Made by a program: the position numbers and the translations under genes | Shown: positions 1 through 64,000 of the stretch, piece after piece | Layout of the letters: the number at the start of each line of letters is the position of its first letter | How positions within the stretch are numbered: position 1 is the stretch's first letter | Assembly (NCBI GenBank): GCA_040285855.1 | Contig: JAUFOQ010000001.1 | Coordinates: 744,001-808,000, forward strand | DNA: 64,000 nt | Direction: 5' to 3' | Origin: Eukaryota sp. GEM-RC1 | Taxonomy: Eukaryota | Notes under the pieces: model-generated | Seen by the model: only the letters and a program-made list of their open reading frames with translations | Told to the model about the DNA's origin: nothing | The model's database searches: none

Positions 1-948
1 TTGAGATGTCTGAAAAATCGCATGGTACTTGAAAAATTTACGGAACTCACACCTCAACAAAGAAATGCCGATGGTGTTCTGCCATCGATAAGTCGGTTTT
101 TTGAATTTAATCAACTGAATATCCTTAGTTATTTTGGCGACACTGTTTTAGACTTAGTACCGTATGATGCAGAGAAATGCAAACTTAGAGAACTTTGCGC
201 TAAGTACGATGCTTTTAAAGTTTATACAAAGTTTCTCCAAACTGAGGATTTTACATTTGTTGATATATGGAGAACTTTGGATAACTTTCACTGCCGGTTT
301 TCGGACATGACCAAGTATACTTCCACTGAAAGTGGTATAGTTCACTGTCCTGAATTTTACTCAGGAGTACTTAAAGTATTGTGTGGAAATGAAGAAACTC
401 TGAAAGATTAAGAGAAACGATTATTGAAGCCATTCACAAAAAAAAATTCAAGTTGATGACCAGAATGATATCAGAAGAAGCAATGAAGAGGGAAGTAGAA
501 AGAGTTCAACGGGAACTAAGAACCATAAAGAATAAGATGAATCCAATTATGTTGACTTGTCTTTCATCCCGCTTAGATCCAATATATGCGAGCATCTATT
601 CAGCAAAGCTAAGAGAACACTGGAAATCCATCGTCTTGCTATTAATCCAGCTAGTCTTCAGAAACAGCTGTTTCTACACGAAAACCGTGAGTTTTGAGAC
701 CTTTCCACAATCGATTACATTGTTAACCTAAAAAGAGATAAAAAAGCCGATAATGAAGTCGTAGATATCAGTGATAATCAGTTTGTTTCAGTTAGTGTTT
801 TTGTCGCCATAAATATCATTAACTCTAGTTCATATTTATTTAAATATTGCGATATTTATTGCAAAATATGGAATGTGAATAAATATTTATTTTCATCGAT
901 TTACAACTAGAATAGGATATGTATTTAAATATATATTAGTGCTCCCTG
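1..948 (+). mobile_element. hAT transposon 3' remnant (fragmented transposase C-terminus, subterminal repeats, ...CCCTG end)
   Basis: ~590-700 reads FSKAKRTLEIHRLAINPASLQKQLFLHEN (hAT dimerisation-domain end). ATATTGC-type subterminal motifs and a terminal ccctg at 944-948 are also seen in the hAT relic at 17777-18306. Confidence 0.55.
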
Positions 949-1271
949 GATGTGGTCTGTTGTATAAAGACACTGCTAAAAACACTCCAAAAGATCTACC
1001 TCATCCCTCTGCCTCATCCCTCCCAATCCATTGAACTGAGTTCTTTGTTGTCTTTGTTCTCTCTCTTTGAAGAAACAAATCTGAGCCTGTAAGGTAATCT
1101 CGATTTGGCTGAAGCTAAAGATATCTTTGACTTCCATCGTTTTCCATCAGCTTCTGATTACATTTCTTGTCCAGCCAGGATCATGACCAGTCTCTCGTTT
1201 GAAATGACAATCATCAAGGTGATGAACCGACAGATTGGTGATCTCTATGTTACTTAAAGTGCTGCTACCTC

Positions 1272-1487
1272 TTGCTATCAAAATGTTGTTACCAAAAAAC
1301 AGCAGAAAACTGTGGTTTTATGGATGTCTGCAGAATACAATCGCCGTCTAGTACCAACAGCGTGAACACTAGAAAGCATATTCGACGCTCTTATGCATGT
1401 TTTAAGTGTAATCAAGTTTGTACTTATACAAGAGAATGTCCCAATACGAATGTCAAGGTAAGAACAGTTGAGGGTGAGTTCCCCTGA
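1272..1487 (+). pseudogene. Degenerate CCHC zinc-knuckle (gag-like) fragment
   Basis: CFKCNQVCTYTRECP resembles CX2CX4HX4C with the His lost. Confidence 0.35.
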
Positions 1488-1649
1488 GTTGCTCATAATC
1501 AGAACTTGACTATTATAAATTCTAGCTCATTTAATGAAATTGGCAAATTACAACACGACATCGAACAACTGAAAAATACAGCCGCAGAAACTCAAATGGT
1601 GTCAATCAGTTTTTCAATTAAAAATGATTAAATTCTGTCAAACTAGTGA

Positions 1650-2095
1650 ACACTCTGAGTTACAAGTTAGTGGGGATAGAAAGAAAGTTGTTGTTGGAAG
1701 TGATTGTGTAGCTGAAATATCATGGAAGAAGATCCACTTCTTCCAGGTAATGTTTATACTTGGAAGTTGAGGTATCAGGGGCGTAATTGTGGTCTTTTTG
1801 TTTGAGTCATTGACGAGTCAAAGTTTGACGTTGGTGGTCGTTGTTGTTATGAGAATGCTCACTGTTTTGACAATAATAATAGTGTATTTGGTTGTCTCTC
1901 AGGAAACAAGTGCAAGTGGAATCCTGGTGAATTGCTCGCAATCAATACAAATCTAATTAATTACACCTTAACAATCAAATCTGTGATTAATTCTTTAATT
2001 AATGTTACTGGAACTCTTCCTCGATTAATTTGTGGTAATTATTCTGTTAACACTTTCGTATTTCATCGTAATGATGTGCTTGAAATCGTTGAATA
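1650..2095 (+). pseudogene. 3' remnant of a multicopy gene family (SPRY-like beta-rich C-terminus); paralogous piece at 24290-24455
   Basis: NLINYTLTIKSVINSLINVTGTLPRL...LEIVE* recurs as DLINYTLTIKSVSNSSINLTGTLPRL...LEIVE* at 24.3-24.45 kb. The domain identity is a guess. Confidence 0.35.
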
Positions 2096-2959
2096 ATGTG
2101 TGTACTTCTTTTCATTTGCAGTGCTTGTACACGATGATCATCTTACTATGTTTTTTATTTTTTTTATTGGTTATAAACGAGTTTGAAAGTCTATTTGTCT
2201 AGTGTTATAAAAAATGTTTTATTCTATAAACTTACACTAAAGAAAATAAAATAGACATGTAAACACCCCAAAAGCACGTTCACGTTCCTATGTTCATACG
2301 GCAATGGATGTAACTATGGCAAAGTCGAGGCGCTAACTATCAAAAAGTGGATCAAACATTCCCTTTCTACTCCTGCTGACGACAGAAAAGAATATCCGGT
2401 CTCAATCAAGGTCGCAGCAGAAAAGGTCACTTTCAAAGCATATGCACATTTGGTAAAAGAAAGTGATCAAGTTGAAGCTAGATCCACAACCGACGAGTTC
2501 TTACAAGAACAAAACCCTCAAATCGACGGACCTCAATCCTGGGAAAGCTGGACCAATGCTTACAGGGATGATCCCACTGTTGTAACCACAGCTATCCCGA
2601 CTGATTTCACTCAATTCTTTTGCACAGTCGAAAATCTGATCGATAATGAAATTAGTCAGGATAAGGAGGCCATCTTTCAAATCCTTACCCAAGAAATACT
2701 TGAAGCCAATGATCACGCTTGAACGTGTTGAATGTTCGTACTGACATCATTGTGGCTACCATGCCTAGTTTGATTAAAAGCGCTCGAAAGCATGTTTCCT
2801 CGGCTGCATTACTTTCTGAAGTTGTACCTCAACAGCTCAAAAGAGCTGATAATGTTCCGATTAGCCATAAACGAGTTTCTCCTAAAGTTTTGTTATTTAG
2901 TTTAAGTTAGTCGTTGATGTTTTAGATAATAAACTTTGTATTTATTACTTACTCCACAT

Positions 2960-3621
2960 ACACCCTTAGTTTTTCCTTGACGAGATAGGGTGATCGGTAT
3001 ACTTCATATTGTTTCCATCCAGAATTAGAAAATATTCTAGAGCAATTAAATCACATATGGTAGTCAGGACCCTGTTCAAAAACTGAATTCTGTCAAAATT
3101 TGGTTAGTTCAGCACTAGTCTTTGAACAGTTTTATTAAAAGATCCAAAAAAAAAAGTCTCTATAGGGTTTTGCTCAGGACAATATGGAGGCAACTAAAAA
3201 TATCGACATACCCATTGACGTCTATAGATACACAGGCTCGTATTTGACTATTCTTATAAAAAGGCTGTGCACTACTATTGGACGTCCTTTTGGCGACCAG
3301 TCTTGAGTACGTTCGCTCTTGAAAGACACTTCGTCTATAAAAAGAAAATGTTGTTGAATAACAGGACCTACAATGTATATAATCCTTTGGAACTGCTCAT
3401 TAAGCTCGTTTTTGGCTCTGTGTACCACAGCTTGGCACTTCTTGCTCGTAAATCCAGCTCATCAAATACCGTTGAGACTTTTGCTCGAGCCGGCGATTCT
3501 CAAATCGCTCAAGCTTTAAGGTCCTGAGCTGTCTTCGCACTCCTGCTTGAGAGCATTCCTCCACAATCCTCTGGAAAATAATTGGTTGCATAAGTTGATA
3601 AAGCAGTTTAAAAGTAAACAT
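2960..3621 (-). mobile_element. Tc1/IS630-like DDE transposase remnant
   Basis: FLFIDEVSF...WSPKGRP motif in ORF 3222-3428 is typical of the first catalytic Asp region of IS630-Tc1 transposases. Fragmented. Confidence 0.6.
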
Positions 3622-3843
3622 TGACTGACAACAGAGTTCGAAATTGGATTCACTGAAATATGGAGTTAATCATGTTGAATCTCTGGTTCTAAATGAATTA
3701 TTGATCTTGAAGTTTCTGACCTGATTAGACTTTTGTCCAATCTAACAACAATGTTTCGTTTCATGGTAATAGCTTTCATGACATGTAACTATTGATAAAC
3801 CATTTTTTCGTAAACTTTGGCTCTGGATTTTGGGGGAAAGATA

Positions 3844-4830
3844 ATAACGAAATTTGCTTTCATTATCATGTGTTGACATCAAAACTAGACTAAAAAACTA
3901 CCAACGGATATAGATGGATATAAACAAACACCAATAACAAAGAAGACAAGAAGAGAAACAATAGAATCTGTTCAACAAATCTTAGTAATTGTGATTAATT
4001 ATGAAAGTCCAAAGTTCGGTTCGAATGGAGTAAGTGGATGAAGAAGGCATATTCAGAGGACATTGGTGTTATAGCACAACTAAGAACAAAGTTTAATGGA
4101 GAACAAGTGATAACGGAAGCACAAGAAGACAAAGGACCGCGGACCATTCTAAGAAGCATTTGCAGATTCGGAGGCGCGAAGTACGGAGAGGAAAGGATCG
4201 GAACAACACCTGGACCAAACAATGGTAAAGGAGTGATATGAATATGAGGAGGAGATAGAGTAGATGAGCTAAAGATTCAAGAACAAGAGAGACTCAGAAG
4301 TAAGACGATGAAGGAACGATCAGAGAGCAAAAGTGGGTGTTAGTTGAACTTAGATTAAGAGACGACATCTTCCATGAACATTGACTTCCGTTCTTGATCT
4401 AATCCCTTCGGTAAGTGACGTCTCTTTGTACCTCCAATTGATCTACATCATCCGTTTTCTTCTTCTCTCTGTATTCTCTTGAAAACAGTCACTCTTTACT
4501 TGTGAACCTTCTTTCCTTTGTCTCTTCAAGTCTCTCATAGCCGTTGCAATCTTTACTTTTTGCGATTGGAATTGATGTTGTACTCATTGGGTGTGTTCGC
4601 CTTCAATCTCACCTTTCTTGATTTCTCTCGTTGACCTTATCCGATCGAATCTTCTCATACAATCTTTTTGTTTGTCAAAATCTCTTTTATTTCCCTACAT
4701 TTGACACATCTGGTCTTCTTTCGCTTTATCTGGTAAGTTCAGACTTTTTATTTCTCGTTAATTAGGATGATATGTAAATCTGAAGTGTTTTTTTCGTTTT
4801 AACCACGATAATGAAAGTAAGTTTTGTTAT
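3844..4830. mobile_element. ~990-bp non-autonomous TIR element (family copies at ~11045-12013 and 28581-28720)
   Basis: Left end ataacgaaatttgctttcattatc is the near reverse complement of right end gataatgaaagtaagttttgttat. The internal sequence is recognisably repeated at 11.05-12.0 kb. Confidence 0.65.
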
Positions 4831-4975
4831 CTAATTTGGAATAGTCATTTTCATTAGTATTATTTATTTTTAGTAGATAAACCATAAATGTACCACACTT
4901 TGGTTCCATTTTGGTGGTAAACAAAATTTCTCACCAGCCAACTCCTTCACCAACCCAAATTTCCTTGGCTATTCA

Positions 4976-6212
4976 TCAATGGGACTTTTGAGATACTATT
5001 ACGGAGAGTTGAATCCGGCTGAGAGTAATCCGATAGAAGTTGTCTGCTTTAATGAGACGAAAGGCAGCAAACTGAGTAATTGAGGAGCTAAGAGACTCAA
5101 GATTGTTTGAGAAAGGAGCCTGATTGCTATCAATCTGCGCAAAGAAGCGGTCGAGATTTTGGGAAATGACCACTGTTTTGGCATCTCCATCAGAGTAACA
5201 GAGTAAAGTTGTGCCCAGGTACTCCAAGCAGTGTCGTTGGCTGCCATGATTTGCTTCGCTTCTTTCAGATCCTCAACAGTCACATTTCTGTTCACGACAT
5301 CAGCTTGATGTTCCTTAAATGAGTTGATCTTATCATAAAAGATTTGAAAAGAACCTCCAAGACAGTTTCGGGATGGAGAAGTTGTTGTTGTTCTTTCGCT
5401 TCGGCATCGTACATTGACACAATCAAGCGAACCAGATCGGTAACGCGTATATCAGAAGAAGCATCATAGTAGAAGGTTTTTGAAGCATTCAAGAAGGGTT
5501 TCCTGCCAAATATATATAAGATTGTATCAATCTTGACAGGAGTTAAGGGGATGTTTTGTTGTTCTAATTCTGAGAGATGAAGTGTACGATATAACATTGG
5601 TGAGGGAATGGTGTCCAAGGAATTTTATGTGATAAAAGTGACAACCACTACAGATTGTCCTAAATATACCATAAATATCTGTTTTGTCCTTGAGTTTTCC
5701 CTAGTTGTATTAGATGGATAATCATCCAATCTGGGAACTTTCTTCAACAGCTGTTGTAGAATTAGTCTAGTGTCTTCGCTGATAATCAAGTTAACTTCTA
5801 CATCTTTCACCATCAATATTTCATATTCACTGGAAATATTTTTCAGTAGAAGTTTCATTCTGAGGCAAACGTCCAAAAGATTTCCAGTGGAGATCTTGAG
5901 GTACTTTTTAATACGCGATGCAGAGACTGGACTCTTGAAGACGCCACATGTCTTGTATTGAAATTGGTCTTCGCAGTGAGTTCGGGAAGAGCTTGAGGAG
6001 GTACGGCGGTAGCTTCCTGACTTTTCACACCCAAGAACATAGGAATCGGTGTAGGATTTAAGCACTACTAACTCAAACTTCAAAGCAAAAGCGAATTCAA
6101 AGATTCCATCCATTACTTGTTCGCAAGAAGCGGCATCAACACCGTCAAAGGAGGCGAGGTGAACACCAGAAACTGGAGGGGATGATGAATTTGACGTTGC
6201 AGAAAAGGGCAA
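4976..6212 (-). mobile_element. Internally deleted Mutator-like (MULE) transposase remnant
   Basis: N-terminal FELVVLKS...LGCEKSGSYR and C-terminal ASSRVQSLHRVLKS (cf. MULE TxxRVESxHxxLK) are directly joined, and the frames are broken. Confidence 0.55.
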
Positions 6213-6658
6213 TACCTGGTTATGGTACCTTTAGGCTCACTAGTACAACTAGGCGGTGGTTCAATTAGGGAAACAAATAATTACTGATTTTGGTACCGAA
6301 TGTCAGAATAAAAAATGAGTAAATAGTCTGACACAACTAATAGGCACTGACAATCAAGAAGCGATGATTTATAACAAAGAGAACTTTACCAGCGTGATGT
6401 GCCATTCAGCCATACGCATATGACATTTTCTGCCATAAAGTGCATTAATTTTCTGTGATATGTCTATATTCATCAGATACACCTAAATCCACACAAATGT
6501 AATCCAATCATCCGATATCATTCAATAATAGTTTCTAGTACAGTAGCTAAGATCTGGAGGTGTTCTAATTTGTTTAGAGCAAGACAATTGATCATGAAAG
6601 AAAATTAATTGATGACTTCTGCCCGAAAAGACTCGGATTAATCAATAGGTATCGTATT

Positions 6659-7130
6659 TAGATGTTGAATAAAAGTGAAGTACAATTTGGTTTTGGGTTA
6701 ACACTAGATTTGTCAAATGACGCGTCATGACGCGTCACGACTTGAACATTCCACGTCGACGTCGCGTTGCGTTGCGTCACGTCGCAACGAGTCGCAACGC
6801 TTTTAGTACAAGTAATATTGTGTTGAACTAGAATTAAAGATAATGTACACACTTTTCTTCCTTCACTCTATCCATGAGTCGACGAAGATTCCTCCAAAAG
6901 ACTCTGTTCCCTGCTCCAAAGCGCTCTTGACTACTGGAAGTCGAATTCAAGAAGATTTCCAACATTAACAAAAATTGCTCGGGATTTCTTTTATATCCAG
7001 GCCACTTCAGTTCCTGCTGAACAAGGTCAAATGAAACTTTCAGTCCACTACGTTATATCTACGTAAGGTACTGACAAATTATAAAACAAGTGGGACAATT
7101 GAAGTATTGGGTAAAAATCAGTTAACAAAT
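6659..7130 (+). mobile_element. hAT remnant with CG-rich palindromic subterminal motifs
   Basis: Clustered TGACGCGTCA/GTCGCAACG motifs at 6717-6800; ~6980-7025 reads RDFFYIQATSVPAEQ (hAT dimerisation motif). Confidence 0.5.
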
Positions 7131-7560
7131 GGAATGATTATTCTTCTTCATCTAAACGATGTCTGTAAAATCATTAAACTATTAATGTCACTCAAGTAAA
7201 TTTGAAGCAAACTACACAGTACCATTGATCCATAAGGTTTGTTGATTGTTGATGAAGAAGGTGACACAAAAACAAGCTAGTATAACTTCATTTCTAGTTC
7301 AAGAGTAAACTTCAGACATATGGTCTGTATTTTGCAATTTTGAAAGGGCATCACAGAGATTATCAACAATCAAATATCTTGAGTTGTTCTGTTGTCAGCT
7401 GATGACAAGGTAGTTTTGTAAAGAATTGGGCGATATAGCACCAACTTGTTACCGCTGTAATATTATTTTCAAGTTCACAAGACATCAGTTACCACACTTC
7501 CGTTTTCAACACTTTGAAAAAAGAAACACATTGGTTTATATAGCACTGTGTTAAAACATA

Positions 7561-8640
7561 TTAAGGCCGACTAAGTTGGCTTACTCCCACTATGTTAACT
7601 GAGGCATTAACTTGTAACGACTCTGCCAAAGCTCTAGCACCGTCCCTTTCGATAGAGTTTGCATTGAGTCCAACACGTGTAACTGAAGAATTGACTTTCA
7701 ACGCCTCTGCCAATGCTCTAGCACCATCATCTCCAATAAAGTTTGCGCTCAGTCCAACACTTGTTACTGAAGTATTAACATTCGACGCCTCGGCCAAAGC
7801 TCTAGCACCATCAATTCCAATAGAGTTTGCACTCAGTCCAACACTTGTAACTGAAGTATTAACTTTCAACGCACATGCCAAAGCTTTTGCACCGACATCT
7901 CCAATTGAGTTTCCATTAAGTCCAACACTTGTATCTGAAGTATTAACTTTCAACGCCTCTGCCAAAGCTCTAGTACCGTCATCACAAATACAGTTTTTAC
8001 TAAGAAAAATACTTGTAACTGAAGTATTAACTTTTAAAACCTCTGCCAAAGCCCTGACACCATCATCTCTAAAACAGTAGTTACGCAGATCCGCAATTAA
8101 AACATTATCATCTCTTACTGCTAACAGTACCTCCTTAACTTTTGGATCCAAGTATTTCCACTGATCCTCGTACAAAGTTCAATGAATTCTGGTAATTTGG
8201 TTTATGTTCTTCACGAGTAGCACTGAAGGGAATAATGTGTTCAGATGAGTCTTCATCAGATGACCAGTAGAGCAAAGAGCTCTGTTGGGACACTTTCTGA
8301 TTAGATGGCTGGCTCTCAATGAGGTGATTCTGCAGTTGACGGCTAATTTCAATGAGAGATTGTTTATGATAGTCGCAATCATTTTCTAAGTTTGAAATCG
8401 ATTTTAAATGTTGTTTAGAAAGGTCAAGATTTTGTTTTTTCACACAACTTTTTTCATTAAGCAATTGTATGTTCTTAGCTTGCGATTGGTTTTTAACTTC
8501 GCTATTTCTTCAAATTGTTTTACTAATACAGACTGTTCAAGTTGTTGCGGTGTAGGTTCAGAGAAACTTGTATTTCCTAAAATTTGAATAATTTGACAAA
8601 TTTGTGGTCGTAGAATTGGATCTGGATTTAGACATTGTTA
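7561..8640 (-). pseudogene. Truncated, frameshifted paralogue of the RING-kinase-LRR gene (kinase end, coiled coil, RI-type LRRs)
   Basis: 28-aa repeats ALAEALKVNTSVTSVGLSANSIGxDGAR. 8580-8640 matches the kinase-end sequence at 16540-16600. The 5' part is replaced by TE fragments. Confidence 0.75.
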
Positions 8641-8887
8641 AATGTCATAAACAACTGTCATAATTTTCAATGTTCTCAGAAACTAGACCTAAGAGATAAA
8701 ACTCGAGGCTGTATAGCAGAGATGTAAAGACAGAGGGATATATGATTTATACATGCTACGAGACATGATGAATGTCGTGTTATTTGAGGAATGAACTAAA
8801 CATAGTAATCAAACAGCAGGATTTGGATATGGATTTGGTATGCATTTATTTTGAACATCACTTCAGGTTGAAGACGTTGGTAGCTCT

Positions 8888-9120
8888 TTGCCCAAAAAAA
8901 TTGGACTAATAATAGACGGTTGGTTTGAACCCTCACAGAGCTACGAATATGTGGGTATTTTTGCAGTCGGTCCTGGTCTTACTAAACCCATTCTTTTGGC
9001 TCTTTCACCTTTTGAAACTGACCTAGAAGTGACGGAACAACAGCCATATGATGAAAGGCAAACCCTCCTCGGTGCTGACGAGTACGATGATATTATTGAC
9101 GGCATCCTTGCAGCATACTA
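8888..9120 (+). mobile_element. hAT transposase fragment (first catalytic Asp region)
   Basis: IGLIIDGWF...YVGIFAV...PILLALSP. Confidence 0.5.
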
Positions 9121-9420
9121 CCATGAGCCTCAGAGTACTCATGGCCAAACATACTCATCAATCTTCACTCAAACATTTCAACTTACCTGAGCTATCCTAA
9201 AACAGACTAGTGCTCCAAATCATCCACTCCTCACTCAGGTCAACTGTACGCCTACAAACTAGGCGTACAGTTGACTTTCGAGTGTCTCCACCTTGATATA
9301 ATGGGACATTTCCCATCAGATTCGTCTGGATACAAATGAGTTTTAGCGTTCATTGACTCCTTCTCTCGTTTCACATACCCGTCTAAAGACTGTGTTCAAA
9401 CCTTGATTGAATCAGTCTGG
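9120..9420 (+). mobile_element. LTR-retrotransposon integrase fragment
   Basis: ~9310-9380 reads FPSDSSGYK*VLAFIDSFSRF (rve core start). Confidence 0.45.
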
Positions 9421-11044
9421 TTTTTCGCTAAATTTCGAAAGACAGTAAGGGCAAAGGGAAAGTAATTCAGCTCATTCAATTATATTGCTTTTATGCATCT
9501 AATTTTGGAACGGTTAAAGCGTTTTAATTGTGCAGATACTTTTCGACATGCAGGATGGAGAGAAAATCAATTTTTTTTATTTTTTTTGTAAGAATAAAAG
9601 TAATCTTTTATGATAAACAACATCTAAACCAGTGAGCTTTCTGAGAGGGTGGGAATTTTCCACATTAACTGCAGCGTTAAATTGCTCAACTAACACACGG
9701 GACAATGATGCCTTCTGAACTGATCTTTTTTTAGCCGTTCTTACAAAGTCGAGCAAATCTTCTATCAAATCCTCAATGCATCTCCTTCTTTTACGGTTAA
9801 TATCATCGATACGTCGTGCAAGTTCCTCAGCCAAAAAACCCATTTCAAATCCATCAGTTGGATCTCATCAATGGGCAGGTCACCATTCCGAAAAAGATGG
9901 GCGATGTCTCCCGGAACAGAGTTAGCTTTGATTGCAGAATTAATATCTGGTGCATTGAGCTTGGGATTCAACTCTGTTAATAGCTTGAAATCAATGCTGC
10001 GTACTGTTATAGTTGTAGATTTGTGTAATTTCATATTAGGTTTTCATCTTCCCCCTTACATACATAGAAGTTCTTTCCTATAAAGGTTCTCCTCTCATTG
10101 TATGTTACACCACCGTGTACAAAGACCAACAGTACTTTTGTTTTCAGATGCTTGTTTAAAAGCAGTGTAATCAGCGGGTGAGACGTTGTCTGGAGCAACA
10201 CAGATATCGAATACAAATTACTGCCTTTTTTCTGCATAAGGAGTAGACCAATTTCTTACCCAAACAGAAATGATTTCTACGGTTATTTTAGAGTAGTCGT
10301 AGGTCTCTGTAGTGAAATAACTTCTACAATCTGCTTATACTTTTCCTGAAAATAGATCATTAAAAAACGTCACTTCAAATCTAAGAAGATTCAGAAGTAC
10401 AAAAATGACTCTTTTATCTAAAGATGAGAATAGGTGGTCCAAAGTTTTGAAAAGGAACCAAAGTGAGGGAAATTACTTCATCCACGGAGTGAAATTAAAG
10501 ACTACAACTGCTTGATTTAATACATTTACAAATGATTTCCGTGAGCGGTGAAGTAATATTCTTATGAATAAAGACAGATATTAAATGAAACAATTCCAAC
10601 ACTTACGAATCAACAACTAACTTTCCACTTATATACACCTCCTTTCACCAAAGATTTATCACTTAGAACAATACCCAATACTTTTACTGAAGGAAATCAT
10701 CTTACCAGAGTTGGATAAAATCTACTGGTAATATGAGTTTATATCATTGGTAGAGTCAACATCCGAATCCAATAAAATGGACAAAACAATAGAAATCATT
10801 AACAAATGATTTACTATGGACAATTGTCTAATGTACATACAGTTTTTGAAAAAGCATCAAAACATAACAACATTATTTTCAAAATGTTCATGATGAGGTC
10901 ACCAACGTGGCATTCCTCATTCAAAAAAACAACAAGAAATGTCGTGATCAAGTTTCTCCCATCACGTGTATAGAGCTCATGGGTACAGACATACAAGCTA
11001 AGGTGGTCAGATAGATGACACGTTAAAAAATGGTAGATCTACAA

Positions 11045-12013
11045 ACGGACGGAGAACAAGTATGCAACGATCACACCGATGATTTAGATTGAGAGAAATG
11101 ACGGACAAAACGAGTTTCAAGTCTTGTTGATGAGAAAGATGAAAAGAAGTCGGAGTAAGTGGAAGAAGAAGTGATATTCAGAAGACATTGTTGATGTAAC
11201 TCAACTAGGAGCAAATCTTGAGGGAGAACAAGTGATAATGGAAGCACAAGAAGACACAGGGCCGAGAATTGCGGATCTTTGTCCGTAGTAGCTGTACATT
11301 CGTGAACGAGAAGTACGGAGAGGAAAGAATCAAACGATTACGCTGACCAAACAGTGACAACGGAGTGATATGAACACGAGAGAGATAGAGTAGATGAGAT
11401 ATAGATTCAAGAACAAGAGAGACTCAGGAGAAAGACGTGATTGAACGAACAGACGTTCAACAAACGTTGATGTTAGTTCTAGATGAAGAGAATACATCTT
11501 TCATGTCCACAGACTTCTACTCTTGATATTCTCCCTTCGATAAGTGACGACGTCTCGTGCCTCCAATTGATCTGCATCATCCGGTCTCTTGTTTCTTTGT
11601 ATCCTTACTTGAAGACAGTCACTTGATATTCACTCATTACTTGTGCTCCTCCTTCATGTCTCTCGCAATCGCTGCAGCTCTTTTGCCTAGGATTAGAGGA
11701 TGTTCTACTCAATGTGGATGTTCTCACTTTGCATTGAATCATTTGATCTCATCTCTTTTGATTTCTCTCACCACGGTGTCCCGTTATTGATCCGTTCTAC
11801 TCGTACAATCTTTTGTTTGTCAACATCTCTCTCACGTCCCTACATTTGACACATTTGGTCTTCTTGTCTGTTTCTCTTTTGAACTTGTTGAGTCTTCTTT
11901 CGGTTCATATTTGGTAAGTTCAGACTTTCCACTTCTCTTTACCTTTGATTGTTGGTATATCACAAGTTTTTTGTTTTATAGCAAAACACGATAATGAAAG
12001 TAAATTTCATTAT
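11045..12013. mobile_element. Second, 5'-truncated copy of the ~990-bp TIR element
   Basis: Shares blocks such as gagaacaagtgataa.ggaagcacaagaagaca and the right TIR acgataatgaaagtaaatttcattat with 3844-4830. Confidence 0.6.
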
Positions 12014-13092
12014 TATATTTAAAAAATGATCAATTTTAGCTCTCTACAATTTCAATTTCTAAATGCTGTACTACATCCACTGTTAAGTTCATTGTGAGTA
12101 ATTACATGACTCACTTTGCACTTTAAGAGTTCGACAATCGGTCTCTATCAGTTCAACTTTTGATTTAAGTTCTTCTTCTTTTTTGAACATTATTATTTGG
12201 TTTCCTGGAAAAATCAACAAAGAGAATTATTAAACAAAGAGAGTTCTACTATACATCTACAACATCATCCTTTCTCCAGTTCTTTCAAGTGTTCTAGAGG
12301 GTTAGTGTATCTTAACATATGGATTCAATGGGGTTCTTTGAGCTTCTTTCTTTGAGTCACATAGATCGGATAAGTTTCCTATTTCCGCAGTTGAATCATA
12401 ACTTTTTTGACAGTGCTTTACGTAGCTCTTAAAATCAGGTGTTTCTACCATGTCAGACGAAAAAGACGATCGACTGCGAGACTTTCATTGGTTTACTCGT
12501 TCAAAGATAGAATCTGCCATTCGTAACACACTGATCAGAGTAGTAGTCATTGGACAACAATCTTATTGGACTACGATTCACAGTTGGTCCGATACTCTTC
12601 ACATCCGTTGGCACCTTCAACTATCTCATATACTTCAATAAATGAAGCTCGTTTGAATGCTATTTTGGTGTCAACTATTTTTTCATTAAAGACAGTTGAC
12701 CCTACTGTAATCATAGCAGGTCTGTAGTTTTAAAATTTATCACGTGGAAACTTCCCTTACAGACATACATTTCTAGGGCATCCACGTTGCCAAGGTACGT
12801 TGAATGATTTTTTACACTGGGTGCTACAGAGAACTATGGATTCTTACATGATGGGTTTTTACAAGTAGTCCGATTTAAACCAATGATTTCTTATCGACGC
12901 TGATCCTTGCTGTTGAAGGAACATACTCATGGTTTCTTGCCGTATCATCGGTATTCTGTTCTTTTGGAGCGGATGAGAAACCGAGTTCACTGAAGTCATA
13001 TAACATTGTCTGAATGTTTGTCTGTCTGTAATCTCATTAGTGGCCTTTTCTACCAAGGTTCCGAGATTTTCGATATTCTTAGTTCGAATACA

Positions 13093-13545
13093 TCAAGGAT
13101 TCAATGATATTGCAGGTGAGTTGTCCATATCAATAGCAGTGACTCCATTGTTGTGTAAAAGGTCTAGACCATCTCTTCTGACAGTGAGTTCAGAGTGATC
13201 ACATAGGAGAAATATGGATTTGTCAGAAAGTTGTGTTGAAGGTAAAGGAGGAGAATTTTTGCTGTTCAAAGCAGCATGTGCTCTTTGAATGACTTCTAGT
13301 CCTTCAGAAGTCAAGGAGTAAAGTCTCTCCTTCTTTTTTACAATCATACCTTTGCTGATAAGATTGGAAGCTTCAACCCATCCAGATTTTGGGAAGTTTG
13401 GATTGAGCGTCCGAGTAGCTTCAAGTAGGGCTGTCTTCGACATTGGCTGGAAGTGATGCCACATCGCGGTAAGTAAAACCCAAGAGTTGATACTATGTCT
13501 TGGGTATAAGACATATAAGAACCAAATAAATAAGCAAAAAGGCAA
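13093..13545 (-). pseudogene. MUS81-like fragment (winged helix plus start of ERCC4 nuclease domain)
   Basis: YPRHSINSWVLLTAM..MSKTALL..W..ASNLISKGMIV..YSLTSEG matches the MUS81 WH pattern. It is followed by IFLLCDHSE..LLHNNGV (cf. ERCC4 VDxRE) and is truncated. Confidence 0.5.
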
Positions 13546-15300
13546 TCTATTAATTTAGTATAAATAGACACGTTTTCAGTCATTTTGTGCTTTAAATTGT
13601 TACTGTTATCCTCTTCACCAGAAAAAGTTTTTTTCATCAGAAGTACATTGTGTCTTGTGGTGTACTTTATTCAAAAAGTCGGCCTCATCTACTAATACCC
13701 CTTCCAGTAATAGATCTAAACATTGTATTATTTCCCACATGTCATTTTCTTCATGACTCTGTCTTTTGACGTTCACTAGTATCCTGAATATTTCCTTGAA
13801 TGAGTTCTTTACTTCCATTTCATCTACATTTGTGTTCATGTCGTCCTTTGAATCTTGGACTTTCCTTTCTGGATTCTCTTCAAAGTGTCTTGTCAACCAA
13901 GATTCTTTCGAAACTGACTGTTCTAAATATGCACAACCAATTGGACACTGGTTTTGAAGAAGCTGCCAATAACGGTCAAATTCGATTGAAGTACTAGCTC
14001 GTGCTTATTTCCAAAAGAATTTCATGGCTTTTTTTACGTTTGAACGAGAGATTGTCACTGAGATGTTTACCGAGACAGATTGCCAGGTATTTTCACCAAA
14101 AACTTCGACGAGTGTACGGGAAATGGTTGTATTTCTGTCACAAATAAGTATTGTTTTATCGTTAATTGCAAAATTGTCTTTCAAATTCGCTAAAAAGCTT
14201 CTCCAATGGATTACTTTTCCGTTCGAGTAATTTCAAAAACTACAGGAAAGAGTAGCTCGTTAACATCAATACCAGCCGAAGCCAACTTTGTTTTCTTGTA
14301 TTTTGACCTTAGATGAGTTCCATCTATAACGATGACAGGCCTTAAAAACTGAAGGCCTTTCACAAGAGGTTAGAAATCCCCAGAAGTTCGAGAAGTTAGG
14401 AGAAGTTTGGAGAATAAGACTGTCTTTGTGGATAAGTAGTAGCTGATATAGTCATAAACAGTAATGTATTGTTGTTGCAAATTCATATTTCCGTAGGATG
14501 CTTACCTGTTTGGGTACCAAATAAAGTTGTTTCTTCTGATGTATTGATGTTGAATGAAATGATATTTATTAATGTGAATTCTTTAGAAACCGTGGAGAAA
14601 AAAACTTACTGTAATCCTGAAAAGTCAGTGTTAAGAAACAATCAAAATCAAGAATGAACTGATATAAATGTTTGTATTAGGCTCGTACAAATTATAGAGG
14701 GTTAACTATTTATACAAAACATTTTTGTGATAAAAATAATGCTTGAGTACCAAATACAATGTTTCATTTGCAAAAACACGTACCATGGTAATATGAAGTT
14801 GTGTGTGTCCAAGCAATTCCAATTCATCTAATTATGTCATGACTTCGACTGATTCAAAAACACCTGTATCCTCTCTCACTATAACTTCTTCTACATCTCA
14901 ACTGTGCGGACATCAGCCCAACAACGTAGTCTCCTATAACTTCCTATTTCTCATGGTTTAAAGTCGACACTTTCACGATGTTTGTTCAATTACTTGTTTT
15001 CAAATTTAAGGACACACAGTAAGCGGAGGGTTCGTTGAGGGCTAATAAATATCAACTCTTTGTTTTATATGTGAGTGTATTAATTGGAAATGTAATTGTC
15101 GAAGACGTTTTCATTCTACTATTACTCAACAGAAGTTCGGAGAACAATTCGCGAATGTTTCTAATTATATCACTATTGTGCAACCGCCACATTCTTTTAT
15201 TGAAATTCAAAAGACATGTCTTGTCAGAAATACTTGTGTTCAATTTATCTTCAACAAAGATATACATTACAAAGAAAGAGAAACTTAACTCTATAAAAAC

Positions 15301-17469
15301 TTAAGACCGATTGAGTCCGGTTACTCCTACTATTGTAACTGAAGTATTAACTTTCAAAGCCTCTGCTAAAGCTATAACACCTTCAGTTTTAATAGAGATT
15401 CCACTCAGATTAACACTTGTAACTGACGTATTAACTTTCAAAGCCTCTGCTAAAGCTATAACACCTTCAGTTTTAATAGAGATTCCACTCAGATTAACAC
15501 TTGTAACTGAAACATTTACTTTCAAAGCATCTGCTAAAGCTCTGACACCTACAGCTTTAATGGAGTTTTCACTGAGATTAACACTTGTAACTGACGCATT
15601 TACTTTCAAAGCCTCTGCTAAAGCTATGACACCTTCAGCTTTAATGGAGTTTCCACTGAGATTAACACTTGTTACCGATGAATTTACTTTCAATGCATCT
15701 GCTAAAGCTATGGCACCTTCAGCTTTGATGGAGTTTCCACTGAGATTAACACTTGTTACCGATGAATTTACTTTCAATGCATCTGCTAAAGCTATGGCAC
15801 CTTCAGCTTTAATGGAGTTTCCACTGAGATTAACACTTGTTACCGACGAATTTACTTTCAAAGCCTCTGCTAATGCTATTACACCTTCAAATTCAATAGA
15901 GTTACGGCTCAGATTAATATTTGTAACTGAAACATTTACTTTCAAAGCTTCTGCTAAAGCTCTGACACCTTCATCTCCAATAGAACCCCCCTGCAGATCA
16001 ATACTCGTAACTGAACTATTAACTTTCAGTGCCTTGGCCAAAGCTCTGACATCATCACCTCCAAGAGATTTTCTATTCAGTCTAATAACTGTAACACTGG
16101 CAGCTCTCATTCCTTCCAAGACTTCCTTCACCCTTGGTTTCAACTTGTCCAAGAGATTATGATCAAACATCAAAGAATTCATGTCCGTCTGTCTGTCTAC
16201 TTCAACATTTCCATGATTCAAACCAAGAGATTCACTAGTTAAATCATCAACTTTGCATGGTTTGTGAAAGAATACATAAGGACTATTATTTAGATTTCGA
16301 ACATCTTCAACTTGAATCTTCAATGCGTTGATTTCATTCTGTAATTGACAATTAGTTTCAATGAGGGATTGATTCTCGCGTTTAAGGCCAGTATTTTCAC
16401 TAATCAATTGCTTGTTCTTAGCTTGGATCACCAGATTTTGATTAACAAGATTTTGGTTTTTCACTTCAAGTTTTTTCAGTAATAAAGACTGGTCAGGTAT
16501 AGATGGGGCTTTAGGAAGATTTAAACCTTCCAAAATTTCAATAATTTGAGAAATTTTAGGTCGTAAAATTGGATCTGCATTTACACATTGGTTAATGACA
16601 TTGGCCAATTGAGCTGGAACTGTTTTATCAAAAGGAAAATGGTTCCCCTGTTGTTTAACTCCAACGATACCATACATAGACATTCCTTCAAATGCTTCCT
16701 TGTTTTGAAACAATTCATAGAGTACTACACCAAGGGAATAAACGTCACTTAGGGGGGTGGCAATGTTACCAAACTGCTCAGGTGCGGCATATCGTACAGT
16801 CATTGCAGGGTTTTTAGGAACAGTTGTAGTTGCAGCAATGTTCCTAGAAGTTCCAAAATCAGCTATCCTGATTCTATTGTCCACCATTAACACATTCCCC
16901 GGCTTGAGATCTCCATGGACAACAGACTTACGATGTAGATAGTTGACGCCCTGACACAGTTCCTTGGCATATTCGACAGTGAGGAAGGAGAAAGAGTTGG
17001 GGGAGGGGAGGGAAGAAGAAGCTCTTTCCATTACGATTCCGATACGATCCTCCCACGAGCAGAGACCATAGACACGGAGAACAGCGGGGTGATTGAGTTG
17101 AACAAGAAGGTTCATCTCCTTCTTTAGTTTGACTCTTCCTTTTTCAGTGAGAGAGACCATTTTAACAGCAACGGGAAGTTTGCACCACTCCGCAGCATAT
17201 ACTACAGCGCAACCTCCTTCGGCGATCTGATCAAGGAGTTCAACATCATCCGATGGGATTTCTGGGCATAGATCGCCATTACGAGCTGCTTCCACAAGAC
17301 TTCTGAGAGCAAAGCTCACGTTTTTCTTGGTAGGACATTTCTTTCGACAAATTGGACAGTTATTTAAAGGAGAAGCGCAATGAGAACATGCAGTGTGCCC
17401 AAGATTACACAGAAGCAACGGTAGGCGGTCAGAAAGGTTGAAGGAGTCAGAGCAGATGAAACAATCCAT
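15301..17469 (-). CDS. RING finger - TKL-type protein kinase - coiled coil - RI/NLRC3-like LRR protein (722 aa)
   Basis: N-terminal CxxC..CxxGHxxCxxC..CPIC; kinase motifs VAVK, HGDLKPGN, DFG, YAAPE, DVYSLG; about nine 28-aa LRRs. Uninterrupted ORF with ATG. Confidence 0.92.
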   Translation of the reverse strand: MDCFICSDSFNLSDRLPLLLCNLGHTACSHCASPLNNCPICRKKCPTKKNVSFALRSLVEAARNGDLCPEIPSDDVELLDQIAEGGCAVVYAAEWCKLPVAVKMVSLTEKGRVKLKKEMNLLVQLNHPAVLRVYGLCSWEDRIGIVMERASSSLPSPNSFSFLTVEYAKELCQGVNYLHRKSVVHGDLKPGNVLMVDNRIRIADFGTSRNIAATTTVPKNPAMTVRYAAPEQFGNIATPLSDVYSLGVVLYELFQNKEAFEGMSMYGIVGVKQQGNHFPFDKTVPAQLANVINQCVNADPILRPKISQIIEILEGLNLPKAPSIPDQSLLLKKLEVKNQNLVNQNLVIQAKNKQLISENTGLKRENQSLIETNCQLQNEINALKIQVEDVRNLNNSPYVFFHKPCKVDDLTSESLGLNHGNVEVDRQTDMNSLMFDHNLLDKLKPRVKEVLEGMRAASVTVIRLNRKSLGGDDVRALAKALKVNSSVTSIDLQGGSIGDEGVRALAEALKVNVSVTNINLSRNSIEFEGVIALAEALKVNSSVTSVNLSGNSIKAEGAIALADALKVNSSVTSVNLSGNSIKAEGAIALADALKVNSSVTSVNLSGNSIKAEGVIALAEALKVNASVTSVNLSENSIKAVGVRALADALKVNVSVTSVNLSGISIKTEGVIALAEALKVNTSVTSVNLSGISIKTEGVIALAEALKVNTSVTIVGVTGLNRS
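15315..16050. repeat. 84-bp tandem repeats encoding the LRR units
   Basis: Near-identical 84-nt units, e.g. those encoding ALADALKVNSSVTSVNLSGNSIKAEG. Confidence 0.9.
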
Positions 17470-17776
17470 AGCAAAAGTGGGGAAAAGATCAATAAAAATA
17501 AAATAAACAACACAATTTCAAAGTACAGTACATGTACCTAGGAAATACAGATACACTGCATCCTGTATTCGTATCTGTATCCTAAAATTGATTTGTCTCA
17601 CGTATTTCCCTATTTTGTGTATACTATGTATTTTGTGTATTTTCCTCAACTGCTTCTATTGCAAAGGAGCTGAAAGGTTAACCCATTAGTCTATTGTAAT
17701 AATAAACAGCAATTAGTGACCAAATAGTAACCGTTCAAATTTTCGTACGAAATTAAAAGATACATTGCGGTGAATC

Positions 17777-18306
17777 ACAATATTATCTGCTACAACTTTA
17801 GTACTGGTTTAATGTAGAAAAACCGGGTTTATGATCAATTAGTGAAAAATTGCTATCGTAGTATAATCTATTCTTCATCTATTACATCCACGTCTTGTTG
17901 CAACAAATCTTGACAAGGATTGTGGAGGAGAATTCTTCGAACAGTCTCTTCATTCCAAAGTTGGGAGTTGTAGAGTAAAAGTAACTGTTTCTCAAGGCTT
18001 GAAGGGTGTAAACGTGATCGAAGAGTGCCAGTAGTAAGCTTTGCTCTTTCAATTTTGTTCCATGATGGTATGATCAACTGTTTGTATCCTTGGTTACAAA
18101 ATTGAGACAGTACTGTACGAATTGAAATGAAGAAAGTTCGATATTTGCAAATGAAAACACAACAATTTGGCATGAAAATATATTGTCACAATATTGCAAT
18201 ATATTGCAATATTATTGCATACTGCGATTTGAGACAATAAATATATTGTTGATCCAGCTGCTGACAATAAATAAATAAAATAAAAATATATTTTTTAACA
18301 TCCCTG
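17777..18306 (-). mobile_element. Deleted hAT element with 8-bp TSD GGTGAATC
   Basis: GGTGAATC at 17769-17776 and 18307-18314; the empty site has a single GGTGAATC at ~60592. One end is CAGGGATG. Contains ERAKLT..RSRLHPSSLEKQLLL (hAT C-terminus). Confidence 0.75.
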
Positions 18307-19295
18307 GGTGAATCCGCCACGATGGATATCTAACAGTTTTTGTTTCAGTGCGAAACACATTGAGTCATCGGTATATAACTGTTAAAAGTGATAAAATAGT
18401 CAAATGAGAGGAATTTTATAAAGACAAACTTCAACAGGTTCAGTGTGAAGTCTACAAGTGACTTGATTTGAAGTGAAGTTCACTTGTAAAATATATTGTT
18501 TAGAGTGAAGTCGAGTTGGAGTTTCCCATCCCTAGTCATCATAATCTACAAAAATATGACAAATATTTAGAATCAAATCAGTGGTGAAACTACTGTCAAT
18601 TATTTGATTGTCTCAATTCCTCAGCCAACACTTGGTAAGTTTCAATTGATACCATTGTTGATTATTTCCTGATAGCATTAAACTGAGCAACTGGAAACAA
18701 CAAGAGTGATTATATACTATACATCTAAATAAAATTAGATGAAAAATGAAATTACCAGACTGCCAAAGAGAATATTTTCATTTTCTAGAGCGCGCACTAC
18801 CTGTACATTTGAATCAAAAGTGTGAACCATGTGTTCTAACTTGCTGATAAAAATAGCATGTCTTTTGAACCAATTCAAACACTAATGAACATCATAAATT
18901 TGCTGAAGAAAAAGAAAGAGAGGTAAAAGTCACAGTCACTAATTTTAAACTGGCATTGATTTGTCTGAACGGTGTTCTTCCTTATCCCCAAAAGTTCTGA
19001 CATGCACTGGCTCCATAATTTATTAAAACTGTGATGATAAAACTGATAAAATAAATTAGAACTAAAATATGGAATTAAATATGAAAGAAGCAATGAATTG
19101 TAAACGAATATTGCAAAGGGAATAGAGACGGACAACAACTCAAATCTAAATTTGCTGGCCATTACACTACATTTGACTTACAAAAATGGGTTCGAGCGGA
19201 GTCTGAGTTGAGTTGATTACCCATCATAATGTCGGAATTTCTGATTTTCTGTTCAAGTCTGAAAAATCCGCCACTCTCTTCTTTTGAGATTCGCA

Positions 19296-20591
19296 ATGAA
19301 CCTCACTGTCTCTGCAGACCTTAAGTCGTCTTACTATGGTCAGAGACTGCTTCACTACTTCTCAATGATGTCCTCTCCACGTCTAGAAACAGTCACATCT
19401 GCTGTAGAAGGTTTTTCCCACGTCTTATCCAAACAACGATCCTTAATACCCTCATTTATTGAGTCTGGAGTCCTTCCCTCTATCCTCTCCTTTCTGGAAT
19501 CCAATTCTCTTGAACTTCAACTAGCAGCTGTCCGCGTCTTCATCAATGTTACTGCTGGTATCTGTAATGACTTGTACCAGCCTCGACTTCTTGTAAACGC
19601 CTTGTTCAAATGTGTTCAATCCAGTTCTAGTCAGTTACTTATATATCAATGTATCGTTGTTCTTGGTAACATCGCTCTTGATTCACTACACATGCGTAAC
19701 CTTATCATAAGCCTTGGAATGACCCCACTCTTGATTTCAGTTCTGGAAAAGTCTCACAGTTCCTCCACTAGTGCTTCCACTAGTGACTGTTCTATAACTA
19801 ACGTTGTTTGGTCACTCTCAGCTCTTCTTGTACGCAAACCTCTTCCCAAAGCTGACGTCATCTCGACTCTCCTCTCATCTCTCTCCCTTCTTCTACACCA
19901 CAAAACCAAGGCAGTCGTCATTAATGCTCTATGGGGTCTCTTCTACATCTCTGAGTCTACGGATCCTTCCCACACTGAACTTCTCTTAAACTCTGGTTCG
20001 TTACACCAACTTGTCCAACTCCTTCCCACTAGTACTGACACCCAGATACCAGTCTTACGAACCCTATGTAACCTCTTGTCTTCCTCAAACAGTGCCTTAG
20101 ATCTCCTTTTGACTTTTTCCTTTCTTCCCACTCTACACTCTCTGCTTGCTTTGGATAATCCTACTTTAGATTGTGACGTTCTCCGAGTGGTTTCCAATGT
20201 AACTGCAGGTACTTCTTTTCATGTATCTCAGTGTTTTAGTAGTGGTTTAATGACTTTAGTAGTTAAAAAGATGACGTCATCATGTCCACGTGTTCAAAGG
20301 GAGGCGTTGTGGTGTGTTGCCAATGCTTTAGTTAGTGGTAGTTATGATCATGCATTGTTGCTTATTGAATTAGGTTTGATTCCTAATATTTTGAATTTTT
20401 TAAAATCTACCGATGAAGAAGTTTTGGATTTGGTTTCAGTATCATTGAATAACTTGTTGTTGCTGGGAGAAAATCGAGGAGAATCAAATTTGATTTTGGA
20501 GAAAATTATTGAGGCTTACGAATCACAGTCAAAATTTCAATTATTTAAACTTGAACCAATTGATCTTTCCAATGTTTGTACAATTCAATGA
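19296..20591 (+). CDS. Importin-alpha-like armadillo-repeat protein (no obvious IBB domain)
   Basis: ARM motifs: FIESGVLP, INVTAG, LGNIALDS, VVWSLSAL, ALWGLFYISE, VSNVTAGT, QREALWCVAN. First ATG at 19296. Confidence 0.85.
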   Translation: MNLTVSADLKSSYYGQRLLHYFSMMSSPRLETVTSAVEGFSHVLSKQRSLIPSFIESGVLPSILSFLESNSLELQLAAVRVFINVTAGICNDLYQPRLLVNALFKCVQSSSSQLLIYQCIVVLGNIALDSLHMRNLIISLGMTPLLISVLEKSHSSSTSASTSDCSITNVVWSLSALLVRKPLPKADVISTLLSSLSLLLHHKTKAVVINALWGLFYISESTDPSHTELLLNSGSLHQLVQLLPTSTDTQIPVLRTLCNLLSSSNSALDLLLTFSFLPTLHSLLALDNPTLDCDVLRVVSNVTAGTSFHVSQCFSSGLMTLVVKKMTSSCPRVQREALWCVANALVSGSYDHALLLIELGLIPNILNFLKSTDEEVLDLVSVSLNNLLLLGENRGESNLILEKIIEAYESQSKFQLFKLEPIDLSNVCTIQ

Positions 20592-20767
20592 TTTTTGTAC
20601 AGTTCCCTTTGATGAGAGGATTCCTGCTTTGATGCAAGTCTTTGGAGACGTTTACAAGTTTAGAAGAGATAAGCGATTACCTCAATCGTTCATCTAAACT
20701 CTTTCTGATCGCATCAGTGTGGATTGTTACAGATTCAACAGATCTTAAACAATCTGACCCGATAGTG

Positions 20768-21185
20768 TTACTCATAGAAGTCTGTATCTCGTGATGTTTT
20801 TGACTTCAAATTGCAAATATCGATATGTTTTTGGTGAAATCTGTGATCATTTGGAAAACGCATGTTTGACATTCTTAGCTCTTTTTTGATTCTTGAAAAG
20901 AGAATTTCATCAGTTCGTTTATACCACGGACAAGTCCTATTGGTTTGTACATACCTGTGTACCGTTTGGCCGTCATACGTAACTCCAGTGAACGTTACTG
21001 AAGCAAACTTCTCCACACTAAGCTTGGTTAGATCTTGGATCGCCCAGAGATTGACAAAGTTCTTATCCCGCCGGACATACTTGTAATCCTGGTAATCCAA
21101 TGTGTGGAGAACAGCATTGTCACTTACACCCTTCTTCCTCTTAGGTTCGATAGAACGCACAACACGTGCAGGAGAAGTCATGCCT
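20768..21185 (-). pseudogene. Homologue of island orphan gene at 38710-39435
   Basis: DYKYVRRDKN..VEKFASVTFTGVTYDGQTVHRY vs DYKQVRKDKN..IDKFTSFSFTAVTMDGRSVHRY. Confidence 0.7.
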
Positions 21186-21199
21186 ACAAAGATAATACT

Positions 21200-22060
21200 G
21201 CCTGGCTCAAATTTAACTTCATATTGATCGTTTACGTCATCATAAACATCAAATTCGGTACTGAATTGTCCCATACCTTCACCTATTAATTTACGATCGT
21301 ACACTTGTTGAAAATACATGCAAAGAGGAAATAAATCATTATACTTCATATGCATACTATCAGTATCCTGATTATAAATTTTAATGTTATTTTGATAAGC
21401 TAAACACATAACTTCATTCATAATTTTTTTGCTTTCCGATAACACTAATGAATCGCATTGAGCAAAATTTTCGGGCAAGCTTACAGCGTTATAATTGTTA
21501 ATAAAATAACGTTTACCGCAAAGACCATGTTCGACATGATACCAATTTTTAATAGTTCCACAATTGTTTTCCCATTATTTCTCCTAGAGACAAAGTTCTC
21601 CGCAACATACCTGGATGCTTGTTGTATAAACGTCCTCATGTTTTTGTGAGGAGTTCGTACAACATACTGCGTTGATAATAAAGAAATATCATAACATCAT
21701 TAATGTTGGAATTAACGCCCAACCAATAAATTCCTTTTACAAATTCCCACTCAATTTCATGATATAATTCAAATTGTTGTAAATCAATAAAATTTACAAA
21801 AGATCTGTTACCTTTAACATCTCTTGAAGGAATTATTAACGGAAATTCAAGATGTTTGTTAAATTTAGTAATTTTAATTTCCAGGAAAAATGGGTGTCCT
21901 ACTTCAATTATTCTTCTGTAGTTGGACACATACCATCGAGTAGCATTGGTTTCATCACCATTCATAAATATTGCCTGTCATGTTGGATAACCTAAAAGTC
22001 TGAACATTGCATTAGGATAAACACTATTAGCGTCAAAATTAAAAGATAGAATTTCTTTCT
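21200..22060 (-). mobile_element. Polinton/Maverick-type protein-primed DNA polymerase B fragments
   Basis: NFDANSVYPNAM (motif A, ~22010-22045), SLVLSESKKIMNEV and QDTDSMHM (motif C). Frameshifted and internally deleted. Confidence 0.8.
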
Positions 22061-22346
22061 GCGATATAAATAATTTTTGATCTTACAGAGTTCGAATCTT
22101 GGCATGCATTGAATATATTTTTCTTTTCATTCTTGTATGACTGACAGTATGCACAAACAGAATAAACTTTTGTACATATCGGTAAATCTGCTCGATATCA
22201 AGGAATTAAAACCAGAAATAACTTAAACAATATCGATAAAAATATACAAAAATAAGAAGATAAATGAAGAATAACCGCTAGTAGACTACGAAAGAAAGCA
22301 TTGACAATGATGTCAATGAAACAAAATAAGTGGAAGATCATGTAGA

Positions 22347-22883
22347 CTAGAAAACCTTCCTAAACATGTCTGCAAGTGCATTGGGAGGAGTTATACGTGG
22401 TCCTGCATTAAGTGTTTGCTTTTCATGATACTGTTGCTGCTGCTTAATCCATTGCATTGCATTATCATAACTATCACAAAGAGAAAAAGTGACTTGAGTT
22501 AAATCGTTGGATAGATGACGAACGAAGAAATTTGTTGTGGAAGAGTCTCGACAACAGATGATCCCATGTGCATATGGATTGTCAAGAATAACAAAAGAGA
22601 GAAAAGTAGTTCTGGATGAACATTTTTTACCTTTTTCAAGATTCGAGGATTTGGATAACGAAAGACGAGACACCAACCAATTGGTCGCTGAAAGATGCGT
22701 TGTATGATTAGAAATACTGAATGAATGTGAAAGAATAGAAGTTAAGTAGCTGCACCTATCAAAATTATCAACTATGGCAACACCGAAGGACTGAGGTACA
22801 GTACGAGACAGAAAGACCAGACAACATGGATATGCGGAAGAATCCATGAAGTGAGGAATTTGATTGTGTGAATTCCTTAACAC
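22347..22883 (-). CDS. Orphan protein, homologue of island ORF 40065-40616
   Basis: Shared HSFxISxHxTHxSATxWL, FLSFVxLDNP..GII and NALADMF motifs. Confidence 0.6.
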   Translation of the reverse strand: MLRNSHNQIPHFMDSSAYPCCLVFLSRTVPQSFGVAIVDNFDRCSYLTSILSHSFSISNHTTHLSATNWLVSRLSLSKSSNLEKGKKCSSRTTFLSFVILDNPYAHGIICCRDSSTTNFFVRHLSNDLTQVTFSLCDSYDNAMQWIKQQQQYHEKQTLNAGPRITPPNALADMFRKVF

Positions 22884-23102
22884 AACATTTCTTCACTTAA
22901 GCGATGCCACCTGCAAAATTTCCTTAAAAAAGCAGCAAAGACGAACAACCATCACTCAGTAAAAAAAACAAGTGAATTCGGTTTATAGACGACCGAAAAG
23001 CAAGGCTAGAGTTTGGGTATTTTTGAGCTTATCAACACATACTAACATCAGCATCGCAGTATTCAGCCTCTTTCCGAACCCCATCCAGCTCCACGCTATT
23101 CC

Positions 23103-23725
23103 ATGGAGTGGAGAAAGAAGGTCCAAGACATATCTGGAATTATTCGCACCTTTCAAAATCTGGAACTCACGGTCATAGAGAAGGACTTGGTAATCAGTTG
23201 CACAATAGCTTCTTACAATGGAGACTTTGTCGCTCGGTATGTCTCTACTGCAACAGGTGGAGGCCATAATGGCATGGTGAGCGAATACTACTTCGAGGCT
23301 GAAAACAAGAAGGAAGTCATGCAGAGAGCCTTCAAAAACTGTGATGCTTTTGAACACTTCTGGACCAAAACAAAAAGGGAGTTGGAAAATTTGGATAATT
23401 TAGGAACCACCCAATGCAACGGTCACAATCTACAAAGATGTTACGGATGTTCCACCTGATCTCCTACGTCTTAATAAGGTAAAGGGAGTTTACTACGTCG
23501 TTGTTTGCGGTAGCTTAGTTGGGCAAAATCACATCGACTGGCTGTTATTGCCAGCTACTGCAGAACGAACTGACACAACCACACTTCATGATGGCCTCAA
23601 ACAAAATGAAACTTATGATGTCGAAGACGAAAGACCATTTGCAGATTTTAGAACAATCTAAGACTCCGGTGATCTATCAGATGAATGGTGTAATGAGGAA
23701 TAGAAAGGCCTTTACAAGTGGGAAA
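23103..23725 (+). pseudogene. Frameshifted homologue of island ORF 40878-41570
   Basis: SCTIASYNGDFVA vs SCTVASYNGDYVA. A downstream frame gives KVKGVYYVVVCGSLVG..VEDERPF..KGLYKW, matching the C-terminus of the 41-kb protein. Confidence 0.65.
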
Positions 23726-24119
23726 ACCATAGTTTTCAATTACAAATTCCCAGTAGTCGTAATTCTAGGAATTCCTGGAATTCCTGATGATACTTTTGTA
23801 ACGCCAGAATTCCTAGAATTCCTGGTTCTCTTTGCTGGTGCTTGCTTTCGTTATGCTCAGCTCCAAAAGACACCCTCCACAAGTGTCAACCGGTTTATGG
23901 CCTTTTTTACCTTTTTCGTTTCTTCCACCATCAAAATCCGCTGTTATTGACATCACTGACTCATGTGATGAAGAAATCAGTTCTCCGCGTGTACTGCTAT
24001 CTCAACCCATGCCTTCTTGACGAATCACTCCAACTGAATTGTCAGTGGCCTCGTCACTTACAGACCTATCTGCACACACTCTGACCAACTCGACGAGATC
24101 TCAAGGGTGGCAATCACAC

Positions 24120-24290
24120 ACTCCGTATCGCTCATTAGATCCAATTTGCAACTTTGTACTAGTCAACAATAAACGAGGCAGTACTATAGATCTACGTTGT
24201 ATAAGTTGTAATCACACAATTAAAAATACAAACATCACCAAGTTCAGAAAATCTCATATTTAAAGCTGCAAATCAATCCCACAAAATGAA
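24120..24290 (+). mobile_element. BED-type zinc-finger remnant (hAT transposase N-terminus)
   Basis: LRCISCNHTI..NITKFRKSHI*SCK. Confidence 0.4.
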
Positions 24291-25886
24291 ATACTCGAAA
24301 TCAATGCAGATCTAATTAATTATACTTTGACAATCAAATCCGTGAGTAATTCCTCGATCAATCTTACTGGAACTCTTCCCAGATTAAGTAGTGGTAATTA
24401 TTATCCATTTGCTTTATTATGTCGTAGTAGTCATGAACTTGAAATCGTTGAATAAAGTTGATAACATTGTCATTGTGGGTAAGTCTCCTCATTTAAATCA
24501 GTGATTCTAATTAATTCATGAATTTGGAAGCCAATTCGAGTAGAAGACGTCAAGTAGTGGGAGTTGCCAGCACCTCGTATGTGATCATGAACCTGCTTCT
24601 AATAAAGTATGTGATTGATAATAACCATTGCTTTTTACTGATACTGCATGGACGAAGAGGATTCTAATTGTAGAACATGACTAAATTAAATTGTAGTCAT
24701 ATGTAATTAGTTGTGTTGTTTAATATCTTACAAATTCCAAAATAACACTGATTTACTTTGAAAAAATGGTAAATTGACAAATGACCACACAACTTCAGTA
24801 AATATACAACTTGATAAATAACAATAGATATGTGCTGTCAATCCATCATGATTTTCAACTAGAGCACATACATTGAGCAGAGAAGACCGAATCTGAGGTA
24901 TCTTGACCTGACCCGAGTTCCGATGATCTAATTTCAACTTTTTAACAACCTGAAAATTTTTTACATTCATGTTCAAAGAGATGAGCAAATAAATGTAGTT
25001 GAGGAAGATCTTTGTAAACCACATGAAACCAGTGTTCGAAAACACTCGTGTGAATCAGAAAAGACACGTGTGGACACGGTGTGAATTAAACCATACTTTA
25101 AAAAATACAAAAAATACACTTAATACAGAAAAATACAAAATCACTCGACCTAAGAAAACTTTCACAAAAATTACAATGAGAATTTTTTTATTTCCAAAGT
25201 GACAAAGACTAAAATTATATGGCAATGAACACAACAAAACATCAAAAATAATCAGACAGATACCAGGTAGTCATCATTCACTTAGCCTTCTTTTCTGAGC
25301 AGAAACGAAGGCATTTCCAACACACTTTTTCAGCCATTCCACAGGTTGTTATTCCTCAAAAACATCGACAGGATTGGGTTATTCTTCATCATCAGACGAG
25401 TTTGTGACAACAACATATTCTTCAAGACCAACTACAACTACTTGCACTTGCAATTCCAATTCGTCTTCCAATATAACATAGTTGCCTATTGTATCATCAT
25501 TGTCATCATCAAAAACATCTTCTTCCTCGAGATGAAGTACATAAACACGAGATCTGTGATCATCACAAATGTGCATACTCATACCTGGTATGGTAGTTAA
25601 TTAATGAGGTTCACGGAATCAATATTGTTTCAAAAATAAAAAATTAATTTTTTCACCACTAATAACTTTAATTTTAATTAATTAAAAGTTGTATTTAATG
25701 TTCTCAACATCCTGTTTATAAACTTTTGGATACTGAGAGATCTTAAAGTGGAAAGATTGCAGCGACCTGTAAAGAATGTCACACTACTATGATAGGCAAT
25801 AAAAGTCGTTTTGTTAGTCACTCTTGTCCAGAGATTAGTGGAAAAGATGCTAGTCTATGCCTGCTCTTAAGCAACATAAATGAGGA

Positions 25887-26798
25887 TAGGGTTGTTAAAA
25901 TGAGCCGAGTCAAGTCGAGTCAAGCCTACAATTTGAAGCTTGACTTGACTCATGAGTCAACCAAGCCTGACTCGAGCTGACTCATCTTGATTACCTTTGA
26001 CTTGACTTGACTCATGAGTCAACCGAGCCTGACTCGAGCTGACTCATTTTGATTACCTTTGACTTGACTTGACTCATGAGTCAACCGAGCTTGACTCGAG
26101 CTGACTCATTTTGAATGCTCTTTTCTATTGTACTTTATAACATAACACAAATCTCTACTGTTTTCTACTGATCTGAATTTAATACACCTATTCCGTACCA
26201 CGAGTGTAAACACAATAAACACCTTGCAGTATTGCAGATAGTCTAGCCCTTTCCTTTGTTACAATTTGGTTTGCAGCAGAGAACAAACGTTCAATTGCTG
26301 CTGAACTTGGCCGAATGCTTAAGTAGTCGCGAGCTGAGCAAGCTGAGCTAGGATAATCTGATTGGTAGCGTTTCCACCAATCTAGGGGATCCACCGCAGC
26401 ATCGACTATGCCTGTTGATAAGTAAGCTGTCAGCTCATCCCACACATCAACATGCAATGAATTTATACAGAGAACTGCTACTAATTCCATGTACAGGTGA
26501 TTGTACTAGAATACGTTTAAATTGTACTAAATTACATTCATTAGAGTAAACTTGAGTAGAGCTGACTCACAGACAGAAACATAGGCTTGACTCGACTCAT
26601 GAGTCAAATGAGCCTGACTCGAGCTGACTCACGGACAAAGATATAGGCTTGACTCGACTCATGAGTCAAATGAGCCTGACTCGAGCTGACTCACGGACAA
26701 AGATACAGGCTTGACTCGACTAATGAGTCAAATGAGCCTGACTCGAGCTGACTGACTCAAAGCTCAGTGAGTCAGCTTGACTCAAAATTACAATCCTA
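25887..26798 (-). mobile_element. 912-bp non-autonomous hAT element with 62-bp subterminal arrays and 8-bp TSD
   Basis: Ends TAGGGTTG / CAATCCTA. TSD AATGAGGA at 25879-25886 and 26799-26806. Three 62-bp GACTCA-rich repeats at each end. Internal DPLDWWK..ARDYLSIRPSSAAIERLFS dimerisation domain (26188-26490). Confidence 0.92.
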
Positions 26799-26829
26799 AA
26801 TGAGGAAGACATTGCTTCCACTCTACGTT

Positions 26830-27692
26830 CTCGTACTTCTTCTTTACCTTATTCTTCATGCCCTCCTGATAAACAACCTACTCTTGAACAGTGTATTTCT
26901 TCTTCAGAAGATTACAAAAATGCAGTCAATGTTGCCTTTGTTGAATTTATGGCTGCAGTTGGAATAGCTCCAAATCTTGTTGACAACCCATCTGCTCGTT
27001 TTTGCAACGATACTCTGCCTACGAAAAATCCGTCAGAGCCTCAGGTACTCCAGTGACTCTCCGAGACTGTGTCGAAGAACATCTGTTAGAGACAGCCGTT
27101 CTCCTCGTTCCCCGTACCTCAAGGTCTGATGCAGACTTGAGAAGATACCTGGAAGATTTGGCAGGTTTCCCTTTCATCGAAAATAGATATTCTGCGTTGA
27201 GTAAAATCAAGATAGATTCATCCATCAAAGAAGCCCGTTCTCGATTCTTTGATTATACTGGACGGTTTTTAGCTGTCCGAAAACGAGCTGCAGAGTACTA
27301 TATTCCTGAGGAAAGCCTCCTTCGTCGTTTTACGAGTGGAGTTATACCTTCAGGATTGGCGGAATCTTTGAAACTTTGTGTGAGTGATAAGATTATCACC
27401 GTCTTACCAGAAGCAATGGAGATAGTCCTAGATGAGTTAATTCATCTAGAAAGGTCTGACTCTTGGAAGTCACGATCCAGATTATCTTCATCAATTGAAC
27501 CAGTTTCCACCAGGCAACAAATGCTTACTTCCATTTGAATACACATTTAGTCAGACCAAGAGAGTACTGGAGTCCATTGGACCCACGAAAGTAACACAGA
27601 TCATCACGGACAATGCAGCCAATTGTTCTAGTGCTCGTCGGCACTTTTCTGTTGTGTCGAATTCATTTGACTCAAATAGGTTCTTTCGATGA
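26830..27692 (+). mobile_element. hAT (DUF659-like) transposase relic interrupted by a gag-like segment (27002-27538)
   Basis: FMAAVGIAPNLVDNP before and IGPTKVTQIITDNAANC after a 178-aa helical ORF resembling retrotransposon gag. The gag call is tentative. Confidence 0.5.
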
Positions 27693-29046
27693 CTTGTTTA
27701 TGCTGCCAATAGAACAGTAAAGTTGCCATCAAAAATCAAATACTAGACAACATAATCTCAACATACGAAACCAGAAAGCATGAAAATGCTTACTTCTATT
27801 GATTCAGAGTTGAGTTTTACCACTTATGAATGAACTTCCAATAGTTGGATATTGTTTATCACAGTGACTAGACATTGGATATACCACGATCTCAAGTTCA
27901 ATAGTGCAATCGTTGACATTTCTCACAACATACCTTTCCACAAAGAACCCGTCGTTATCTTGCATCATCGGAACAATTTGAAAGCACATCAAATGACAGT
28001 GATGGTTATCATATCGCACTTTTCTCTTACATATCCTCAATAAACTACATTCGTTTCTATACCGATTCTTTGAGTTCCTTTTGTACAGCTACACTTTGGA
28101 ACGCTATTTCGACAGTAACTACAAATGTGGAAGATGGAGAAAAGAAGGAATCCCAAGTGTCCTCTGTTTCGTGCCTGTAATAGGATTTAATCTGAATATC
28201 GAAAATAAGATCAAATAAAAATATCACTTTCATTTTGTACAATTTTATTCCAATAAATTGTATTTTCCAACGTTTCAACTTAGTCTCTGTCATGTGATGT
28301 GGTTATTATAGATAATGGTTTTGTTAATGATGCTCCATCAACAGTTACATTTAACACGTTCCTAACATTCAAATTTGATGTTATTATTAATGCCTCATCA
28401 GGATAATATATATCAATATTTACAATCGATAATATTTCCAATTTCAAGTTTGTCATTTCTAATCCGGCATCATTTTTCCATATTTCATTATCCCCAATAT
28501 GAATACGATCAAATATCAATTGGCTTGTTGGTTGAAATGTAAATTTTGTTTATTTAATTGTGGATTTCGAAGAAGCTTAAATAACGAAATTTGCTTTCAT
28601 TATCCTGTTTTGATATCAAAATCAACATAAAAATGCTGATAAATAGAAACACGAAATCAAAAAGACACGGGCAGAAACAAAAAATGATGTGTTCAGGAAT
28701 TCCAAGTCATTGTCATTAATCAACTTTAATTCCATTACTCTAATCTTGTGAAAAATGTTCTTTGATCAAGAATGTTCAGAGATAATGCACACTCCCGATC
28801 AAATGTATGTAGATGACATCCCATTCTCTGAAGATGTTGTCTACTGTTTGGACTGGATTCTCAACATCCCAAAATCTAAGTTTCGCTTGGAAGTGGGAGA
28901 TGACATTAGCCCGAGACCTCTTGAGAGATTCAATAAGGTCGGTTATATGACAGGTCATGTGGATTGAAGGGGATAACATAGTTGGGAAATACACTTTTTT
29001 GTATGTATAAGAGTTTATTTGCAACAATAAATTAATACACACTAAT

Positions 29047-30480
29047 TTAGAAAATGAAAGAAGTTAAATTCCCCACATCAACACGAGAATTGTCCCTATA
29101 CAACTTCGAATAAATGGAACATAAATACTTGGGAATGCATCTATAAAGAGCGAACACAATTCGATTAATCCATACAGCGCTATTAAACACCTTGCCATTA
29201 GAACGACATAAAAGACTAAAATCACTGAAAAACAATAAACCGGCTGGACCAATATTACCAAAAATTGAAATTGCAAATGGAACAAATGAAAACTTAGAAT
29301 ATAGATTTTCACTAAGCTTCTGCAAAGCATCCGCATAATTTGAACAATTTCGCTGTGCAGCCTTTACCTGATGACCATTCGAATCATTCAATATGAAGTC
29401 TTGGTAGACTTATGCAAACGGGTCAACTGTAGTAAAATCAACCACAACTTGAGATGAATCTAGGAAAGGAGCAATTAAGTCACCACGCCGAGAATCAAAC
29501 ACGTTATTGTCACTATAATGTTTCAGAAGAGGTTCAATTTTACAATTATAACTGTAGGATTTGAACATTTCATAAGTAACGTCACGAACAGCGTTATATA
29601 GAACAGATCGAAATTGAAAAAATTTCTTGCAACTAACAACATGACAAAATGTGGCTGTAGATCGGTTATCGCAAACACAGATTGAATTATTTAGCAAGCT
29701 ACTAGGGATTAAACCTAATCGAAGACGCATATTTTGCTTCCAAGCATCAATGTTCAAATGTAAACCAAAAGGTCTAGGTTGTTGAGTGATGAAGCTAGAA
29801 CATTGTTGAATGTCACATAAAAAAGCTGCAAAGACGGGATTATCAATCTTAGTCGCACTAAGTCTTTTACTAAAATCCAAGTCTTCCAACCCAAGTAATG
29901 TTGCATTTTGTAACTTAACTACAGCAAGAGGTAAAAATTCAATTGACCGATCAGGAACAGATGAAACACTTTTCAGAAAACTTTTGTTCCAAACTTCAAT
30001 AGGCAAACCTTGAACTAACTTCTCCAAAGAGCTCAGTAAAGCGTAAGAGCCGTCCACGACTGAATCGAAAATATTTTCGAACCGAAGCTTACTCTCAAAA
30101 AGAAAGTTCTTCATACCACCAACGAAAGCACTTTTACATAAATACTCAGCTCTTGAAAACCAAGACCACCAAATTTTGAACTGAAAAATGCATGATAAGG
30201 AATTTTGTAACTATTGATTTCAACCAAATTCCCTAAAAATTGAGTTCTCAAAGAGTTGAACTCACGAGCAAAACCAAGAGAAAGCTCAGGTGGTAAAGAT
30301 CTAAGAAGATGATTGATTTTCGATCCAAAACAGACCGAAAGTACTGAAAAAGCCAAGTGGTTATCGATCTTGAGATCTTATATAGTCTGCAATTGAACTT
30401 TGATTTTCTGAAGATAATTCTTGAGCACACTCTCAATCTGCAAAGGATTCCCAAAATAGGAACCCAAAAACAGATTACAA
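29047..30480 (-). mobile_element. 3' part of a CRE/R2-type non-LTR retrotransposon (RT thumb, zinc knuckle, restriction-like endonuclease)
   Basis: KFGGLGF; CxC..HVVSC; YNAVRD; RRGDLI..VVVDFTTVDP; FVPFAISIFGNIG. Frameshifted. Confidence 0.8.
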
Positions 30481-30919
30481 CTAATCAGTCCATTAATCAG
30501 TGACCTTAAGTTATGAATCTACTTGACAAACACAACATTCATAGTATTCTTATGTGAAACACATTTTTTTATGTCCAGTACCTTTGAGTTGGTCGTCAAA
30601 TAGATGAACTAATTAATAAAGACTGTTTTATAATTGAGACGTGATCAAAATACGTAATCAACGACTCCAAATTTGAGATGATGAAAGTTCCAGATACACT
30701 TTGCAAAATGTAAACACTCAATGTGAGTGTTAAATCAGAATGTTGAATACTATCATGAATCAAGATTTAGAGCTAATAGAAATTGACATTGATTGGTGAT
30801 ATTAAGCGGCAATTCTAATATTTCAACAAATGAAAATTACAAAATATTATTATGCTAGAAATTTGTATTTTTGTGTATTTTATTTTCGGAAGTGGTGTAT
30901 TTCCCAACTATGCTTGATA

Positions 30920-31255
30920 ATAGCCAACGAAATTTTTAACGAATTAACTTCAGCTGGATTCGCTGAAGAAACTGACCCGAACTGCCCCCACGGAAGCCCA
31001 ATCGTTTTAGTTACTTATAACGACGACAAAAAGCCAAGACTGACTGGTAATTACTCTGGCAACGATGCCATGTCCATCCAAGTAGAATCTAATTTTCCAA
31101 AGATTTCTGACATTTTAGAATTCTTAAGGTCTGCCGAATTCATCGTCACGCTAGACTTGCCACGAGCCTTCTGACAGTTAAAGATCGAAGATAAAGACTT
31201 CGATAAGACGACGCTGAAGATTCCTGGTAGAGCCATCAGGTTCACTAGAGCAGCA
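30920..31255 (+). mobile_element. Ty3/gypsy reverse-transcriptase fragment
   Basis: HGSPIVLV..KPRLTGNY..PKISDIL..TLDLPRAF*QLKI..DKTT. Confidence 0.75.
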
Positions 31256-31256
31256 A

Positions 31257-31765
31257 AACGATGATGACGAAGTTGAAATTGACGAAGAAATTGAGCAGAA
31301 GATTAGAGAATATGCTAATCTCCTGTATTCCGATCCAAAATCAATTGTTAATCAGGATTTTTTCAAGGATAATCAGCAAGCGATTCTTACCGAATGCCAA
31401 CATTTGCGTCCCCACTACTGCCGGTCAACGATGTATCTTTGTATTCAGCAGTAATGCTGACGAGAATGAGCCCTTAACACTCCATCTTTGCGAGCACCTT
31501 AATGGGCTTCAAGAACCCGTCATCCCTCATTCAAACTTCACCTCTCATTTATGTGAAGACTTCTGCCAATGCTAAGTTCCGAGACTATCAGGGTCAATTC
31601 AATATCTACATGGAGATAACCCGAAAGTCGACCCCTGAATGGAAGGCGACTTACATCAACAATCTTTGTTCTCCACTTGGTTACTTTCTCACATGATCTC
31701 CCTATTTCATTCCTGCAAACCATTGTATCATTGTATCAGCCTTTAGCCATGTAGAAGTTTTTTCC
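31257..31765 (+). pseudogene. Decayed inverted copy of the SF3-helicase-like island gene (42370-42890)
   Basis: High DNA identity; IYVKTSANAKFRDYQGQFNIYMEITRKSTPEWKATYINNLCSPLG. Confidence 0.85.
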
Positions 31766-32359
31766 TATCTGACTTTCAATTGCTTTCAGTACAGCTATGC
31801 GTCAGGTGTGTGTGTTACTGTGATATTGGAGAAATGTCAGAGAATTCATGGATGAACTCCTTTCCCCGTTCGAGGATCAACTCTCAATCAACAAACCAAC
31901 TCATGGTGAGCCCCTCCATGGATTGGATCTCGTAAGAGACCTCCTCTTAAATGTGGACATCCGCGGCTTACAACTGCATGTTGATCCAATGATCCTCACC
32001 TCCTGGAAGAATGATGGGACTATCCCCACATTTTTAAACAATTGGTACATCTGGGAACGTATCATCTTGAACACCCATGCCGAATCCCCTCGTCAAGGAG
32101 AAGCCTTGATCGTCAACTGTACCATGGACTGGTCAATGAACAGGAAGTTCAAGTCCAATCGGGAACGATGAAACGATTATCTACGTTTCACCAGAGTTGC
32201 TAACGCCTGCACTCTAATCCCCATCGACGAAAAGCATTCATACAGCTTTGACGTTCGGCTCATGATGAAACATTTCGCAAGGAACGTTGCAATCCCCATC
32301 GTTTTCCATGACGTCGAGTATTTTTTCAAGGACAAGGAAATATTCAAAGAATACACCTG

Positions 32360-32880
32360 AATATTATTAATCACATGAATTGTGGATTCAGAGGTCCCAC
32401 TTGATACAAAGAAGTTTCGTTGAAGTTCTGAGTGAAAGAACTTCCTTCTTCCACTGAATAGAACTACAAAAACACAGTAATAGCTAATGGAAAACAACAG
32501 TTCTTTCAGCTTGAATGCTTAAAATGAATTATTGAACATGAATTCTGCGTGCCAACTGAAATCCTTTTTTCTGTCGCATGACTATGTTTCTAGTTTAGTC
32601 GGTGTTGTAATGTTTTTTACGTGATGTATTGGTGTAACAATGTGTAGTATAGTTTTACTTTCAGTCTTTTAAATCCATAATACAACAGTTCATTCTTTCA
32701 ACAACTCATGTTGATTTCTACACGTCACAATCTTCTAAGAACAACTAGAACAGTACGAGAGTCCATCGAAAGACATATACAATATTGATCTCAAACTTTC
32801 TTCTTCTTATACAACAATTTCTAGCTCCCTTTAAACCACTCCGATGGTCTTTGGGGAAGACTAATCAGTTGTTCTATCAT
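32360..32880. repeat. ~520-bp non-coding segment, inverted duplicate of 38165-38665
   Basis: Long reverse-complement identity, e.g. gttgatttctacacgtcacaatctt vs aagattgtgacgtgtagaaatcaac. Confidence 0.85.
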
Positions 32881-33371
32881 GTCCTCTCTTCGCAGTAACG
32901 TAATTTCGATGGTGTGGAGCTCATCATTTTTGAATATTTTTACCAAATGAACAAAATTGATTTGTTCACATTACTCATACGTCTTAGGTTCGATTCTCTT
33001 CTATAGACTTGATTAGGATTAACACACCATTTGTACCCGACTTTCTGAGACTAATCATCTACCTTATGCTGGATTGAACCCAGGGGCTGCAGAATAGCTG
33101 CAGAATTCGGTTGAGGAACTGCAACAGCACAGTCAGCAGAATTGTCTTTCCAACGTTCATAACGTTCTTCGTTGAGCACAAATCGAGCGGAAACCAAATT
33201 GTCATGTCAATGAGTTGTGCCTAAAAACGCATTCAGTACTTCAAAATTTCGGACTAATTGCAATTCACCATCTGGTGTAAGGTATAATACCCACAGCCAT
33301 TCCTTTGTATAAGTTAAACGGAACAAATACTATAACTGCTTTGACCAAGAATCAAAGTTAGGAGCTCGTGT

Positions 33372-33495
33372 AGGTCACTCAGTTTTTAAGCAAGTGACCC
33401 CGAGGTCAAAACCAGTCAGTTTTTAAGCAAGTGACCCCGAGGTCAAGGCCAGTCAGATTTTAAGCAAGTGACCCCGAGGTCAAGGCCAGTGAAAT
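33372..33495. repeat. 37-bp tandem array of the GTGACC/GGTCA site (about 3 units)
   Basis: agtttttaagcaagtgaccccgaggtcaa repeated at 33381, 33418 and 33455. Confidence 0.9.
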
Positions 33496-33607
33496 CCTAC
33501 ATCCCTAAAAATGGTATAGTAAAAAGAATCACGTTTAATACATGAAGATCATTTTTTATAGATAACATTTTTTCTATACCAGACTACACGACTTCTATAA
33601 ATGTGAG

Positions 33608-34085
33608 TAGGGACGAGAAATCACCTGAAAAGTGAGTAAGGAATACTACTCGAGTATCTGAGTAGATTTATTGAGTAGTATTCGAGTATTACTCATCAAC
33701 AAAAATTTGTTTTAGACTTTCAAGCAAATAAACACACCACTTTAATGTTCTATTTGTAGTAGAAAAAACTATTCATCATATAATGAATCTCAGCTTTACC
33801 TCTAAACTCAAAATCGCTTGAACACACTAAAATTGATTAGACATTCGAATATAATGAAGTAAAATGAACAACAACTAATAATAACACTTGGACGTTAAGT
33901 AAACCGCTTTTGTTTATCGTATAAGACTACTATCGATTCAAACGATAGTTTCGTCTAATCAAAGACGGTAATTTAAGTAGGACTCGAGTATATACTCACT
34001 CTTCAGGAAAGTGTGTATGAATACTACTCGAGTAGTACTCGGTATACTCTACTCAAATACTCTACTTGAGTAGATTATTTCCCTA
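33608..34085. mobile_element. MITE-like insertion with TACTCGAGTA subterminal palindromes
   Basis: TAGGG...CCCTA ends; absent from the homologous position near 45700. No clear TSD. Confidence 0.55.
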
Positions 34086-37000
34086 TCTCTATAAGCAACT
34101 ACGTAGATTTCATATTGATACTGCTTCTACCAGCAGTTCTAGTTGTAGCGCTATAATCTCTTCTGATCAATCTTTTACTGTTCTTTATGATTATAATTAC
34201 ATATATTGCACTCAACGCTCATGCTCTGCAGTTTCAAGTTTGTCGTTTTTTCAAAAGTGACACTGTGTCTTTGAGATATAAATCTGTCCATAAATGTATG
34301 ACATCATCATAGGAACGTGTGAGGTCTGAAATTGATTGCCCTGATACAACAGTATCTATGTTATAATTGAAAACATCTTTCTCCTGGATGAAAGCCATGT
34401 GCAGGATGGGACTGTGAAACATTTGAAGATAAGGTCTTTTCTGTTGTAGTCCACGTACTATTTTGTTCTCCAGCAGTCTTAGTTGTCTTATCATAAAAAA
34501 ATCTAGGTGGTTTTTTCCTGGCTGTAATATAATCACGTCGTGATTTGGCACCCATTTGACAAACGGATAGAGAGATAGGGTTTGTAAGTTCTTCAGTCAG
34601 ACAAGTCTCAAAGGGACAAATCTCAAAAGGTATTGGTCGGAGTAGACGTAAAATGACTCTAAGGTCAAGGTCACAAAGAATAATTGAGTTATATGTTCCC
34701 GACTAGAAATATGTCACAAACTTAAAAATAACCAAGCAATGCACACTATAAGCTTCATATTACTGATGAACCAAGTATAATTAAAACTCAAATGGTTACA
34801 TAGTTCATTTTAAGAAATGGTAAAACTTAAAATTTGTAGGTCATATCAATTCTTCAATTAACTTCTTTCCGAATCACAACTTTATGGTTTAAAACTATCT
34901 TAAATAAGAAGAAGTAGATAAATAACTGCACTGGTACGTATAATGACCACATTTCACAGTGTTGTTTAACCAAATCTTTGATACAAGGGACACTCAAAAC
35001 CAGTCTGTAGTAAGTTGTGGAAAGCTGATAGTTGAGGAACTTAAGATTTGGAGTTATATCTGATGTTCTCATATAGTCTATATGTATTTTACATTTAGTC
35101 CGTATAGTAAAGAGAGAAATTTATCAGAATCTTAAGTTCTTGATATATCACCTTTGCATATGTATATAGAACTCATGTATCAGTATGTAAATGGTGAAAA
35201 ACACATGTTAGAGTGAAGAAAAGATGATTTTGATCAGTGACCCTAAGGTCCAGGTCATAACTCATACAGCTGAAACTTTTCATGTATATCACAATCAGCG
35301 TCTTCAACAATGTTAACGTCATTAAAATGAGCAGAAGTTGGGAGATGTGTATGCAAATGGTTAAGCAAGAAATATATATAACAAAATATATGAACCCAGT
35401 TTCTATTGTGATTTGTACTGTATTTTGTAGTTCTTTTCAGTGCAAGAAGGAATTTCTTCCACTCAGAACTTCACAGAGATTTTTACTCATAGGCAAAAAT
35501 CATAGTCAAAATTCTCACAAAAAAGTTGTTATTTTTTGGGTACAGTGAGAATTTTCACGAGCCTGGTGTAAAACTCCTCAATTAATATCTCAGCTAAATA
35601 CTGAAGAACAGTTAAATGACATATTTCGATAATGTATTGGTAAAAATAATTTCTCGCAGACTGCGTATTAGACTTAGAACAAAATATAAAACAAGATTGT
35701 TACTTTTAGTGTCTCTTCAAATTTTTCTCAGAATGCCAGACGATGGTCTTTGGGCGCGAAGATTATGTTGGTGATGCACCAAATACAGAGTTTTGGAGGC
35801 ATTGGTCTTAGAAAGAAGAGAAAGTGTGTGTTTTCACGTAGTATTTTTCAGGGTTATGTTGGACACCTGAAGAGCGGCAATGTTGAGATCCAGCTTCATC
35901 AGGGAGGAATGAGTTGCGGCTGGTCCACTTTTATTAGCGCTCTGGACTGGGAGAAGAGTTCGTGACATAGATGGGACGATATCAAAATCCGGTGAGAGTG
36001 CTGTATTGATGCCTTTTGTTTTCATCATTCTCCATAACTGTTTTTTGTGTCTCCAGAACACGCTGAAAATCTTCGAACGCTTGGATATTAATAGATAGTT
36101 GTAGTAATTCCATTATATACGTTTGGCGCATTGAGAGAAAATAGTGATGTCAAGAAGGTACACAACTGGACGACAACTCACGGTCATCCAGAGCGACTCA
36201 GTACTGATTAACAGACAAATAGTCCTTCATCGTTTTGAACATCACAATGTTCTTATAATTTAAATTTGAATTTACACCTTCTTCACATATATTCTATTTG
36301 GTATTTTTCATTTTTTGAGCATTTGTTATTGTTATTGAATCATCAGACGTGTTACTGATGATCAACATTCACTGGAGTTCTTGATAAGAATGATATAGAA
36401 AAATAGAGATTAATGTTTGGATTACATTCATTAAAATTGACTTATCAATACGGAACTCAAAAGGTAGACAAGCATAAAATAAAAATACTTAATTATATAT
36501 CATTTTGTGAGTTTAGTCATTTTAAATTATCAAGTATTCAGACTGTGGGCATTTCAGTAATCAGTAGAATAATTGAAGATGATGAAACTGATGACACATT
36601 GACAATAATCAAATGTGCCTTCTACCGTTTTTTTGAAAAAATACAGTCTGATAAGAAGAATAACTAACATTCAATATCCACACAAACGAACTTGTAATGT
36701 GATAAATGTATTACAAGAATGAGATCTCATCAAAAGAGGTTGTACTAAAACCTAGAATTATGTAGATGTAGTTTATATTGCAATCAGTAACTTACCAAAA
36801 CAACGTTATATAAGAAGAAGTGGTGATCTCTCGATGCATAACACTTACAGCCAATGTCAAGATCAAGAACCATTTGGAAGGTATATCCCACAAGAAGTTT
36901 TTGCGTGGGGAAGTTTGTGTAATAAAATCAATTTACTCCCAAATCCACTGAATTTGCACCACAGTGTAGTACAAGTACGAAGCAGCATTGCAAGTTTTTT

Positions 37001-38709
37001 CAGAAACAGAAAAAAGTGTATATTGAACTTGGTGTATGAAGAACTGGTTCTGATGATATATCTTCTTCTTTAGTTGACCGTTAGTTTGTTGTACAAAGAC
37101 ATTCATTTTAACTGATTTGTCCACCAATGATTTAACATCAATATCTAAACTAATAGAAAAATGTCCTGATATCAAAGCTTGTTGTATTATACTATTTTAC
37201 ATTAACCTTTGATAACTCTTAACCGAAATCTTCATCTTCTTTCTCATTGCTGTATTCACAATGTTCTTTACTGTGAACAATGTTATAGTGAATGGACTGT
37301 CATGTGTATAGACTTAGTAAGTGATTATATTCTAAATTTATAAAGTTCTTTTCGTCTATCAGTTTTGTATTGATTATATATATACATCTTATATATAGTT
37401 GTATTGAATGCATTACTGATTAAGAACATTTTACAAAGGTTTTAAACTGATTTTTATATAGTTAAGACTACTTCTTTTCAAATAGTTTTCAAAACAATGG
37501 AAATCGGAGGAGTAAGATTTTCGATGAGTAAGTTGTGCTATAGAACGGAAACCCTAATATTTGTTGTGATTTCTTAAGGCAGGATTCCGAAGATATAAAG
37601 AGAAGCTATGACAATTCAACAAACGCTGCTGACTTAGCAAACAACACAGATGCATTCAAAAACTTAATTAAATTCAACTGACTGTAATAAACAGAATTGG
37701 CCCTCAAAGATTGTTACAAATATGCAAGAATAGATTGAACAATTAAGAAAGACTGTATAACGGATGTAAAAAAAACAACGGACACTTTCTGGGGTCCTTT
37801 TAAAGAATTTTTGATTCATCCTTAGGAATTATTCTCATCCGCTCTCAAAGAAATCCTTCGGGTGATGATTATCATTAAACCCGTCTGCAAAATCATGAAG
37901 AGTATTAATCAGTTCTTGGGCTTCAATATCGGGTAACTCTATTCGAATGCGGTTTTCAATGAGGACTTGTTTATACTGGGTGGGCTAAACACTTATTAAT
38001 CATCAACACATGATGAAATCATTTTTACAGCACTGAGAATCGAACTCAGAACAAATGCGGCACGTGAGTAAATCCATTTTTTCAATTTGATTGATTCAAG
38101 AAACATGAGATTCACACCACGATTATGGTACTTCGAAGAAAGAACATGTCATAACAACTGGATGGCCTTCCTCAAAGACCATCGGAGTGGTTTAAAGTAA
38201 GCTAGAACTTGTGGTACAAGAGGAAGAAAGTTTGAGATCAATATTGTATATGTCTTTCGATGGACTCTCGTAATGTTCTAGTTGTTCTAAGAAGATTGTG
38301 ACGTGTAGAAATCAACATGAGTTGTTGAATGAAAGAACTGTATTATTATGGATCTAAAAGACTGAAAGTAAATCTATACAACACATTGTTACACCAATAC
38401 ATCACGTAGAAAACATTACAACACCAACTAAACTAGAAACATAGTCATGCGAAGGTAAAAAGGATTTCAGTTGGCACGCAGAATTCATGTTCAATAATTC
38501 AATTTTAGCATTCAAGCTGAAAGAACGCAAAACTTCTGTGTTGTTTTTTGTTAGCTATTGTTAGTTTTTGTAGTTCTATTCAGTGGAAGAAGGAATTTCT
38601 TCCACTCAGAACTTCAACAAAACTTCTTTGTATCAAGTGGACCTCTGAATCCACAATTCATTTTGTTTTAGCTGAAAGATATTCTATGACGTATTTATAC
38701 CGTCATATT

Positions 38710-39435
38710 CTAAATCGAGTAGAAAAATCGCAATTTCGTTTTTTCGCATCCACACTCTTGCGATTTGATGTGAGGAGAGAAGTCAAGCAGTGGAGGCAGA
38801 GATTGCAGTGGTTCGACATCTGACTGTTCGAATTCAATACAGAGTTCAGTGTCAGAACATTCTCCAGGATTACAATAAGTGTTGATCCTGGAAAGAAAAG
38901 ATTGTGAAGGTGAATGATGAATCACCCAGGTACAAGTAATACCATCAGAATTGGCCTTCTGTCTTTGGCCTTTGGCCTTTGCAGCAGGTAGCGATTTGCG
39001 TGGCGGTGCAACAATGGGAGGAGATCTAGGACGAGGAAATAGATCTGTGACTTCGGGGCAAGCAGTTACCAATCCGGAGAATGCTCCAACAGGTGGGAGA
39101 ACATCTCTAAGAACATCGTGACCTGATGCAGGTACGTTAGTGTACCGATGTACAGAGCGGCCATCCATAGTCACTGCTGTGAATGAGAATGAGGTGAACT
39201 TGTCAATACCCTGCTGTGACAGTTCATCGATCAGCGAAGTGATCACCACGTTTTTGTCCTTTCGGACCTGCTTATAATCTTTCTTCGACCCATCGTGATA
39301 GGGAATCCCATCACTGGGTCTGAAAGTCTTTGTGGGGAGGTTTGAAGTTAACCTTTTCCACAAATGGACGAGAAGGAGTGAGTTCTTCGTCAGACATGAG
39401 AGAAAGAAAAGCTTGAATGAACACGTGTACCTCAT
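38710..39435 (-). CDS. Island orphan protein (5' end uncertain)
   Basis: 241-aa ORF; conserved homologue at 20.8-21.2 kb and a C-terminal (YSI*) homologue at ~61690. Confidence 0.6.
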   Translation of the reverse strand: MRYTCSFKLFFLSCLTKNSLLLVHLWKRLTSNLPTKTFRPSDGIPYHDGSKKDYKQVRKDKNVVITSLIDELSQQGIDKFTSFSFTAVTMDGRSVHRYTNVPASGHDVLRDVLPPVGAFSGLVTACPEVTDLFPRPRSPPIVAPPRKSLPAAKAKGQRQKANSDGITCTWVIHHSPSQSFLSRINTYCNPGECSDTELCIEFEQSDVEPLQSLPPLLDFSPHIKSQECGCEKTKLRFFYSI

Positions 39436-40064
39436 CTTTTCACTTTTCAGTGTATTGGACGCAGGCCATTGGTTCCCGTATGGCCACTAAACCTGTAGGA
39501 ATGATTGAACATGTACAGCATAAAACATTAAGGAATATTTGAACAAGTTGTCATGTCAAATTTAGAGACCTTTACCTTTGGGTTACAACAAAAACTCTCC
39601 AAAATCGTGTTTGTACACACTTAAACATACCAGGATGTCGTTTAGTACAACAAGGATTGATATACAAGCAGAGATTGTGACTCTGAAAACGCAATATAAC
39701 TCTAAATATGTCAAAGAGGGAGGAATTTGAACGCCTACTCAACATGTTGTGTGCCATGTCTATACTCTATAATGTATATTGCAAAATAAAATATTCTGCT
39801 TACAGATTTTTTTTCATATGTAATGTTGGTTTTCAAAAATTGAAACCCCAAACACAAAACAACCTTAACCATATACATGTAGTCACTTATTCCACCTATA
39901 GAACTGAACTTGGTCCAACATGAGTTTTGTTAAATATGTCTATTTCTCAACGCAAACTGTGACCATTATCAATGATACCCATAACAACTGAGATAAAATA
40001 TATACAAATGTATAGTACAAAACAAGAAATAAATACCAAACTAATGCAAAATAAGCAAGAAAAA

Positions 40065-40616
40065 CTAGCTAAGGAGGATAATCCGTGAAAACATATCAGC
40101 TAGAGCATTTGGAAGAAATGTGGGCTTACTCACATGAGGTAAATATCGATCGTGATCAGAGAGTTGTTGGATTATCCACTTTATAGCCAACATATAAGTC
40201 TTTTGATAACAACAAATAAATCCGTTGCGTTCAGAAGAAAAAGAATGATGAAGAAGAGATGATTGTTCAAAAGACTTGGAATATATGATACCATACTCTT
40301 GAGGATTGTCCAAAGCAACAAAACTAAGAAAAGGACTAAAGATTGGAGCATTTTGAACCATAGAATCACGTTGTGTCAAAGTTGACTTCGGTTGTTGACT
40401 GAGACGTTTTGACAGCCAGGAAGTCGCAGAAATATGTGTTTTATGCGTAGAGATAACGAAAGAATGAGGAAGACGTTCTTTTGCAGCATCGAAACGATGA
40501 GAGAATGTCGTGAATATGAAGCTATCACAACTACACCGAAAGTGCAGACAAGCGAACTGGAAGTGAAAGCTAGATACTGTGGATAAGTACGAACATCCAT
40601 GGAAAGGAAGAAACAA
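40065..40616 (-). CDS. Island orphan protein, possibly two divergent RNase H1-N/Cauli_VI-like domains
   Basis: Homologue at 22347-22883; two ~50-aa units ending in A..W[LI]. The domain call is speculative. Confidence 0.55.
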   Translation of the reverse strand: MFLPFHGCSYLSTVSSFHFQFACLHFRCSCDSFIFTTFSHRFDAAKERLPHSFVISTHKTHISATSWLSKRLSQQPKSTLTQRDSMVQNAPIFSPFLSFVALDNPQEYGIIYSKSFEQSSLLHHSFSSERNGFICCYQKTYMLAIKWIIQQLSDHDRYLPHVSKPTFLPNALADMFSRIILLS

Positions 40617-40877
40617 AACAAAAAACAGAAGAGGAGTTAACAGAGATTTTTTTTCCTTAACCCAATGACAAATAACTCAAACCAAGAGCCCAGTAAGAAA
40701 CAATGCAGAAAGTCTACCAGAACAACAGTAACTACACGGGATGTTGTTGTGCGCAGACCAGAAAGTACTCAGACATTAGAGTTTGCTTAATATATTCATT
40801 AATTAAAGTCAAAGGTTTTAAATTCCGCCACAGAACCGAAGAAATATGGCAGATTCAGTCCACTGTGGAAGAGTAAA

Positions 40878-41570
40878 GTGACCGAGCTGAACTCCATTGA
40901 GAAGGCAATGCAAGTGCTGCACCGCAGGGCAGCTGAACGAGAGTGGAGTGTCAGCTGTACCGTAGCATCCTACAACGGTGATTACGTTGCAAATGCAGTC
41001 TCCACTCCAGTTAATGTTGGGCCAGTGGTCATGCAGAATGCTGTTTTTACGGAACACTTCTTTGACACAGAAACTAAAGACCACTTACTTGACAGGGCAT
41101 TCGATGACCCTGATTCTCTAAAACGCTTATGGAAGGCAACTTCCGCTAAAGTGCAAAATCCATCTGGGATTGACCCTTCCATTGCAGAACCCTCCGCTGA
41201 CCACTTAGAAAATGCTTCCATTACAGAACCCTCCGCAGACCACTTAGTAAATGAAGCTGAAGCTAATCATTTAGCAGCGAAACTAAAGAAATTGCCCACT
41301 ACTAAGGTTGTCCTGATCAAAGTAGACGACGTTTGGCGTCCTGCTGTCAATGGTAGCTATGTCGGTTATCATATGGACGAGTATGTTATGCTCCCAAGTT
41401 CATATGAGCTAACAGTACAAGAGGCAGGAATTAAACCACCAACGCTAATTGAAGAACACAAGGTTGAGGACACAAAACCGTGGACCGACTTGCATGAAGT
41501 TGAACTTGCAGGAACACTTCATTATCAGTGGATGAACAACAAGTGGAGAGGTATATATAACTTTCAATAA
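40878..41570 (+). CDS. Island orphan protein (frame open back to ~40803; probable upstream exon)
   Basis: 230-aa ORF with internal duplicate SIxEPSADHL; homologue at 23103-23725. Confidence 0.65.
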   Translation: MTELNSIEKAMQVLHRRAAEREWSVSCTVASYNGDYVANAVSTPVNVGPVVMQNAVFTEHFFDTETKDHLLDRAFDDPDSLKRLWKATSAKVQNPSGIDPSIAEPSADHLENASITEPSADHLVNEAEANHLAAKLKKLPTTKVVLIKVDDVWRPAVNGSYVGYHMDEYVMLPSSYELTVQEAGIKPPTLIEEHKVEDTKPWTDLHEVELAGTLHYQWMNNKWRGIYNFQ

Positions 41571-41583
41571 ATTATTCAAATTT

Positions 41584-42996
41584 TTATTCTGAACCATCAA
41601 CAAAGAATTCATTATAATATTCGTCGATATGTGAGCTGACAAAAATATCTCTATGGGAACAGATTGCTCCTACTTCAGCCAGAAGCAGTTTAGACTGTGA
41701 AAATGCAGTAGGTATATCTGTTAAAATATAACCAACTTCAGGAATCTGAGCATTAAAATCAGGTAAGGCGCCAATTCCTTCTTCAAGATATTTTCCTAAG
41801 AAATCTTTCATTTCTTGGTTGCATTGAACGAAGGTTTTAAGCTGATTAAACTGGTGAACCGGAGACAACCTTGCCACAGTTTCATTGAGCATGTTTTTAC
41901 GCTTGTTGATAAAAAACGTGAACCACTTATGACTCATAGATGTACCCGACTTACGCATAGCTGTAGCGAAAGCAATAGGTGCCTGATAGGTACACATATG
42001 AGCTAGAAGCACATATTTTTGACCATGATGTACATGATCGATGGTGTTTGCGTAAACATGAACGCCCAAAGAGCTCACATCATGTTCACATGATTCGTAC
42101 ACCGATGACAAGTGCTCCACAGTGTCATATATTGATTTAAATAGATCAATTTTGGCAACTTGATCACTTGCCGTCAGTACTGATAAGAAAGTATTAGGAT
42201 GCACTACTGACGGAGAGTTAGTATCCTCAATTTCGCTCAATAGCGTTCGGGCCAAATTTTTAATGGGAGTAATACTCCACAGATCATTGACGTTAGGAAG
42301 TTTAAGTCATATGTCCACATGTCTGATATCAGAATAAGCCTGCATGTTGGTCTTTTTTTGCCCACTTGAAAAAACTTCTCCATGGCTAAAGGCTGATACG
42401 ATGATTACTCTTAAATGGTTTGCAGGAAGAAAATAGGGAGGGCATGTGAGAAAGCAACCAAGTGGAGAGCAAAGATTGTTGATGTAAGTGGCCTTCCATT
42501 CAGGGATCGACTTTCGGGTTATCTCCATGTAGATATTGTGTTGACCCTGATAGCCTCGGAATTTAGCATCGGCAGAAGTCTTGACATAAATGTTCGGTGT
42601 AGTTCGAATAAGAGATGACGGATTTTTGAAACCCATTAAAGCGCTCGCAAAGATGCGTTGAAGTGTTAGTGGCTCATTTTCGTCGGCATGACTGTTATAG
42701 ACAAAGATACATCGTGGACCGGCAGTGGTACGGGGACGCAAATGTTGGCATTCGGATATAATCGCTTGCCGATTATCCTTGAAAAAATCTTGTTTGACAA
42801 TTGTTTTTGGATTGGTATACAGGAGAGTCGCATATTCTCTAATCTTCTTCGCAAGTTCTTCGTCGATTTCAACTTCGTCATCGTCGTCTTGTTGGCGTAC
42901 TTGTTTTCTGACACGAGAAGAACGTGTCGAGCGACGGACAGCATTGGTACTAGACAGTTGGACCTCAGGTACATCAGAACTAGGCTGTTCGGACAT
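41584..42996 (-). CDS. Degenerate CRESS-Rep-like SF3 helicase-domain protein; a single in-frame TGA at 42307-42309 separates two co-linear ORFs
   Basis: IYVKTSADAKFRGYQGQHNIYMEI..YINNLCSP..RVIIVSA aligns by eye to circovirus Rep YWK..KWWDGYHGEEVVVIDD..LLRLCDRYP..ILITSN. ORFs 42307-42996 and 41584-42255 are in the same frame with only one stop between them. Confidence 0.6.
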
Positions 42997-43352
42997 GAGA
43001 AAGAGATGATAAAAGAAATTTCACTGAAAGGGTATAGAGAAAAAAAATCACGCTTAACCCTTAAGGATGATTTTTTAACGTTAACACTTTTTCTCTACCA
43101 GACTACACGCCACATGATCGTGATCATACATGTGCATCCAGATGACTGTTAGTCGTTGTTTGCTCTTACAACTCACCAGTTGTTTACTTATAATTTGATA
43201 GTTTTCCCTTGTTGAACCAGAAATGTTAGCGAATAAATTTCTTCCTTAACCATTTGCATACACATCTGCCCACTTCTGATCATTTTAATGATGTTGGCAT
43301 TGTTGAGGACGCTGATTCTGAGATACATGAAAAGTTTCAGCTGTATGTGTTA

Positions 43353-45155
43353 TGACCTTGACCTCAGGGTCACTCAACAAAATCATCGTTTCTTCACTCT
43401 AACATGTGTTTTTCACCATTTACATACTTATACATGAGTTCTATATACATATGCAAAAGGTGATATATCAAGAACTTAAGATTCTGATAAATTTCTCTCT
43501 TTACTATACAGACTAAATGTAAAATACATATAGACTATATGAGAACATCAGATATAACTCCAAATCTTAAGTTCCTGAACTATCAGCTTTCAACAACTTG
43601 CTACAGACTATTTTTGGGTGTTCCTTGTATCAAAGATTTGGTCTAACAACACTGTGAAAAGTGGTCATTTGAGCTGCAAATACGTACCAGTGCAGTTATT
43701 TATCTACTTCTTCTTATTTGGGTGGAATATAAACCACCAATTTGTGATTCGGAAAAAAGTTAATTGAAGAATTGATATGATCTACAAATTTGAAATTTTA
43801 CAATTTCTTAAAGTGAACTATGTAACCATTTGAGTTTTAATTATACTTGGTTCATCAGCAATAGGACGCTAATAGTGTGCATTGCTTGGTTATTTTTAAG
43901 TGTGTGACATATTTCTATTCAGGAACATATAACTCATATATTCTTTGTGACCTTGACCTCAGGGTCACTCAACAAAATCATCGTTTCTTCACTCTAACAT
44001 GTGTTTTTCACCATTTACATACTTATACATGAGTTCTATATACATATGCAAAAGGTGATATATCAAGAACTTAAGATTCTGATAAATTTCTCTCTTTACT
44101 ATACAGACTAAATGTAAAATACATATAGACTATATGAGAACATCAGATATAACTCCAAATCTTAAGTTCCTGAACTATCAGCTTTCAACAACTTGCTACA
44201 GACTATTTTTGGGTGTTCCTTGTATCAAAGATTTGGTCTAACAACACTGTGAAAAGTGGTCATTTGAGCTGCAAATACGTACCAGTGCAGTTATTTATCT
44301 ACTTCTTCTTATTTGGGTGGAATATAAACCACCAATTTGTGATTCGGAAAAAAGTTAATTGAAGAATTGATATGATCTACAAATTTGAAATTTTACAATT
44401 TCTTAAAGTGAACTATGTAACCATTTGAGTTTTAATTATACTTGGTTCATCAGCAATAGGACGCTAATAGTGTGCATTGCTTGGTTATTTTAAGTGTGTG
44501 ACATATTTCTATTCAGGAACATATAACTCATATATTCTTTGTGACCTTGACCTCAGGGTCACTCAACAAAATCATCGTTTCTTCACTCTAACATGTGTTT
44601 TTCACCATTTACATACTTATACATGAGTTCTATATACATATGCAAAAGGTGATATATCAAGAACTTAAGATTCTGATAAATTTCTCTCTTTACTATACAG
44701 ACTAAATGTAAAATACATATAGACTATATGAGAACATCAGATATCACTCCAAATCTTAAGTTCCTGAACTATCAGCTTTCAACAACTTACTACAGACTAT
44801 TTTTGGGTGTTCCTTGTATCAAAGATTTGGTCTAACAACACTGTGAAAAGTGGTCATTTGAGCTGCAAATACGTACCAGTGCAGTTATTTATCTACTTCT
44901 TCTTATTTGGGTGGAATATAAACCACAAATTTGTGATTCGGAAAAAGTTAATTGAAGAATTGATATGATCTACAAATTTGAAATTTTACAATTTCTTAAA
45001 GTGAACTATGTAACCATTTGAGTTTTAATTATACTTGGTTCATCAGCAATAGGACGCTAATAGTGTGCATTGCTTGGTTATTTTTAAGTGTGTGACATAT
45101 TTCTATTCAGGAACATATAACTCATTTATTCTTTGTGACCTTGACCTCAGGGTCA
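43353..45155. repeat. Three tandem ~595-bp near-identical non-coding units delimited by four TGACCTTGACCTCAGGGTCA sites
   Basis: Sites start at 43353, 43948, 44542 and 45136 (periods 595, 594, 594). Confidence 0.95.
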
Positions 45156-45812
45156 TTTGACTTCCACTTCTAACCAATACCCTTTGAGACTTGTCCCTTT
45201 GAGACTTGTCTGGCTGAAGAACTTACAAACCTTATCTCTCTATCCCATTGTTAAATGGGTGCCAAATCCCGACGTGGTTATCTTACAGCCGGTAAAAAAC
45301 CACGTAGACTGTTTATGATAAGACAACTAAGACTGCTGGAGAACAAAATAGTACGTGGACTACAACGTGAAAGACCTTATCTTCAAATGTTTCACAGTCC
45401 CATACTACACATGTCTTTCATTCAAGAGGAAGATGTTTTCAATTATAACTGTTGTACCAGGGCAATCGATTTCAGACCTCACACGTTCCTCTGATCATGC
45501 CATACATTTAGACACATTGTCACATTTGGAAAAAAAGACAAACTTGAAACTGCAGAGCATGAGCGTTGAGTGCAATATATGTAATTATAATCATAAAGAA
45601 CAGTAAAAGATTGATCAGAAGAGATTATATGGCTACAACAACTAAAACTGCTAGAAGTATCAGTATCATTATAAAATCTATGTACAAGGTAGTTGCTTTC
45701 ATACTGAAGTCATGTAGTCCGGTAAAGACAAAGTGTTATCGATAAAAAATCATCTTCAACTGTTAAGCGTGATTTATTTTCACTATACCATTTTTAGGGA
45801 GATATGATTTTA

Positions 45813-46030
45813 CTGGCCTTGACCTCCGGGTCACTTAACTGAGTGGCCTTGACCTCCGGGTCACTTACTTTAAAAATGAGTGACCTTGACCTCCGGGTCA
45901 CTTACTTTAAAAATGAGTGACCTTGACCTCCGGGTCACTTACTTTAAAAATGAGTGACCTTGACCTCCGGGTCACTTACTTCCAAAATGAGTGACCTTGA
46001 CCTCCGGGTCACTTACTTTAAAAATGAGTA
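45813..46030. repeat. 37-bp tandem array of imperfect palindromic (lox-like) sites, 5 full units plus 1 partial
   Basis: gtgaccttgacctccgggtcacttactttaaaaatga at 45843, 45880, 45917, 45954 and 45991; shortened unit at 45813. Confidence 0.95.
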
Positions 46031-46060
46031 AATCCCTAAAATTTATTAGATTTAAAACAT

Positions 46061-46893
46061 TCAACAATTAAACGCCTGTTCAATTCCAGTAAAATCACCC
46101 ATGTCACGCGCAGCTTCAGCTATACCTTCTCCAATATAGGTAAGAGTTGTGGTACCACTCAAATGACTTAACATTTTCTTCAACGTATCCAAACGTGCTG
46201 GTTTTTCATGAGCCGGGCCACCAAATTGCCAGTAATGGTATGCAAATGTTTTCCTCATAGTATGAGTCGAAAATTTCTTCAGTCTTAACGATCTACCAAC
46301 TTCTTTGAAAACTCTAATAACAGTTTTAACACACAGAGGCTGTCGGCAGCCTAACTTCTTTTTCTCGAGTAGAATAAATAATCATTCGGAGCGACATTTG
46401 CTGCATCACAATACTCTTGCACTACAACTTTAAGCCAAAGGGAGACTTTACGGGTGACTGTAGCATTTACCCAATGTTTTGATTTTCGTTTCTTCTTTTC
46501 TTTTATAATTAAGAATGTTGCAGTTATACTGTTCTCTTTAAAATCTTTTAATCGTAACGTCAACAAATCAGAAATTCTGAGACCAAGAGCACATCCAATT
46601 TTCCAAATAGCACCATTTCGCTTTCCATTTATTCCAGGTGTCAACGCAAGAAATTCATTGTATATAACGTCAATCATATTGGGATCTTTGATTGGAGACA
46701 TTCCCTTGTGCAACTGTTCGATGCTAATATCCAAAGTACCATGATAGTTTTCATTTTGGGCTAATGAATAAGCTTGATCATCATCACAATCAGAGAAAAA
46801 AACACATTCGTCAGATGATGTTTCATCGGCATCTGATTCAATTTCAGACATGGGAATGGGATGAGGATAGGCAAAAGGGTCGTTAGAGGACAT
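46061..46893 (-). CDS. Tyrosine recombinase (phage-integrase family), one -1 frameshift in an A5 run at ~46360
   Basis: GLRISDLLTL (R), IKEKK (K), STHTMRKTFAYH (HxxR), MLSH..TTLTYIG (H, Y). Adding one A joins YLFYSR to KKKLGCRQPL..FSTHTMRK. Confidence 0.9.
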
Positions 46894-46917
46894 TGTGAGA
46901 TGATGTATGAAAAGTAA

Positions 46918-46961
46918 AATCTGAATGTGAACTTTGTTATAACAAAGTTCACATTCAGATT
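46918..46961. promoter_or_regulatory. Perfect 44-bp palindrome between divergent YR and orphan genes
   Basis: aatctgaatgtgaactttgtta|taacaaagttcacattcagatt is seen directly; its function is inferred. Confidence 0.7.
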
Positions 46962-46992
46962 CCTTCCAACTCCAACTTTTTCACAACCCTAT

Positions 46993-48159
46993 ATGAAACA
47001 TGTTAGAAAAGAAGCTATGATTAGGAAGAAGGCTCATGATAGGCACATTGTCACCACAATTAACACTTTGAGGAAGAGTGTTGTCCTCATGAAAGAAAAC
47101 TGTCCTTATGAACATGACGTTCATAGTTGCATTGGACTAGCTGATGGGTCTCTACGTCAGATAATAGGTGTGCCATTTAACCCTTGCCGGGCAACAGTGA
47201 GTGTGTATTCTTGGTATGATCCCCAATCATTGAAGTTTGCTGAAAAAAAATACCATTTCCCATCATGGATTTTGGAAAATGATATGGATGATGGTGAGCC
47301 AATCATTTTAAAAATATTGCACGATGATCTGTTCGGCCTAAGTACCCGAACGTGGCTTTTCTACTCTTTGCTGGTCGAATCTGCAGCCAACTTGACCCAT
47401 TACATTGCCTGTAATGTTCGTTGTGTAACTGCTGTGGCTGTCGATCTCCCTGCCGCACGCCAATTCCCCCCAGCCGTGAAAAAGAAACTGGACGATCACC
47501 AAAAGCCAAGCAGGGCATCACTGTATGAACTAAACCTAGCCCGCTCAAAGAAATTGGCTCTGAAGCGAAGCTGTTTCAGCCGGAACAGCAGTGTGAGCGA
47601 ATGTGATGTCAAGTTCTCTTACAGCACTGAGCATCCATGGAGTGACACTGAAGAGTGTGGATGCGATTTCCAATGGACGAACCTGGATGGGGAACTCGGT
47701 TGGATCAAAACTCAATGGAATGTGCTCACAACACAGGCTCCGAACTTTGATTCTTGGTCAAAGCAGTTGTTGTATTTGTTCCGTTTAACTTATACAATGG
47801 AATGGCTGTGGGTATTATACCTTACAGCAGATGGTGAATTGCAGTTCTTCCCAAATTTTGAGGAACTGAATGCGTTTTTGGGCACAACTCATTGCCAAGA
47901 CAATTTGGTTTCGGCTCGATTTGTGCTCAACCAACAACTTTATGAACGTTGGAAAGACCCTTCTGCTGACTCTGCTCCTGCAGTTCCTCAAACGAATTCT
48001 GCAGATATCATTCGTACTGGCTATGAAGAACCTCTTGAAGAAACAATATTGATTGAAGAGCCAGAATCCCAACAGGAGTTTAAAACTCAGACTGTAACAT
48101 TTACAGGAAGAAGTTTATTCAAAAAGAAGAAAAAGACGATAAATAAATTCAGTGTTTAA
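46993..48159 (+). CDS. Island orphan protein (~388 aa), divergent from YR
   Basis: Long uninterrupted ORF, first ATG at 46993; decayed homologue at 33060-33371. Confidence 0.75.
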   Translation: MKHVRKEAMIRKKAHDRHIVTTINTLRKSVVLMKENCPYEHDVHSCIGLADGSLRQIIGVPFNPCRATVSVYSWYDPQSLKFAEKKYHFPSWILENDMDDGEPIILKILHDDLFGLSTRTWLFYSLLVESAANLTHYIACNVRCVTAVAVDLPAARQFPPAVKKKLDDHQKPSRASLYELNLARSKKLALKRSCFSRNSSVSECDVKFSYSTEHPWSDTEECGCDFQWTNLDGELGWIKTQWNVLTTQAPNFDSWSKQLLYLFRLTYTMEWLWVLYLTADGELQFFPNFEELNAFLGTTHCQDNLVSARFVLNQQLYERWKDPSADSAPAVPQTNSADIIRTGYEEPLEETILIEEPESQQEFKTQTVTFTGRSLFKKKKKTINKFSV

Positions 48160-48222
48160 TTGTTGTATTAAAAAACATTATAAGAAAACAAATTAATAAA
48201 TCAAATATTATATAATCAGTAT

Positions 48223-50231
48223 TTATTCTTTGTCTTCAGGCTTTATGAATTCGATTACTGTGGCCATAAACGACCCCTTAAAAGTTTTTTCATCTACTGC
48301 CACATACATTAAAGAAGGATCCCAACAGCTGCCTTTGATATTGAATGTTTCAACACATTCTTTGTGAGCTAAAATATTGGCAAAACACGTGGAAAGAGAA
48401 TTTAAGTCAGAGTCCGGATTCTCTCTACCTACAACAGAATACTGAGGGATTTCTTTAGATCTGTCAAGCACAGCTAAAATTAGAGGCAAATCTTGTTTGT
48501 CGAAACTTACAGCTCGATGAGAATACCAGGACTGAAGAAAGTGAGCGAGATAAAGTAAATTGAAAGGAAGAGTAAAATCTAATTCAGAAGGAATGCATTC
48601 AAAAATAAAAAGACGAAAGAATTGAGTTAGTTGTGCCAATTTTTCATTTAAGATTCTACGGGCAATCTTTGATATCTCTGTGATACTGGCAATAGTATCA
48701 TCGAGATAAGTTTTAAATTGATCCTCATCAGGAACTTTGAACAATTTTGAAACCAGAGAGAATGTGGAAAGCTTTTGTCTTTTATATTGATCCTCATAAG
48801 GAACTTTGAACATCTTTGAATCCAGAATGGATGTGGACAGATTTTCCCTTTTCCATTCATTTGAGCATGTAATAGAACATGTACAACATCAGAAGACGAA
48901 ATGGGAAATCTACCAGAACGTTTAAGAAAGAATTCTGAATGTGTGAAGTTTGGCAAAGAGAAAATTTTTACAGACTCAGGCCAGAAGTTGTCAAAGTTGG
49001 ATCGTTGATCTTCGGTCATATGAATAAAAAGAGTGTCATAGCTGAGTAGAGTGACACCAATTTTAGCCAACATGGTAGCCACAAGGGTTCTTCCAGTATC
49101 TTTATGGAGAGCCAATTTAGCAGCAAATAGAGGAGTATTTTCGAGAGCAGTTTTTAAGGAGCAAAAGGACAAGAAGTTGAATACGTAGTGTTGACTTGAG
49201 TTTGTTTTACTACAAATAGCAAATTGGGGGTCTGGAGTACGGCCTTGATCGCGTTCATCAATAATCCACTGCTGATGTTCTCTATCAGTAGTGTCAAATA
49301 ATTTTGTAATTCTGAAAAATAATAATCCCAATCAACCTGAGGGCAACGATTTAAGATTTGATGCTCCCTAGTTCCAAGAGCAGCAGCCCAAACTTCAACA
49401 GGAGTCTTCCTTTCAGAAAGGTACTTACATAAAAGCAGCGAAGTAGGTGTTCCAAATGACATTGGCAGTTCATAATAAGTTTGAACAAATCCAGCTTTCA
49501 AAAAACATCGATGATGGGTAAGCAACCGCACACGGATACCGTTTTCTTGTTCAATATAGACTTTTGGTAATCTCGGACGTTTTGCGGGAGGCGGCTGAAG
49601 TGGACAATCAGAATCAGATGGAGCATTAAGTGCGGCATCAAAGTTGTCTTTAGCTGGATCATAAAATTGATACAGCTCAGAAACATGCTGTGGAATATAA
49701 TAAAACTCTTCCAGGTCAGACTCTGCATCAGTAGTATCCTCTGAAGTAAGGGACAGCTTACGAGTCAGCTCATTAATTTGATTCTCAATTGAAAATTGAT
49801 CATCATCAACAATGATGATTTGTTTTTCTTCCTTCACATTGATTAGATTCACAGGACGATTGGAATCAAGAACGATCATCTTGACTTGAGGATGCGGTTT
49901 CAGCAGCTGGCGCAACCTCAATCCTCCTCCACAGTTGACAAAAATACTGTCTGCAGCCACGGACCTCCACATTCTGGGTTGCATTGAATTCTGAAATGAC
50001 GCAGAATATCTTCAGTTGAGGCAACAGAGACAACAACAAATTGAATACCGTCTGAGTGAAGTCTTTTCTGAAGTAAGACACTATGTTACGATAACATACT
50101 TCGAGAATGGAAGATGCACATAATGAATCAACACCAGGTGCAACCAAAATCAAGACAGAAATTGCATTCACATGGTGTGTGTTCTTGATCTGTTCATAGA
50201 TGAAGGGAATACGTTCGCTCTGGATCAACAT
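48223..50231 (-). CDS. CDC45: Cdc45 replication-initiation/CMG helicase subunit, full length; one 32-nt intron and three apparent single-base frameshifts
   Basis: VLILVAPGVDSLCASSIL, VNCGG, VLDSNRPVNLINV, IIIVDD, VWAAALGT, SLKTALENT..LAKIG, SSSDVV, F..PFNLLYL..LPLILA..SVVG: Cdc45 motifs in the correct order from N- to C-terminus. Confidence 0.9.
50068..50099 (-). other. 32-nt spliceosomal intron in CDC45
   Basis: GTATGTTATCGTAACATAGTGTCTTACTTCAG. Removal gives ILE-KRLHSDGIQFVVVSV, matching the Cdc45 consensus. Confidence 0.8.
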
Positions 50232-50243
50232 GGTGAAAGAATA

Positions 50244-50253
50244 TTCCGCCAAA
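50244..50253 (-). promoter_or_regulatory. E2F-like binding motif TTTGGCGGAA in the 72-bp CDC45/E2F bidirectional intergenic region
   Basis: Matches WTTSSCSS, 12 nt upstream of the CDC45 ATG. CCGCC motifs also precede other genes here, so specificity is uncertain. Confidence 0.45.
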
Positions 50254-50303
50254 AAGATTGACTATTATCACAAGCCTGAAACTTGCACGTTTTCAATTTC
50301 CTG

Positions 50304-50975
50304 ATGCACTCTTCATCTCCACCACGCAAACAGAGTCGATTGTGTCCATCTCCTGTTGACGCATCTCTGGTAGATCCTACACGGGCGGATTACTCTTCTT
50401 CTGACCTTCCCTCCACTTCAAACACTCCTTCTTTGAGTGCTTCTACGTGTAAACCTAAAGCTGTCCCCAAACGTAAAGCTACTTTCACAGCTACTTCCAC
50501 AGCTACCACTTCCACTACTACTACTTCTACATCAAAAACTCCATCACTAGAAACTTTATCTTTACAAATTTTAGAGTATGCTCAGGTCAAAGGTTCTTTC
50601 ACCTTGAAAAACCTAGAACAAGACCTACAAGTGGGTTATAGAAGGTTGTACGATGTCCTCAACATCTTATTAACAACTCCTTTATTCCATTCCACAAAAG
50701 AAAATGGAACAACAGTCTACACTTGGTGTGATGGATGCACTACAAATGACCCATTAACCATAGCTACACTGTCCTCTGACCTGTTCCTAAGTGGCGTACA
50801 GTTGCACGAATCCATTATTAGATGCCATAAACTGGAACAAGTTTTGAGAAGTGATATGAAGAAAATCAATATTGATGAACTTTGTGCTGACTTTGTGAGG
50901 AAGAGTGAAAGTGGTTGTCCTATGCCTGAGCATATAGATGCAGTGTATAGAGACATTGCTAAGGGTTTGTGGTGA
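50304..50975 (+). CDS. E2F/DP-family winged-helix transcription factor-like protein
   Basis: SLETLSLQIL..FTLKNLEQDLQVGYRRLYDVLNIL..VYTW: the E2F/DP RRxYDxxN signature with flanking SLxxL and YxW. Confidence 0.85.
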   Translation: MHSSSPPRKQSRLCPSPVDASLVDPTRADYSSSDLPSTSNTPSLSASTCKPKAVPKRKATFTATSTATTSTTTTSTSKTPSLETLSLQILEYAQVKGSFTLKNLEQDLQVGYRRLYDVLNILLTTPLFHSTKENGTTVYTWCDGCTTNDPLTIATLSSDLFLSGVQLHESIIRCHKLEQVLRSDMKKINIDELCADFVRKSESGCPMPEHIDAVYRDIAKGLW

Positions 50976-51126
50976 GTTTGTTTAATTTTCTTTAATATTT
51001 AATAAAAATTCTTATCCACACATTCATGTCAATGCTTAACACATACATGGCTAATGAGAACTAACACATGTATAGATTTAAACTCCAACTGTTGAAACAA
51101 ATTTGTTCCCACATAAATCACTGTGA

Positions 51127-52203
51127 ATGTTACCACTTCTGAAACGTTCAAGAGATTCAGGAGCTCTACGAGAGGACATGACCTTGGTACGAGGTGATGT
51201 ACCCAAATCTCGGTCAATTAGCATTCAACAGTCCTTGAAAGGGCTGATCTTACTGCACTTGGCTAGAGGTTTCTTCTCTGACTGTTGCAACATTGATGCC
51301 ATCTCACAGATGCCAATTTTCTTCTACATGTTCGGCCTTGTCAGTAGTGATTGGGTCTTCTGTACTGAAATAGCTATCAGGGTATTTCTCGAAACCCATA
51401 CTTTTCGGTATACTCCAGGTGAAGTTGATCCTGGCTTTCTCAATGTAGTTTCCTACTATGGTGCTACTCTTCATTTTATTACCCTTTCGTTACATAACCG
51501 CTGGGAGAATGTACACGAAGATGACCGCTCCCTGATCCTCGCGAACGCAACTGCAGTGACAAAAATTTACATGTCTGTGGATGATGACTCAATGTTAACT
51601 TGGATACAGTCAACAGCCAACGAAATGTTCCCTCGCCTTCAACAAGTACATTTATTAATTCTTAACAACATTTCCCATACAATGTTGATTGAAGTCTTAA
51701 GTGAAAGTACCAAAATCGTCCGAATTGATTTGCAAAGCAAGTATCGCGAAAGAATTAATCTGAGATTAAATATGTTCTCAACAGTTTTACCAGTGAATAC
51801 TAGTTTAACTCATATCAGCTTTACGCGTAATTCTATTGGAGATGATGGTGCTCTTTTATTATCCAGAGCTTTGGAAAAGAATGCCACTCTAAGAAGTCTT
51901 AATCTCAGTAACAACTTTATTGGCGACTTTGGTGCAATTAACCTCTTCTTGTGTGGAATGGGAACACTCACTATTTCAAAATTATCTACTCTCGATCTAA
52001 GTCGTAATAATATTACCAATTCCGGTGCTGTTGCAATTGCTCAATTCCTAAGACAGAATTTTACCTTACGTTCTTTGGATCTTAGCGAAAACCGTATTGG
52101 AGTTCACGGTAAAGAATCACTGTTGCATCTCAATCAGTATAAGGTAAATCCAATGACTCTGGACGTTGCCAAACAAAGACCTGTACGAGAGCAATTCTTA
52201 TGA
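51127..52203 (+). CDS. RI/NLRC3-like LRR protein
   Basis: C-terminal NxTLRSLxLSxNxIG repeats; intact 358-aa ORF. Confidence 0.85.
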   Translation: MLPLLKRSRDSGALREDMTLVRGDVPKSRSISIQQSLKGLILLHLARGFFSDCCNIDAISQMPIFFYMFGLVSSDWVFCTEIAIRVFLETHTFRYTPGEVDPGFLNVVSYYGATLHFITLSLHNRWENVHEDDRSLILANATAVTKIYMSVDDDSMLTWIQSTANEMFPRLQQVHLLILNNISHTMLIEVLSESTKIVRIDLQSKYRERINLRLNMFSTVLPVNTSLTHISFTRNSIGDDGALLLSRALEKNATLRSLNLSNNFIGDFGAINLFLCGMGTLTISKLSTLDLSRNNITNSGAVAIAQFLRQNFTLRSLDLSENRIGVHGKESLLHLNQYKVNPMTLDVAKQRPVREQFL

Positions 52204-52349
52204 ATGTAATTGTATTAATATAATTATCATTAGTACTCAATATTTTCTAAAATAAATATAACTACAAGCAATAGACTGGAAGTAGTTAGATGGGGATAGA
52301 TATATAGATGTTGAACACAAATTTGTTGTTGCCACTAAAATCTGTGCAA

Positions 52350-53317
52350 ATGTTCCCACCTTTGAAGTGCAGCAGAGATGAGGATGATCACATGTATGTA
52401 TCAAACCCAAGAGATCCATCTAAACCAAAAACTATTGATCTTCAAGAGTCTTTGGTGGTATTGATACTGTCACACACCGCGAACCGTCTTCTGTGTCAAT
52501 GTTCATGTGAATTCCTGTGTTCTGCTAAACTTCCTTCTTTCTTCAGGAAGTTTGGATATCTAAGCGAGACTTGGTTTGATCTCGCTAGATGTTCTGTAAA
52601 GAGATTCTTTTCCAACAACACCTTTTCACTTTCTGCTCCTTTACACTCTTGTTTTTTCCCCGTAGCTGCGTTCTTTTCAGCTAAGATACAGTCTGTGAAC
52701 TTATTTTTGTTTGACAGTATCGAAAAGCAAGAGGTTAAGGACCGCTGTTTAATCTTGGACAAGGATAATACATATGCTGTGGGACAAATTTATACATGTA
52801 TCAGATGTGATGATTGTCTTCCATCTTTAAATCTTTCTACAAATTTATTTCCCCGTCTACAACATCTGCATGCTCGTGTGTTTCCAGAGGTAACTGGCGA
52901 TGTCTTGTATCCTTTTTGAAGTCTAATTCAACTATTACCAGTCTTTGTCTTTACACAAAGGGTCGCTTTTCCAGATGTTTCGGAATGAAGGATGTATTAC
53001 GAGGTAATATGTCTTTGCTTCATGTTGATCTTTCTAACAATTTAATTGATGACAAGGAAGCAAAGTCTCTACTTCAAGCTTTAAGATGTAATTCTACTTT
53101 GAGAAGTCTCGACCTCAGTTGTAATCTGATTGAGAATTTGACTGCTGCTAAAATAGACGAATGTTTAAGTACTAACAGAAGTTTAAGAACTCTTGATGTT
53201 AGTATGAACTACATATCCGCAGAAAATGCTGCTGAGATGGCCTTGTATGTGAAATTAAAGAAGTTGGCATCTTTGATTTCTATTGATGTTTCTGATCAAG
53301 AATTATACATTAGTTAA
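52350..53317 (+). CDS. RI/NLRC3-like LRR protein, tandem paralogue of 51127-52203, one frameshift at ~52880
   Basis: MFPPLKCSRD vs MLPLLKRSRD, FPRLQ shared; LRRs lie in the -1 frame (52814-53317). Confidence 0.75.
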
Positions 53318-53423
53318 TTTATAAAATTTATGTTTAAAATATTTACTAATAGATAGTTAATAGAACCAATCCAATGTCAAAGAGAACAATTCGTCTCAAC
53401 ACAACTAAGAAACAAATAGACAT

Positions 53424-54477
53424 TTATTGATCCCTAAACCGTCTTCCAAATCGTTGCTGCAGTTCTTCATGTGTTAAAGAAGCATTTAAATCTTTAACTC
53501 CAGATAGTAAGAGTTCAAGAACAACAATATCATTTGACATCTTAACCAAAGCATCATCTACTTCATTAATAACCTCGTCATCAATTAGAATAAAATTCTG
53601 AATTCGAGAGAATAGATCATTGTATAAGTAAAAAGGAAACTCTTTCGAAATGAGTGTAACAAGGTAAATAACTATAAGAGAGCAATGACAGTGATCATTA
53701 GTGATGGCAAAAGGTTGGTATGCATTGAAATAAAGGTTACTGGAGAATCCAACATTATTAGTGACATTAGACTTGGTGTATTCAATCATCTTCTGAACTG
53801 GCGATAAAACAAGTGAATGATTTAAATGTCCAGAAGAATAAATTGTAACATAATATTCCATGTGAATAAGTCGGAATTTTAAAACATGCCAAGACGCATT
53901 CTTAGAACAAGGATTGGCATCCAAAGAAAAAAGCAGTGAAGATTGTACGACCAGAGTACAGCTCATTCATAAAAGTGTGGCCAACAGAAGTACTGAGAAA
54001 AGAATACGTATTTTGCAAAAAGGAAAGACAGCTGGTCACAGGAAGATACAAAGTTTCCAAAGAAGAACGTACAAGAAAATAAATTGACATGTCAATCAAA
54101 GGAATTGAAATGTGATCTTGTACAAGGAGCTGATGAAGAATAGATCTCGGCTTGAACAACTGAGAAATATCCAAGATAAAGGGATAAGTCTTTCTAACAA
54201 TGGGGATGATGGATTCAATGTTGAATCCAAGAAAACCATCACCTTTACGTTCAACGAGAAGATTGAAAGTAGTTGAATTAAGTAAAAATTCTTGACGATG
54301 ATCATAGATATTCTTAGATTCATCAAAAGTTTCTGAATGTTGCTGAAAGTCCAGAAGATACAAAGGTCGCCGTGCGTATGAACTACGACTGGATTTTGCA
54401 AAATACTCACCTGATTTGGTGTATTGGATGAAAGATCCAATTTCCACATAGATGGTGGTAGGAAGGTTTATGTACAT
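53424..54477 (-). CDS. Island orphan protein, probably one gene split at a T6 run (~53930)
   Basis: Overlapping 191-aa and 180-aa ORFs; no recognisable motif. Confidence 0.5.
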
Positions 54478-54555
54478 GTAGAAAAGAAAAGTGAACGAAA
54501 TGAACTAATTTGTTATATTGAATCATGAGAAAAGGAAATTCAGTTGCCTTACACC

Positions 54556-54951
54556 ATGTCCATCCCAATCTTTGATAAGCTACTGGATGAGTTTCGATCT
54601 GTGACAAACAAAACAGGTGATGTATTCAAAATTGTTTATGACCGGAACGGTGGAGCTTCATGGTTTGTTGGACTGCCTGACATTGAGGGTGTGGATCGTA
54701 CGACTGCCCCAATACAGGTATACTTCCAATACGTCATTAACCAACATTTAATCCCTGCTCTTGAATCGAATGATGTCGAATCTTTCCCTGGTGCTGTGTA
54801 CCTTCTGCACTTTTTGGCCAATTCAAATTCTGAATTGGCAAAGAATTCTGAAAAGAACATTACAGGCCATGTAATGGGTAAAGTTGGCGGAGAATACGAC
54901 AAGCAAACGGTAAAAGAGCGACGTTCGGATACTTATTATACATCTGAGTAG
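54556..54951 (+). CDS. Island orphan protein (~131 aa)
   Basis: Open frame with ATG, divergent from the 54477 gene, protein-like composition. Confidence 0.5.
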   Translation: MSIPIFDKLLDEFRSVTNKTGDVFKIVYDRNGGASWFVGLPDIEGVDRTTAPIQVYFQYVINQHLIPALESNDVESFPGAVYLLHFLANSNSELAKNSEKNITGHVMGKVGGEYDKQTVKERRSDTYYTSE

Positions 54952-55625
54952 AATTTAAAATTATTTCTTTGTACTGGATCCTGCAGATATACCTTTAATT
55001 TTCTGTAGATAACGAGTTTCGAAATTTTGAATAAAAAATTGGAATCAATTACTACAATTTTTGATCCAATATTCTTGATTCGTAATCGTCTAAATATTCT
55101 CTCTTAATTTTAAAACCGACAATTTCGTCGATATATAGATTTTTTGCCAACTCCAATGAATAAAACACTACATGTACCAACTTCAAATTTCAATCCACAT
55201 TTGTCAGGTTCATAGATAATTTGGTCTGCAAGATATAAAGATTTGTTAATTGGAGGACCCTTGAGATTTTTGATTAGTTGATCTATATGTTGCGCAGTAA
55301 TAACTTCTGGACTTAGGTGCCAGTCTAGCTCAAGAATTTGTCGATGAATATCTGCAATTTCCTTTTGATCTTCTTCTATTGGAAATGAAACATGATAATT
55401 ACACTTAACTTTTTTTGTACGCGTCAAATTCCACTGTAAATTGGCGCAGGGAATTTAGAGTAATAAAAATCTTATTAATTTATTTTGAATGTGATACTAT
55501 CAGTTGACTGATAAGTTTTGTACAACACTCTTATTTTTTTTGCAGATCTTCAACAGATCTTTATCTAAGGAAAAGTAGTTTCAACAACATTGTTGTTCAA
55601 GAAGACATGAAGAAAGAACAGTCTT

Positions 55626-56100
55626 CTATGAGTCTTCTATGAGATTCCCCTCAAAGTCAAATAGGTAGCTGATATCGTCAGCGGATTGCGAACGATCATG
55701 TGGTTTATCACACATTAACGTTGTTTTTTCGGATTTAGTAAGATGAGGTCCCAGGTATTCAATGATTACCAAATTACCTTTTAAGTCGATCATACTAAAA
55801 ATTCCCGCATTGGCTCCTGGAAAGGAAGAAGGGCCAACATAAATAGGCACAAGAAGTTGGGTTAGATGCATCAATTGACCATAAGGGATCGACGTAACTT
55901 CCTCGACTGACATTCCAAAAGTACGAAATAGGATTTTTAGTATTTTTTGTCCAAAGTTCTGCTTTCCTCCTGGCTTCATCACAAGAAGTAACAATGCCAG
56001 TGTACTCCATTATAATTATTCTAGGTGGGAGCATTATGGTGACAAAAACACCTAATCCTGCATCTTTAATGGTGGACGGCTTCACCTCGAGAGGAACAAA
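55626..56100 (-). CDS. SET-domain-like protein with two tandem SET N-terminal halves (frameshifted)
   Basis: VKPSTIKDAGLGVFVT..IIMEYTG..SYFW..IDAS and YVGPSSFPGANAGIFS..IIEYLG..SYLF. The ORF track labels 55795-56085 as + but the translation is from the - strand (GTG at 56085, TAG at 55795). Confidence 0.65.
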
Positions 56101-56328
56101 AGCTCCTCAATTATTATAAAAACAATACAACGCTACAAATGTTCTCTTTTTTTTGGCAGAAAGCAGTGACCTAGCTAATAATGCATGGGGTCTGGAATTC
56201 TGGTCCCGGATCAATCACTTCTTGAACTTGATTTTCATTAATCATTTCTGGCGCTACAGATTCTTCATTAAACGAATTTAAATAATCAGAATATTGTAAC
56301 ATGGGATTAGAGAGTGCGTCTTACATCT

Positions 56329-56649
56329 TCAGCAACTTTCTTGAAGTATTCGTTGAAACTGATCTAAAGATTGTACATTAAAATTCGAAAATCTAAATGT
56401 AGGAGCATGAGAAGCCAGATCAAATGTTATTCTTTTTCCTTTAAACAGAAGCATAAATAAATTTTCAGGTCCCCCTAATTCATTTGATCTAACATCTCTA
56501 GAATTTTTGGAAATTCCTTTAATTTTCTGTAGATAACGTTCCGTGAAGTTGTCTATCATATAAAATTCTCTCCCGGTAAAAGGATGATTCGGCTGCTCAA
56601 AGAATTCAAAACGAGCAACAGTCGCTACAGGAATACCTTGTTCTATCAT
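56329..56649 (-). CDS. Small island orphan; paralogous fragment near 54960-55430
   Basis: RYLQKIKGIS-encoding sequence (ttaattttctgtagataacg) is present at both ~54995 and ~56520. Confidence 0.4.
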   Translation of the reverse strand: MIEQGIPVATVARFEFFEQPNHPFTGREFYMIDNFTERYLQKIKGISKNSRDVRSNELGGPENLFMLLFKGKRITFDLASHAPTFRFSNFNVQSLDQFQRILQESC

Positions 56650-58709
56650 TTGATCTTCTTTTTCGGTAAAATTTCGCTCGAGATTTGCTGTTGTTGGTAC
56701 ATTGTTGGATGGCGAAAAGAAACTGTGGTTGACTGGAGGCGATCTTCATTCTTAATTTTGTTGCTCTCAAAAGAATTCAGCTTGTACAGTTCAATCCAAT
56801 GCTAATAGTGGCACTAATAGTGGAACTTCGGGTAGTTTTCCTTTTGCTAAGTAATTACCACGCTCGGAAATCTGTAGACAGTTGGATTGTTAACATAGGT
56901 AGTGAACTTTACAAGTTTTAAATTGAGTACAGTAAAACCTTTACATCGAAAACCTCTTCATCAATAGTGAAACTTTTCTTTAAATGCCGAATGCTGCATA
57001 TTCTGTTTACGAGAAATAAACCGCTATTTCTAGTTCACTCTATAGGATATCTTCAAAGATCATTCGGTCCCAAACGTGATTTTTAACTATAACTATAACT
57101 ACATTGGTTTTAAGTAATGCGCAAAACACGGCCAAACTATTATATGTGTGTCACACTGATTAAAATTTTACCGTACCGTGTGATTGCAAAATTTAGTATT
57201 AAGTGTTTTGTAATTTAGAAAAACAATTTTTTTAATGTATAAAAAGACAAATTGGAAAAATTGTTACTAATAGTACTTCAAAAATGACTTTGACTGCCGA
57301 CCAGTGGATTTCATTGCCATTAGTCATTACCTCGAAACAATTATCCATTGACTTCATGAAGAGGTTGTCATTCACAATGATACAGTAGAGTTGGAAAATC
57401 CAAACATAATGTGAGTTTGCAGATCAGAAAATGAGGTAGTACAAGTTGAAGAAGTAAATCCAGAAGAAGATTGATCCGAGTAGATCCATTGAAAAAATGG
57501 TACATTCATAAGCATCCGCTTTCAATTAAGAATTGTATTTTTTAGTGAGTTGCTACAATAAAACATGTATACTAGTGTACTTGTCCAAGAACTGTCTTTT
57601 TTACTGTGCTTAGAAAGCAAAATAACCAAGTTTGACGGATATTCCTTTACCTTTCGAAATTTTAAGGTCAAATTGAGGAATGACTTAAAATAGATTCGTC
57701 TGTTGAAATGGTGAAACTAATTACTAACTGCAATCTCATTTGGTCTGTATATTTACCACTTCATAACCATTTATGATACCCGGATAAATAACAGTTGTTC
57801 GTCATTATCATTTTCATTCCTAGAACTTCATTGAATCAGAATACCTTGTGTTCCACCTAGAAAGCTATTAGACTCTCGAATGTATAAATGTTCACTAGGG
57901 TTCCAGATTTCTGAAGCGAATCGAGTCCCATTACTGTCATGTTCATCGTATATGACTTTAATGCCATCAACATATCAGTTACCTAACGTTTTGATTTTTT
58001 ACGCAAGAGTCTGCTTCCACAGCTAAATTATAGTACTTAATTGATTCATCAGTATTTTGTTCCAGGTAATCACCATTCCATAACAAACACCCCATTGTAT
58101 CCATTACATCTGCATTTCCCTTGAAAATTGCAAACCTCCCTTGTATGTGTTTGATACTAAAAACGAGCTGTAGACTTTGTGAGGCAGCAGGAATTAATAG
58201 AAGAACTTGTTATCTCAAAGAAATGATGTCCCTGATTCTGCTAGAAAAGTTGCAAAAGAACAAGCGACTGGGGATATCGCGAGTTTTATGGTACGTGTTT
58301 TCTTCCATTTCAAATACACAGCTTCTCTGTCATTCGATGTAACCATAACACGCACATGGATCACCTGAAAACAAAAACACATGCTTCTGTATAACAAGCA
58401 CGAACACTTCCTCCATGTCGCTATGGGATTTGCTCTTTGGGGAAACATCACTGACTTTTCTGACTGTTGATTTGGATGTTCTACACACCAACTATATTCG
58501 GAAATGAGATTCTGCTGTTGGAATGTGGGGTGATTTCACTTCAGCAAGCACAGTATTATGACCGTTTGTTATATTTTTGTCACATGACCAAAATTTTGGT
58601 GTTTGTCTTTTGTATATTTATTCATTTGGTATATTTTGTTGTTTATTTAGGTTGCCTCTTGTTTTATTCGATACACAACATTCTCGAAAAGTGAATATTT
58701 ATTATAGAA

Positions 58710-59410
58710 GTTCTTAAAAGAGCAGATTTTGACTTCCTAATCTATTATACAACTGCTGCGGAACCTGCTGTTGATTCTGCTGAGGCACCTGAAGTTCCTG
58801 ACCTGACTGTGGCTGACCTATATGGGTCCGATGCCGAACCACTTGATCAGTCAGGTCACACTGAAGATTTCTTGTCACTATACAGAGATCTTCAGGCCAC
58901 CTGGACCAGCTCCCAGTCACTGGTTATATCAGAGTGTCCAGTGCTGTCAACGCCTCAACCTCGCCGTCGTTCTCTATCACCTCCTACCAAAGCCGAGTTT
59001 TTGGCCAAGCTGAAAAAGCAGGATTCCAACAGCTAGATTTTAGTCAATTAAAACTCTATTTAATTGACTACTATGATAACAGTGTGCTCTATCCAGCATT
59101 TCAAGTTCAACCCGATGAACTTAGCTTGGATGCCGACCAAACCACCGAATTCTCCGAGTGGTATGCCAACAGGGGCCCAGAAGATGTTATTCTCTACTTT
59201 CTACCAGAAGTAGCAGATGTTCTGGAAGTCGCGGATTTTGATTTCTTGATCTATTACGCCAAAAAAGACCAGCTGATTGTCTTTGATGATGAATCAGCAA
59301 CCGATATCGTGCCAAATATGAAAGGTTCTGCACGTAGAACGCGTTCTAGTAAAAAGAGTTTTGTAACTCAATTTTTAAATGGTGAAAATCCATATTTAGA
59401 TTTGCAATAA
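58710..59410 (+). CDS. Orphan protein, possibly PWWP/Tudor-like C-terminus; -1 frameshift at A5 (~59015)
   Basis: Duplicated ADFDFLIYY motif (~58720 and ~59230). Adding one A joins LAKLKK to AGFQQLDF. Confidence 0.45.
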
Positions 59411-60139
59411 ATTTTGAATAAATGTTTTTATTGTTTCTATTTTTGAAATATATTTGATTTCACCATATCTTTTGTTGATGTTGTTTATATACAACTTATA
59501 CGCAACTACCGAGATGTTGTTTACATACAACTTCGCATCTCTGTAGATGTTGTTTATAGAGAACTAGGTTGAAGTTCTGAATGGATAAAATCCTTCATCC
59601 ATCGAACAGAACTACAAGAAGATGAATTGAACAAAACAAACACATAAGCGAAGTCTGGAATTTGAGTTACCACATTGAAAATTTGAAGGGCAATTCAGCG
59701 TGTCATTTTTCCTTCTTCGAATTCGAATTTCTGTCTCTTCCTTTCAAAATAACGCAGTGTTTACAGCAGTGAACTTGCTCATTCTGTTTTGTTAACCATA
59801 CACTGTGTGGTATTGCAAATAGTACTTCGCCACAGTTGCCATTGGAATGTCTTTAGAAAATCAGAAGAATCGAGGTTACGTTGCTTACCAGAAAACATGA
59901 AATTGGGAATTTGCATTACAGTGGATTACGGTAATCTGACGTAAAGAGAAACAATTGAAGTGAATGTGACCACTGGCGGTATTAAAACTTTAAGTCTATC
60001 CGTTTTTGTGAGATCACGACTCTTTATGTTTGCTCTCACTAAACTGTTTGTATTACAATTTTGCAATAAACGAATGGACTGTAAAGAAGTATCAAATTTT
60101 TAGGTATGATTCACGATTCTAAATTTCTGATTTTCTGCC

Positions 60140-61660
60140 GTTACGAGCTGCCTCCACAAGACTTCTGAGAGCAAAGTTCACGTTTTTCTTGGTAGGACAT
60201 TTCTTTCGACAAATTGGACAGTTATTTTAAGGAGAAGCGCAGTGAGAACATGCAGTGTGTCCAAGTTTACATAGAAGCAATGGTAGGCGGTCAGAAAGGT
60301 TGAAGGAGTCAGAGCAGATGAAACAATCCATAGCAAAAGTGGTGAAAAGATGAGCATTTAAACACTATTTCAAAGTTTGATACCTAGGAAACACAGATAC
60401 ACTACATCCTACATTGATTTGTAACATGTACTTTCTATTTTGTGTATACTATGTATTTTGTGCATTTTCCTCAACTGCTTCTATGACAAAGGAGCTGAAA
60501 GGTTAACCATCAGTCTGTTATCATAATAACCAGCAACTATTGACCAAATAGTAACGTTGAAATTTTCATACATAGTGAAAAAATGCATTGCGGTGAATCC
60601 GCCACTGTGGATATCTAACAGTTTTTGTTTCAGTGCAAATGGAAATACATTAAGTCATCGTTATATATATCTGGTAAAGGTGATAAAATCGTCAAATGAG
60701 ACGAATTTGATAAAAACAAAATTCAAAAAAGTTGAAAAAGGGAATAGAGACGGACAACAACTCAAATCTAAATTTGCTGGCCATTAGACTAGATTTGACT
60801 TACAAAAATGGGTTCGAGCGGAGTCTGAATTGAGTTGATCACCCATCATGATGCCTAAATTTCCGGTTCTCTGTACAAGTCTGAAAAATCCGTCACTGTC
60901 TTCCTTTGAGATTCGCAATGAACTTCACTGTCTCTGCAGACCTTAAGTCGTCTTACTATGGTCAGAGACTGCTTCACTACTTCTCAATGATGTCCTCTCC
61001 ACGTCTAGAAACAGTTATATCTGCTGTAGAAGGTTTTTCCCACATCTTATCTAAACAACAATCCTTAATACCCTCTTTTATTGAGTCTGGAGTCCTTCCC
61101 TCTATCTTCTCCTATCTAGAATCCAATTCTCTTGAACTTCAACTAGCAGCTGTCCGCGTCTTCATCTGCTGGTATCTGTAATGACTTGTACCAGCCTCGA
61201 CTTCTTGTAAACGCCTTGTTTAAATGTGTTCAATCCAGTTCTAGTCAGTTACTTATATATCAATGTATCGTTGTTCTTGGTAACATCGCCCTTGATTCAC
61301 TACTCATGCGTTACCTCATCATAAGCCTTGGAATGACCCCACTCTTGATTTCAGTTCTGGAGAAGTACCACAGTTCCTCCACTAGTGCTACCACTAGTGA
61401 CTGTTCCATAACTGACGTTGTTTGGTCACTCTCAACTCTTCTTGTACGCAAACCTCTTCCCAAAGCTGACGTCATCTCACCCCTCCTCTCCTCTCATCTC
61501 TCTCCCTACTTCTACACCACAAAACCAAGGCAGTCGTCATTAATTCTCTATGGGGTCTCTTCTACATCTCTGAGTCTACAGACTCTTCCCACACTGAACT
61601 TCTCTTAAACTCTGGTTCGCTACATCAACTTATTCAACTTCTTCCCACTAGTACTGACAT
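60140..61660. repeat. Direct segmental duplicate of 17279-20040 (RING-coding start of the kinase gene, intergenic DNA, importin-alpha)
   Basis: High DNA identity; lacks the 17777-18306 hAT insertion and the ~18430-19110 segment. Confidence 0.9.
60918..61660 (+). pseudogene. Importin-alpha-like pseudogene (frameshifted, 3' truncated)
   Basis: Near-identical to 19296-20040 with indels at ~61166 and ~61480. Confidence 0.85.
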
Positions 61661-61906
61661 CCTATTCTATACCATCCTATTCTAAATCGAGTAGACTTTC
61701 CAAGTCTTCGTAACAACATTGTTACGAAACACATCATTCAACAGTGATGGTGACACGAACATGAATCAGTTAGGTCTCTTGATTCATATAGGTTGTGATT
61801 TTGATCGAATTGTTCCTAGAAGTGACTTGCAAAGATCGAATATTCTTATACGAAATTGAAAGGCTTTTGTCGCGTCCAAAATGATCTCTACGACATTCCC
61901 GTACCA

Positions 61907-63640
61907 TTATCCTGAGCACATAACTTCATTCATAACTTTTTTGCTCTCTGATAAAACAAGCGATCCGCAATGGGCAAAATTATAATGAAGATTAATTGAA
62001 TTGTAATTATCGACAAAATACCTATAAGACTTATTGTGAGGTACAGTCATCCACTTTTTAATTGTTCCATAATTTCCCTCCCAATATTTACCACGGTTCT
62101 CCAGACCACGATCGAGATTCAGATTCTCGAAGTTCTGGTCCCAGAAATCGGTCAACGTCATAAACTACAGGCCTAGTAGCTCTTGGACTACGACGGACAA
62201 CAGATGGACGGGGTATGAACTGCATTGAGCAAAATTTTCGTACAAGCTTACAGCGTTATAATTGTTGATAAAATAACGTTTACCGCAAAGACCATGTTCG
62301 ACATGATACTAATTTTTTATAGTTCCCCAATTTTTTTCCCAATATTTCCCAAATTCAAAATCTCCATCTTTAACAACAAAAGAACTAATTGACGGTTTTT
62401 GAATGGTTTTGCCGTAAGTTCCATTCATAAATAATTTTAAAAGTAACTGTTGGGGATTCTTCTGTTCTTTAAGTTACATTCGATTATCGTATATGAATTT
62501 CATAACTTCATTGATTTTTGAATTATATTCAATCCAATAAATTCATCTTTTAAATTCATATGTAATTCCATGATATTGTTGAAATTGTTGAAGATCAATA
62601 TAACTAATGATCATAGTATCGTTAACTCCGGTTTCAACGTTATTAACAAATTTCCTATTTCCTTGAGAATCTGTGACAGGGATTAAAGGAAAATCTAAAG
62701 AATTTTGAACAGACAAAATTCTGATTTCGATATAGAATTGATAATCAGAATTAATGACCGACTCGTAAAAATGAGGACTAGAAGGGTTTTCACTCATTAT
62801 AAGAGCAGCTCCGACCGGAAAACCCTTCAGTCTTTTCATCGCAGTGGGATATAAACTTTTTACGTCAAAGTCTACCATAAAATCTTCTATAAAAATTCCT
62901 GTTGAAGATTCCACAACGTTGGATCCTATCTCATTCAAAGAGTATCTAACGGGTTTGTAAAATTGTTTTTGATACTGATTGGTCATAACACGACCTCCAA
63001 TAACTGATTGTTGCACAAACTGACGTAACGATCCAGTTACACTCCGTCATATACTCCTTGAGAAATCATAACATCGTGAGACAATGACGAAATCGTACGA
63101 TAATTAAATAGATCTATTTCAGGAAATAACTGTCCCAAATCTTTACGAAAACGAAATAATCCTTGACCTAATAATAAATGTCTTGAATTGTGTAAAATAC
63201 AGAATAATTTTGATGCAAAAGTTAAATTCAGAGACATTACGTTCGACGTTAAATGTTTCTTGTATTGATTTTGATTCCACGCAAGATTCAATAAATTCTT
63301 CACGTTCTTTATAAGTATTAAAGAACTTTTCAGCCACATTGTCTACCGTATCAATGTAAGGAACATCAAGATCAGTAACAGTAGGAAAATCATTGTAAAA
63401 AGGATAAGGATAAGCTTCTTTTTTTACCTTTAATTTGAACATTTTAGGAAATTTAGCCAATGCTTCAGGAATAATTTTCAAAGAATCTCTAAAATGTATT
63501 TTGATTGTTCTTGAATCTCCAAATTGTTGACCACATTTAAACGATCCCTCGGCAGAATACAATGCTCCATCTTTTTGCAACACCTTTAAATCAAATAAAT
63601 TTCCGTGCAAAAAGAAAAATCATATTTTAGATTGTGCAAA
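61907..63640 (-). mobile_element. Polinton/Maverick-type protein-primed DNA polymerase B pseudogene
   Basis: FRDSLKII..LAKF..KEAYPY (exonuclease region), SVIGGRV, VDFDVKSLYPTAM (motif A), KLFMNGTYGKTIQ (motif B, ~62400-62440), HCGSLVLSESKKVMNEV. Confidence 0.88.
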
Positions 63641-64000
63641 TACACCAAAACTTCATAGAATGTTTCTTGTGGAATTTGTTTCTCTTTTCGGTTTAAAATA
63701 CTCGAAATCAAGTACTGAAGAGATATAAGAATAAATGATAAATACAATCTTCTTGATAAAATACTCTCATTTTGTTTGAATCATTGACCATTGAATTAGA
63801 CACGGGGTCAAATTTTAGACCTAATTGAGGTATGGTTGCAGGGAAGAACACGATGATCGCACTTAAGCTGACAACCAGAAGGACTGGACAGATTGTTGAT
63901 TCAGTTAAACATGTATAACGGGATCATGGGCACGTGTATCTCGGCATAGATTTTGTGCTGACCGTGATACCAACCAGAACGAGTGATAGTTGGATCAGCC

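Follow-up and report, generated by a model that had tools for sequence, protein, structure and literature searches.

Polinton-like viruses (PLVs) switch between pPolB and helicase-primase modules for their replication, and some of them possess no detectable replication gene. Target-site duplication is a feature of the Polintons/Mavericks, and mobility based on a tyrosine recombinase (YR) is found in eukaryotes in Cryptons and DIRS elements, marked by a Crypton-type YR domain or by RT together with RNase H. The locus described here occupies positions 38,566-59,620 of a 64,000-nucleotide stretch of Eukaryota sp. GEM-RC1 DNA (the window). We hold with moderate confidence that it is an integrated Polinton-like (pPolB-family) copy that has lost its polymerase, carries a YR predicted to act on adjacent 20-bp sites and has likely captured CDC45 and E2F from the host lineage.

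The locus is a real gene island. ORFs of at least 100 aa occupy 68% of 38,566-59,620 and 90% of 46,060-56,800, compared with 35-45% in the other three segments of the window and 2-6% in shuffled sequences, which bears out the preliminary description of about 21 kb of tightly packed genes amid TE debris. The candidate left end is a hairpin formed by an imperfect palindrome (38,566-38,620, plus strand; z -4.4), present in four copies in the 64-kb window (E<=3e-17), with no fifth copy found by a profile search; since the homology with the 32.4 kb copy extends about 500 bp further left, it may not be the terminus. The candidate right end (59,563-59,619, minus strand) is a hairpin inverted relative to the left one with two compensatory pairs, the covariation being weak (2 of 19 pairs in four sequences, with 28 of 500 shuffles equally high). 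The distance from one inverted hairpin to the other is 21,054 bp, which fits the 15-30 kb given for PLV-type insertions in the relevant passage of PMC10120064. Several observations count against the element reading. The two hairpins are just 78% alike over 86 bp and so may derive from different family members, the target-site duplications that the preliminary description had proposed to look for were absent at all four boundary choices examined, and the GC and GC3 of the island genes are the same as those of host-type genes. All 13 window proteins present in the protein collection form single-member 90% clusters. Given the missing duplication, the hairpin divergence and these clusters, the mobility of the island is putative. 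No Rfam match was obtained across 30-64 kb. Bacterial contamination was rejected because of the intron, CDC45, E2F and the host-like composition.

In the left arm, the integration gene of the PLV set (YR or RVE) is represented by a small YR comprising the catalytic domain only (46,061-46,893, minus strand), split as assembled by one frameshift near 46,360. Its two frames match Phage_integrase (E 8e-6 and 2e-5, both just below the Pfam cut-off) and phrog_216 of PHROGs (E 9e-11 and 2e-13), are approximately 27-40% identical to Firmicute phage integrases and carry what we take to be the R, HxxR, H and Y motifs. Nearby lies a largely non-coding, control-like region (43,027-45,793) with an 81-bp inverted pair at its edges (43,027-43,107 and 45,713-45,793, 85% alike). 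Inside it, four copies of a 20-bp site delimit three 595-bp units that are 99% alike (43,353-45,155, plus strand), and six further sites follow at 45,814-46,011 (plus strand), mostly with 37-bp spacing, the last being 50 bp from the YR stop. The site has 7-bp inverted arms flanking 10 bp and occurs in 10 copies in the island and five in a relic at 33-35 kb, where a single 595-bp unit lies between two sites (34.6-35.3 kb). These are candidate YR binding/recombination sites or iterons. The triplication of the unit is also explicable by homologous recombination between the 20-bp repeats. The YR and the sites are internal, the nearer hairpin being 7.5 kb away. The earlier claims of a YR and of site arrays hold, the former with the frameshift as a correction, and the assignment of this arm to a mobile-element family that possesses a YR and site arrays of its own is supported. 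Four scans detected no viral-contig relative for the YR, pPolB, the SF3 alignment or the site pattern; the one metagenomic locus returned by the site scan is a simple GGTCAA repeat without other similarity and was attributed to chance.

The same arm contains a degenerate SF3 (CRESS Rep-type) helicase domain (42,307-42,996, minus strand) without a HUH domain. The earlier assignment of an SF3-helicase-like ORF is supported by Atlas structure rows (CRESS Rep/RNA_helicase, TM ~0.5), but the ORF has no Pfam match and its Walker A is absent; a motif scan revealed no HUH endonuclease motif, and there was no Viral_Rep Pfam match. The gene is under purifying selection, as shown by a dN/dS of 0.28 against the 31 kb copy (170 codons).

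The window contains three relics, two of which connect the island to pPolB. In relic B (20,768-23,724) a broken pPolB precedes homologues of three island ORFs, whose order and orientation match those in the island. The ORF at 38,710-39,435 (minus strand) is homologous to the stretch after pPolB motif C of this relic (43% over 65 aa, E 6e-12; 46% over 59 aa in a second comparison), and may be either the pPolB tail or the next gene, with pPolB proper missing there. A family orphan in two frames (40,065-40,600, minus strand) has a homologue at 22,347-22,847 (36% over 131 aa), and another (40,803-41,570, plus strand) at 23,046-23,724 (32% over 118 aa, 29% over 75 aa); the predicted model of the latter is unusable (single-sequence fold, pLDDT 33.9). 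A hairpin-like stretch at 20.6 kb, considered as the end of relic B, was not recovered by the profile and was rejected. Relic D/E (31,245-35,479; 82-91% nucleotide identity) contains the SF3-like gene, five sites and two hairpins. The decayed relatives previously noted at 20.8-23.7 and 31.3-35.4 kb were thus both confirmed, but the second is inverted and rearranged rather than collinear. Relic C (61,670-64,000, minus strand), which extends past the window edge, carries a pPolB with several stops (DNA_pol_B_2, E 3e-18) and, directly upstream of it at 63,823-63,969, an SF3-like homologue (49%). In two relics, therefore, pPolB adjoins island-gene homologues (20.8-22.1 and 61.8-63.7 kb). The matching slot of the island is empty, and pPolB queries found nothing in the island beyond the 65-aa downstream stretch; the replication genes are accordingly a degenerate SF3 in the island and a pPolB confined to the linked relics. 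Because of this linked pPolB, the sequence evidence favours the Polinton/PLV family over a new class, and the suggestion of a wholly new kind of element was not sustained. The absence of YR, CDC45 and E2F from all three relics within the window counts against the element reading. An importin-alpha-like gene nearby is also duplicated and broken.

The unusual part of this Polinton-like island is its cargo of CDC45 and E2F. The full-length CDC45 (48,223-50,231, minus strand) has a predicted 32-nt GT-AG intron (n=1), three single-base frameshifts and a 69-nt internal duplication, and its aligned frames contain no premature stop. Its Pfam matches, spread over four frames, span positions 1-19, 57-281, 301-412 and 458-590 of 624, so the gene is the Cdc45 it had been taken for, split by frameshifts as assembled. 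By segment it is 40-52% identical to P0001, the sole full-length CDC45 found with an island fragment as the query (45%; proteins of 500-2000 aa searched), and as this is a single relative, a second host CDC45 is not demonstrated. These protein searches were word-seeded and length-limited, and the search with P0001 itself was uninformative, returning nothing but P0001 among 7,994 scored candidates and no CDC45 of other eukaryotes. The CDC45 alignment had no relative in metagenomes. Head-to-head with CDC45 across 72 bp lies an E2F/DP-like gene (50,304-50,975, plus strand) encoding a single winged-helix domain with RRLYD; E2F_TDP at E 4e-8, above the Pfam cut-off, upholds the E2F-like assignment, and the best PDB row is E2F8 (E 0.016). 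The 72-bp gap between the two start codons contains the E2F motif TTTGGCGG (50,246-50,253, minus strand), one of two matches in the window against 3.7 expected. For human cells, CDC45 is described as an E2F-site gene (PMC5716687), and it is described as limiting for initiation (PMC4889307); our literature searches turned up no report of Cdc45 being encoded by a virus or transposon.

On one side CDC45 is 64 bp from a 388-aa ORFan (46,993-48,159, plus strand), which is head-to-head with the YR, matches itself alone among 1.84 billion representatives, gave no usable Atlas or fold result and has a 90% nucleotide fragment at 33,094-33,371. On the other side, at 54.9 kb, an 84-bp patch at the 3' end of a small ORF (54,556-54,951, plus strand) is 82% identical to part of the 388-aa ORF in antisense. 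CDC45 is for these reasons enclosed by element-derived DNA, and it is a supported conclusion that CDC45 and E2F are nested among such sequence with a promoter-sized gap and an E2F motif in common. Their capture from the host lineage is likely.

It is possible, though rather unlikely, that in the right arm (48.2-56.8 kb) we see the host's own and sole CDC45 with a neighbouring E2F, a YR/pPolB-family element lying alongside, the hairpin of an unrelated family member occurring by chance at 59.6 kb and the frameshifts being uncorrected sequencing errors. The E2F motif could also be just the native CDC45 promoter, and the intron, the host-like codon use and the hairpin mismatches agree with such an origin, as do the breaks: all five analysed are single-base, four of them fall within runs of at least four, and premature stops are absent, while the relic indels differ (9 of 15 longer than a single base). 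Two nearby host-type genes are, however, open over 431 and 722 codons, so that three frameshifts in 2 kb would be unexpected for an ordinary single-copy essential CDC45. The element-derived DNA on both flanks, the gene spacing of 64-152 bp and the neighbours, which are ORFans and duplicated fragments instead of housekeeping genes, also speak for captured cargo. The significance of P0001 depends on its source: if it comes from another species, the host has yielded no further full-length annotated CDC45, within the limits of searches that for P0001 returned itself alone; if it comes from the same genome, the island gene is a second copy, 45% identical to the first. Should the island gene be the host's only copy, the lodging of an essential gene among viral relics would still be of some interest.

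Two paralogous LRR genes, approximately 30% alike (51,127-53,317, plus strand), both match LRR_6 in Pfam, in agreement with the LRRs described earlier except that LRR2 is split by one frameshift as assembled. Two tandem partial SET-like segments (55,626-56,106, minus strand) justify the SET-like label in that each of the 14 PDB matches listed is a SET methyltransferase, but the similarity is weak (best E 0.2), covers the N-terminal half only and has no Pfam counterpart. The preliminary description also spoke rightly of orphans: those at 41,584-42,306 (minus strand) and, in two overlapping frames, at 53,424-54,477 (minus strand) have no credible match, and further orphan ORFs, in which a short motif recurs, lie at 58,695-59,410 (plus strand). 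A heavily broken stretch (56,800-58,600) gave no credible Pfam match in six frames; a second SF3 gene (58.2-58.5 kb) and a hAT relic (57.2-58.5 kb), suggested there by sequence motifs, were unsupported by follow-up searches. The single-base frameshifts in YR, CDC45 and LRR2 may represent sequencing error or early decay. That they are genuine, and that CDC45, E2F, LRR and SET are decaying passengers of a real element with no replication role, we regard as improbable. The half SET domains, the broken 1.8-kb stretch, the surrounding TE debris and the broken importin-alpha-like duplicate would agree with it, but CDC45, though it has diverged from P0001 by 50-60%, retains near full-length similarity and has no stop in its aligned frames, and E2F, LRR1, the SF3-like gene and the 388-aa ORF are all open.

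Neither a capsid nor a packaging ATPase, RVE or HUH was recognised in the island, and for the first two the earlier statement to this effect holds across Pfam, PHROGs and NCBIfam. These three collections gave no match for a double jelly-roll major capsid protein (MCP), and two folded orphans both had pLDDT<35; the minor capsid protein (mCP), a family known as poorly conserved, had no match, nor did an RVE integrase among the island ORFs. An A32-like ATPase had no family match. An endogenous PLV with capsid and ATPase hidden among the orphans is highly improbable: metamonad Maverick/PLV capsids are described as confirmed by structural modelling alone (10.64898/2026.06.19.733378), HHpred at first missed entomopoxvirus PLV capsids according to a passage of PMC11296320, and our two orphan models are uninformative, but Walker A is absent from stop-free stretches of at least 70 aa beyond position 19,000, no PHROGs or Pfam match exists, and the largest orphan has no Atlas feature match.

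We return to the integrated Polinton-like copy, a reading drawn from the pPolB beside island-gene homologues in two relics, the kept order and orientation of three ORFs in relic B, the dN/dS of the SF3-like gene, the sites at unit junctions, the island length, the YR beside attachment-like sites, and the enclosure, E2F motif and three frameshifts of CDC45. The YR would recombine directly repeated 20-bp sites, excising or integrating a circle, and the 595-bp unit, which occurs once in the relic but three times in the island with a site at every junction, may be a trace of this process. Having no polymerase and an SF3 without Walker A, the island copy would have to be replicated by the host or with the aid of a helper copy. 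The E2F protein might switch on CDC45 through the common motif, so that more of a factor limiting for origin firing in human cells would let the host CMG copy the excised DNA; this role in replication hijack is the least certain step and, in our opinion, an unlikely one. We are about equally doubtful about the complete picture, a capsid-less integrative element of self-synthesising PLV descent in which pPolB and an active helicase were swapped for a self-regulating CDC45-E2F cassette commandeering the host CMG. If true, the loss of pPolB and gain of a core CMG subunit with its transcriptional regulator would constitute a third route, in which the host replisome is used directly, and a small-element parallel to the DNA tumour viruses that force S phase, here by gene capture.

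Among known systems, the Cryptons and DIRS are likewise eukaryotic elements with a YR, but the island YR consists of a short catalytic domain of phage type and the island ORFs have no Pfam match to a Crypton-type YR domain, RT or RNase H. CRESS Rep elements, Replitrons and Helitrons resemble it in the SF3 domain, nearest to the CRESS Rep helicase, and in hairpins at the candidate ends, but the island has no HUH endonuclease motif and its helicase motifs are degenerate. Fungal Starships are YR-bearing elements with host-like cargo, for which a circular intermediate is mentioned (10.64898/2026.09.21.753150), and are defined by a 5' DUF3435 captain YR (PMC12134995); the island YR matches Phage_integrase alone in Pfam and lies internally, and the island is pPolB-linked and not fungal. 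Polintons/Mavericks, including those of the metamonad Trichomonas vaginalis, resemble it in size and in the organellar/viral-type pPolB of the sister relics, and the island's host lineage is likely metamonad, but this copy lacks RVE integrase, pPolB, long identical TIRs and target-site duplication. YR, SF3 helicase and pPolB are named as standard Polinton/PLV modules in passages of PMC4642659 and PMC10120064, and a YR beside attachment-like sites is a PLV pattern in those of PMC4642659 and PMC11296320. From the YR-bearing PLVs (PgVV/OLV11-type and entomopoxvirus-associated) the island differs in having no recognised MCP, mCP or A32 ATPase, in its SF3 without Walker A or primase domain, in the internal position of its YR and sites and in the CDC45 and E2F cargo. 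With these viruses, as the same passages portray them (PMC4642659, PMC10120064, PMC11296320), it shares a length within 15-30 kb between its candidate ends, a small bacterial-type YR beside repeat sites, an SF3 helicase-type gene and mosaic accessory genes, and pPolB is present in some members.

The gene parts named in the preliminary description of the island (38,566–59,620) do exist. ORFs of at least 100 aa cover 68% of it versus 35–45% elsewhere in the window, and a Pfam scan of 29 ORFs matched two halves of the tyrosine recombinase (YR), four pieces of CDC45, one E2F domain and two LRR genes; the proposed SET-like ORF is present too, but the likeness is weak and partial. The 388-aa ORF (46,993–48,159, + strand) had itself as its sole match among 1.84 billion representatives. 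Short internal duplications are frequent between 41,176 and 59,556 (repeats of 39, 15, 69 and 33 nt); there are further the two LRR genes, two SET halves, a motif repeated at 58.7 and 59.2 kb and a patch common to 56.5 and 55.0 kb. The window is eukaryotic, with a GC content of about 36% and no compositional step at the island, whose genes have the codon use of host-type genes. Eukaryota sp. GEM-RC1 is a Skoliomonas, a free-living metamonad, and a metamonad host of the Skoliomonas lineage is likely from the source name of P0001, a CDC45 relative found by protein search. Published genomes of this lineage are described as Nanopore assemblies corrected with Illumina data, 28–55% of their sequence being repetitive (PMC11316075).

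What the earlier gene list overlooked is a protein-primed polymerase B (pPolB) in the neighbouring relics. Of 12 read-through frames one, in relic C (61,670–64,000, − strand), matches DNA_pol_B_2 above the cut-off (E 3e-18, about 62.4–63.0 kb), and a broken second pPolB at 20.8–22.1 kb, with no Pfam match of its own, is 40% alike to this copy over 142 aa. In relic B (20,768–23,724) the frame with polymerase motif C runs on into a homologue of island ORF 38,710 (38,710–39,435, − strand; 43%, 65 aa), and homologues of ORF 40,065 (36%) and ORF 40,803 (32%) then follow in the order and orientation of the island. Relic C has a homologue of the SF3-like gene (49%, 49 aa) just upstream of pPolB and, downstream, a 24-bp match to the end of ORF 38,710. 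Since both pPolB relics are tied to island genes, the left arm of the island is part of a family that encodes pPolB. In the island itself, an AT-rich gap some 0.6 kb long occupies the place of the polymerase between these genes. The two pPolB relics, otherwise about 40% alike in protein, share a patch of 93% identity (62,215–62,348 versus 21,448–21,581), and this motif region has one further copy at 61,829–62,089; judged by sequence, patch and repeat are signs of recombination between family members. In relic D (within 31,245–35,479) a gene at 31,824–32,380, with no Pfam match, stands between the SF3-like copy and a hairpin, the slot held by ORF 38,710 in the island.

A segmental duplicate (17,275–20,043 and 60,137–61,662; 83–93%) comprises the 5′ end of a RING-kinase-LRR gene together with an ARM gene of the importin-alpha-like type; the first copy is intact, the second broken, and a convergent pPolB relic follows each. 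The ARM gene may be cargo or simply the site of an insertion. An intact 722-aa protein at 15,301–17,469 has RING-like, kinase, coiled-coil and LRR parts by reading of the translation, and a related LRR array lies at 7.6–8.1 kb. The window also holds a hAT transposase relic (25,906–26,756; Dimer_Tnp_hAT, E 3e-14) flanked by two arrays of 62-bp palindrome-rich repeats, a MUS81-like winged-helix fragment (13,093–13,554; E 0.008), a weak gag-like ORF (26,984–27,538; E 0.14) and an ORF at 29,410–30,210 which we take to resemble a LINE C-terminus.

Recombination-like sites had been proposed near the YR (46,061–46,893, − strand), and a 20-bp site (TGACC, 10 bp, GGTCA) indeed occurs there in ten copies (43,353–46,011), the last 50 bp from the YR stop, and in five copies in the 33–35 kb relic. 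Four sites bound three 595-bp units, and in the relic one unit lies between two sites; that the unit was amplified with a site at every junction points to recombination at these sites. The core spacer of YRs is 6–8 bp, shorter than the 10 bp here, so iterons are possible too, as is ordinary homologous recombination. Distinct from these sites is a hairpin of some 50 nt with four copies in the window (z −2.2 to −4.6). Those at 38,566 and 59,619, candidate element ends, are inverted to each other, enclose 21,054 bp and are 78% alike over 86 bp; their two compensatory pairs are a weak signal, 28 of 500 shuffles being as high. No target-site duplication was found at the island boundaries, and the 32.4-kb hairpin copy has about 500 bp of homology outside the island's left hairpin. 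At 33,600–34,100 a small MITE-like insert with TACTCGAGTA-rich ends breaks relic E.

The YR is, as had been recognised, genuine; it is of the short catalytic-domain type (phrog_216, E 2e-13 and 9e-11) and matches, at about 27–40%, integrases mostly of Streptococcus, Clostridium, Bacillus and Listeria phages (5 and 160 records). For the supposed SF3-helicase-like ORF (42,307–42,996, − strand) the resemblance holds, its predicted structure being similar to the SF3 part of CRESS virus Rep (TM about 0.5) and its feature match 0.92, with RNA_helicase on 21% of the matched cluster, but a motif scan found neither Walker A nor an HUH domain. Its dN/dS against the 31-kb copy is 0.28 (170 codons, dS 0.32), so selection acted on the gene in degenerate form; the value is 0.62 for a fragment of the 388-aa ORF (91 codons) and 1.27 for the 45.3-kb ORF, which is thus probably non-coding. 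Unexpressed geminivirus-like Rep genes reported in the metamonad Carpediemonas (10.1101/2021.03.14.435266) provide a precedent for CRESS-derived genes in metamonad genomes.

The island CDC45 aligns along nearly the full length of P0001 (35%, 46%, 52% and 40% by segment), the only full-length CDC45 relative found (45% identity, E 8e-49; one match among 2,518 candidates), whose source name is Eukaryota sp. GEM-RC1; the search was word-seeded, and P0001 as query gave no CDC45 from any other eukaryote. The gene has one predicted 32-nt GT-AG intron, a 69-nt internal duplication and three frame changes. The aligned frames of CDC45, YR and LRR2 contain no premature stops, and one missing base accounts for each of their five frame breaks (three, one and one, respectively), four of which sit within runs of at least four identical bases. 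In the neighbouring relics stops are present and 9 of 15 indels exceed one base; among the 595-bp units two of seven differences are homopolymer indels. The break pattern fits either long-read errors that were left uncorrected or slippage of very recent date. Other island frame breaks lie at 40.4, 53.9, 55.8 and 58.9 kb.

From the 64-kb window and protein searches, the basis of all our results, we lean towards reading the island as a Polinton-like YR-family member without polymerase, apparently also without capsid, whose CDC45–E2F cargo is of host origin. The main rival, in which the CDC45 locus belongs to the host itself and element relics abut it, we regard as unlikely. Should P0001 stem from a sister species, the searches found no other full-length CDC45 of the host, which favours the island gene as the sole copy; should it stem from this very genome, the island CDC45 would be an old second copy that has stayed open at 45% identity, a point in favour of function. 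A gap of 64 bp separates the end of CDC45 from the 388-aa ORF, and ORF 54,556 bears an 84-bp patch of the antisense strand of that ORF, so element-derived DNA encloses the CDC45–E2F pair. Thirteen window proteins are present in the protein collection (6 of 9 and 6 of 10 queried, plus one), nine of them from the island, and each is in a single-member 90% cluster; YR, CDC45 and E2F are absent from every relic within the window, and no relatives were found in viral and metagenome scans. Together with the host-like codon use, these observations weigh against recent mobility.

CDC45 and E2F stand head to head with start codons 72 bp apart. The window has two TTTSSCGS matches against 3.7 expected, thus no overall enrichment, and one of them, TTTGGCGG, lies in the gap; we calculate a chance of about 0.4% that any particular 72 bp would hold one. 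The core of TTTGGCGG is also part of the MYB E2F element (PMC5622404), human CDC45 regulation is described as running through an E2F site (PMC5716687), and Cdc45 has been reported as limiting for initiation (PMC4889307). The motif may be simply a native promoter. A replication-hijack role of the cargo is plausible and testable, yet it is a prediction that we hold to be rather doubtful.

By titles and abstract starts, with most subscription journals outside the scope, no report of virus- or transposon-borne Cdc45 was found. A search combining cdc45, polinton, virus and tyrosine recombinase gave no paper containing cdc45 among the matches listed; cdc45 with giant virus (among the matches listed), virus-encoded E2F in protists and captured cdc45 paralog gave no element-borne Cdc45 in titles or abstract starts. 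Gene tables of Polinton-like virus (PLV) surveys could hold unreported Cdc45 cargo. The PLV core is described as the capsid proteins, major as well as minor, plus the ATPase, with pPolB, SF3 helicase and a bacterial-type YR as recurring modules (PMC4642659; PMC10120064; 10.64898/2026.06.19.733378). Because no packaging ATPase was found and any capsid gene, perhaps too divergent, went unrecognised, the island element is not classed as a PLV; its likeness to PLVs lies in its integration, which is predicted from its genes to proceed as in these viruses.

Follow-up and report, generated by a model that had tools for sequence, protein, structure and literature searches.

Tandem triplication of a 595-bp non-coding unit at 20-bp dyad sites in a putative decayed mobile element of Eukaryota sp. 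GEM-RC1

Results

Gene content of the locus

We analyzed a window of 64,000 nucleotides from contig JAUFOQ010000001.1 of Eukaryota sp. GEM-RC1 (GCA_040285855.1). Its gene content is eukaryotic and includes CDC45, an E2F-type winged helix, a RING-kinase-LRR protein and an ARM-repeat protein; the compactness of the genes suggests a protist. The CDC45 homologue (48223-50261), which may be a gene or a pseudogene, is spread over four frames; it has an internal 69-bp duplication and, close to its start, a likely 32-nt GT-AG intron. We considered using it as a gauge of indel errors and rejected the idea, since introns and frameshifts are inseparable there. Farther to the right, an exact 23-bp direct repeat (54992/56516) encloses 1.5 kb of ORF fragments, and an ORF beside this repeat (54529-54951) has a stretch in common with the ORF at 46993, read there on the antisense strand.

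The left part of the locus holds five predicted ORFs with no assigned function (38710-42996). Four of the five have diverged paralogues beside fragments of a protein-primed DNA polymerase B (pPolB); these fragments and the ORF paralogues lie at 20768-23724 and 61907-64000, and segmental duplicates in the window span 17.3-21.6 kb and 60.1-62.3 kb. An 81-bp block on the minus strand (43027-43107), an inverted copy of 45713-45793 that may be promoter-like, precedes the ORF starting at 42996 by about 30 nt. To the right of this block come the repeated units described below, a spacer on the plus strand (45156-45712) with a possible decayed reading frame at about 45170-45450 (S10/N14 in the best frame, a weak signal), and the second 81-bp block (45713-45793, plus strand), which is 85% complementary to the first. 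An array with a 37-bp period follows (45795-46038, plus strand), with six CC-spacer sites (45814-46011) between TAGGGA and TCCCTA.

Next to the array, on the minus strand, lies a gene for a small catalytic-domain tyrosine recombinase (YR) of the phrog_216 type (46061-46893), the sole copy in the window. Aligned to a small-YR profile of 196 positions, the protein shows no large insertion, and its closest matches are small phage-type integrases with 28 to 43% identity. A single frameshift in an A-run near 46370 splits the gene, with the catalytic motifs (R-K-HxxR-H-Y) kept; an assembly error at that position is conceivable. The YR gene and a divergent orphan ORF on the plus strand (46993-48159; 388 amino acids, no homologue found) are separated by a perfect 44-bp palindrome (46918-46961). 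This palindrome may act as an operator, mark a hairpin-end junction or be the scar of a repair event.

The YR, the 46993 ORF and the 42307 ORF each formed a single-member cluster. Apart from the window's own protein, homologue searches found no match for the N-terminal half of the YR (longer proteins only), for the 46993 ORF or for the 42307 ORF. An Atlas search gave no usable match, the C-terminal half of the YR had no match in the PDB, and no YR-related locus was confirmed in viral contigs. Fold prediction was uninformative for the 42307 ORF (pLDDT 34). Neither a capsid nor a packaging ATPase was matched in Pfam or PHROG, libraries that miss divergent capsids. Judged from its sequence, the region appears to be a decayed mobile element of the pPolB family.

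Three near-identical units between four identical sites

The sequence TGACCTTGACCTCAGGGTCA occurs four times without a mismatch on the plus strand, with starts at 43353, 43948, 44542 and 45136 and distances of 595, 594 and 594 bp from one to the next. Each is a 20-bp dyad, TGACCT-TGACCTCA-GGGTCA. S1 (43353-43372) and S4 (45136-45155) are the leftmost and rightmost outer sites, and S2 (43948-43967) and S3 (44542-44561) are junction copies of hybrid type, flanked on the left as S4 is and on the right as S1 is. Between them lie unit 1 (43373-43947), unit 2 (43968-44541) and unit 3 (44562-45135), all on the plus strand. A reading made from the sequence alone had described four sites delimiting three near-identical, AT-rich, non-coding units, and the exact 20-mers and their spacing bear this out. 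The frequency of the site is far above chance: allowing at most one mismatch, a 12-mer of it occurs 14 times against 0.35 expected, and none of 100 shuffles reached 14. The identity of S1 and S4 ends exactly at the edge of the 20-mer; the dyad is flanked by different bases in S1 (A-TGACC...GGTCA-C) and S4 (G-TGACC...GGTCA-T).

Units 1 and 2 differ by one homopolymer indel and nothing else. Unit 3 departs from both by four substitutions and one homopolymer indel (0.7% divergence); three of these four substitutions match the base of a sister copy of the locus found elsewhere in the window.

In that sister copy, which lies on the minus strand, the same blocks are present (31251-35377 versus 38035-48008) in the order C-D-A-B rather than A-B-C-D, with deletions, and retroelement-like fragments lie beside it. 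The sequence-only reading had it as one unit between the same sites. There is indeed one unit (34654-35257, sites included), but it measures 584 bp from site to site and its two sites, at 35257 and 34673, are degenerate: TGACCTGGACCTTAGGGTCA and TGACCTTGACCTTAGAGTCA agree with each other at 18 of 20 positions, and each agrees with the main site at 18 of 20. The sister also has a 37-bp array (33372-33490, minus strand), here without a YR gene; it is cut directly after a TGACCT half-site and fused to the interior of a homologue of the 46993 ORF. Other repeats were also seen in the window. A MITE-like insertion with TAGGGA ends and TACTCGAGTA repeats (33608-34085) is found in the sister copy only. 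A 52-bp imperfect hairpin occurs in four or five dispersed copies (38566-38618, 32421-32479, 35423-35473, 59568-59620 and, weakly, 10443-10503), and at 3 of its 18 predicted pairs one sequence has a double change.

The two-base spacer at the center of the dyad is CA in the main units, CC in the main array, TA in the sister units and CG in the sister array, and it is uniform within each of these four site classes. A difference in core between the unit sites and the array next to the YR gene had been noted before and is confirmed (CA versus CC).

The units as likely passenger DNA

Stop codons interrupt the unit in all six frames, no clear synonymous excess was seen, and a Pfam scan of two frames gave no match. 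Two weak Rfam matches (E≤1) were obtained in 30-50 kb, none of them inside a unit. We found no sub-repeats within the unit above the level of shuffled sequences that would point to an ancient internal repetition. Homology of the unit to the spacer right of S4 was borderline in one scoring and absent in two others and in nhmmer, and we discarded it.

A 135-bp imperfect hairpin is present in each unit (43456-43590, 44051-44185 and 44645-44779). Folded as DNA it has z scores of -5.5/-5.3, in a window chosen around the hairpin, and the sister counterpart has -3.8/-2.7; RNA folding of the whole unit gave z of -1.9 and -3.0. Divergence from the sister is 6.7% in the unit and 10.3% in the flanks (p = 0.01 before control for base composition), and this apparent extra conservation vanished once G/C and A/T positions were separated (p = 0.26 and 0.47). 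The coding, Rfam and conservation tests thus gave no sign of selection on the unit. The suggestion that the unit could be an amplifiable origin, an enhancer or a noncoding RNA found its sole hint in the 135-bp hairpin, with no Rfam match and no extra conservation. The unit is likely passenger DNA.

Probable duplication between direct repeats

The account of the three units that we favor is a recent tandem triplication by replication slippage or unequal exchange at the 20-bp direct repeats, for which the YR is unnecessary. We give this reading a probability of roughly 55%. An exchange between S1 and S4 would first have produced two units, and a second exchange, now within 595 bp of homology, would have produced three. 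The unit junctions fall inside the 20-mer. In the single-unit state, no exact direct repeat in 42.3-46.1 kb is longer than the S1/S4 pair. Elsewhere, with arrays excluded, one other exact repeat of at least 18 bp with copies 100 to 2000 bp apart was listed (23 bp, 54992/56516). Unit 3 branched off first from the ancestor of units 1 and 2. Neither of these two is a hybrid with unit 3. This confines the second crossover to about 214 of the 595 bp, the site included, and counts toward the YR reading considered below. The sister, whose sites are 18/20 alike, shows no expansion, and other tandem duplications in the window, hAT arrays among them, have no YR nearby.

It has been described that tandem repeats can arise when a segment between short direct repeats is duplicated (PMC3389668, in the portion consulted). 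In the Haber-Louis type cited there, n units likewise come with n+1 repeats and expand later on long homology. The usual repeats are 5 to 10 bp, whereas the 20-bp dyad found here is longer and more structured and is also arrayed beside a YR gene. Counting against duplication, homology-driven events were rare in Chlamydomonas mutation lines, according to the excerpted text of PMC9977147.

The sequence-only reading had proposed that copy number changes by recombination at the sites, in an integron-like way or by unequal exchange. Its first part agrees with the junctions inside the site, and of the two routes unequal exchange is the one we favor.

Could the assembly have produced the repeats? The triplication, or the pair of units 1 and 2 alone, might be an artefact, for instance if alleles were falsely duplicated. 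The separation of units 1 and 2 by one homopolymer indel fits such an origin, and it is on this pair that most of the suspicion falls. Unit 3 is another matter, since random error would not give it the sister base at three of four substitutions. This pattern argues for two real duplications, probably with a first event, then divergence and then the second event. The length of the contig, 3.98 Mb, suggests long reads, and a 20-bp repeat is below the usual assembly word sizes, all of which makes an artefact quite doubtful.

A possible role for the tyrosine recombinase

Site-specific recombination would leave the same junctions as duplication driven by homology, so the junctions by themselves fit both. 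In the site-specific alternative, the 20-mer would be the core of a YR site and the unit would have been inserted as a circle (attP × attB), leaving S1 and S4 as attL and attR. The YR would have amplified it later, by excision and re-integration or by sister-chromatid exchange, with the spacer setting which partners are compatible. We consider this alternative unlikely, though it would explain several features of the locus.

The first is the geometry of the array. Four of the six array sites beside the YR stop codon are 13-8-13 dyads with 10 of 13 arm positions matching (background, 4.5 × 10^-4 per position), and a 34-bp site of this loxP-like build fits the 37-bp period. YR sites have arms of 11 to 13 bp and spacers of 6 to 8 bp, as stated in the excerpts of PMC3212892. 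The sites that flank the units do not share these arms: they match at 8, 8, 8 and 5 of 13 positions, and the sister sites at 8, 4, 6, 6 and 5. Moreover, the spacer of the site itself repeats the half-site, as it does in the hAT motif described below.

Given the bases that flank S1 and S4, both the empty site and the junction come out symmetric, as expected of attL/attR hybrids, at one position and with a chance of about 1/16; the sister repeats the same ancestral flank state and is not independent support. For the spacer change that the two sister sites have in common, p is about 0.05, or 0.0045 for that position alone, but repeated unequal exchange could also homogenize spacers. If the YR acted here, the spacer variants may represent incompatible site classes. 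The truncation of the sister array begins right after the left half-site, at the edge between arm and spacer, and the block order C-D-A-B is as expected from a circle or a tandem dimer.

The YR is otherwise complete, with its catalytic motifs retained, but it is broken in the assembly and no paralogue was listed. The one phage relative that we examined (L091) has no such array, and the motif is found in 90 loci without a YR. Each of the signals for YR use is post hoc and weak. In its fullest form, the proposal is that a phage-type YR in a pPolB-family element inserts, excises and amplifies a hairpin-bearing 595-bp module through lox-like sites, with a two-base spacer sorting the classes; on the sequence at hand, we would call this distinctly unlikely. 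The literature searched contained no description of a site-specific copy-number switch of this kind in protist elements.

The integron comparison fared worse. Neither half of the YR matched the IntI profile TIGR02249 at E≤0.01. An attC is a 57- to 141-bp palindrome between RYYYAAC and GTTRRRY in the excerpted text of PMC3053210; our 20-bp sites have neither of these cores, and 63-nt folds yield stems of only 5 to 9 bp. With no IntI, no GTTRRRY, no hairpin of attC size and no gene in the unit, the idea of integron-like cassettes was not sustained.

Shared geometry with a hAT element and recurrence of the motif in dispersed repeats

We scanned all 64 kb without bias for a pentamer followed by a second copy of itself, 4 nt and an inverted copy. 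Only two families emerged, TGACC (the present sites) and TGACT (an array at the end of a hAT element), while shuffled sequences gave 0 to 1. The latter belongs to a non-autonomous hAT (25887-26799) with TAGG ends, an 8-bp target site duplication (TSD) AATGAGGA and a fragment of the hAT dimerisation domain; it has 62-bp tandem arrays at both ends and no YR. When the 37-mer was compared with the 62-mer array on the left, a single shuffle in 300 scored as well, and the other three comparisons gave 7 to 36 of 300. As for terminal inverted repeats of the YAGNG type, TAGGGA at 45795 (plus) and 46038 (minus) flanks the 37-bp array only, with S1-S4 outside. No 8-bp TSD was found at the ends of that array, where ACCATTTT and AAATTTAT match at 4 of 8 positions. 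We dropped two other candidate element ends, a piggyBac-like one at 43246 that lacks a partner and a hAT-like one at 46991 whose 14/16 match is near chance.

According to the part of PMC10368747 consulted, hAT transposases bind short subterminal repeats, some of them quasi-palindromic. Such repeats, both the Hermes BED-domain sites of that source and those of the hAT at 25887-26799, resemble our motif in having TGAC[C/T] twice plus an inverted copy, and also in their one-way orientation and their tandem arrays near TAGG-type ends. Unlike hAT repeats, S1 and S4 are single and 595 bp apart, and neither a TSD nor a matched left end was found.

Outside this genome, the TGACCTTGACCTNNGGGTCA motif was found in 90 metagenome loci (L001-L090) that represent 65 distinct contexts and in which each of the eight allowed spacers occurs. 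These loci comprise several unrelated families of interspersed repeats in which the two-base spacer is free. A GACA-type microsatellite lies downstream of the motif in 24 of the 65 contexts and upstream in 1. No profile-detectable YR was present in any of the 90 loci. In 596 Gb of prokaryote genomes the motif was hit six times, and in no case did a YR lie within 2 kb. Viral contigs contained no full site and 15 half patterns, none of which completes the dyad or sits near a YR, and a literature search with the motif string gave nothing related by title among the matches listed. The motif thus recurs in metagenome loci and prokaryote genomes with no YR detected nearby, and it does not mark YR systems in general.

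The metagenome loci suggested another origin for the repeats. Several of the interspersed repeats that carry the motif look by eye like Helentron-type non-autonomous elements (HINEs; L020, L025, L032 and L034), and HINEs hold central tandem repeats, as the excerpts of PMC4067079 and PMC7492417 describe. If the region were a HINE, its central repeats could have been amplified by rolling-circle replication. But the GACA microsatellite (GTCY/GACA) is absent from 43.0-46.1 kb, as is a 3' hairpin with a matching subterminal repeat, and no Rep/helicase appears in the ORFs scanned. A blastn comparison of the region with the 90 loci gave no match longer than 30 bp. Even among the motif loci, a strict HINE test was passed by only 3 of 65, one of them trivially. 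For want of subterminal inverted repeats with a 3' stem-loop and of the microsatellite, we rejected HINE identity for the region and consider amplification of this type very unlikely.

The 20-mer is likely a protein-binding dyad that is repeated in the element. As to the protein that would bind it, the YR and a hAT-type transposase have about even claims.

Discussion

Besides tandem duplication and hAT repeats, three known kinds of system invite comparison with this locus. In protists, pPolB and a YR are frequent components of Polinton-like elements, as the excerpted text of PMC10120064 has it. With these and other pPolB endogenous elements of that source, our region shares a YR and orphan ORFs whose paralogues adjoin pPolB fragments, and also its place in a compact eukaryotic genome and its many frameshifts. 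It is unlike the Polinton-like elements described in those excerpts in that a capsid, a packaging ATPase and long terminal inverted repeats were not found and this copy has no pPolB. The motifs of the region are possibly hAT-like, or the region may be the remnant of a Polinton-like element with a lox-like site. Integrons (IntI/attI/attC; PMC3053210, as excerpted) are similar in that a YR gene lies beside repeated sites that bound discrete segments. In contrast to what those excerpts describe for integrons, the site here is 20 bp rather than 57 to 141 bp, and the units are free of genes and identical rather than diverse. Cryptons, as described in parts of PMC3212892 and PMC9977147, are eukaryotic YR elements with a possible circular intermediate and short direct repeats, in all of which our locus resembles them. 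Unlike the Cryptons of those accounts, it has a YR that resembles small Firmicutes phage integrases (phrog_216), and its sites are 20 bp and internal, not 4 to 6 bp and terminal; its element ends are not definable.

Under the reading we favor, homology-driven duplication, the finding is of little import: it is a neat case of duplication between short direct repeats in decaying mobile DNA. The TGAC[C/T] geometry common to the site, the local hAT and unrelated repeats calls for caution, as shape alone is no proof of a recombination site. If, on the other hand, the YR reading is true, the 20-mer would be a candidate target site for the small phage-type YRs of protist endogenous elements, and the locus would be an instance of site-specific cassette amplification in a eukaryote.

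What the first reader, a model, noticed from the sequence alone, without database searches (positions are those of the whole stretch)
45813..46030. Tandem array of lox/FRT-like sites 30 bp downstream of the recombinase gene
Seen: each 37-bp unit is AAAATGAGTGACC-ttgacctccg-GGTCACTTACTTT plus 1 nt, i.e. 13-bp inverted arms (11/13 match) around an asymmetric 10-bp core that holds a third TGACC. The period of 37 is conserved in the diverged copy at 33372-33495. Known: Cre/loxP and Flp/FRT use 13-bp arms with an asymmetric 8-bp spacer. Inference: these are YR binding/recombination sites or, alternatively, origin iterons.
Basis: partly seen in the sequence, partly recalled or inferred. Interest (0 to 1): 0.85.

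Follow-up and report, generated by a model that had tools for sequence, protein, structure and literature searches.

The report
Transposon-end repeats beside a recombinase gene
The 37-base repeat array is real, but it sits between short ends of the kind found on hAT DNA transposons, so it is likely a row of transposase binding sites in a small decayed transposon lying next to a broken bacterial-type recombinase gene, rather than a row of lox-like recombination sites.

Summary
The array is real: six cores at 45813-46013, ending 30 bp from the stop of a tyrosine recombinase (YR) gene with one frameshift. The host is a eukaryote. The same ~22-bp core occurs singly at the junctions of a 595-bp triplication and in an inverted paralogous copy. 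The lox-like reading is weak. The proposed outer dyad is intact in 9 of 15 copies, an inner TGAC-N6-GTCA in 14 of 15. The array is tightly bracketed by TAGGGA...TCCCTA (45795-46038). A hAT derivative 19 kb away (perfect 8-bp target duplication, hAT domain) has similar ends and subterminal arrays of the same TGAC/TGAC-N6-GTCA build. The array's own target duplication fails (4 of 8), and the single sites lie outside the bracket. The YR belongs with short Firmicutes-type YRs (up to 37% identity). Many of these carry a different, dif-like site, as inverted pairs around their gene (12 of 12 two-sided loci); none of 127 has such an array. Best reading (0.55): hAT-type subterminal repeats. Rival (0.22): direct-orientation YR sites. 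Earlier scan notes describe the bacterial switch family on other DNA, not this array.

The parts
45795..46038 (+). 244-bp hAT-like element: TAGGGA left end, array, TCCCTA right end; 8-bp flanks match at only 4 of 8
45813..46030 (+). 37-bp tandem array, six cores TGACC-T-TGAC-N6-GTCA plus a partial unit (the finding)
46061..46893 (-). Short bacterial-type tyrosine recombinase gene, split by one frameshift in an A-run near 46355-46365; all six catalytic positions present
46918..46961 (.). Perfect 44-bp palindrome 25 bp upstream of the YR start, between the YR and a divergent orphan ORF; longest perfect palindrome in the window
46993..48159 (+). 388-aa orphan ORF, no relative among 1.84 billion representatives, no usable fold (pLDDT 32)
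43352..45157 (+). 595/594/594-bp tandem triplication with a single core at each of four junctions (43352, 43947, 44541, 45135); single unit in the paralog
43010..43200 (+). Inverted copy (85% over 43027-43107) of about 45600-45812; the match ends at the base before the first core and includes the left-end region
33372..35377 (-). Inverted paralogous copy (82-91%): three cores plus a half core, two single cores (34652, 35236), left end TAGGGATGTA at 33507; YR and right end lost by a deletion that starts inside a core
25887..26798 (+). Reference hAT derivative: TAGGG/TAGGA ends, perfect 8-bp target duplication, hAT dimerisation domain, 62-bp subterminal arrays with TGAC-N6-GTCA

Best explanation
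The array lies inside a 244-bp stretch with hAT-type ends (TAGGGA...TCCCTA) and is likely the subterminal repeat block of a small, old, non-autonomous hAT-family DNA transposon, whose TGAC-rich palindromes would be bound by a transposase made elsewhere; its place beside the recombinase gene is likely incidental. Shown: the ends, the shared motif build with a verified hAT derivative, the host's hAT content. Inferred: transposase binding; expansion of one palindrome-bearing unit to 37-bp copies by slippage or unequal exchange; the two single cores as scattered motifs of the same family; the 595-bp triplication as ordinary recombination between those 20-bp direct repeats. The recombinase is a separate, bacterial-type gene inside a decayed region shared with protein-primed-polymerase elements.
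For: TAGGGA starts 18 bp before the first core and TCCCTA ends 8 bp after the last partial unit; expectation per interval from the window's own TAGGG/CCCTA densities is 5e-5. The paralog's left end TAGGGATGTA matches the reverse complement of the right end at 9 of 10. A hAT derivative at 25887-26798 has TAGGG/TAGGA ends, an 8 of 8 target duplication and a hAT dimerisation domain, E 3e-14. Of 22 [TC]GAC-N6-GTC[AG] hits in the window, 6 are in that hAT derivative, 14 in this family, 2 elsewhere; both families put an extra TGAC just left of the palindrome, and in the hAT derivative both blocks point the same way. Inner dyad intact in 14 of 15 copies, outer dyad in 9 of 15. Subterminal repeats of 5-12 bp, 5 to over 50 copies, bound by the BED finger, are usual in hAT elements (PMC3355664, passages). 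Orthologous cores differ between the two copies like their surroundings (21-22 of 23 against 91-94%).
Against: The 8-bp flanks match at only 4 of 8. The end repeat is short (6 bp in the main copy) and I noticed it after seeing the other hAT ends. No transposase remnant lies in or near the element. The two copies share flanks, so they are not independent insertions. The inverted copy at 43010-43200 includes both flank and left end, so TAGGG could be internal to a larger repeat. The single cores at 43352 and 45135 lie outside the bracket with no clear ends of their own. The motifs of the two families share build, not full sequence. The YR evidence listed under the first rival is not removed.
Confidence: 0.55

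Rival explanations
1. The cores are crossover sites of the adjacent YR, read as 11-13-bp arms around a 6-bp spacer (GACCTC). All point one way, so the enzyme would excise, re-insert and multiply the segments between them, as in multimer resolution or cassette shuffling.
For: 30 bp from the YR stop. In the 6-bp register positions -7, -6, -4, -3 are symmetric in 10, 10, 9, 8 of 10 distinct copies, the zone that is symmetric in the bacterial relatives' sites. The 595-bp triplication joins inside the core. The paralog's deletion starts 1 bp inside the 10-bp core. Both single sites of the paralog share one spacer change (chance 0.06-0.10). The paralog's blocks are a circular permutation of the main order. 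The YR keeps 19 of 21 family-conserved columns.
Against: The relatives' site is AATGYAACAwww-N6/7-wwwTGTTRCATT (36 of 88 non-redundant loci, 0 of 156 control flanks); the best array register scores -4.7 against a cut-off of 14. Relatives with two sites hold them inverted around the gene (12 of 12); the window's YR has no such pair (score 10, shuffle median 9). None of 127 relative loci has a comparable array or an exact TGACC-N10-GGTCA. Position -11, symmetric in 98% of bacterial sites, is symmetric in 3 of 10 here. The two single cores are the longest direct repeat in the segment, so host recombination explains the triplication as well. Only 1 of 10 block ends lies at a core. The same 20-mer occurs in 59 metagenome loci with no YR detected. 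Caveat: the YR is a long branch, so its site may have drifted.
Confidence: 0.22
2. The cores are binding sites (origin iterons, partition or control sites) for another protein of a decayed plasmid-like or Polinton-like element, while the YR's own site is the 44-bp palindrome upstream of its gene.
For: The region shares ORFs, in the same order, with two segments that carry protein-primed DNA polymerase B remnants (35-49% identity). The 44-bp palindrome lies 25 bp upstream of the YR, where relatives keep a site, and has their AAC-N14-GTT spacing.
Against: The palindrome scores -23 on the relatives' matrix and has no partner in the window. No initiator, capsid, packaging ATPase or protease was found among the ORFs scanned. 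It does not explain the TAGGG/CCCTA bracket.
Confidence: 0.13
3. A neutral minisatellite grown from one palindromic seed, with no binding protein.
For: Unit variants grade along the array and differ between the two copies; no excess conservation of cores between copies.
Against: Two single cores with unrelated flanks are identical over 20 bp (chance about 1e-5 in 1.3 kb); the end bracket and the shared build with hAT repeats are unexplained.
Confidence: 0.1

Closest known systems
Non-autonomous hAT derivatives / MITEs with subterminal repeats (Ac/Ds type; TCUP, PMC3355664, passages seen)
   Same: Short TAGGG-type ends, a block of repeated short palindromic motifs just inside the end, no coding capacity; a verified example with the same motif build lies in this window. 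The paralog's TAGGGATG equals the start of the Ac end (recalled, not from a call).
   Different: No 8-bp target duplication (4 of 8); end repeat only 6-10 bp; single motif copies lie outside the ends; no independent insertions seen.
loxP / FRT / dif crossover sites (dif: PMC5357621, passages; general 11-13 + 6-8 + 11-13 rule: PMC3212892, passage)
   Same: Dyad around an asymmetric centre, next to a YR gene; a 6-bp-spacer register is geometrically possible.
   Different: Only 5-7 bp of dyad are conserved; the most conserved dyad lies inside the supposed spacer; six head-to-tail copies; no match to the site of the YR's relatives.
Short (about 186 aa) Firmicutes-type YRs flanked by inverted dif-like sites; FimB/FimE-like and RecV-like invertases (PMC5903667, passages)
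   Same: The window's YR lacks the N-terminal core-binding domain and is closest to these proteins; relatives hit the NCBIfam 'tyrosine-type DNA invertase' models below cut-off.
   Different: At most 37% identity, a 60-aa acidic N-terminal extension, eukaryotic host, no inverted site pair around the gene. Kinship with RecV itself was not tested.
Cryptons (PMC3212892, PMC9977147, passages) and YR-bearing Polinton-like viruses (PMC12220804, passages)
   Same: Eukaryotic DNA elements with a YR; circular intermediates are proposed; polymerase B remnants lie in related segments.
   Different: Cryptons have 4-6-bp terminal direct repeats, not internal 37-bp arrays; this YR is bacterial-type and no second copy was found; no capsid or packaging genes detected.

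Membership tests
hAT non-autonomous element | Short terminal inverted repeats of the TAGGG/CAGGG type | tested here: met
   TAGGGA at 45795, TCCCTA at 46038; paralog left end 9 of 10 to the right end
hAT non-autonomous element | 8-bp target site duplication | tested here: not met
   4 of 8, against 8 of 8 for the hAT derivative at 25887; so not filed as a clean hAT insertion
hAT non-autonomous element | Subterminal repeated short motifs | tested here: met
   six TGAC-N6-GTCA units, same build as in the hAT derivative
hAT non-autonomous element | Dispersed copies with different flanks, and empty sites | not testable with these tools
   no whole genome held; the two window copies share flanks
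hAT non-autonomous element | Binding by a hAT transposase | not testable with these tools
   bench test; only transposase fragments at 26191-26505 and 27450-27689
lox/FRT/dif-type YR site | 11-13-bp inverted arms conserved among sites | tested here: not met
   11 of 13 only in the four identical array units; outer positions not symmetric in single sites and paralog
lox/FRT/dif-type YR site | 6-8-bp asymmetric spacer shared by partner sites | tested here: inconclusive
   a 6-bp register GACCTC is shared, GACCTT in both paralog singles; but it overlaps the better-conserved inner dyad
lox/FRT/dif-type YR site | Cognate YR with intact catalytic residues nearby | tested here: inconclusive
   R-K-H-R-H-Y present, one frameshift; whether it is an assembly error could not be checked
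Self-inverting short-YR switch (bacterial relatives) | Family site AATGYAACA...TGTTRCATT | tested here: not met
   array best -4.7, 44-bp palindrome -23.2 at spacer 6, cut-off 14
Self-inverting short-YR switch (bacterial relatives) | Inverted site pair flanking the gene | tested here: not met
Crypton | Multi-copy YR element with 4-6-bp terminal direct repeats | tested here: inconclusive
   protein searches found no second eukaryotic copy; element ends undefined
Polinton-like virus | Capsid, packaging ATPase, protease, long terminal inverted repeats | tested here: not met
   none among the ORFs scanned; only polymerase B remnants in related segments; the window may not hold a whole element

The most novel reading that the evidence does not exclude
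A eukaryotic mobile element has taken over a Firmicutes-type invertase and turned it into a cassette shuffler: the same-direction TGACC cores act as integron-like sites that excise, re-insert and amplify 0.6-0.7-kb segments, with the six-copy array as a landing pad, possibly carried between hAT ends.
Probability: 0.12. Interest if true: 0.8.

Novelty: new member of a known kind. Interest (0 to 1): 0.3.

Why it matters
If the best reading holds, the array is ordinary transposon-end DNA and a warning that palindromic arrays beside a recombinase gene need not be its sites. The side result is more useful: a short bacterial-type invertase gene in a eukaryotic genome, with a 44-bp palindrome in its upstream region. 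If the rival holds, it would be a compact recombinase and site pair from a eukaryote and a rare example of cassette-like amplification outside bacteria.

Tried and rejected
No whole genome held and no sequencing run was listed, so copy number, the frameshift and the triplication were not checked on reads; four substitutions between unit 3 and units 1-2 argue against a pure assembly artefact. Motif scans of viral contigs gave 0 for the 20-mer, a two-unit pattern and the palindrome pattern. YR and polymerase searches of viral contigs found no relative. The YR N-part had no plasmid match and 3 phage matches; the array gave two chance-level plasmid hits. Rfam: 0 hits. Integron attC-like single-strand folding: weak (z -0.7 to -3.0), not pursued. 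Coding cassettes between the sites: no Pfam family beyond one E 0.047 hit in 30 frames; the 595- and 678-bp segments are not alike; a MutL-like look by eye was not confirmed. Orphan ORFs: no relatives, fold unusable. I first thought the 44-bp palindrome matched the relatives' site; the matrix did not support it. Further TAGGG-like ends at 46991 (11 of 12 to the hAT end) and 34576 (10 of 12) are at about chance level by my rough estimate and lack target duplications. The tree is the quick one, with the YR on a long unsupported branch; no donor is claimed. Sigma-70 scans are not meaningful for this host. Six-frame Pfam scanning of 20.5-25.9 and 53.3-64 kb was not obtained; only ORFs of 62-70 aa or more were scanned there. 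Literature searches listed no paper on this motif; no supplements were read.

Full report
Observation. The array exists as described: period 37, 5.1 copies, 96% matches, six cores from 45813 to 46013, first spacing 30, 30 bp from the stop of a minus-strand YR gene. It is far beyond chance (14 hits against 1.48; 14 against 0). The copy at 33372-33490 is part of an inverted paralogous region, 82-91% identical.

Setting. The window is eukaryotic: a CDC45 gene with a 32-nt GT...AG intron read from the sequence, E2F, importin alpha, kinase-LRR, hAT and Mutator fragments. The importin alpha scores only about 125 bits against animal, plant and fungal chains, which points to a divergent single-celled eukaryote; this is inference. 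ORFs left of the array have 35-49% identical counterparts beside two protein-primed DNA polymerase B remnants, so the region belongs to a decayed family of large elements. No capsid or packaging gene was detected among the ORFs scanned.

The motif is wider than the array. The core also stands singly at 43352, 43947, 44541 and 45135, the junctions of a 595-bp triplication, and at 34652 and 35236 around the single unit of the paralog; all point the same way. The junction copies are hybrids of the two original sites. The paralog lost the YR by a deletion that starts inside a core, and its blocks are a circular permutation of the main order. They are weaker than they look: the two single cores are the longest direct repeat in the segment and only 1 of 10 block ends lies at a core, and orthologous cores decay like their surroundings. 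One point stays in favour: both paralog singles share a spacer change (chance 0.06-0.10).

The recombinase. Both pieces hit Phage_integrase and phrog_216. The best hits among 43 candidates are three 186-188-aa proteins at 36-37%; a search for longer relatives of the C-part found none among 88 candidates. Read through with X, it keeps 19 of 21 columns conserved in 87 bacterial and phage relatives (one of 88 dropped by a length filter), all catalytic ones included, at up to 37% identity on a long branch. Eleven of 127 have any tandem array, three within 400 bp, each of 2.5-2.7 copies; none has an exact TGACC-N10-GGTCA. Their top dyad is AACA-N12-TGTT (27 of 88 non-redundant loci, 2 in controls). 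A matrix built from those flanks finds 48 of 176 flanks (36 of 88 loci; trained on the same flanks) and 0 of 156 control flanks. All 12 loci with a site on both sides have perfectly inverted spacers, the layout of a self-inverting switch. The array scores at best -4.7 on this matrix and the window's YR has no flanking inverted pair. Since 52 of 88 relatives also lack this site and the YR is distant, this lowers but does not exclude the YR-site reading. A perfect 44-bp palindrome 25 bp upstream of the YR has the relatives' spacing but scores -23.

The hAT reading. The same build, with an extra TGAC on its left, forms the 62-bp subterminal arrays of an element at 25887-26798 that has TAGGG/TAGGA ends, a perfect 8-bp target duplication and a hAT dimerisation domain. 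The paralog's left end matches the right end at 9 of 10. Subterminal repeats bound by the transposase's BED finger are standard in hAT elements (PMC3355664, passages). Against this: the target duplication fails (4 of 8), no transposase lies inside, the two copies are not independent insertions, the single cores lie outside the bracket, and the left end is included in an inverted copy at 43010-43200. I therefore say it likely works like a hAT subterminal block and do not file it as a clean hAT insertion.

The motif elsewhere. The 20-mer has 0 hits in viral contigs and 59 in metagenome contigs; 26 of 59 form one interspersed repeat family and none of the 59 loci shows a YR by tblastn or HMM. The motif is thus not diagnostic of YRs. 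That these contigs are of animal origin is my recollection of this repeat type, not a call result.

Mechanism. Shown: repeats, ends, shared build, hybrid junctions, YR family. Inferred: a hAT-type end with one palindrome unit expanded to 37-bp copies; transposase supplied in trans; later segmental duplication, deletion and triplication by host recombination at 20-bp repeats; the YR as a neighbour. Odds: hAT-type repeats 0.55, YR crossover sites 0.22, binding sites of another element protein 0.13, neutral minisatellite 0.10.

Known systems. YR sites are 11-13-bp arms around 6-8 bp, and Cryptons end in 4-6-bp direct repeats (PMC3212892, passages); dif is 11-6-11 (PMC5357621, passages); active Cryptons cause rearrangements at short targets (PMC9977147, passages); YR-bearing Polinton-like viruses lack target duplications (PMC12220804, passages); invertible segments that enclose their recombinase are known in bacteria (PMC5903667, passages). 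Eight searches listed no paper on this motif; supplements and repeat libraries were not seen and may hold it. Two earlier scan notes describe the bacterial switch family on other genomes; none covers this array.

Verdict. Real feature, most likely ordinary transposon-end DNA; interest 0.3, kept above the floor by the unresolved single sites and by the bacterial-type YR with its palindrome.

Noticed in passing
window 46918-46961: Perfect 44-bp palindrome between the divergent YR and orphan ORF; candidate YR binding or control site, no partner in the window.
   Followed up: partly
L109-L120, L153, L164, L166, L174 (300 bp either side of the YR gene): Short Firmicutes YRs flanked by inverted dif-like sites with matching 6-7-bp spacers (12 of 12 two-sided loci): likely self-inverting switches.
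   Followed up: partly
window 25887-26798: hAT derivative with perfect 8-bp target duplication, dimerisation-domain fragment and two 62-bp subterminal arrays.
   Followed up: yes
window 33608-34085: 478-bp TAGGG...CCCTA MITE with TACTCGAGTA palindromes, present only in the paralog.
   Followed up: partly
window 20771-23724, 38713-43020, 61829-63969: Three segments share unknown ORFs in conserved order (35-49% identity); two carry protein-primed DNA polymerase B remnants next to duplicated importin-alpha DNA.
   Followed up: partly
window 48223-50975: CDC45 in four frames with a 32-nt intron and a 69-bp internal duplication, followed by an E2F-domain ORF; possibly captured or decaying host genes.
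   Followed up: partly
window 41584-42255: ORF with a weak Atlas lead (0.87) to Eyes-absent/HAD phosphatases.
   Followed up: partly
window 40068-40676 and 22350-22892: Paralogous ORFs ending in PNALADMF, which by eye recalls an RNase H C-terminus; no Pfam or PDB match.
   Followed up: partly
window 43456-43590: 135-bp element with inverted ends inside each 595-bp unit (self-complementary at 67%).
   Followed up: no
window 46987-46991 and 34576: Further hAT-like end motifs (11 of 12 and 10 of 12 to the verified end); the first would enclose the YR gene with the 45795 end, but there is no target duplication.
   Followed up: partly
L002-L060: The array's 20-mer core recurs in an interspersed repeat family (26 of 59 loci) with no YR nearby.
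   Followed up: partly
window 9237-9277: 18-bp-arm hairpin with a 5-nt loop, unexplained.
   Followed up: no

Follow-up and report, generated by a model that had tools for sequence, protein, structure and literature searches.

A perfect 44-bp palindrome between a phage-type tyrosine recombinase gene and a divergent orphan gene in a eukaryotic contig: a possible recombinase site within a probable shared promoter

The 64-kb window analyzed here (64,000 nucleotides of contig JAUFOQ010000001.1 from Eukaryota sp. GEM-RC1) is eukaryotic in content, as it carries genes for CDC45, E2F, a kinase with LRRs, and an importin-like ARM protein, along with a hAT fragment. A tyrosine recombinase (YR) gene and its divergent neighbor, ORF388, reside within a cluster spanning ~38 to 48.2 kb, the end of which lies tail to tail with CDC45. 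Between the two genes is a perfect, spacer-less palindrome with two 22-bp arms (46918–46961, assigned to neither strand). This sequence is identical to its own reverse complement, its axis falls between nucleotides 46939 and 46940, and the symmetry ends at both edges such that no extension is possible.

The palindrome is the longest spacer-less example in the window, where the next have arms of 12 and 10 bp, and its arms are the only ones longer than 16 bp. At the composition of the window, a 22+22 palindrome is expected by chance 1.6e-8 times per 64 kb, or 1e-6 times per 4 Mb. The initial annotation had described the palindrome as exact and rare by chance, with its axis ~46 nt and ~53 nt from the flanking start codons. 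These statements hold: the sequence is unique in the window, and renewed measurement gave 46 nt to the first YR ATG (46893) and 53 nt to the ORF388 ATG (46993). The accompanying remark that such palindromes are unstable lacks support for 22-bp arms, as the repeats used in a yeast study ranged from 320 bp to 2.7 kb (PMC8053094). The palindrome is a real feature, far beyond chance and in a telling position, that is present in a single decayed copy of the cluster.

At −22.9 kcal/mol, the predicted fold of the 99-nt gap between the genes is more stable than those of shuffled sequences (z −7.4; none of 200 was equally stable). The 19-nt half-site has no other occurrence in the window when up to three mismatches are allowed, and exact palindrome patterns gave 0 matches in viral contigs and 0 in prokaryote genomes. 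A search for tRNAs found none, and no Rfam family came near its gathering score. Elsewhere in the window, inverted repeats are present at 9239–9275 (16+5+16), 18190–18213 (12+12), and 6718–6737 (10+10).

The YR gene is encoded on the minus strand in two pieces. The 5′ piece (46351–46893, 180 aa) begins with acidic, unstructured residues 1 to 57, which are followed by a catalytic half-domain carrying Arg106 and Lys134. The 3′ piece (46061–46381), in another frame, carries His-x-x-Arg, His, and Tyr. Because these pieces cover PF00589 in succession (model positions 20–102 and 102–166), they represent a single gene that a one-base frameshift interrupts near 46355–46365 in the assembly. The catalytic set R, K, HxxR, H, and Y, which together with the fold identifies a tyrosine recombinase of the lambda-Int superfamily, is complete and aligned with homologs, and is spread over the two frames. 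In the structural model of the 5′ piece, the catalytic half is confident and residues 1–57 are coil at low confidence. A fold search with this model returned Cre as the top PDB match (E 1.3e-3), and a PDB sequence search was empty for both pieces. The true start of the protein could be M65, where short bacterial homologs begin. Neither the frameshift nor this alternative start figures in the initial annotation. Judged from its sequence, the YR is a catalytic-domain-only, phage-type integrase and not a protelomerase.

The frameshift may be an assembly error, since the frame breaks of CDC45 (2 of 2 checked) and the LRR gene have the same offset as that of the YR, and both indels among three 594-bp tandem units elsewhere in the cluster lie in homopolymers. 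The frameshifts of CDC45 (48223–50261) and the LRR gene (52308–53317) suggest either systematic one-base assembly errors or pseudogenes.

ORF388 (46993–48159, plus strand) has no family match and no relatives outside the window. Its structural model, with a pLDDT of 32, is too poor to use, and the structure-atlas rows have TM scores by query below 0.3. A decayed paralog of its residues 116–142 is located at 54852–54935, antisense to a 135-aa ORF, and has no palindrome near it.

The 99-bp gap consists of a 24-nt leader, the 44-bp palindrome, and a 31-nt leader, and nothing else. The sense strands of both the YR leader (46894–46917, minus strand) and the ORF388 leader (46962–46992, plus strand) are devoid of G, a property shared by 1.5% of the 24-mers and 0.6% of the 31-mers in the window, respectively. 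Comparable G-poor stretches precede 8 other genes of the window (0 to 4 G in 24 nt). Because such leaders are common before genes here, the G-free leaders mark two promoters but say nothing of a role for the YR. In addition, the sequence TCACAA at 46981–46986 in the ORF388 leader mirrors 46893–46898 in register, 20 to 25 nt outside both arms; a mirror-register run of 6 nt has a p value of 0.008 to 0.02, and the YR-side copy includes the A of the start codon. The central hexamer of the palindrome is TTATAA (46937–46942), which is TATA-like on both strands. AATAAA follows the stop codons of both genes, as it does at 4 of 5 other gene ends checked.

Provided that translation does begin at the first ATGs, this make-up of the gap means that an upstream promoter, whether for the YR gene or for ORF388, has to be located within the palindrome or extend across it. 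The earlier suggestion of a symmetric promoter or operator fits this leader-palindrome-leader arrangement, as well as the gene-adjacent inverted-repeat sites found in the nearest phage relatives of the YR. No such palindrome is present at the window's remaining pairs of divergent genes (CDC45/E2F, 40.6–40.9 kb, and 22.9–23.0 kb). CDC45 and the E2F gene diverge across ~70 bp (50232–50303), with the E2F-site-like sequence TTTTGGCGG before CDC45.

The YR gene and ORF388 appear to belong to a decayed virus-like mobile element. A second copy of the cluster (31251–35377, minus strand) is inverted, rearranged, and 82–91% identical to the first, and the YR, the palindrome, and two-thirds of ORF388 have been deleted from it. 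At its junction (33371/33372), the last 37-bp repeat is joined to a position matching 47731. The deletion breakpoints are located roughly 0.8 to 1 kb either side of the palindrome, a single event that proves nothing. Circular permutation between the two copies was considered and rejected, as the junctions fail to align.

Just past the 3′ end of the YR gene are about five 37-bp units with TAGGGA/TCCCTA ends (45795–46038, no strand assigned), which are probably MITE-like. The adjacent segment (43027–45793, likewise unstranded) lies between 81-bp inverted repeats (85%) and contains the three 594-bp tandem units, which are 99% identical and each end in the 37-bp-repeat motif; it could be an insertion or an invertible segment. 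Two short elements (45795–46038 and 33608–34085), both with internal repeats and TAGGGA/TCCCTA ends, resemble hAT MITEs and have no clean target duplication. The 37-bp repeats are disfavored as a YR site, given that a 10-bp spacer would be needed, the motif is also found in the 594-bp units, and the ends are MITE-like. A literature search on the 37-bp motif returned nothing relevant.

Also within the cluster is ORF229 (42307–42996, minus strand), which has a paralog (63823–63969) directly upstream of a protein-primed PolB remnant, and which exhibits a third-position bias relative to copy 2 (28 of 59 changes, p 0.017). ORF229 and ORF223 (together 41584–42996) share a frame with a single TGA between them, and are possibly one gene of ~470 aa. 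A broken protein-primed PolB (pPolB) gene occupies 61829–63619 on the minus strand (PF03175, E 1e-8 and 2e-6), and PolB-like pieces are also found at 20.8–22 kb and 39.1–39.3 kb. Three related decayed clusters (20771–23950, 38710–42996, and 61829–63969) have protein-primed PolB pieces and orphan genes in common. We infer a decayed family that is Polinton-like or linear-plasmid-like. The pPolB and the YR are both in the window, and the link between them consists of shared paralogs and a 59-aa piece only. Among the ORFs scanned, no Pfam or PHROG match to a capsid or packaging ATPase was obtained, in a search that divergent capsids would escape.

Other features of the window include a hAT dimerization-domain remnant between 62-bp tandem repeats (25906–26756) and a segmental duplication (17275–21792 and 60137–62603, 83–93%) in which an importin-like gene adjoins PolB remnants. 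An ORF at 55795–56106 resembles by eye the start of a SET domain, and its Pfam search gave no match.

To place the YR among known proteins, a representative library was searched, which yielded 17 non-self matches (E 3.5e-6 to 1e-3) to short YRs of 102 to 318 aa. Relatives that carry an annotation are integrases encoded by phages of Streptococcus, Clostridium, and Listeria. The 3′ piece is closest to a group of phage YRs of ~270 aa, its best matches being 44–46% identical, and the identity for the 5′ piece is 27%. Word-index protein searches retrieved the window's own proteins only. Searches of viral and metagenome contigs with the YR pieces, ORF388, an ORF230 alignment, and a pPolB piece revealed no closely related loci.

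No perfect inverted-repeat arm longer than 15 bp was found in 80 phage loci with related YRs, and no spacer-less arm longer than 7 bp in 73 distinct regions upstream of such genes. Of the 23 loci whose YRs are ~270 aa long, 6 have a gene-adjacent motif of another design, TTTASAAC-N7-GTTSTAAA, located within ~110 bp of the gene, and 17 lack it. Scanning viral contigs for this pattern yielded at least 120 loci; 40 of the 120 listed are shorter than 1 kb. A YR of this group is nearby in 18 of the 120 listed loci, which represent 15 distinct contexts, 6 of them seed contigs. The degenerate position is complementary in all 18 listed loci with the YR, versus 50 of the 102 without it (Fisher p 1e-5, or 1e-4 on distinct contexts, with kinship of loci ignored). 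The motif, with its 8–9-bp arms and an odd, asymmetric, and variable 7-nt spacer, looks like the core site of this phage YR family and is a candidate for an undescribed recombination site. Beside the ~270-aa YRs of gut and environmental phages, it exhibits compensatory C/G changes and extra half-site repeats (loci L004, L009, L015, L016, L021, and L023; L099, L116, L117, L131, L132, L135, L149, L163, and L176). A further motif, found close to YR genes of the Clostridium type (8 of 80 loci), was set aside, since by eye it resembles coding sequence of an upstream zinc-finger gene. A literature search limited to main texts found no paper on this element or on the sites of this YR family, and none was found on the sites of catalytic-domain-only phage-type recombinases that work in eukaryotes.

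The TTTASAAC-N7-GTTSTAAA motif is absent from the 64-kb window. The 44-bp palindrome shares its position with the site of the phage relatives, from which it differs in both design and sequence. A reading of it as a mirrored AAC plus 7 nt would echo the phage arms; this reading is post hoc, with only 5 of 8 arm bases in agreement, and was given little weight.

Our preferred interpretation, which we hold tentatively and at somewhat less than even confidence, is that the palindrome serves as the YR's own two-fold-symmetric binding site, and probably its crossover site, embedded in a bidirectional promoter for the YR gene and ORF388. In the proposed scheme for binding, cutting, and transcription, a YR dimer would bind the two arms and cut either side of a symmetric, even-length center of 6 or 8 bp, thereby integrating, excising, or resolving the element. 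The bound YR would also limit how much the two genes are transcribed, in the manner of resolvases at res and rst sites. Template switching is the probable origin of the perfect symmetry, or the means by which it is renewed. This copy of the element did not integrate through the site, as the chromosome still contains it intact.

Several observations favor such a YR site. An inverted-repeat site often adjoins the gene in the nearest phage relatives, the YR has its full catalytic set and Cre as its top fold match, and the palindrome fills the entire gap except for the G-free leaders. The TATA-like center, the mirror-register TCACAA, and the AATAAA behind both genes also count in its favor. YR cores are described as inverted arms around 6–8 bp (PMC2847244), and the gene-adjacent palindrome fits this description with any even center. 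Unlike the relatives' site, the palindrome has no asymmetric overlap, and for directionality a natural core usually requires its spacer to be asymmetric; TnpI cores that are symmetric remain able to recombine, but lose directionality (PMC2847244). Also counting against a YR site are the lack of a second intact copy, given the deletion in copy 2, the different architecture of the phage motif and its absence from the window, the 73 upstream regions with no spacer-less arm longer than 7 bp, the 17 of 23 long-YR loci that lack the motif, the distance of the relatives as reflected in the 5′ piece, 22-bp arms that exceed the need of such an enzyme, and the frameshift in the YR as assembled.

The closest layout, by analogy, is tnpS-rst-tnpT. 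In Tn4651 and TnXax1, the YR gene tnpS and the divergent tnpT flank an rst site that holds their promoters, and resolvase binding autoregulates such site-borne promoters (PMC7157771), an arrangement to be compared also with Tn3 res sites. As there, a YR gene and an orphan divergent gene flank the putative site, whereas here the host is eukaryotic, no Tn3 transposase is seen, and ORF388 is family-less. Compared with the IRS of Tn4430 and Tn5401, the palindrome is spacer-less and without the IRS accessory repeats. The small Bacillota-type phage YRs (PF00589, PHROG 216; P0041-like proteins of ~270 aa, and others of 180–190 aa) have the same motifs and likewise lack a core-binding domain, and part of that family has a gene-adjacent inverted-repeat site; they differ in that identity is 27–46% and that their short arms surround an asymmetric spacer. 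Among YR-encoding Polinton-like viruses (PgVV/Gezel-14T and OLV11-like Yrec), which are similarly eukaryotic and combine a YR, a pPolB, and a putative gene-adjacent site, PgVV is reported to have a recombination hotspot or putative att site adjoining its YR gene (PMC4642659). Here, by contrast, no capsid, ATPase, or long terminal repeats were found. The palindromes described for Halocafeteria elements are terminal and paired with RVE integrases (10.64898/2026.07.28.741278).

It is also conceivable, though we consider it rather unlikely, that the palindrome is a bidirectional core promoter created by inverted duplication of one promoter and read by host factors with no action of the YR. The anatomy of the gap, the TATA-like center, and the leader motif in mirror register would all be expected from such an event, and template switching is reported to give perfect hairpins in one step (PMC10710096). 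This account leaves unexplained why the sequence sits where relatives of the YR keep their site, and no palindrome of this kind accompanies the remaining divergent pairs of the window. The same one-step mechanism (PMC10710096) could have produced a neutral, recent fold-back mutation that fell in this gap by chance. Identical arms in a cluster whose copies diverge by ~10% suggest youth, and the window has other unexplained inverted repeats, such as that at 9239–9275. We regard this origin as unlikely, given that the only arm longer than 16 bp in 64 kb is positioned precisely between two leaders, next to the gene for a YR.

The initial annotation also drew an analogy with protelomerases, and a telRL-like site for hairpin-telomere resolution (PMC3558466, PMC13236599) would require that the YR cut 3 bp away from the axis on both sides, sealing the hairpin ends of a linear episome. 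There is a likeness to phage N15, wherein telRL, a palindrome with a self-complementary center, lies 165 bp upstream of the YR-fold gene telN; the window's palindrome near the YR gene has a self-complementary 6-bp center as well. Integrated Ectocarpus viruses are reported to hold an internal telRL-like site (PMC13236599). As a claim of family membership, however, the analogy fails. Neither YR piece matches the ResT/TelK catalytic domain PF16684 at E ≤ 10, while the N15 TelN control does so at E 8.7e-24 and matches four protelomerase Pfam models. The YR has no BLAST similarity to TelN and carries a His-x-x-Arg motif, which counts against membership. TelN is a 631-aa protein with TelK_N, muzzle, stirrup, and ResT-TelK domains, none of which was found in the YR. 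The YR has no match to TelK_N and no predicted folded N-terminal DNA-clamp domain, and no protelomerase is among the matches listed in the fold search with the 5′-piece model. Because it lacks both the Pfam match and BLAST similarity to TelN, the YR is, on sequence grounds, no member of the TelN/TelK/TelA/ResT family.

Pfam, BLAST, motif, size, and fold search all speak against a hairpin-telomere resolution site, and the cluster is linked to a protein-primed PolB. Protein-primed PolB systems solve end replication with a terminal protein. We consider hairpin resolution here quite improbable. The same low likelihood applies to a more speculative version, in which a miniature phage integrase captured by a eukaryotic virus-like element would have evolved independently, outside TelN/ResT, into a telomere resolvase, with its once asymmetric crossover site made fully symmetric, cut across the axis, and acting as both the hairpin-sealing site and the promoter of both genes.

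Alternatively, the axis could be a junction at which a linear element's terminal inverted repeats, each bearing the promoter of its terminal gene, meet in a circle or head to head. This would yield an exact palindrome without a spacer, as well as genes that read inward from either end of the element; pPolB remnants lie nearby, and copies 1 and 2 have a permuted block order. Such a junction is very unlikely, as there is no free half-site elsewhere in the window, the permuted blocks join uncleanly, and 22 bp is short for such repeats. Least probable is that assembly or polishing symmetrized an imperfect repeat: the assembly looks indel-prone (the CDC45, LRR, and YR breaks and the homopolymer indels), but a fold-back chimera normally duplicates far more than 22 bp, and both flanks are unique and gene-like.

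Should the palindrome be no more than a duplicated promoter or the scar of a template switch, it would have little significance. If it is the target of the YR, it would provide a defined 44-bp substrate for a catalytic-domain-only, phage-type recombinase working in a eukaryote. Moreover, because a symmetric center, which removes directionality, is also the precondition for hairpin formation, the YR and its palindrome would then directly test by what route an ordinary recombinase could become a telomere resolvase.

Follow-up and report, generated by a model that had tools for sequence, protein, structure and literature searches.

The locus

The stretch of DNA analysed here (64,000 nucleotides, called the window below) is carried by a 3.98-Mb contig, a repeat-rich protist chromosome. 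It is AT-rich, with about 37% GC, and holds many repeats and broken mobile genes. The DNA of the window is eukaryotic and is no recognisable virus genome. Within it, a CDC45 gene and a gene of the E2F family lie head-to-head, and Skoliomonas-group metamonads are the nearest named relatives for both proteins. The genomes of this group have been reported to be 28–55% repetitive (PMC11316075, accessible text). The ATGs of the two genes, at 50231 on the minus strand and at 50304 on the plus strand, and the 72-bp gap between them were confirmed as given in the initial annotation. The pair comprises the following features.

48223..50231, minus strand: CDC45 gene, broken as assembled (Pfam CDC45 on the pieces, alignment to GEMRC1_007069)
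50068..50099, minus strand: putative GT-AG intron of 32 nt in CDC45 (score 131 against 104 for the next, best of the 16 candidates listed; gapless against the CDC45 relative P0002)
49940..49944, minus strand: frame shift 1 of CDC45, one base short, in a T5 run (top-scoring positions 49945-49939)
49277..49306, minus strand: frame shift 2, likewise lacking one base; the A4 run 49305-49302 scores best, but the position is loose (946 against 945 across the range)
48842..48866, minus strand: frame shift 3, one base short (the score does not fix the position; the A4/G3/A4 runs at 48852-48842 are likely)
48703..48840, minus strand: tandem duplication of 69 nt (23 aa) in CDC45, whose copies differ at 9 of their first 60 nt; the second copy is closer to the relative
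50232..50303: intergenic gap of 72 bp, putative shared promoter
50244..50255, minus strand: E2F-type site TTTTTGGCGGAA, 12 nt upstream of the CDC45 ATG
50304..50975, plus strand: E2F-family gene, 223 aa, single domain (Pfam E2F_TDP, alignment, predicted structure)

The CDC45 gene

The minus-strand gene had been named CDC45, and this identity stood, as its pieces match Pfam CDC45 in order with 49.6 and 41.4 bits (cut-off 34). What had been overlooked is that the gene as assembled consists of four ORF pieces, made by the intron and three single-base deficits. With the intron removed and three unknown bases added (at about 49942, 49304 and 48850), it reads through 659 codons with 0 stops. The read-through shows 276 identities over the 580-aa GEMRC1_007069, and the homology is collinear over the full length. 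P0002 matches solved CDC45 structures at 1e-31, and a word-index search with it found no further CDC45 (1 of 7994 scored). A protein divergence of about 50% without a stop in 659 codons points to long purifying selection on CDC45. One matched segment scored 41.4 bits here versus 59.4 in GEM-RC1, a comparison of one segment in one relative, which suggests that this CDC45 is also more diverged than its GEM-RC1 counterpart.

Only shift 1 of the three is firmly within a homopolymer. Because P0002 aligns without gaps across shifts 1 and 2, introns were dismissed as their cause; programmed -1 frameshifting was dismissed as well, since inspection by eye showed no X-XXY-YYZ heptamer at shift 1. Among the six breaks examined in the gene block, five lack a single base and show no stop codons, those of the LRR2 and tyrosine recombinase (YR) genes included, and the sixth has the opposite sign. 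The near-identical tandem repeats of the window likewise differ by single-base gaps in runs of at least 4 (3 of 3). It suggests that the single-base deficits are long-read homopolymer errors, or else very recent damage. The assemblies of published relatives were Illumina-corrected according to the accessible text of PMC11316075; if the present assembly was corrected likewise, real frame shifts would be favoured.

The E2F-like gene and its protein

The naming of the plus-strand gene as E2F was upheld by the profile search: the 223-aa ORF matches Pfam E2F_TDP at residues 80–131 with 33.4 bits, above the curated cut-off of 25.7, and retains the RRxYD..N recognition helix (R113, R114, Y116, D117 and N120, in RRLYDVLN). 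The AlphaFold model has a mean pLDDT of 79, rising to 96–98 across residues 81–150. Its layout is an S/T/P-rich disordered N-terminus of about residues 1–80, modelled with low confidence, and a winged helix at residues 82–141. After the winged helix, the model predicts a 30-residue helix (153–182) and two short helices; it is all-helical beyond residue 141 and has no beta-rich marked box. Fold searches returned generic winged helices (the highest Z was 10.1); the matches listed included no E2F.

Pfam gave no match in the protein to the marked-box/coiled coil (PF16421) or to the DP domain (PF08781). No Rb-binding/activation segment is recognisable, and the 82 residues after the winged helix, which are predicted to be helical, appear to leave no room for one. 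These results agree with the earlier statement that the protein lacks a recognisable Rb-binding region. The second DNA-binding domain that is the trait of atypical E2F7/8/DEL proteins is also absent, as one Pfam stretch and one winged helix were found. Conserved basic residues of the wing are lost (K130 to S, R133 to E), among other changes at positions conserved in the subfamily, and this may weaken or alter DNA binding by the protein. For E2F8 it was reported that the A/T flanks are read by basic residues outside the recognition helix (PMC4686757, accessible text).

The shared gap and the E2F-type site

The E2F-type site of the gap contains TTTGGCGGAA (minus strand 50253-50244) inside TTTTTGGCGGAA, at 12 nt from the ATG of CDC45 and 48 nt from that of the E2F-like gene. 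We take TTTSSCGS to be the E2F consensus. This motif has 2 occurrences in the 64 kb and is found in 130 of the 63,928 72-bp windows; a Markov model gave P = 0.004 for a 72-bp gap, and dinucleotide shuffles of the gap contained it in 67 of 5000 cases. The chance of TTTSSCGS in the gap is therefore 0.002–0.004 by window and 0.013 by shuffles, and the E2F-like motif seen initially does lie above chance (P 0.002–0.013). The looser WTTSSCSS, present in 233 of 5000 shuffles, has a chance of 0.016 by window and 0.047 by shuffles. Among the 16 gene starts examined, TTTSSCGS was found only at the two that share this gap, so the motif is not a common core-promoter element. The CDC45/E2F arrangement is real and more than chance.

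The size of the gap is another matter. All seven intergenic gaps in the block measure 63–151 bp and all three divergent ones 72–99 bp, and a divergent gap of 72 bp is ordinary for this block. It has been reported that in the metamonad Giardia short promoters are inherently bidirectional (PMC1885649, accessible text).

The consensus given in the accessible text of PMC4686757 is TTTC[CG]CGC with the core GGCGGG. The gap site equals the E2F8-preferred TTTTTGGCGGGAA of that text minus one G, and equals its E2F2-DP1 SELEX site less one G as well; the core here is GGCGG-A, versus GGCGGG. The human CDC45 promoter was described as having a functional E2F site (PMC5716687, accessible text).

A single-domain E2F subfamily of metamonads

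The phmmer search of the E2F-like protein against 1.84 billion representatives returned 36 matches including itself. A low-complexity match of 2946 aa (P0026) was excluded from alignments and counts, and the other 34 relatives were scanned. E2F_TDP was matched by 34 of 34, 32 of them above the cut-off, and E2F_CC-MB or DP domains by 0 of 34 at E 0.01. From the RR motif to the C-terminus the window protein has 111 aa, versus a median of 104 among the 32 of 35 rows having the motif. Since relatives of the same length also lack marked box and DP domains, the missing Rb region is a trait of the subfamily and not a truncation; a truncated E2F ORF was rejected because the relatives are equally long. 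For the same reason, the idea that the absence of an Rb-binding region marks this protein as specially deregulated or viral found no support.

Organism names among 30 of the 35 non-self matches covered 14 proteins, namely 13 from organisms that we take to be metamonads and 1 from Luapelamoeba, and none was named as viral. The closest named relatives are GEMRC1_003350, P9112_003406 and RCL1_002350, with 36–42% identity. A word-index search for relatives gave 386 candidates, in which the sole match was the query itself. The E2F-family structures matched by the subfamily profile are the DNA-binding domains of E2F8, E2F4 and DP2, and no others.

The tree was built from 16 of the 35 rows (the named ones and two close unnamed ones) after trimming, with the long-branch RCL1_003309 left out. 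The E2F-like protein nests in the Skoliomonas clade as sister to GEMRC1_003350 with support 98/95, and quick trees of 35 and 17 rows agree with this placement. Keeping it apart from the three published Skoliomonas proteins was rejected by an AU test (p=0.018). Its branch is 1.66 versus 0.14 for GEMRC1_003350, about 12 times longer, and the Skoliomonas tips other than the window protein have branches of 0.14–0.35. The relative-rate comparison counted 32 unique changes versus 10 (p=0.001, outgroup P9112_003406), with the same direction for 4 of 4 outgroups. Core identity between the window protein and GEM-RC1 is 48%, versus 64% between GEM-RC1 and TZLM1-RC. Our sequence comparisons indicate that the E2F-like protein is evolving much faster than its GEM-RC1 sister. 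RCL1_003309 (P0018) is a second, very long-branched E2F-like paralogue in Skoliomonas sp. RCL; divergent duplicates thus occur in the genus.

In the literature covered, with subscription papers outside it, we found neither a description of a single-domain metamonad E2F subfamily nor a report of an element carrying E2F and CDC45. For Trichomonas, E2F/DP proteins are described in the accessible part of PMC4862756, which reports the three subfamilies throughout eukaryotes; its supplementary trees may already include the single-domain metamonad E2Fs. The main text of the Carpediemonas genome paper (PMC8516963) leaves E2F and Cdc45 unmentioned.

Linkage of the pair in relatives

The GEM-RC1 counterparts GEMRC1_007069 (CDC45) and GEMRC1_003350 (E2F-like) lie on different contigs, of 2.55 and 3.72 Mb. 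CDC45 was present in 0 of 3 other, metagenomic loci of the E2F subfamily (6.0, 1.4 and 9.0 kb). As the counterparts are unlinked in GEM-RC1 and these three loci have no CDC45, we conclude that the CDC45/E2F pairing is derived. At locus L001 the E2F-like gene has an unrelated WD40 gene as its head-to-head partner. No E2F-type site was found in the 5' gap of the E2F-like gene in L001 or L003, the two loci having such a gap. Positions 1188-1198 of L002 hold a full canonical E2F site, TTTCCCGCCAA, directly 3' of the stop codon of the relative's E2F-like gene, which is possibly the promoter site of the next gene.

Flanking repeats and remnants of mobile elements

On both sides of the pair the following features were recorded.

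45814..48159: left flank (array, recombinase, palindrome, 388-aa ORF)
45814-46029: tandem array of 37-bp units, beyond the tyrosine recombinase
46061-46893: tyrosine recombinase (YR) with one frame shift, within the left flank, 3.3 kb left of the gap
46918-46961: perfect palindrome of 44 bp, lying between the 388-aa ORF and the tyrosine recombinase, which are divergent
51127..54951: right neighbours (two paralogous LRR genes, one gene without assigned family, a 131-aa ORF)
54852-54935: inverted remnant of the 388-aa ORF family, inside the 131-aa ORF
55629-56106, minus strand: two tandem SET-like segments, broken, recognised by eye (no Pfam match)
60737..63619: decayed importin-alpha-like ARM gene and remnants of a protein-primed DNA polymerase B (pPolB), about 10–12 kb rightward

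The 44-bp palindrome and the 37-bp array may serve a YR-type mobile element as recombination sites or as operators. The 388-aa ORF gave no family match and no Atlas match. It represents a repeat family of which the window holds two further remnants, one lying in inverted orientation across the block. The ARM and pPolB unit occurs twice in the window (19115-21977 and 60737-63619), with ARM copies 93% identical; it looks as if a host-type gene and a Polinton-like polymerase move together.

Other repeats were seen further away. Three near-identical tandem units of 594 bp lie at 43027-45793, flanked by 81-bp inverted repeats, and have a partial inverted copy at 33.1-35.4 kb. Arrays of 62-bp repeats surround a remnant of a hAT dimerisation domain at 25906-26756. 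An intact 722-aa RING-kinase-LRR gene occupies 15301-17469 on the minus strand, and a duplicate of its 5' end is found at 60137-60599.

Origin and possible control of the pair

Our tentative explanation, to which we give slightly less than an even chance, is that CDC45 and the E2F-like gene are fast-evolving extra copies that became joined as a unit, which would be co-transcribed and controlled via the one predicted site. The extra copies are suggested by the accelerated rate together with the lost linkage; a single fast-evolving species would yield the same rates. Ordinary single copies are the rather unlikely, still appreciable, alternative, where CDC45 keeps an ancestral E2F site in its promoter, a rearrangement within a compact gene island brought the E2F gene next to CDC45, and the breaks stem from errors of the assembly. 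The block with its seven short gaps (63–151 bp) and the bidirectional promoters of Giardia (PMC1885649, accessible text) agree with such an island, as do the position of the site nearer to the CDC45 ATG (12 nt) than to the E2F ATG (48 nt), the predicted spliceosomal-type intron in CDC45, GC3 values like those of neighbouring genes and relatives without the CDC45/E2F pairing. The roughly 12-fold longer branch is nevertheless hard to explain by species divergence when the other Skoliomonas tips are at 0.14–0.35, and the chance of an E2F gene landing beside one of about 50 replication genes (50 assumed) among about 14,000 is near 1%, in a rough, post hoc estimate.

We regard it as clearly unlikely that the pair is the cargo of a large integrated element, with YR on one side and pPolB on the other, that pushes the host into S phase or supplies its own subunit of the CMG helicase; this reading comes close to what was proposed initially. 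Such an element would fit with the YR gene, palindrome and repeat array directly left of the pair, the inverted remnants of the 388-aa ORF family on both sides, the SET-like remnants (by eye) and the pPolB with its importin-alpha-like gene rightward, this pPolB unit being present twice in the window, and with two genes that look accelerated and newly linked. However, neither capsid nor packaging ATPase nor protease was matched in 102 frames with Pfam or 30 with PHROGs, libraries that are weak for divergent capsids, in a window that ends inside the pPolB region. IMG/VR gave no confirmed relative for 5 of 5 queries (E2F alignment, ORF388, CDC45 piece, pPolB and YR), a search sensitive to close relatives only. 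Within the window, neither common terminal repeats nor a recurrence of the block were seen, CDC45 does not follow the left-flank repeat in its other copy (33094-33595), and the Rb-less form of the E2F protein is inherited from the host subfamily. It is similarly improbable that an integrated element took a host CDC45 and an Rb-independent E2F from two chromosomes and set them head-to-head around one E2F site as a self-regulating replication cassette, with which it would control the expression of S-phase genes and provide a helicase subunit of its own. We judge it very unlikely that CDC45 is a duplicate that died recently through genuine frame shifts and that the site is a relic of its old promoter. 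Three shifts and a 23-aa duplication within 2 kb, plainly decayed pPolB, SET-like and ARM copies nearby, and a neutral-decay simulation in which zero stops in the CDC45 frame has P 0.18–0.54 would suit a dead gene, but the three shifts share their sign and bring no stops, LRR2 and YR have the same sign, and neither the E2F ORF nor the site is damaged.

Most likely, the 72-bp gap would drive both genes, and an E2F-family dimer, likely including the E2F-like protein, would bind the site via the RRLYD helix. The E2F-like protein, probably a coiled-coil homodimer, would couple CDC45 to the expression of its own gene independently of Rb. It would more likely damp than drive transcription, damping being favoured because no activation segment is recognisable. 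By analogy with E2F7/8, repression or negative feedback would be at least as likely as the feed-forward activation proposed initially, and activation by the E2F-like protein may also occur, given the Giardia E2F1. Phosphorylation of the S/T-P-rich N-terminus could serve as control of the protein.

Comparison with known systems

The short metamonad E2Fs (GEMRC1_003350, P9112_003406, RCL1_002350, KAJ3430968.1 of Anaeramoeba and KAG9390272.1 of Carpediemonas) have the same single E2F_TDP domain with the RRxYD..N.L.TTP signature. Like the window protein, they continue with a coiled-coil-like helix, have about 100 residues after the RR motif and carry no CC-MB/DP. An N-terminal DPTRA motif is common to the window protein and the three Skoliomonas proteins. 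In contrast to these short E2Fs, the window protein is far more diverged, has lost wing residues and is linked to CDC45.

The RRxYD winged helix is shared with typical E2F1-6/DP, whose marked box and DP domain are missing in the window protein, where no Rb-binding segment is recognisable either. E2F7 and E2F8 are not known to bind Rb and are repressors. They have two DNA-binding domains per chain, whereas the window protein has one and a predicted coiled coil. PDB 4yo2, from these atypical E2Fs, is the best solved structure for the subfamily profile (E 2.6e-10). Compared with the window site, the E2F8-preferred TTTTTGGCGGGAAAA has one additional G (PMC4686757, accessible text). The human CDC45 E2F/CLE promoter holds an E2F site according to the accessible text of PMC5716687, like the window CDC45, for which the site is predicted.

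Giardia E2F1 was not among the named phmmer matches of the window protein. It reportedly has two DNA-binding domains. The accessible texts of PMC5607323 and PMC7866390 relay reports that it binds and activates cyst wall genes as well as the promoter of thymidine kinase. The viral hijack of E2F targets, by E1A and T antigen or in the SBF/KilA-N hypothesis (PMC4862756, accessible text), shares the idea of an Rb-independent factor at E2F sites; E1A, T antigen and KilA-N are viral and unrelated to E2F, whereas the window protein is of the E2F family and of host descent.

The main solid gain of this study is a single-domain E2F subfamily without recognisable marked box, DP and Rb-binding domains, spread across metamonads. 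The E2F-type site before a metamonad CDC45 suggests a very old E2F-to-CDC45 link, in a setting that may lack Rb control. Should the pair be a derived second copy or mobile cargo, it would show how a replication switch can be rebuilt out of host parts. The best ESM Atlas feature match (0.91) places the E2F-like protein with a cluster of E2F_TDP proteins of 173 aa, 93% archaeal and mostly from Thorarchaeota; these are short single-domain E2F-like proteins, similar to the subfamily in size, and we note the cluster as a lead only.
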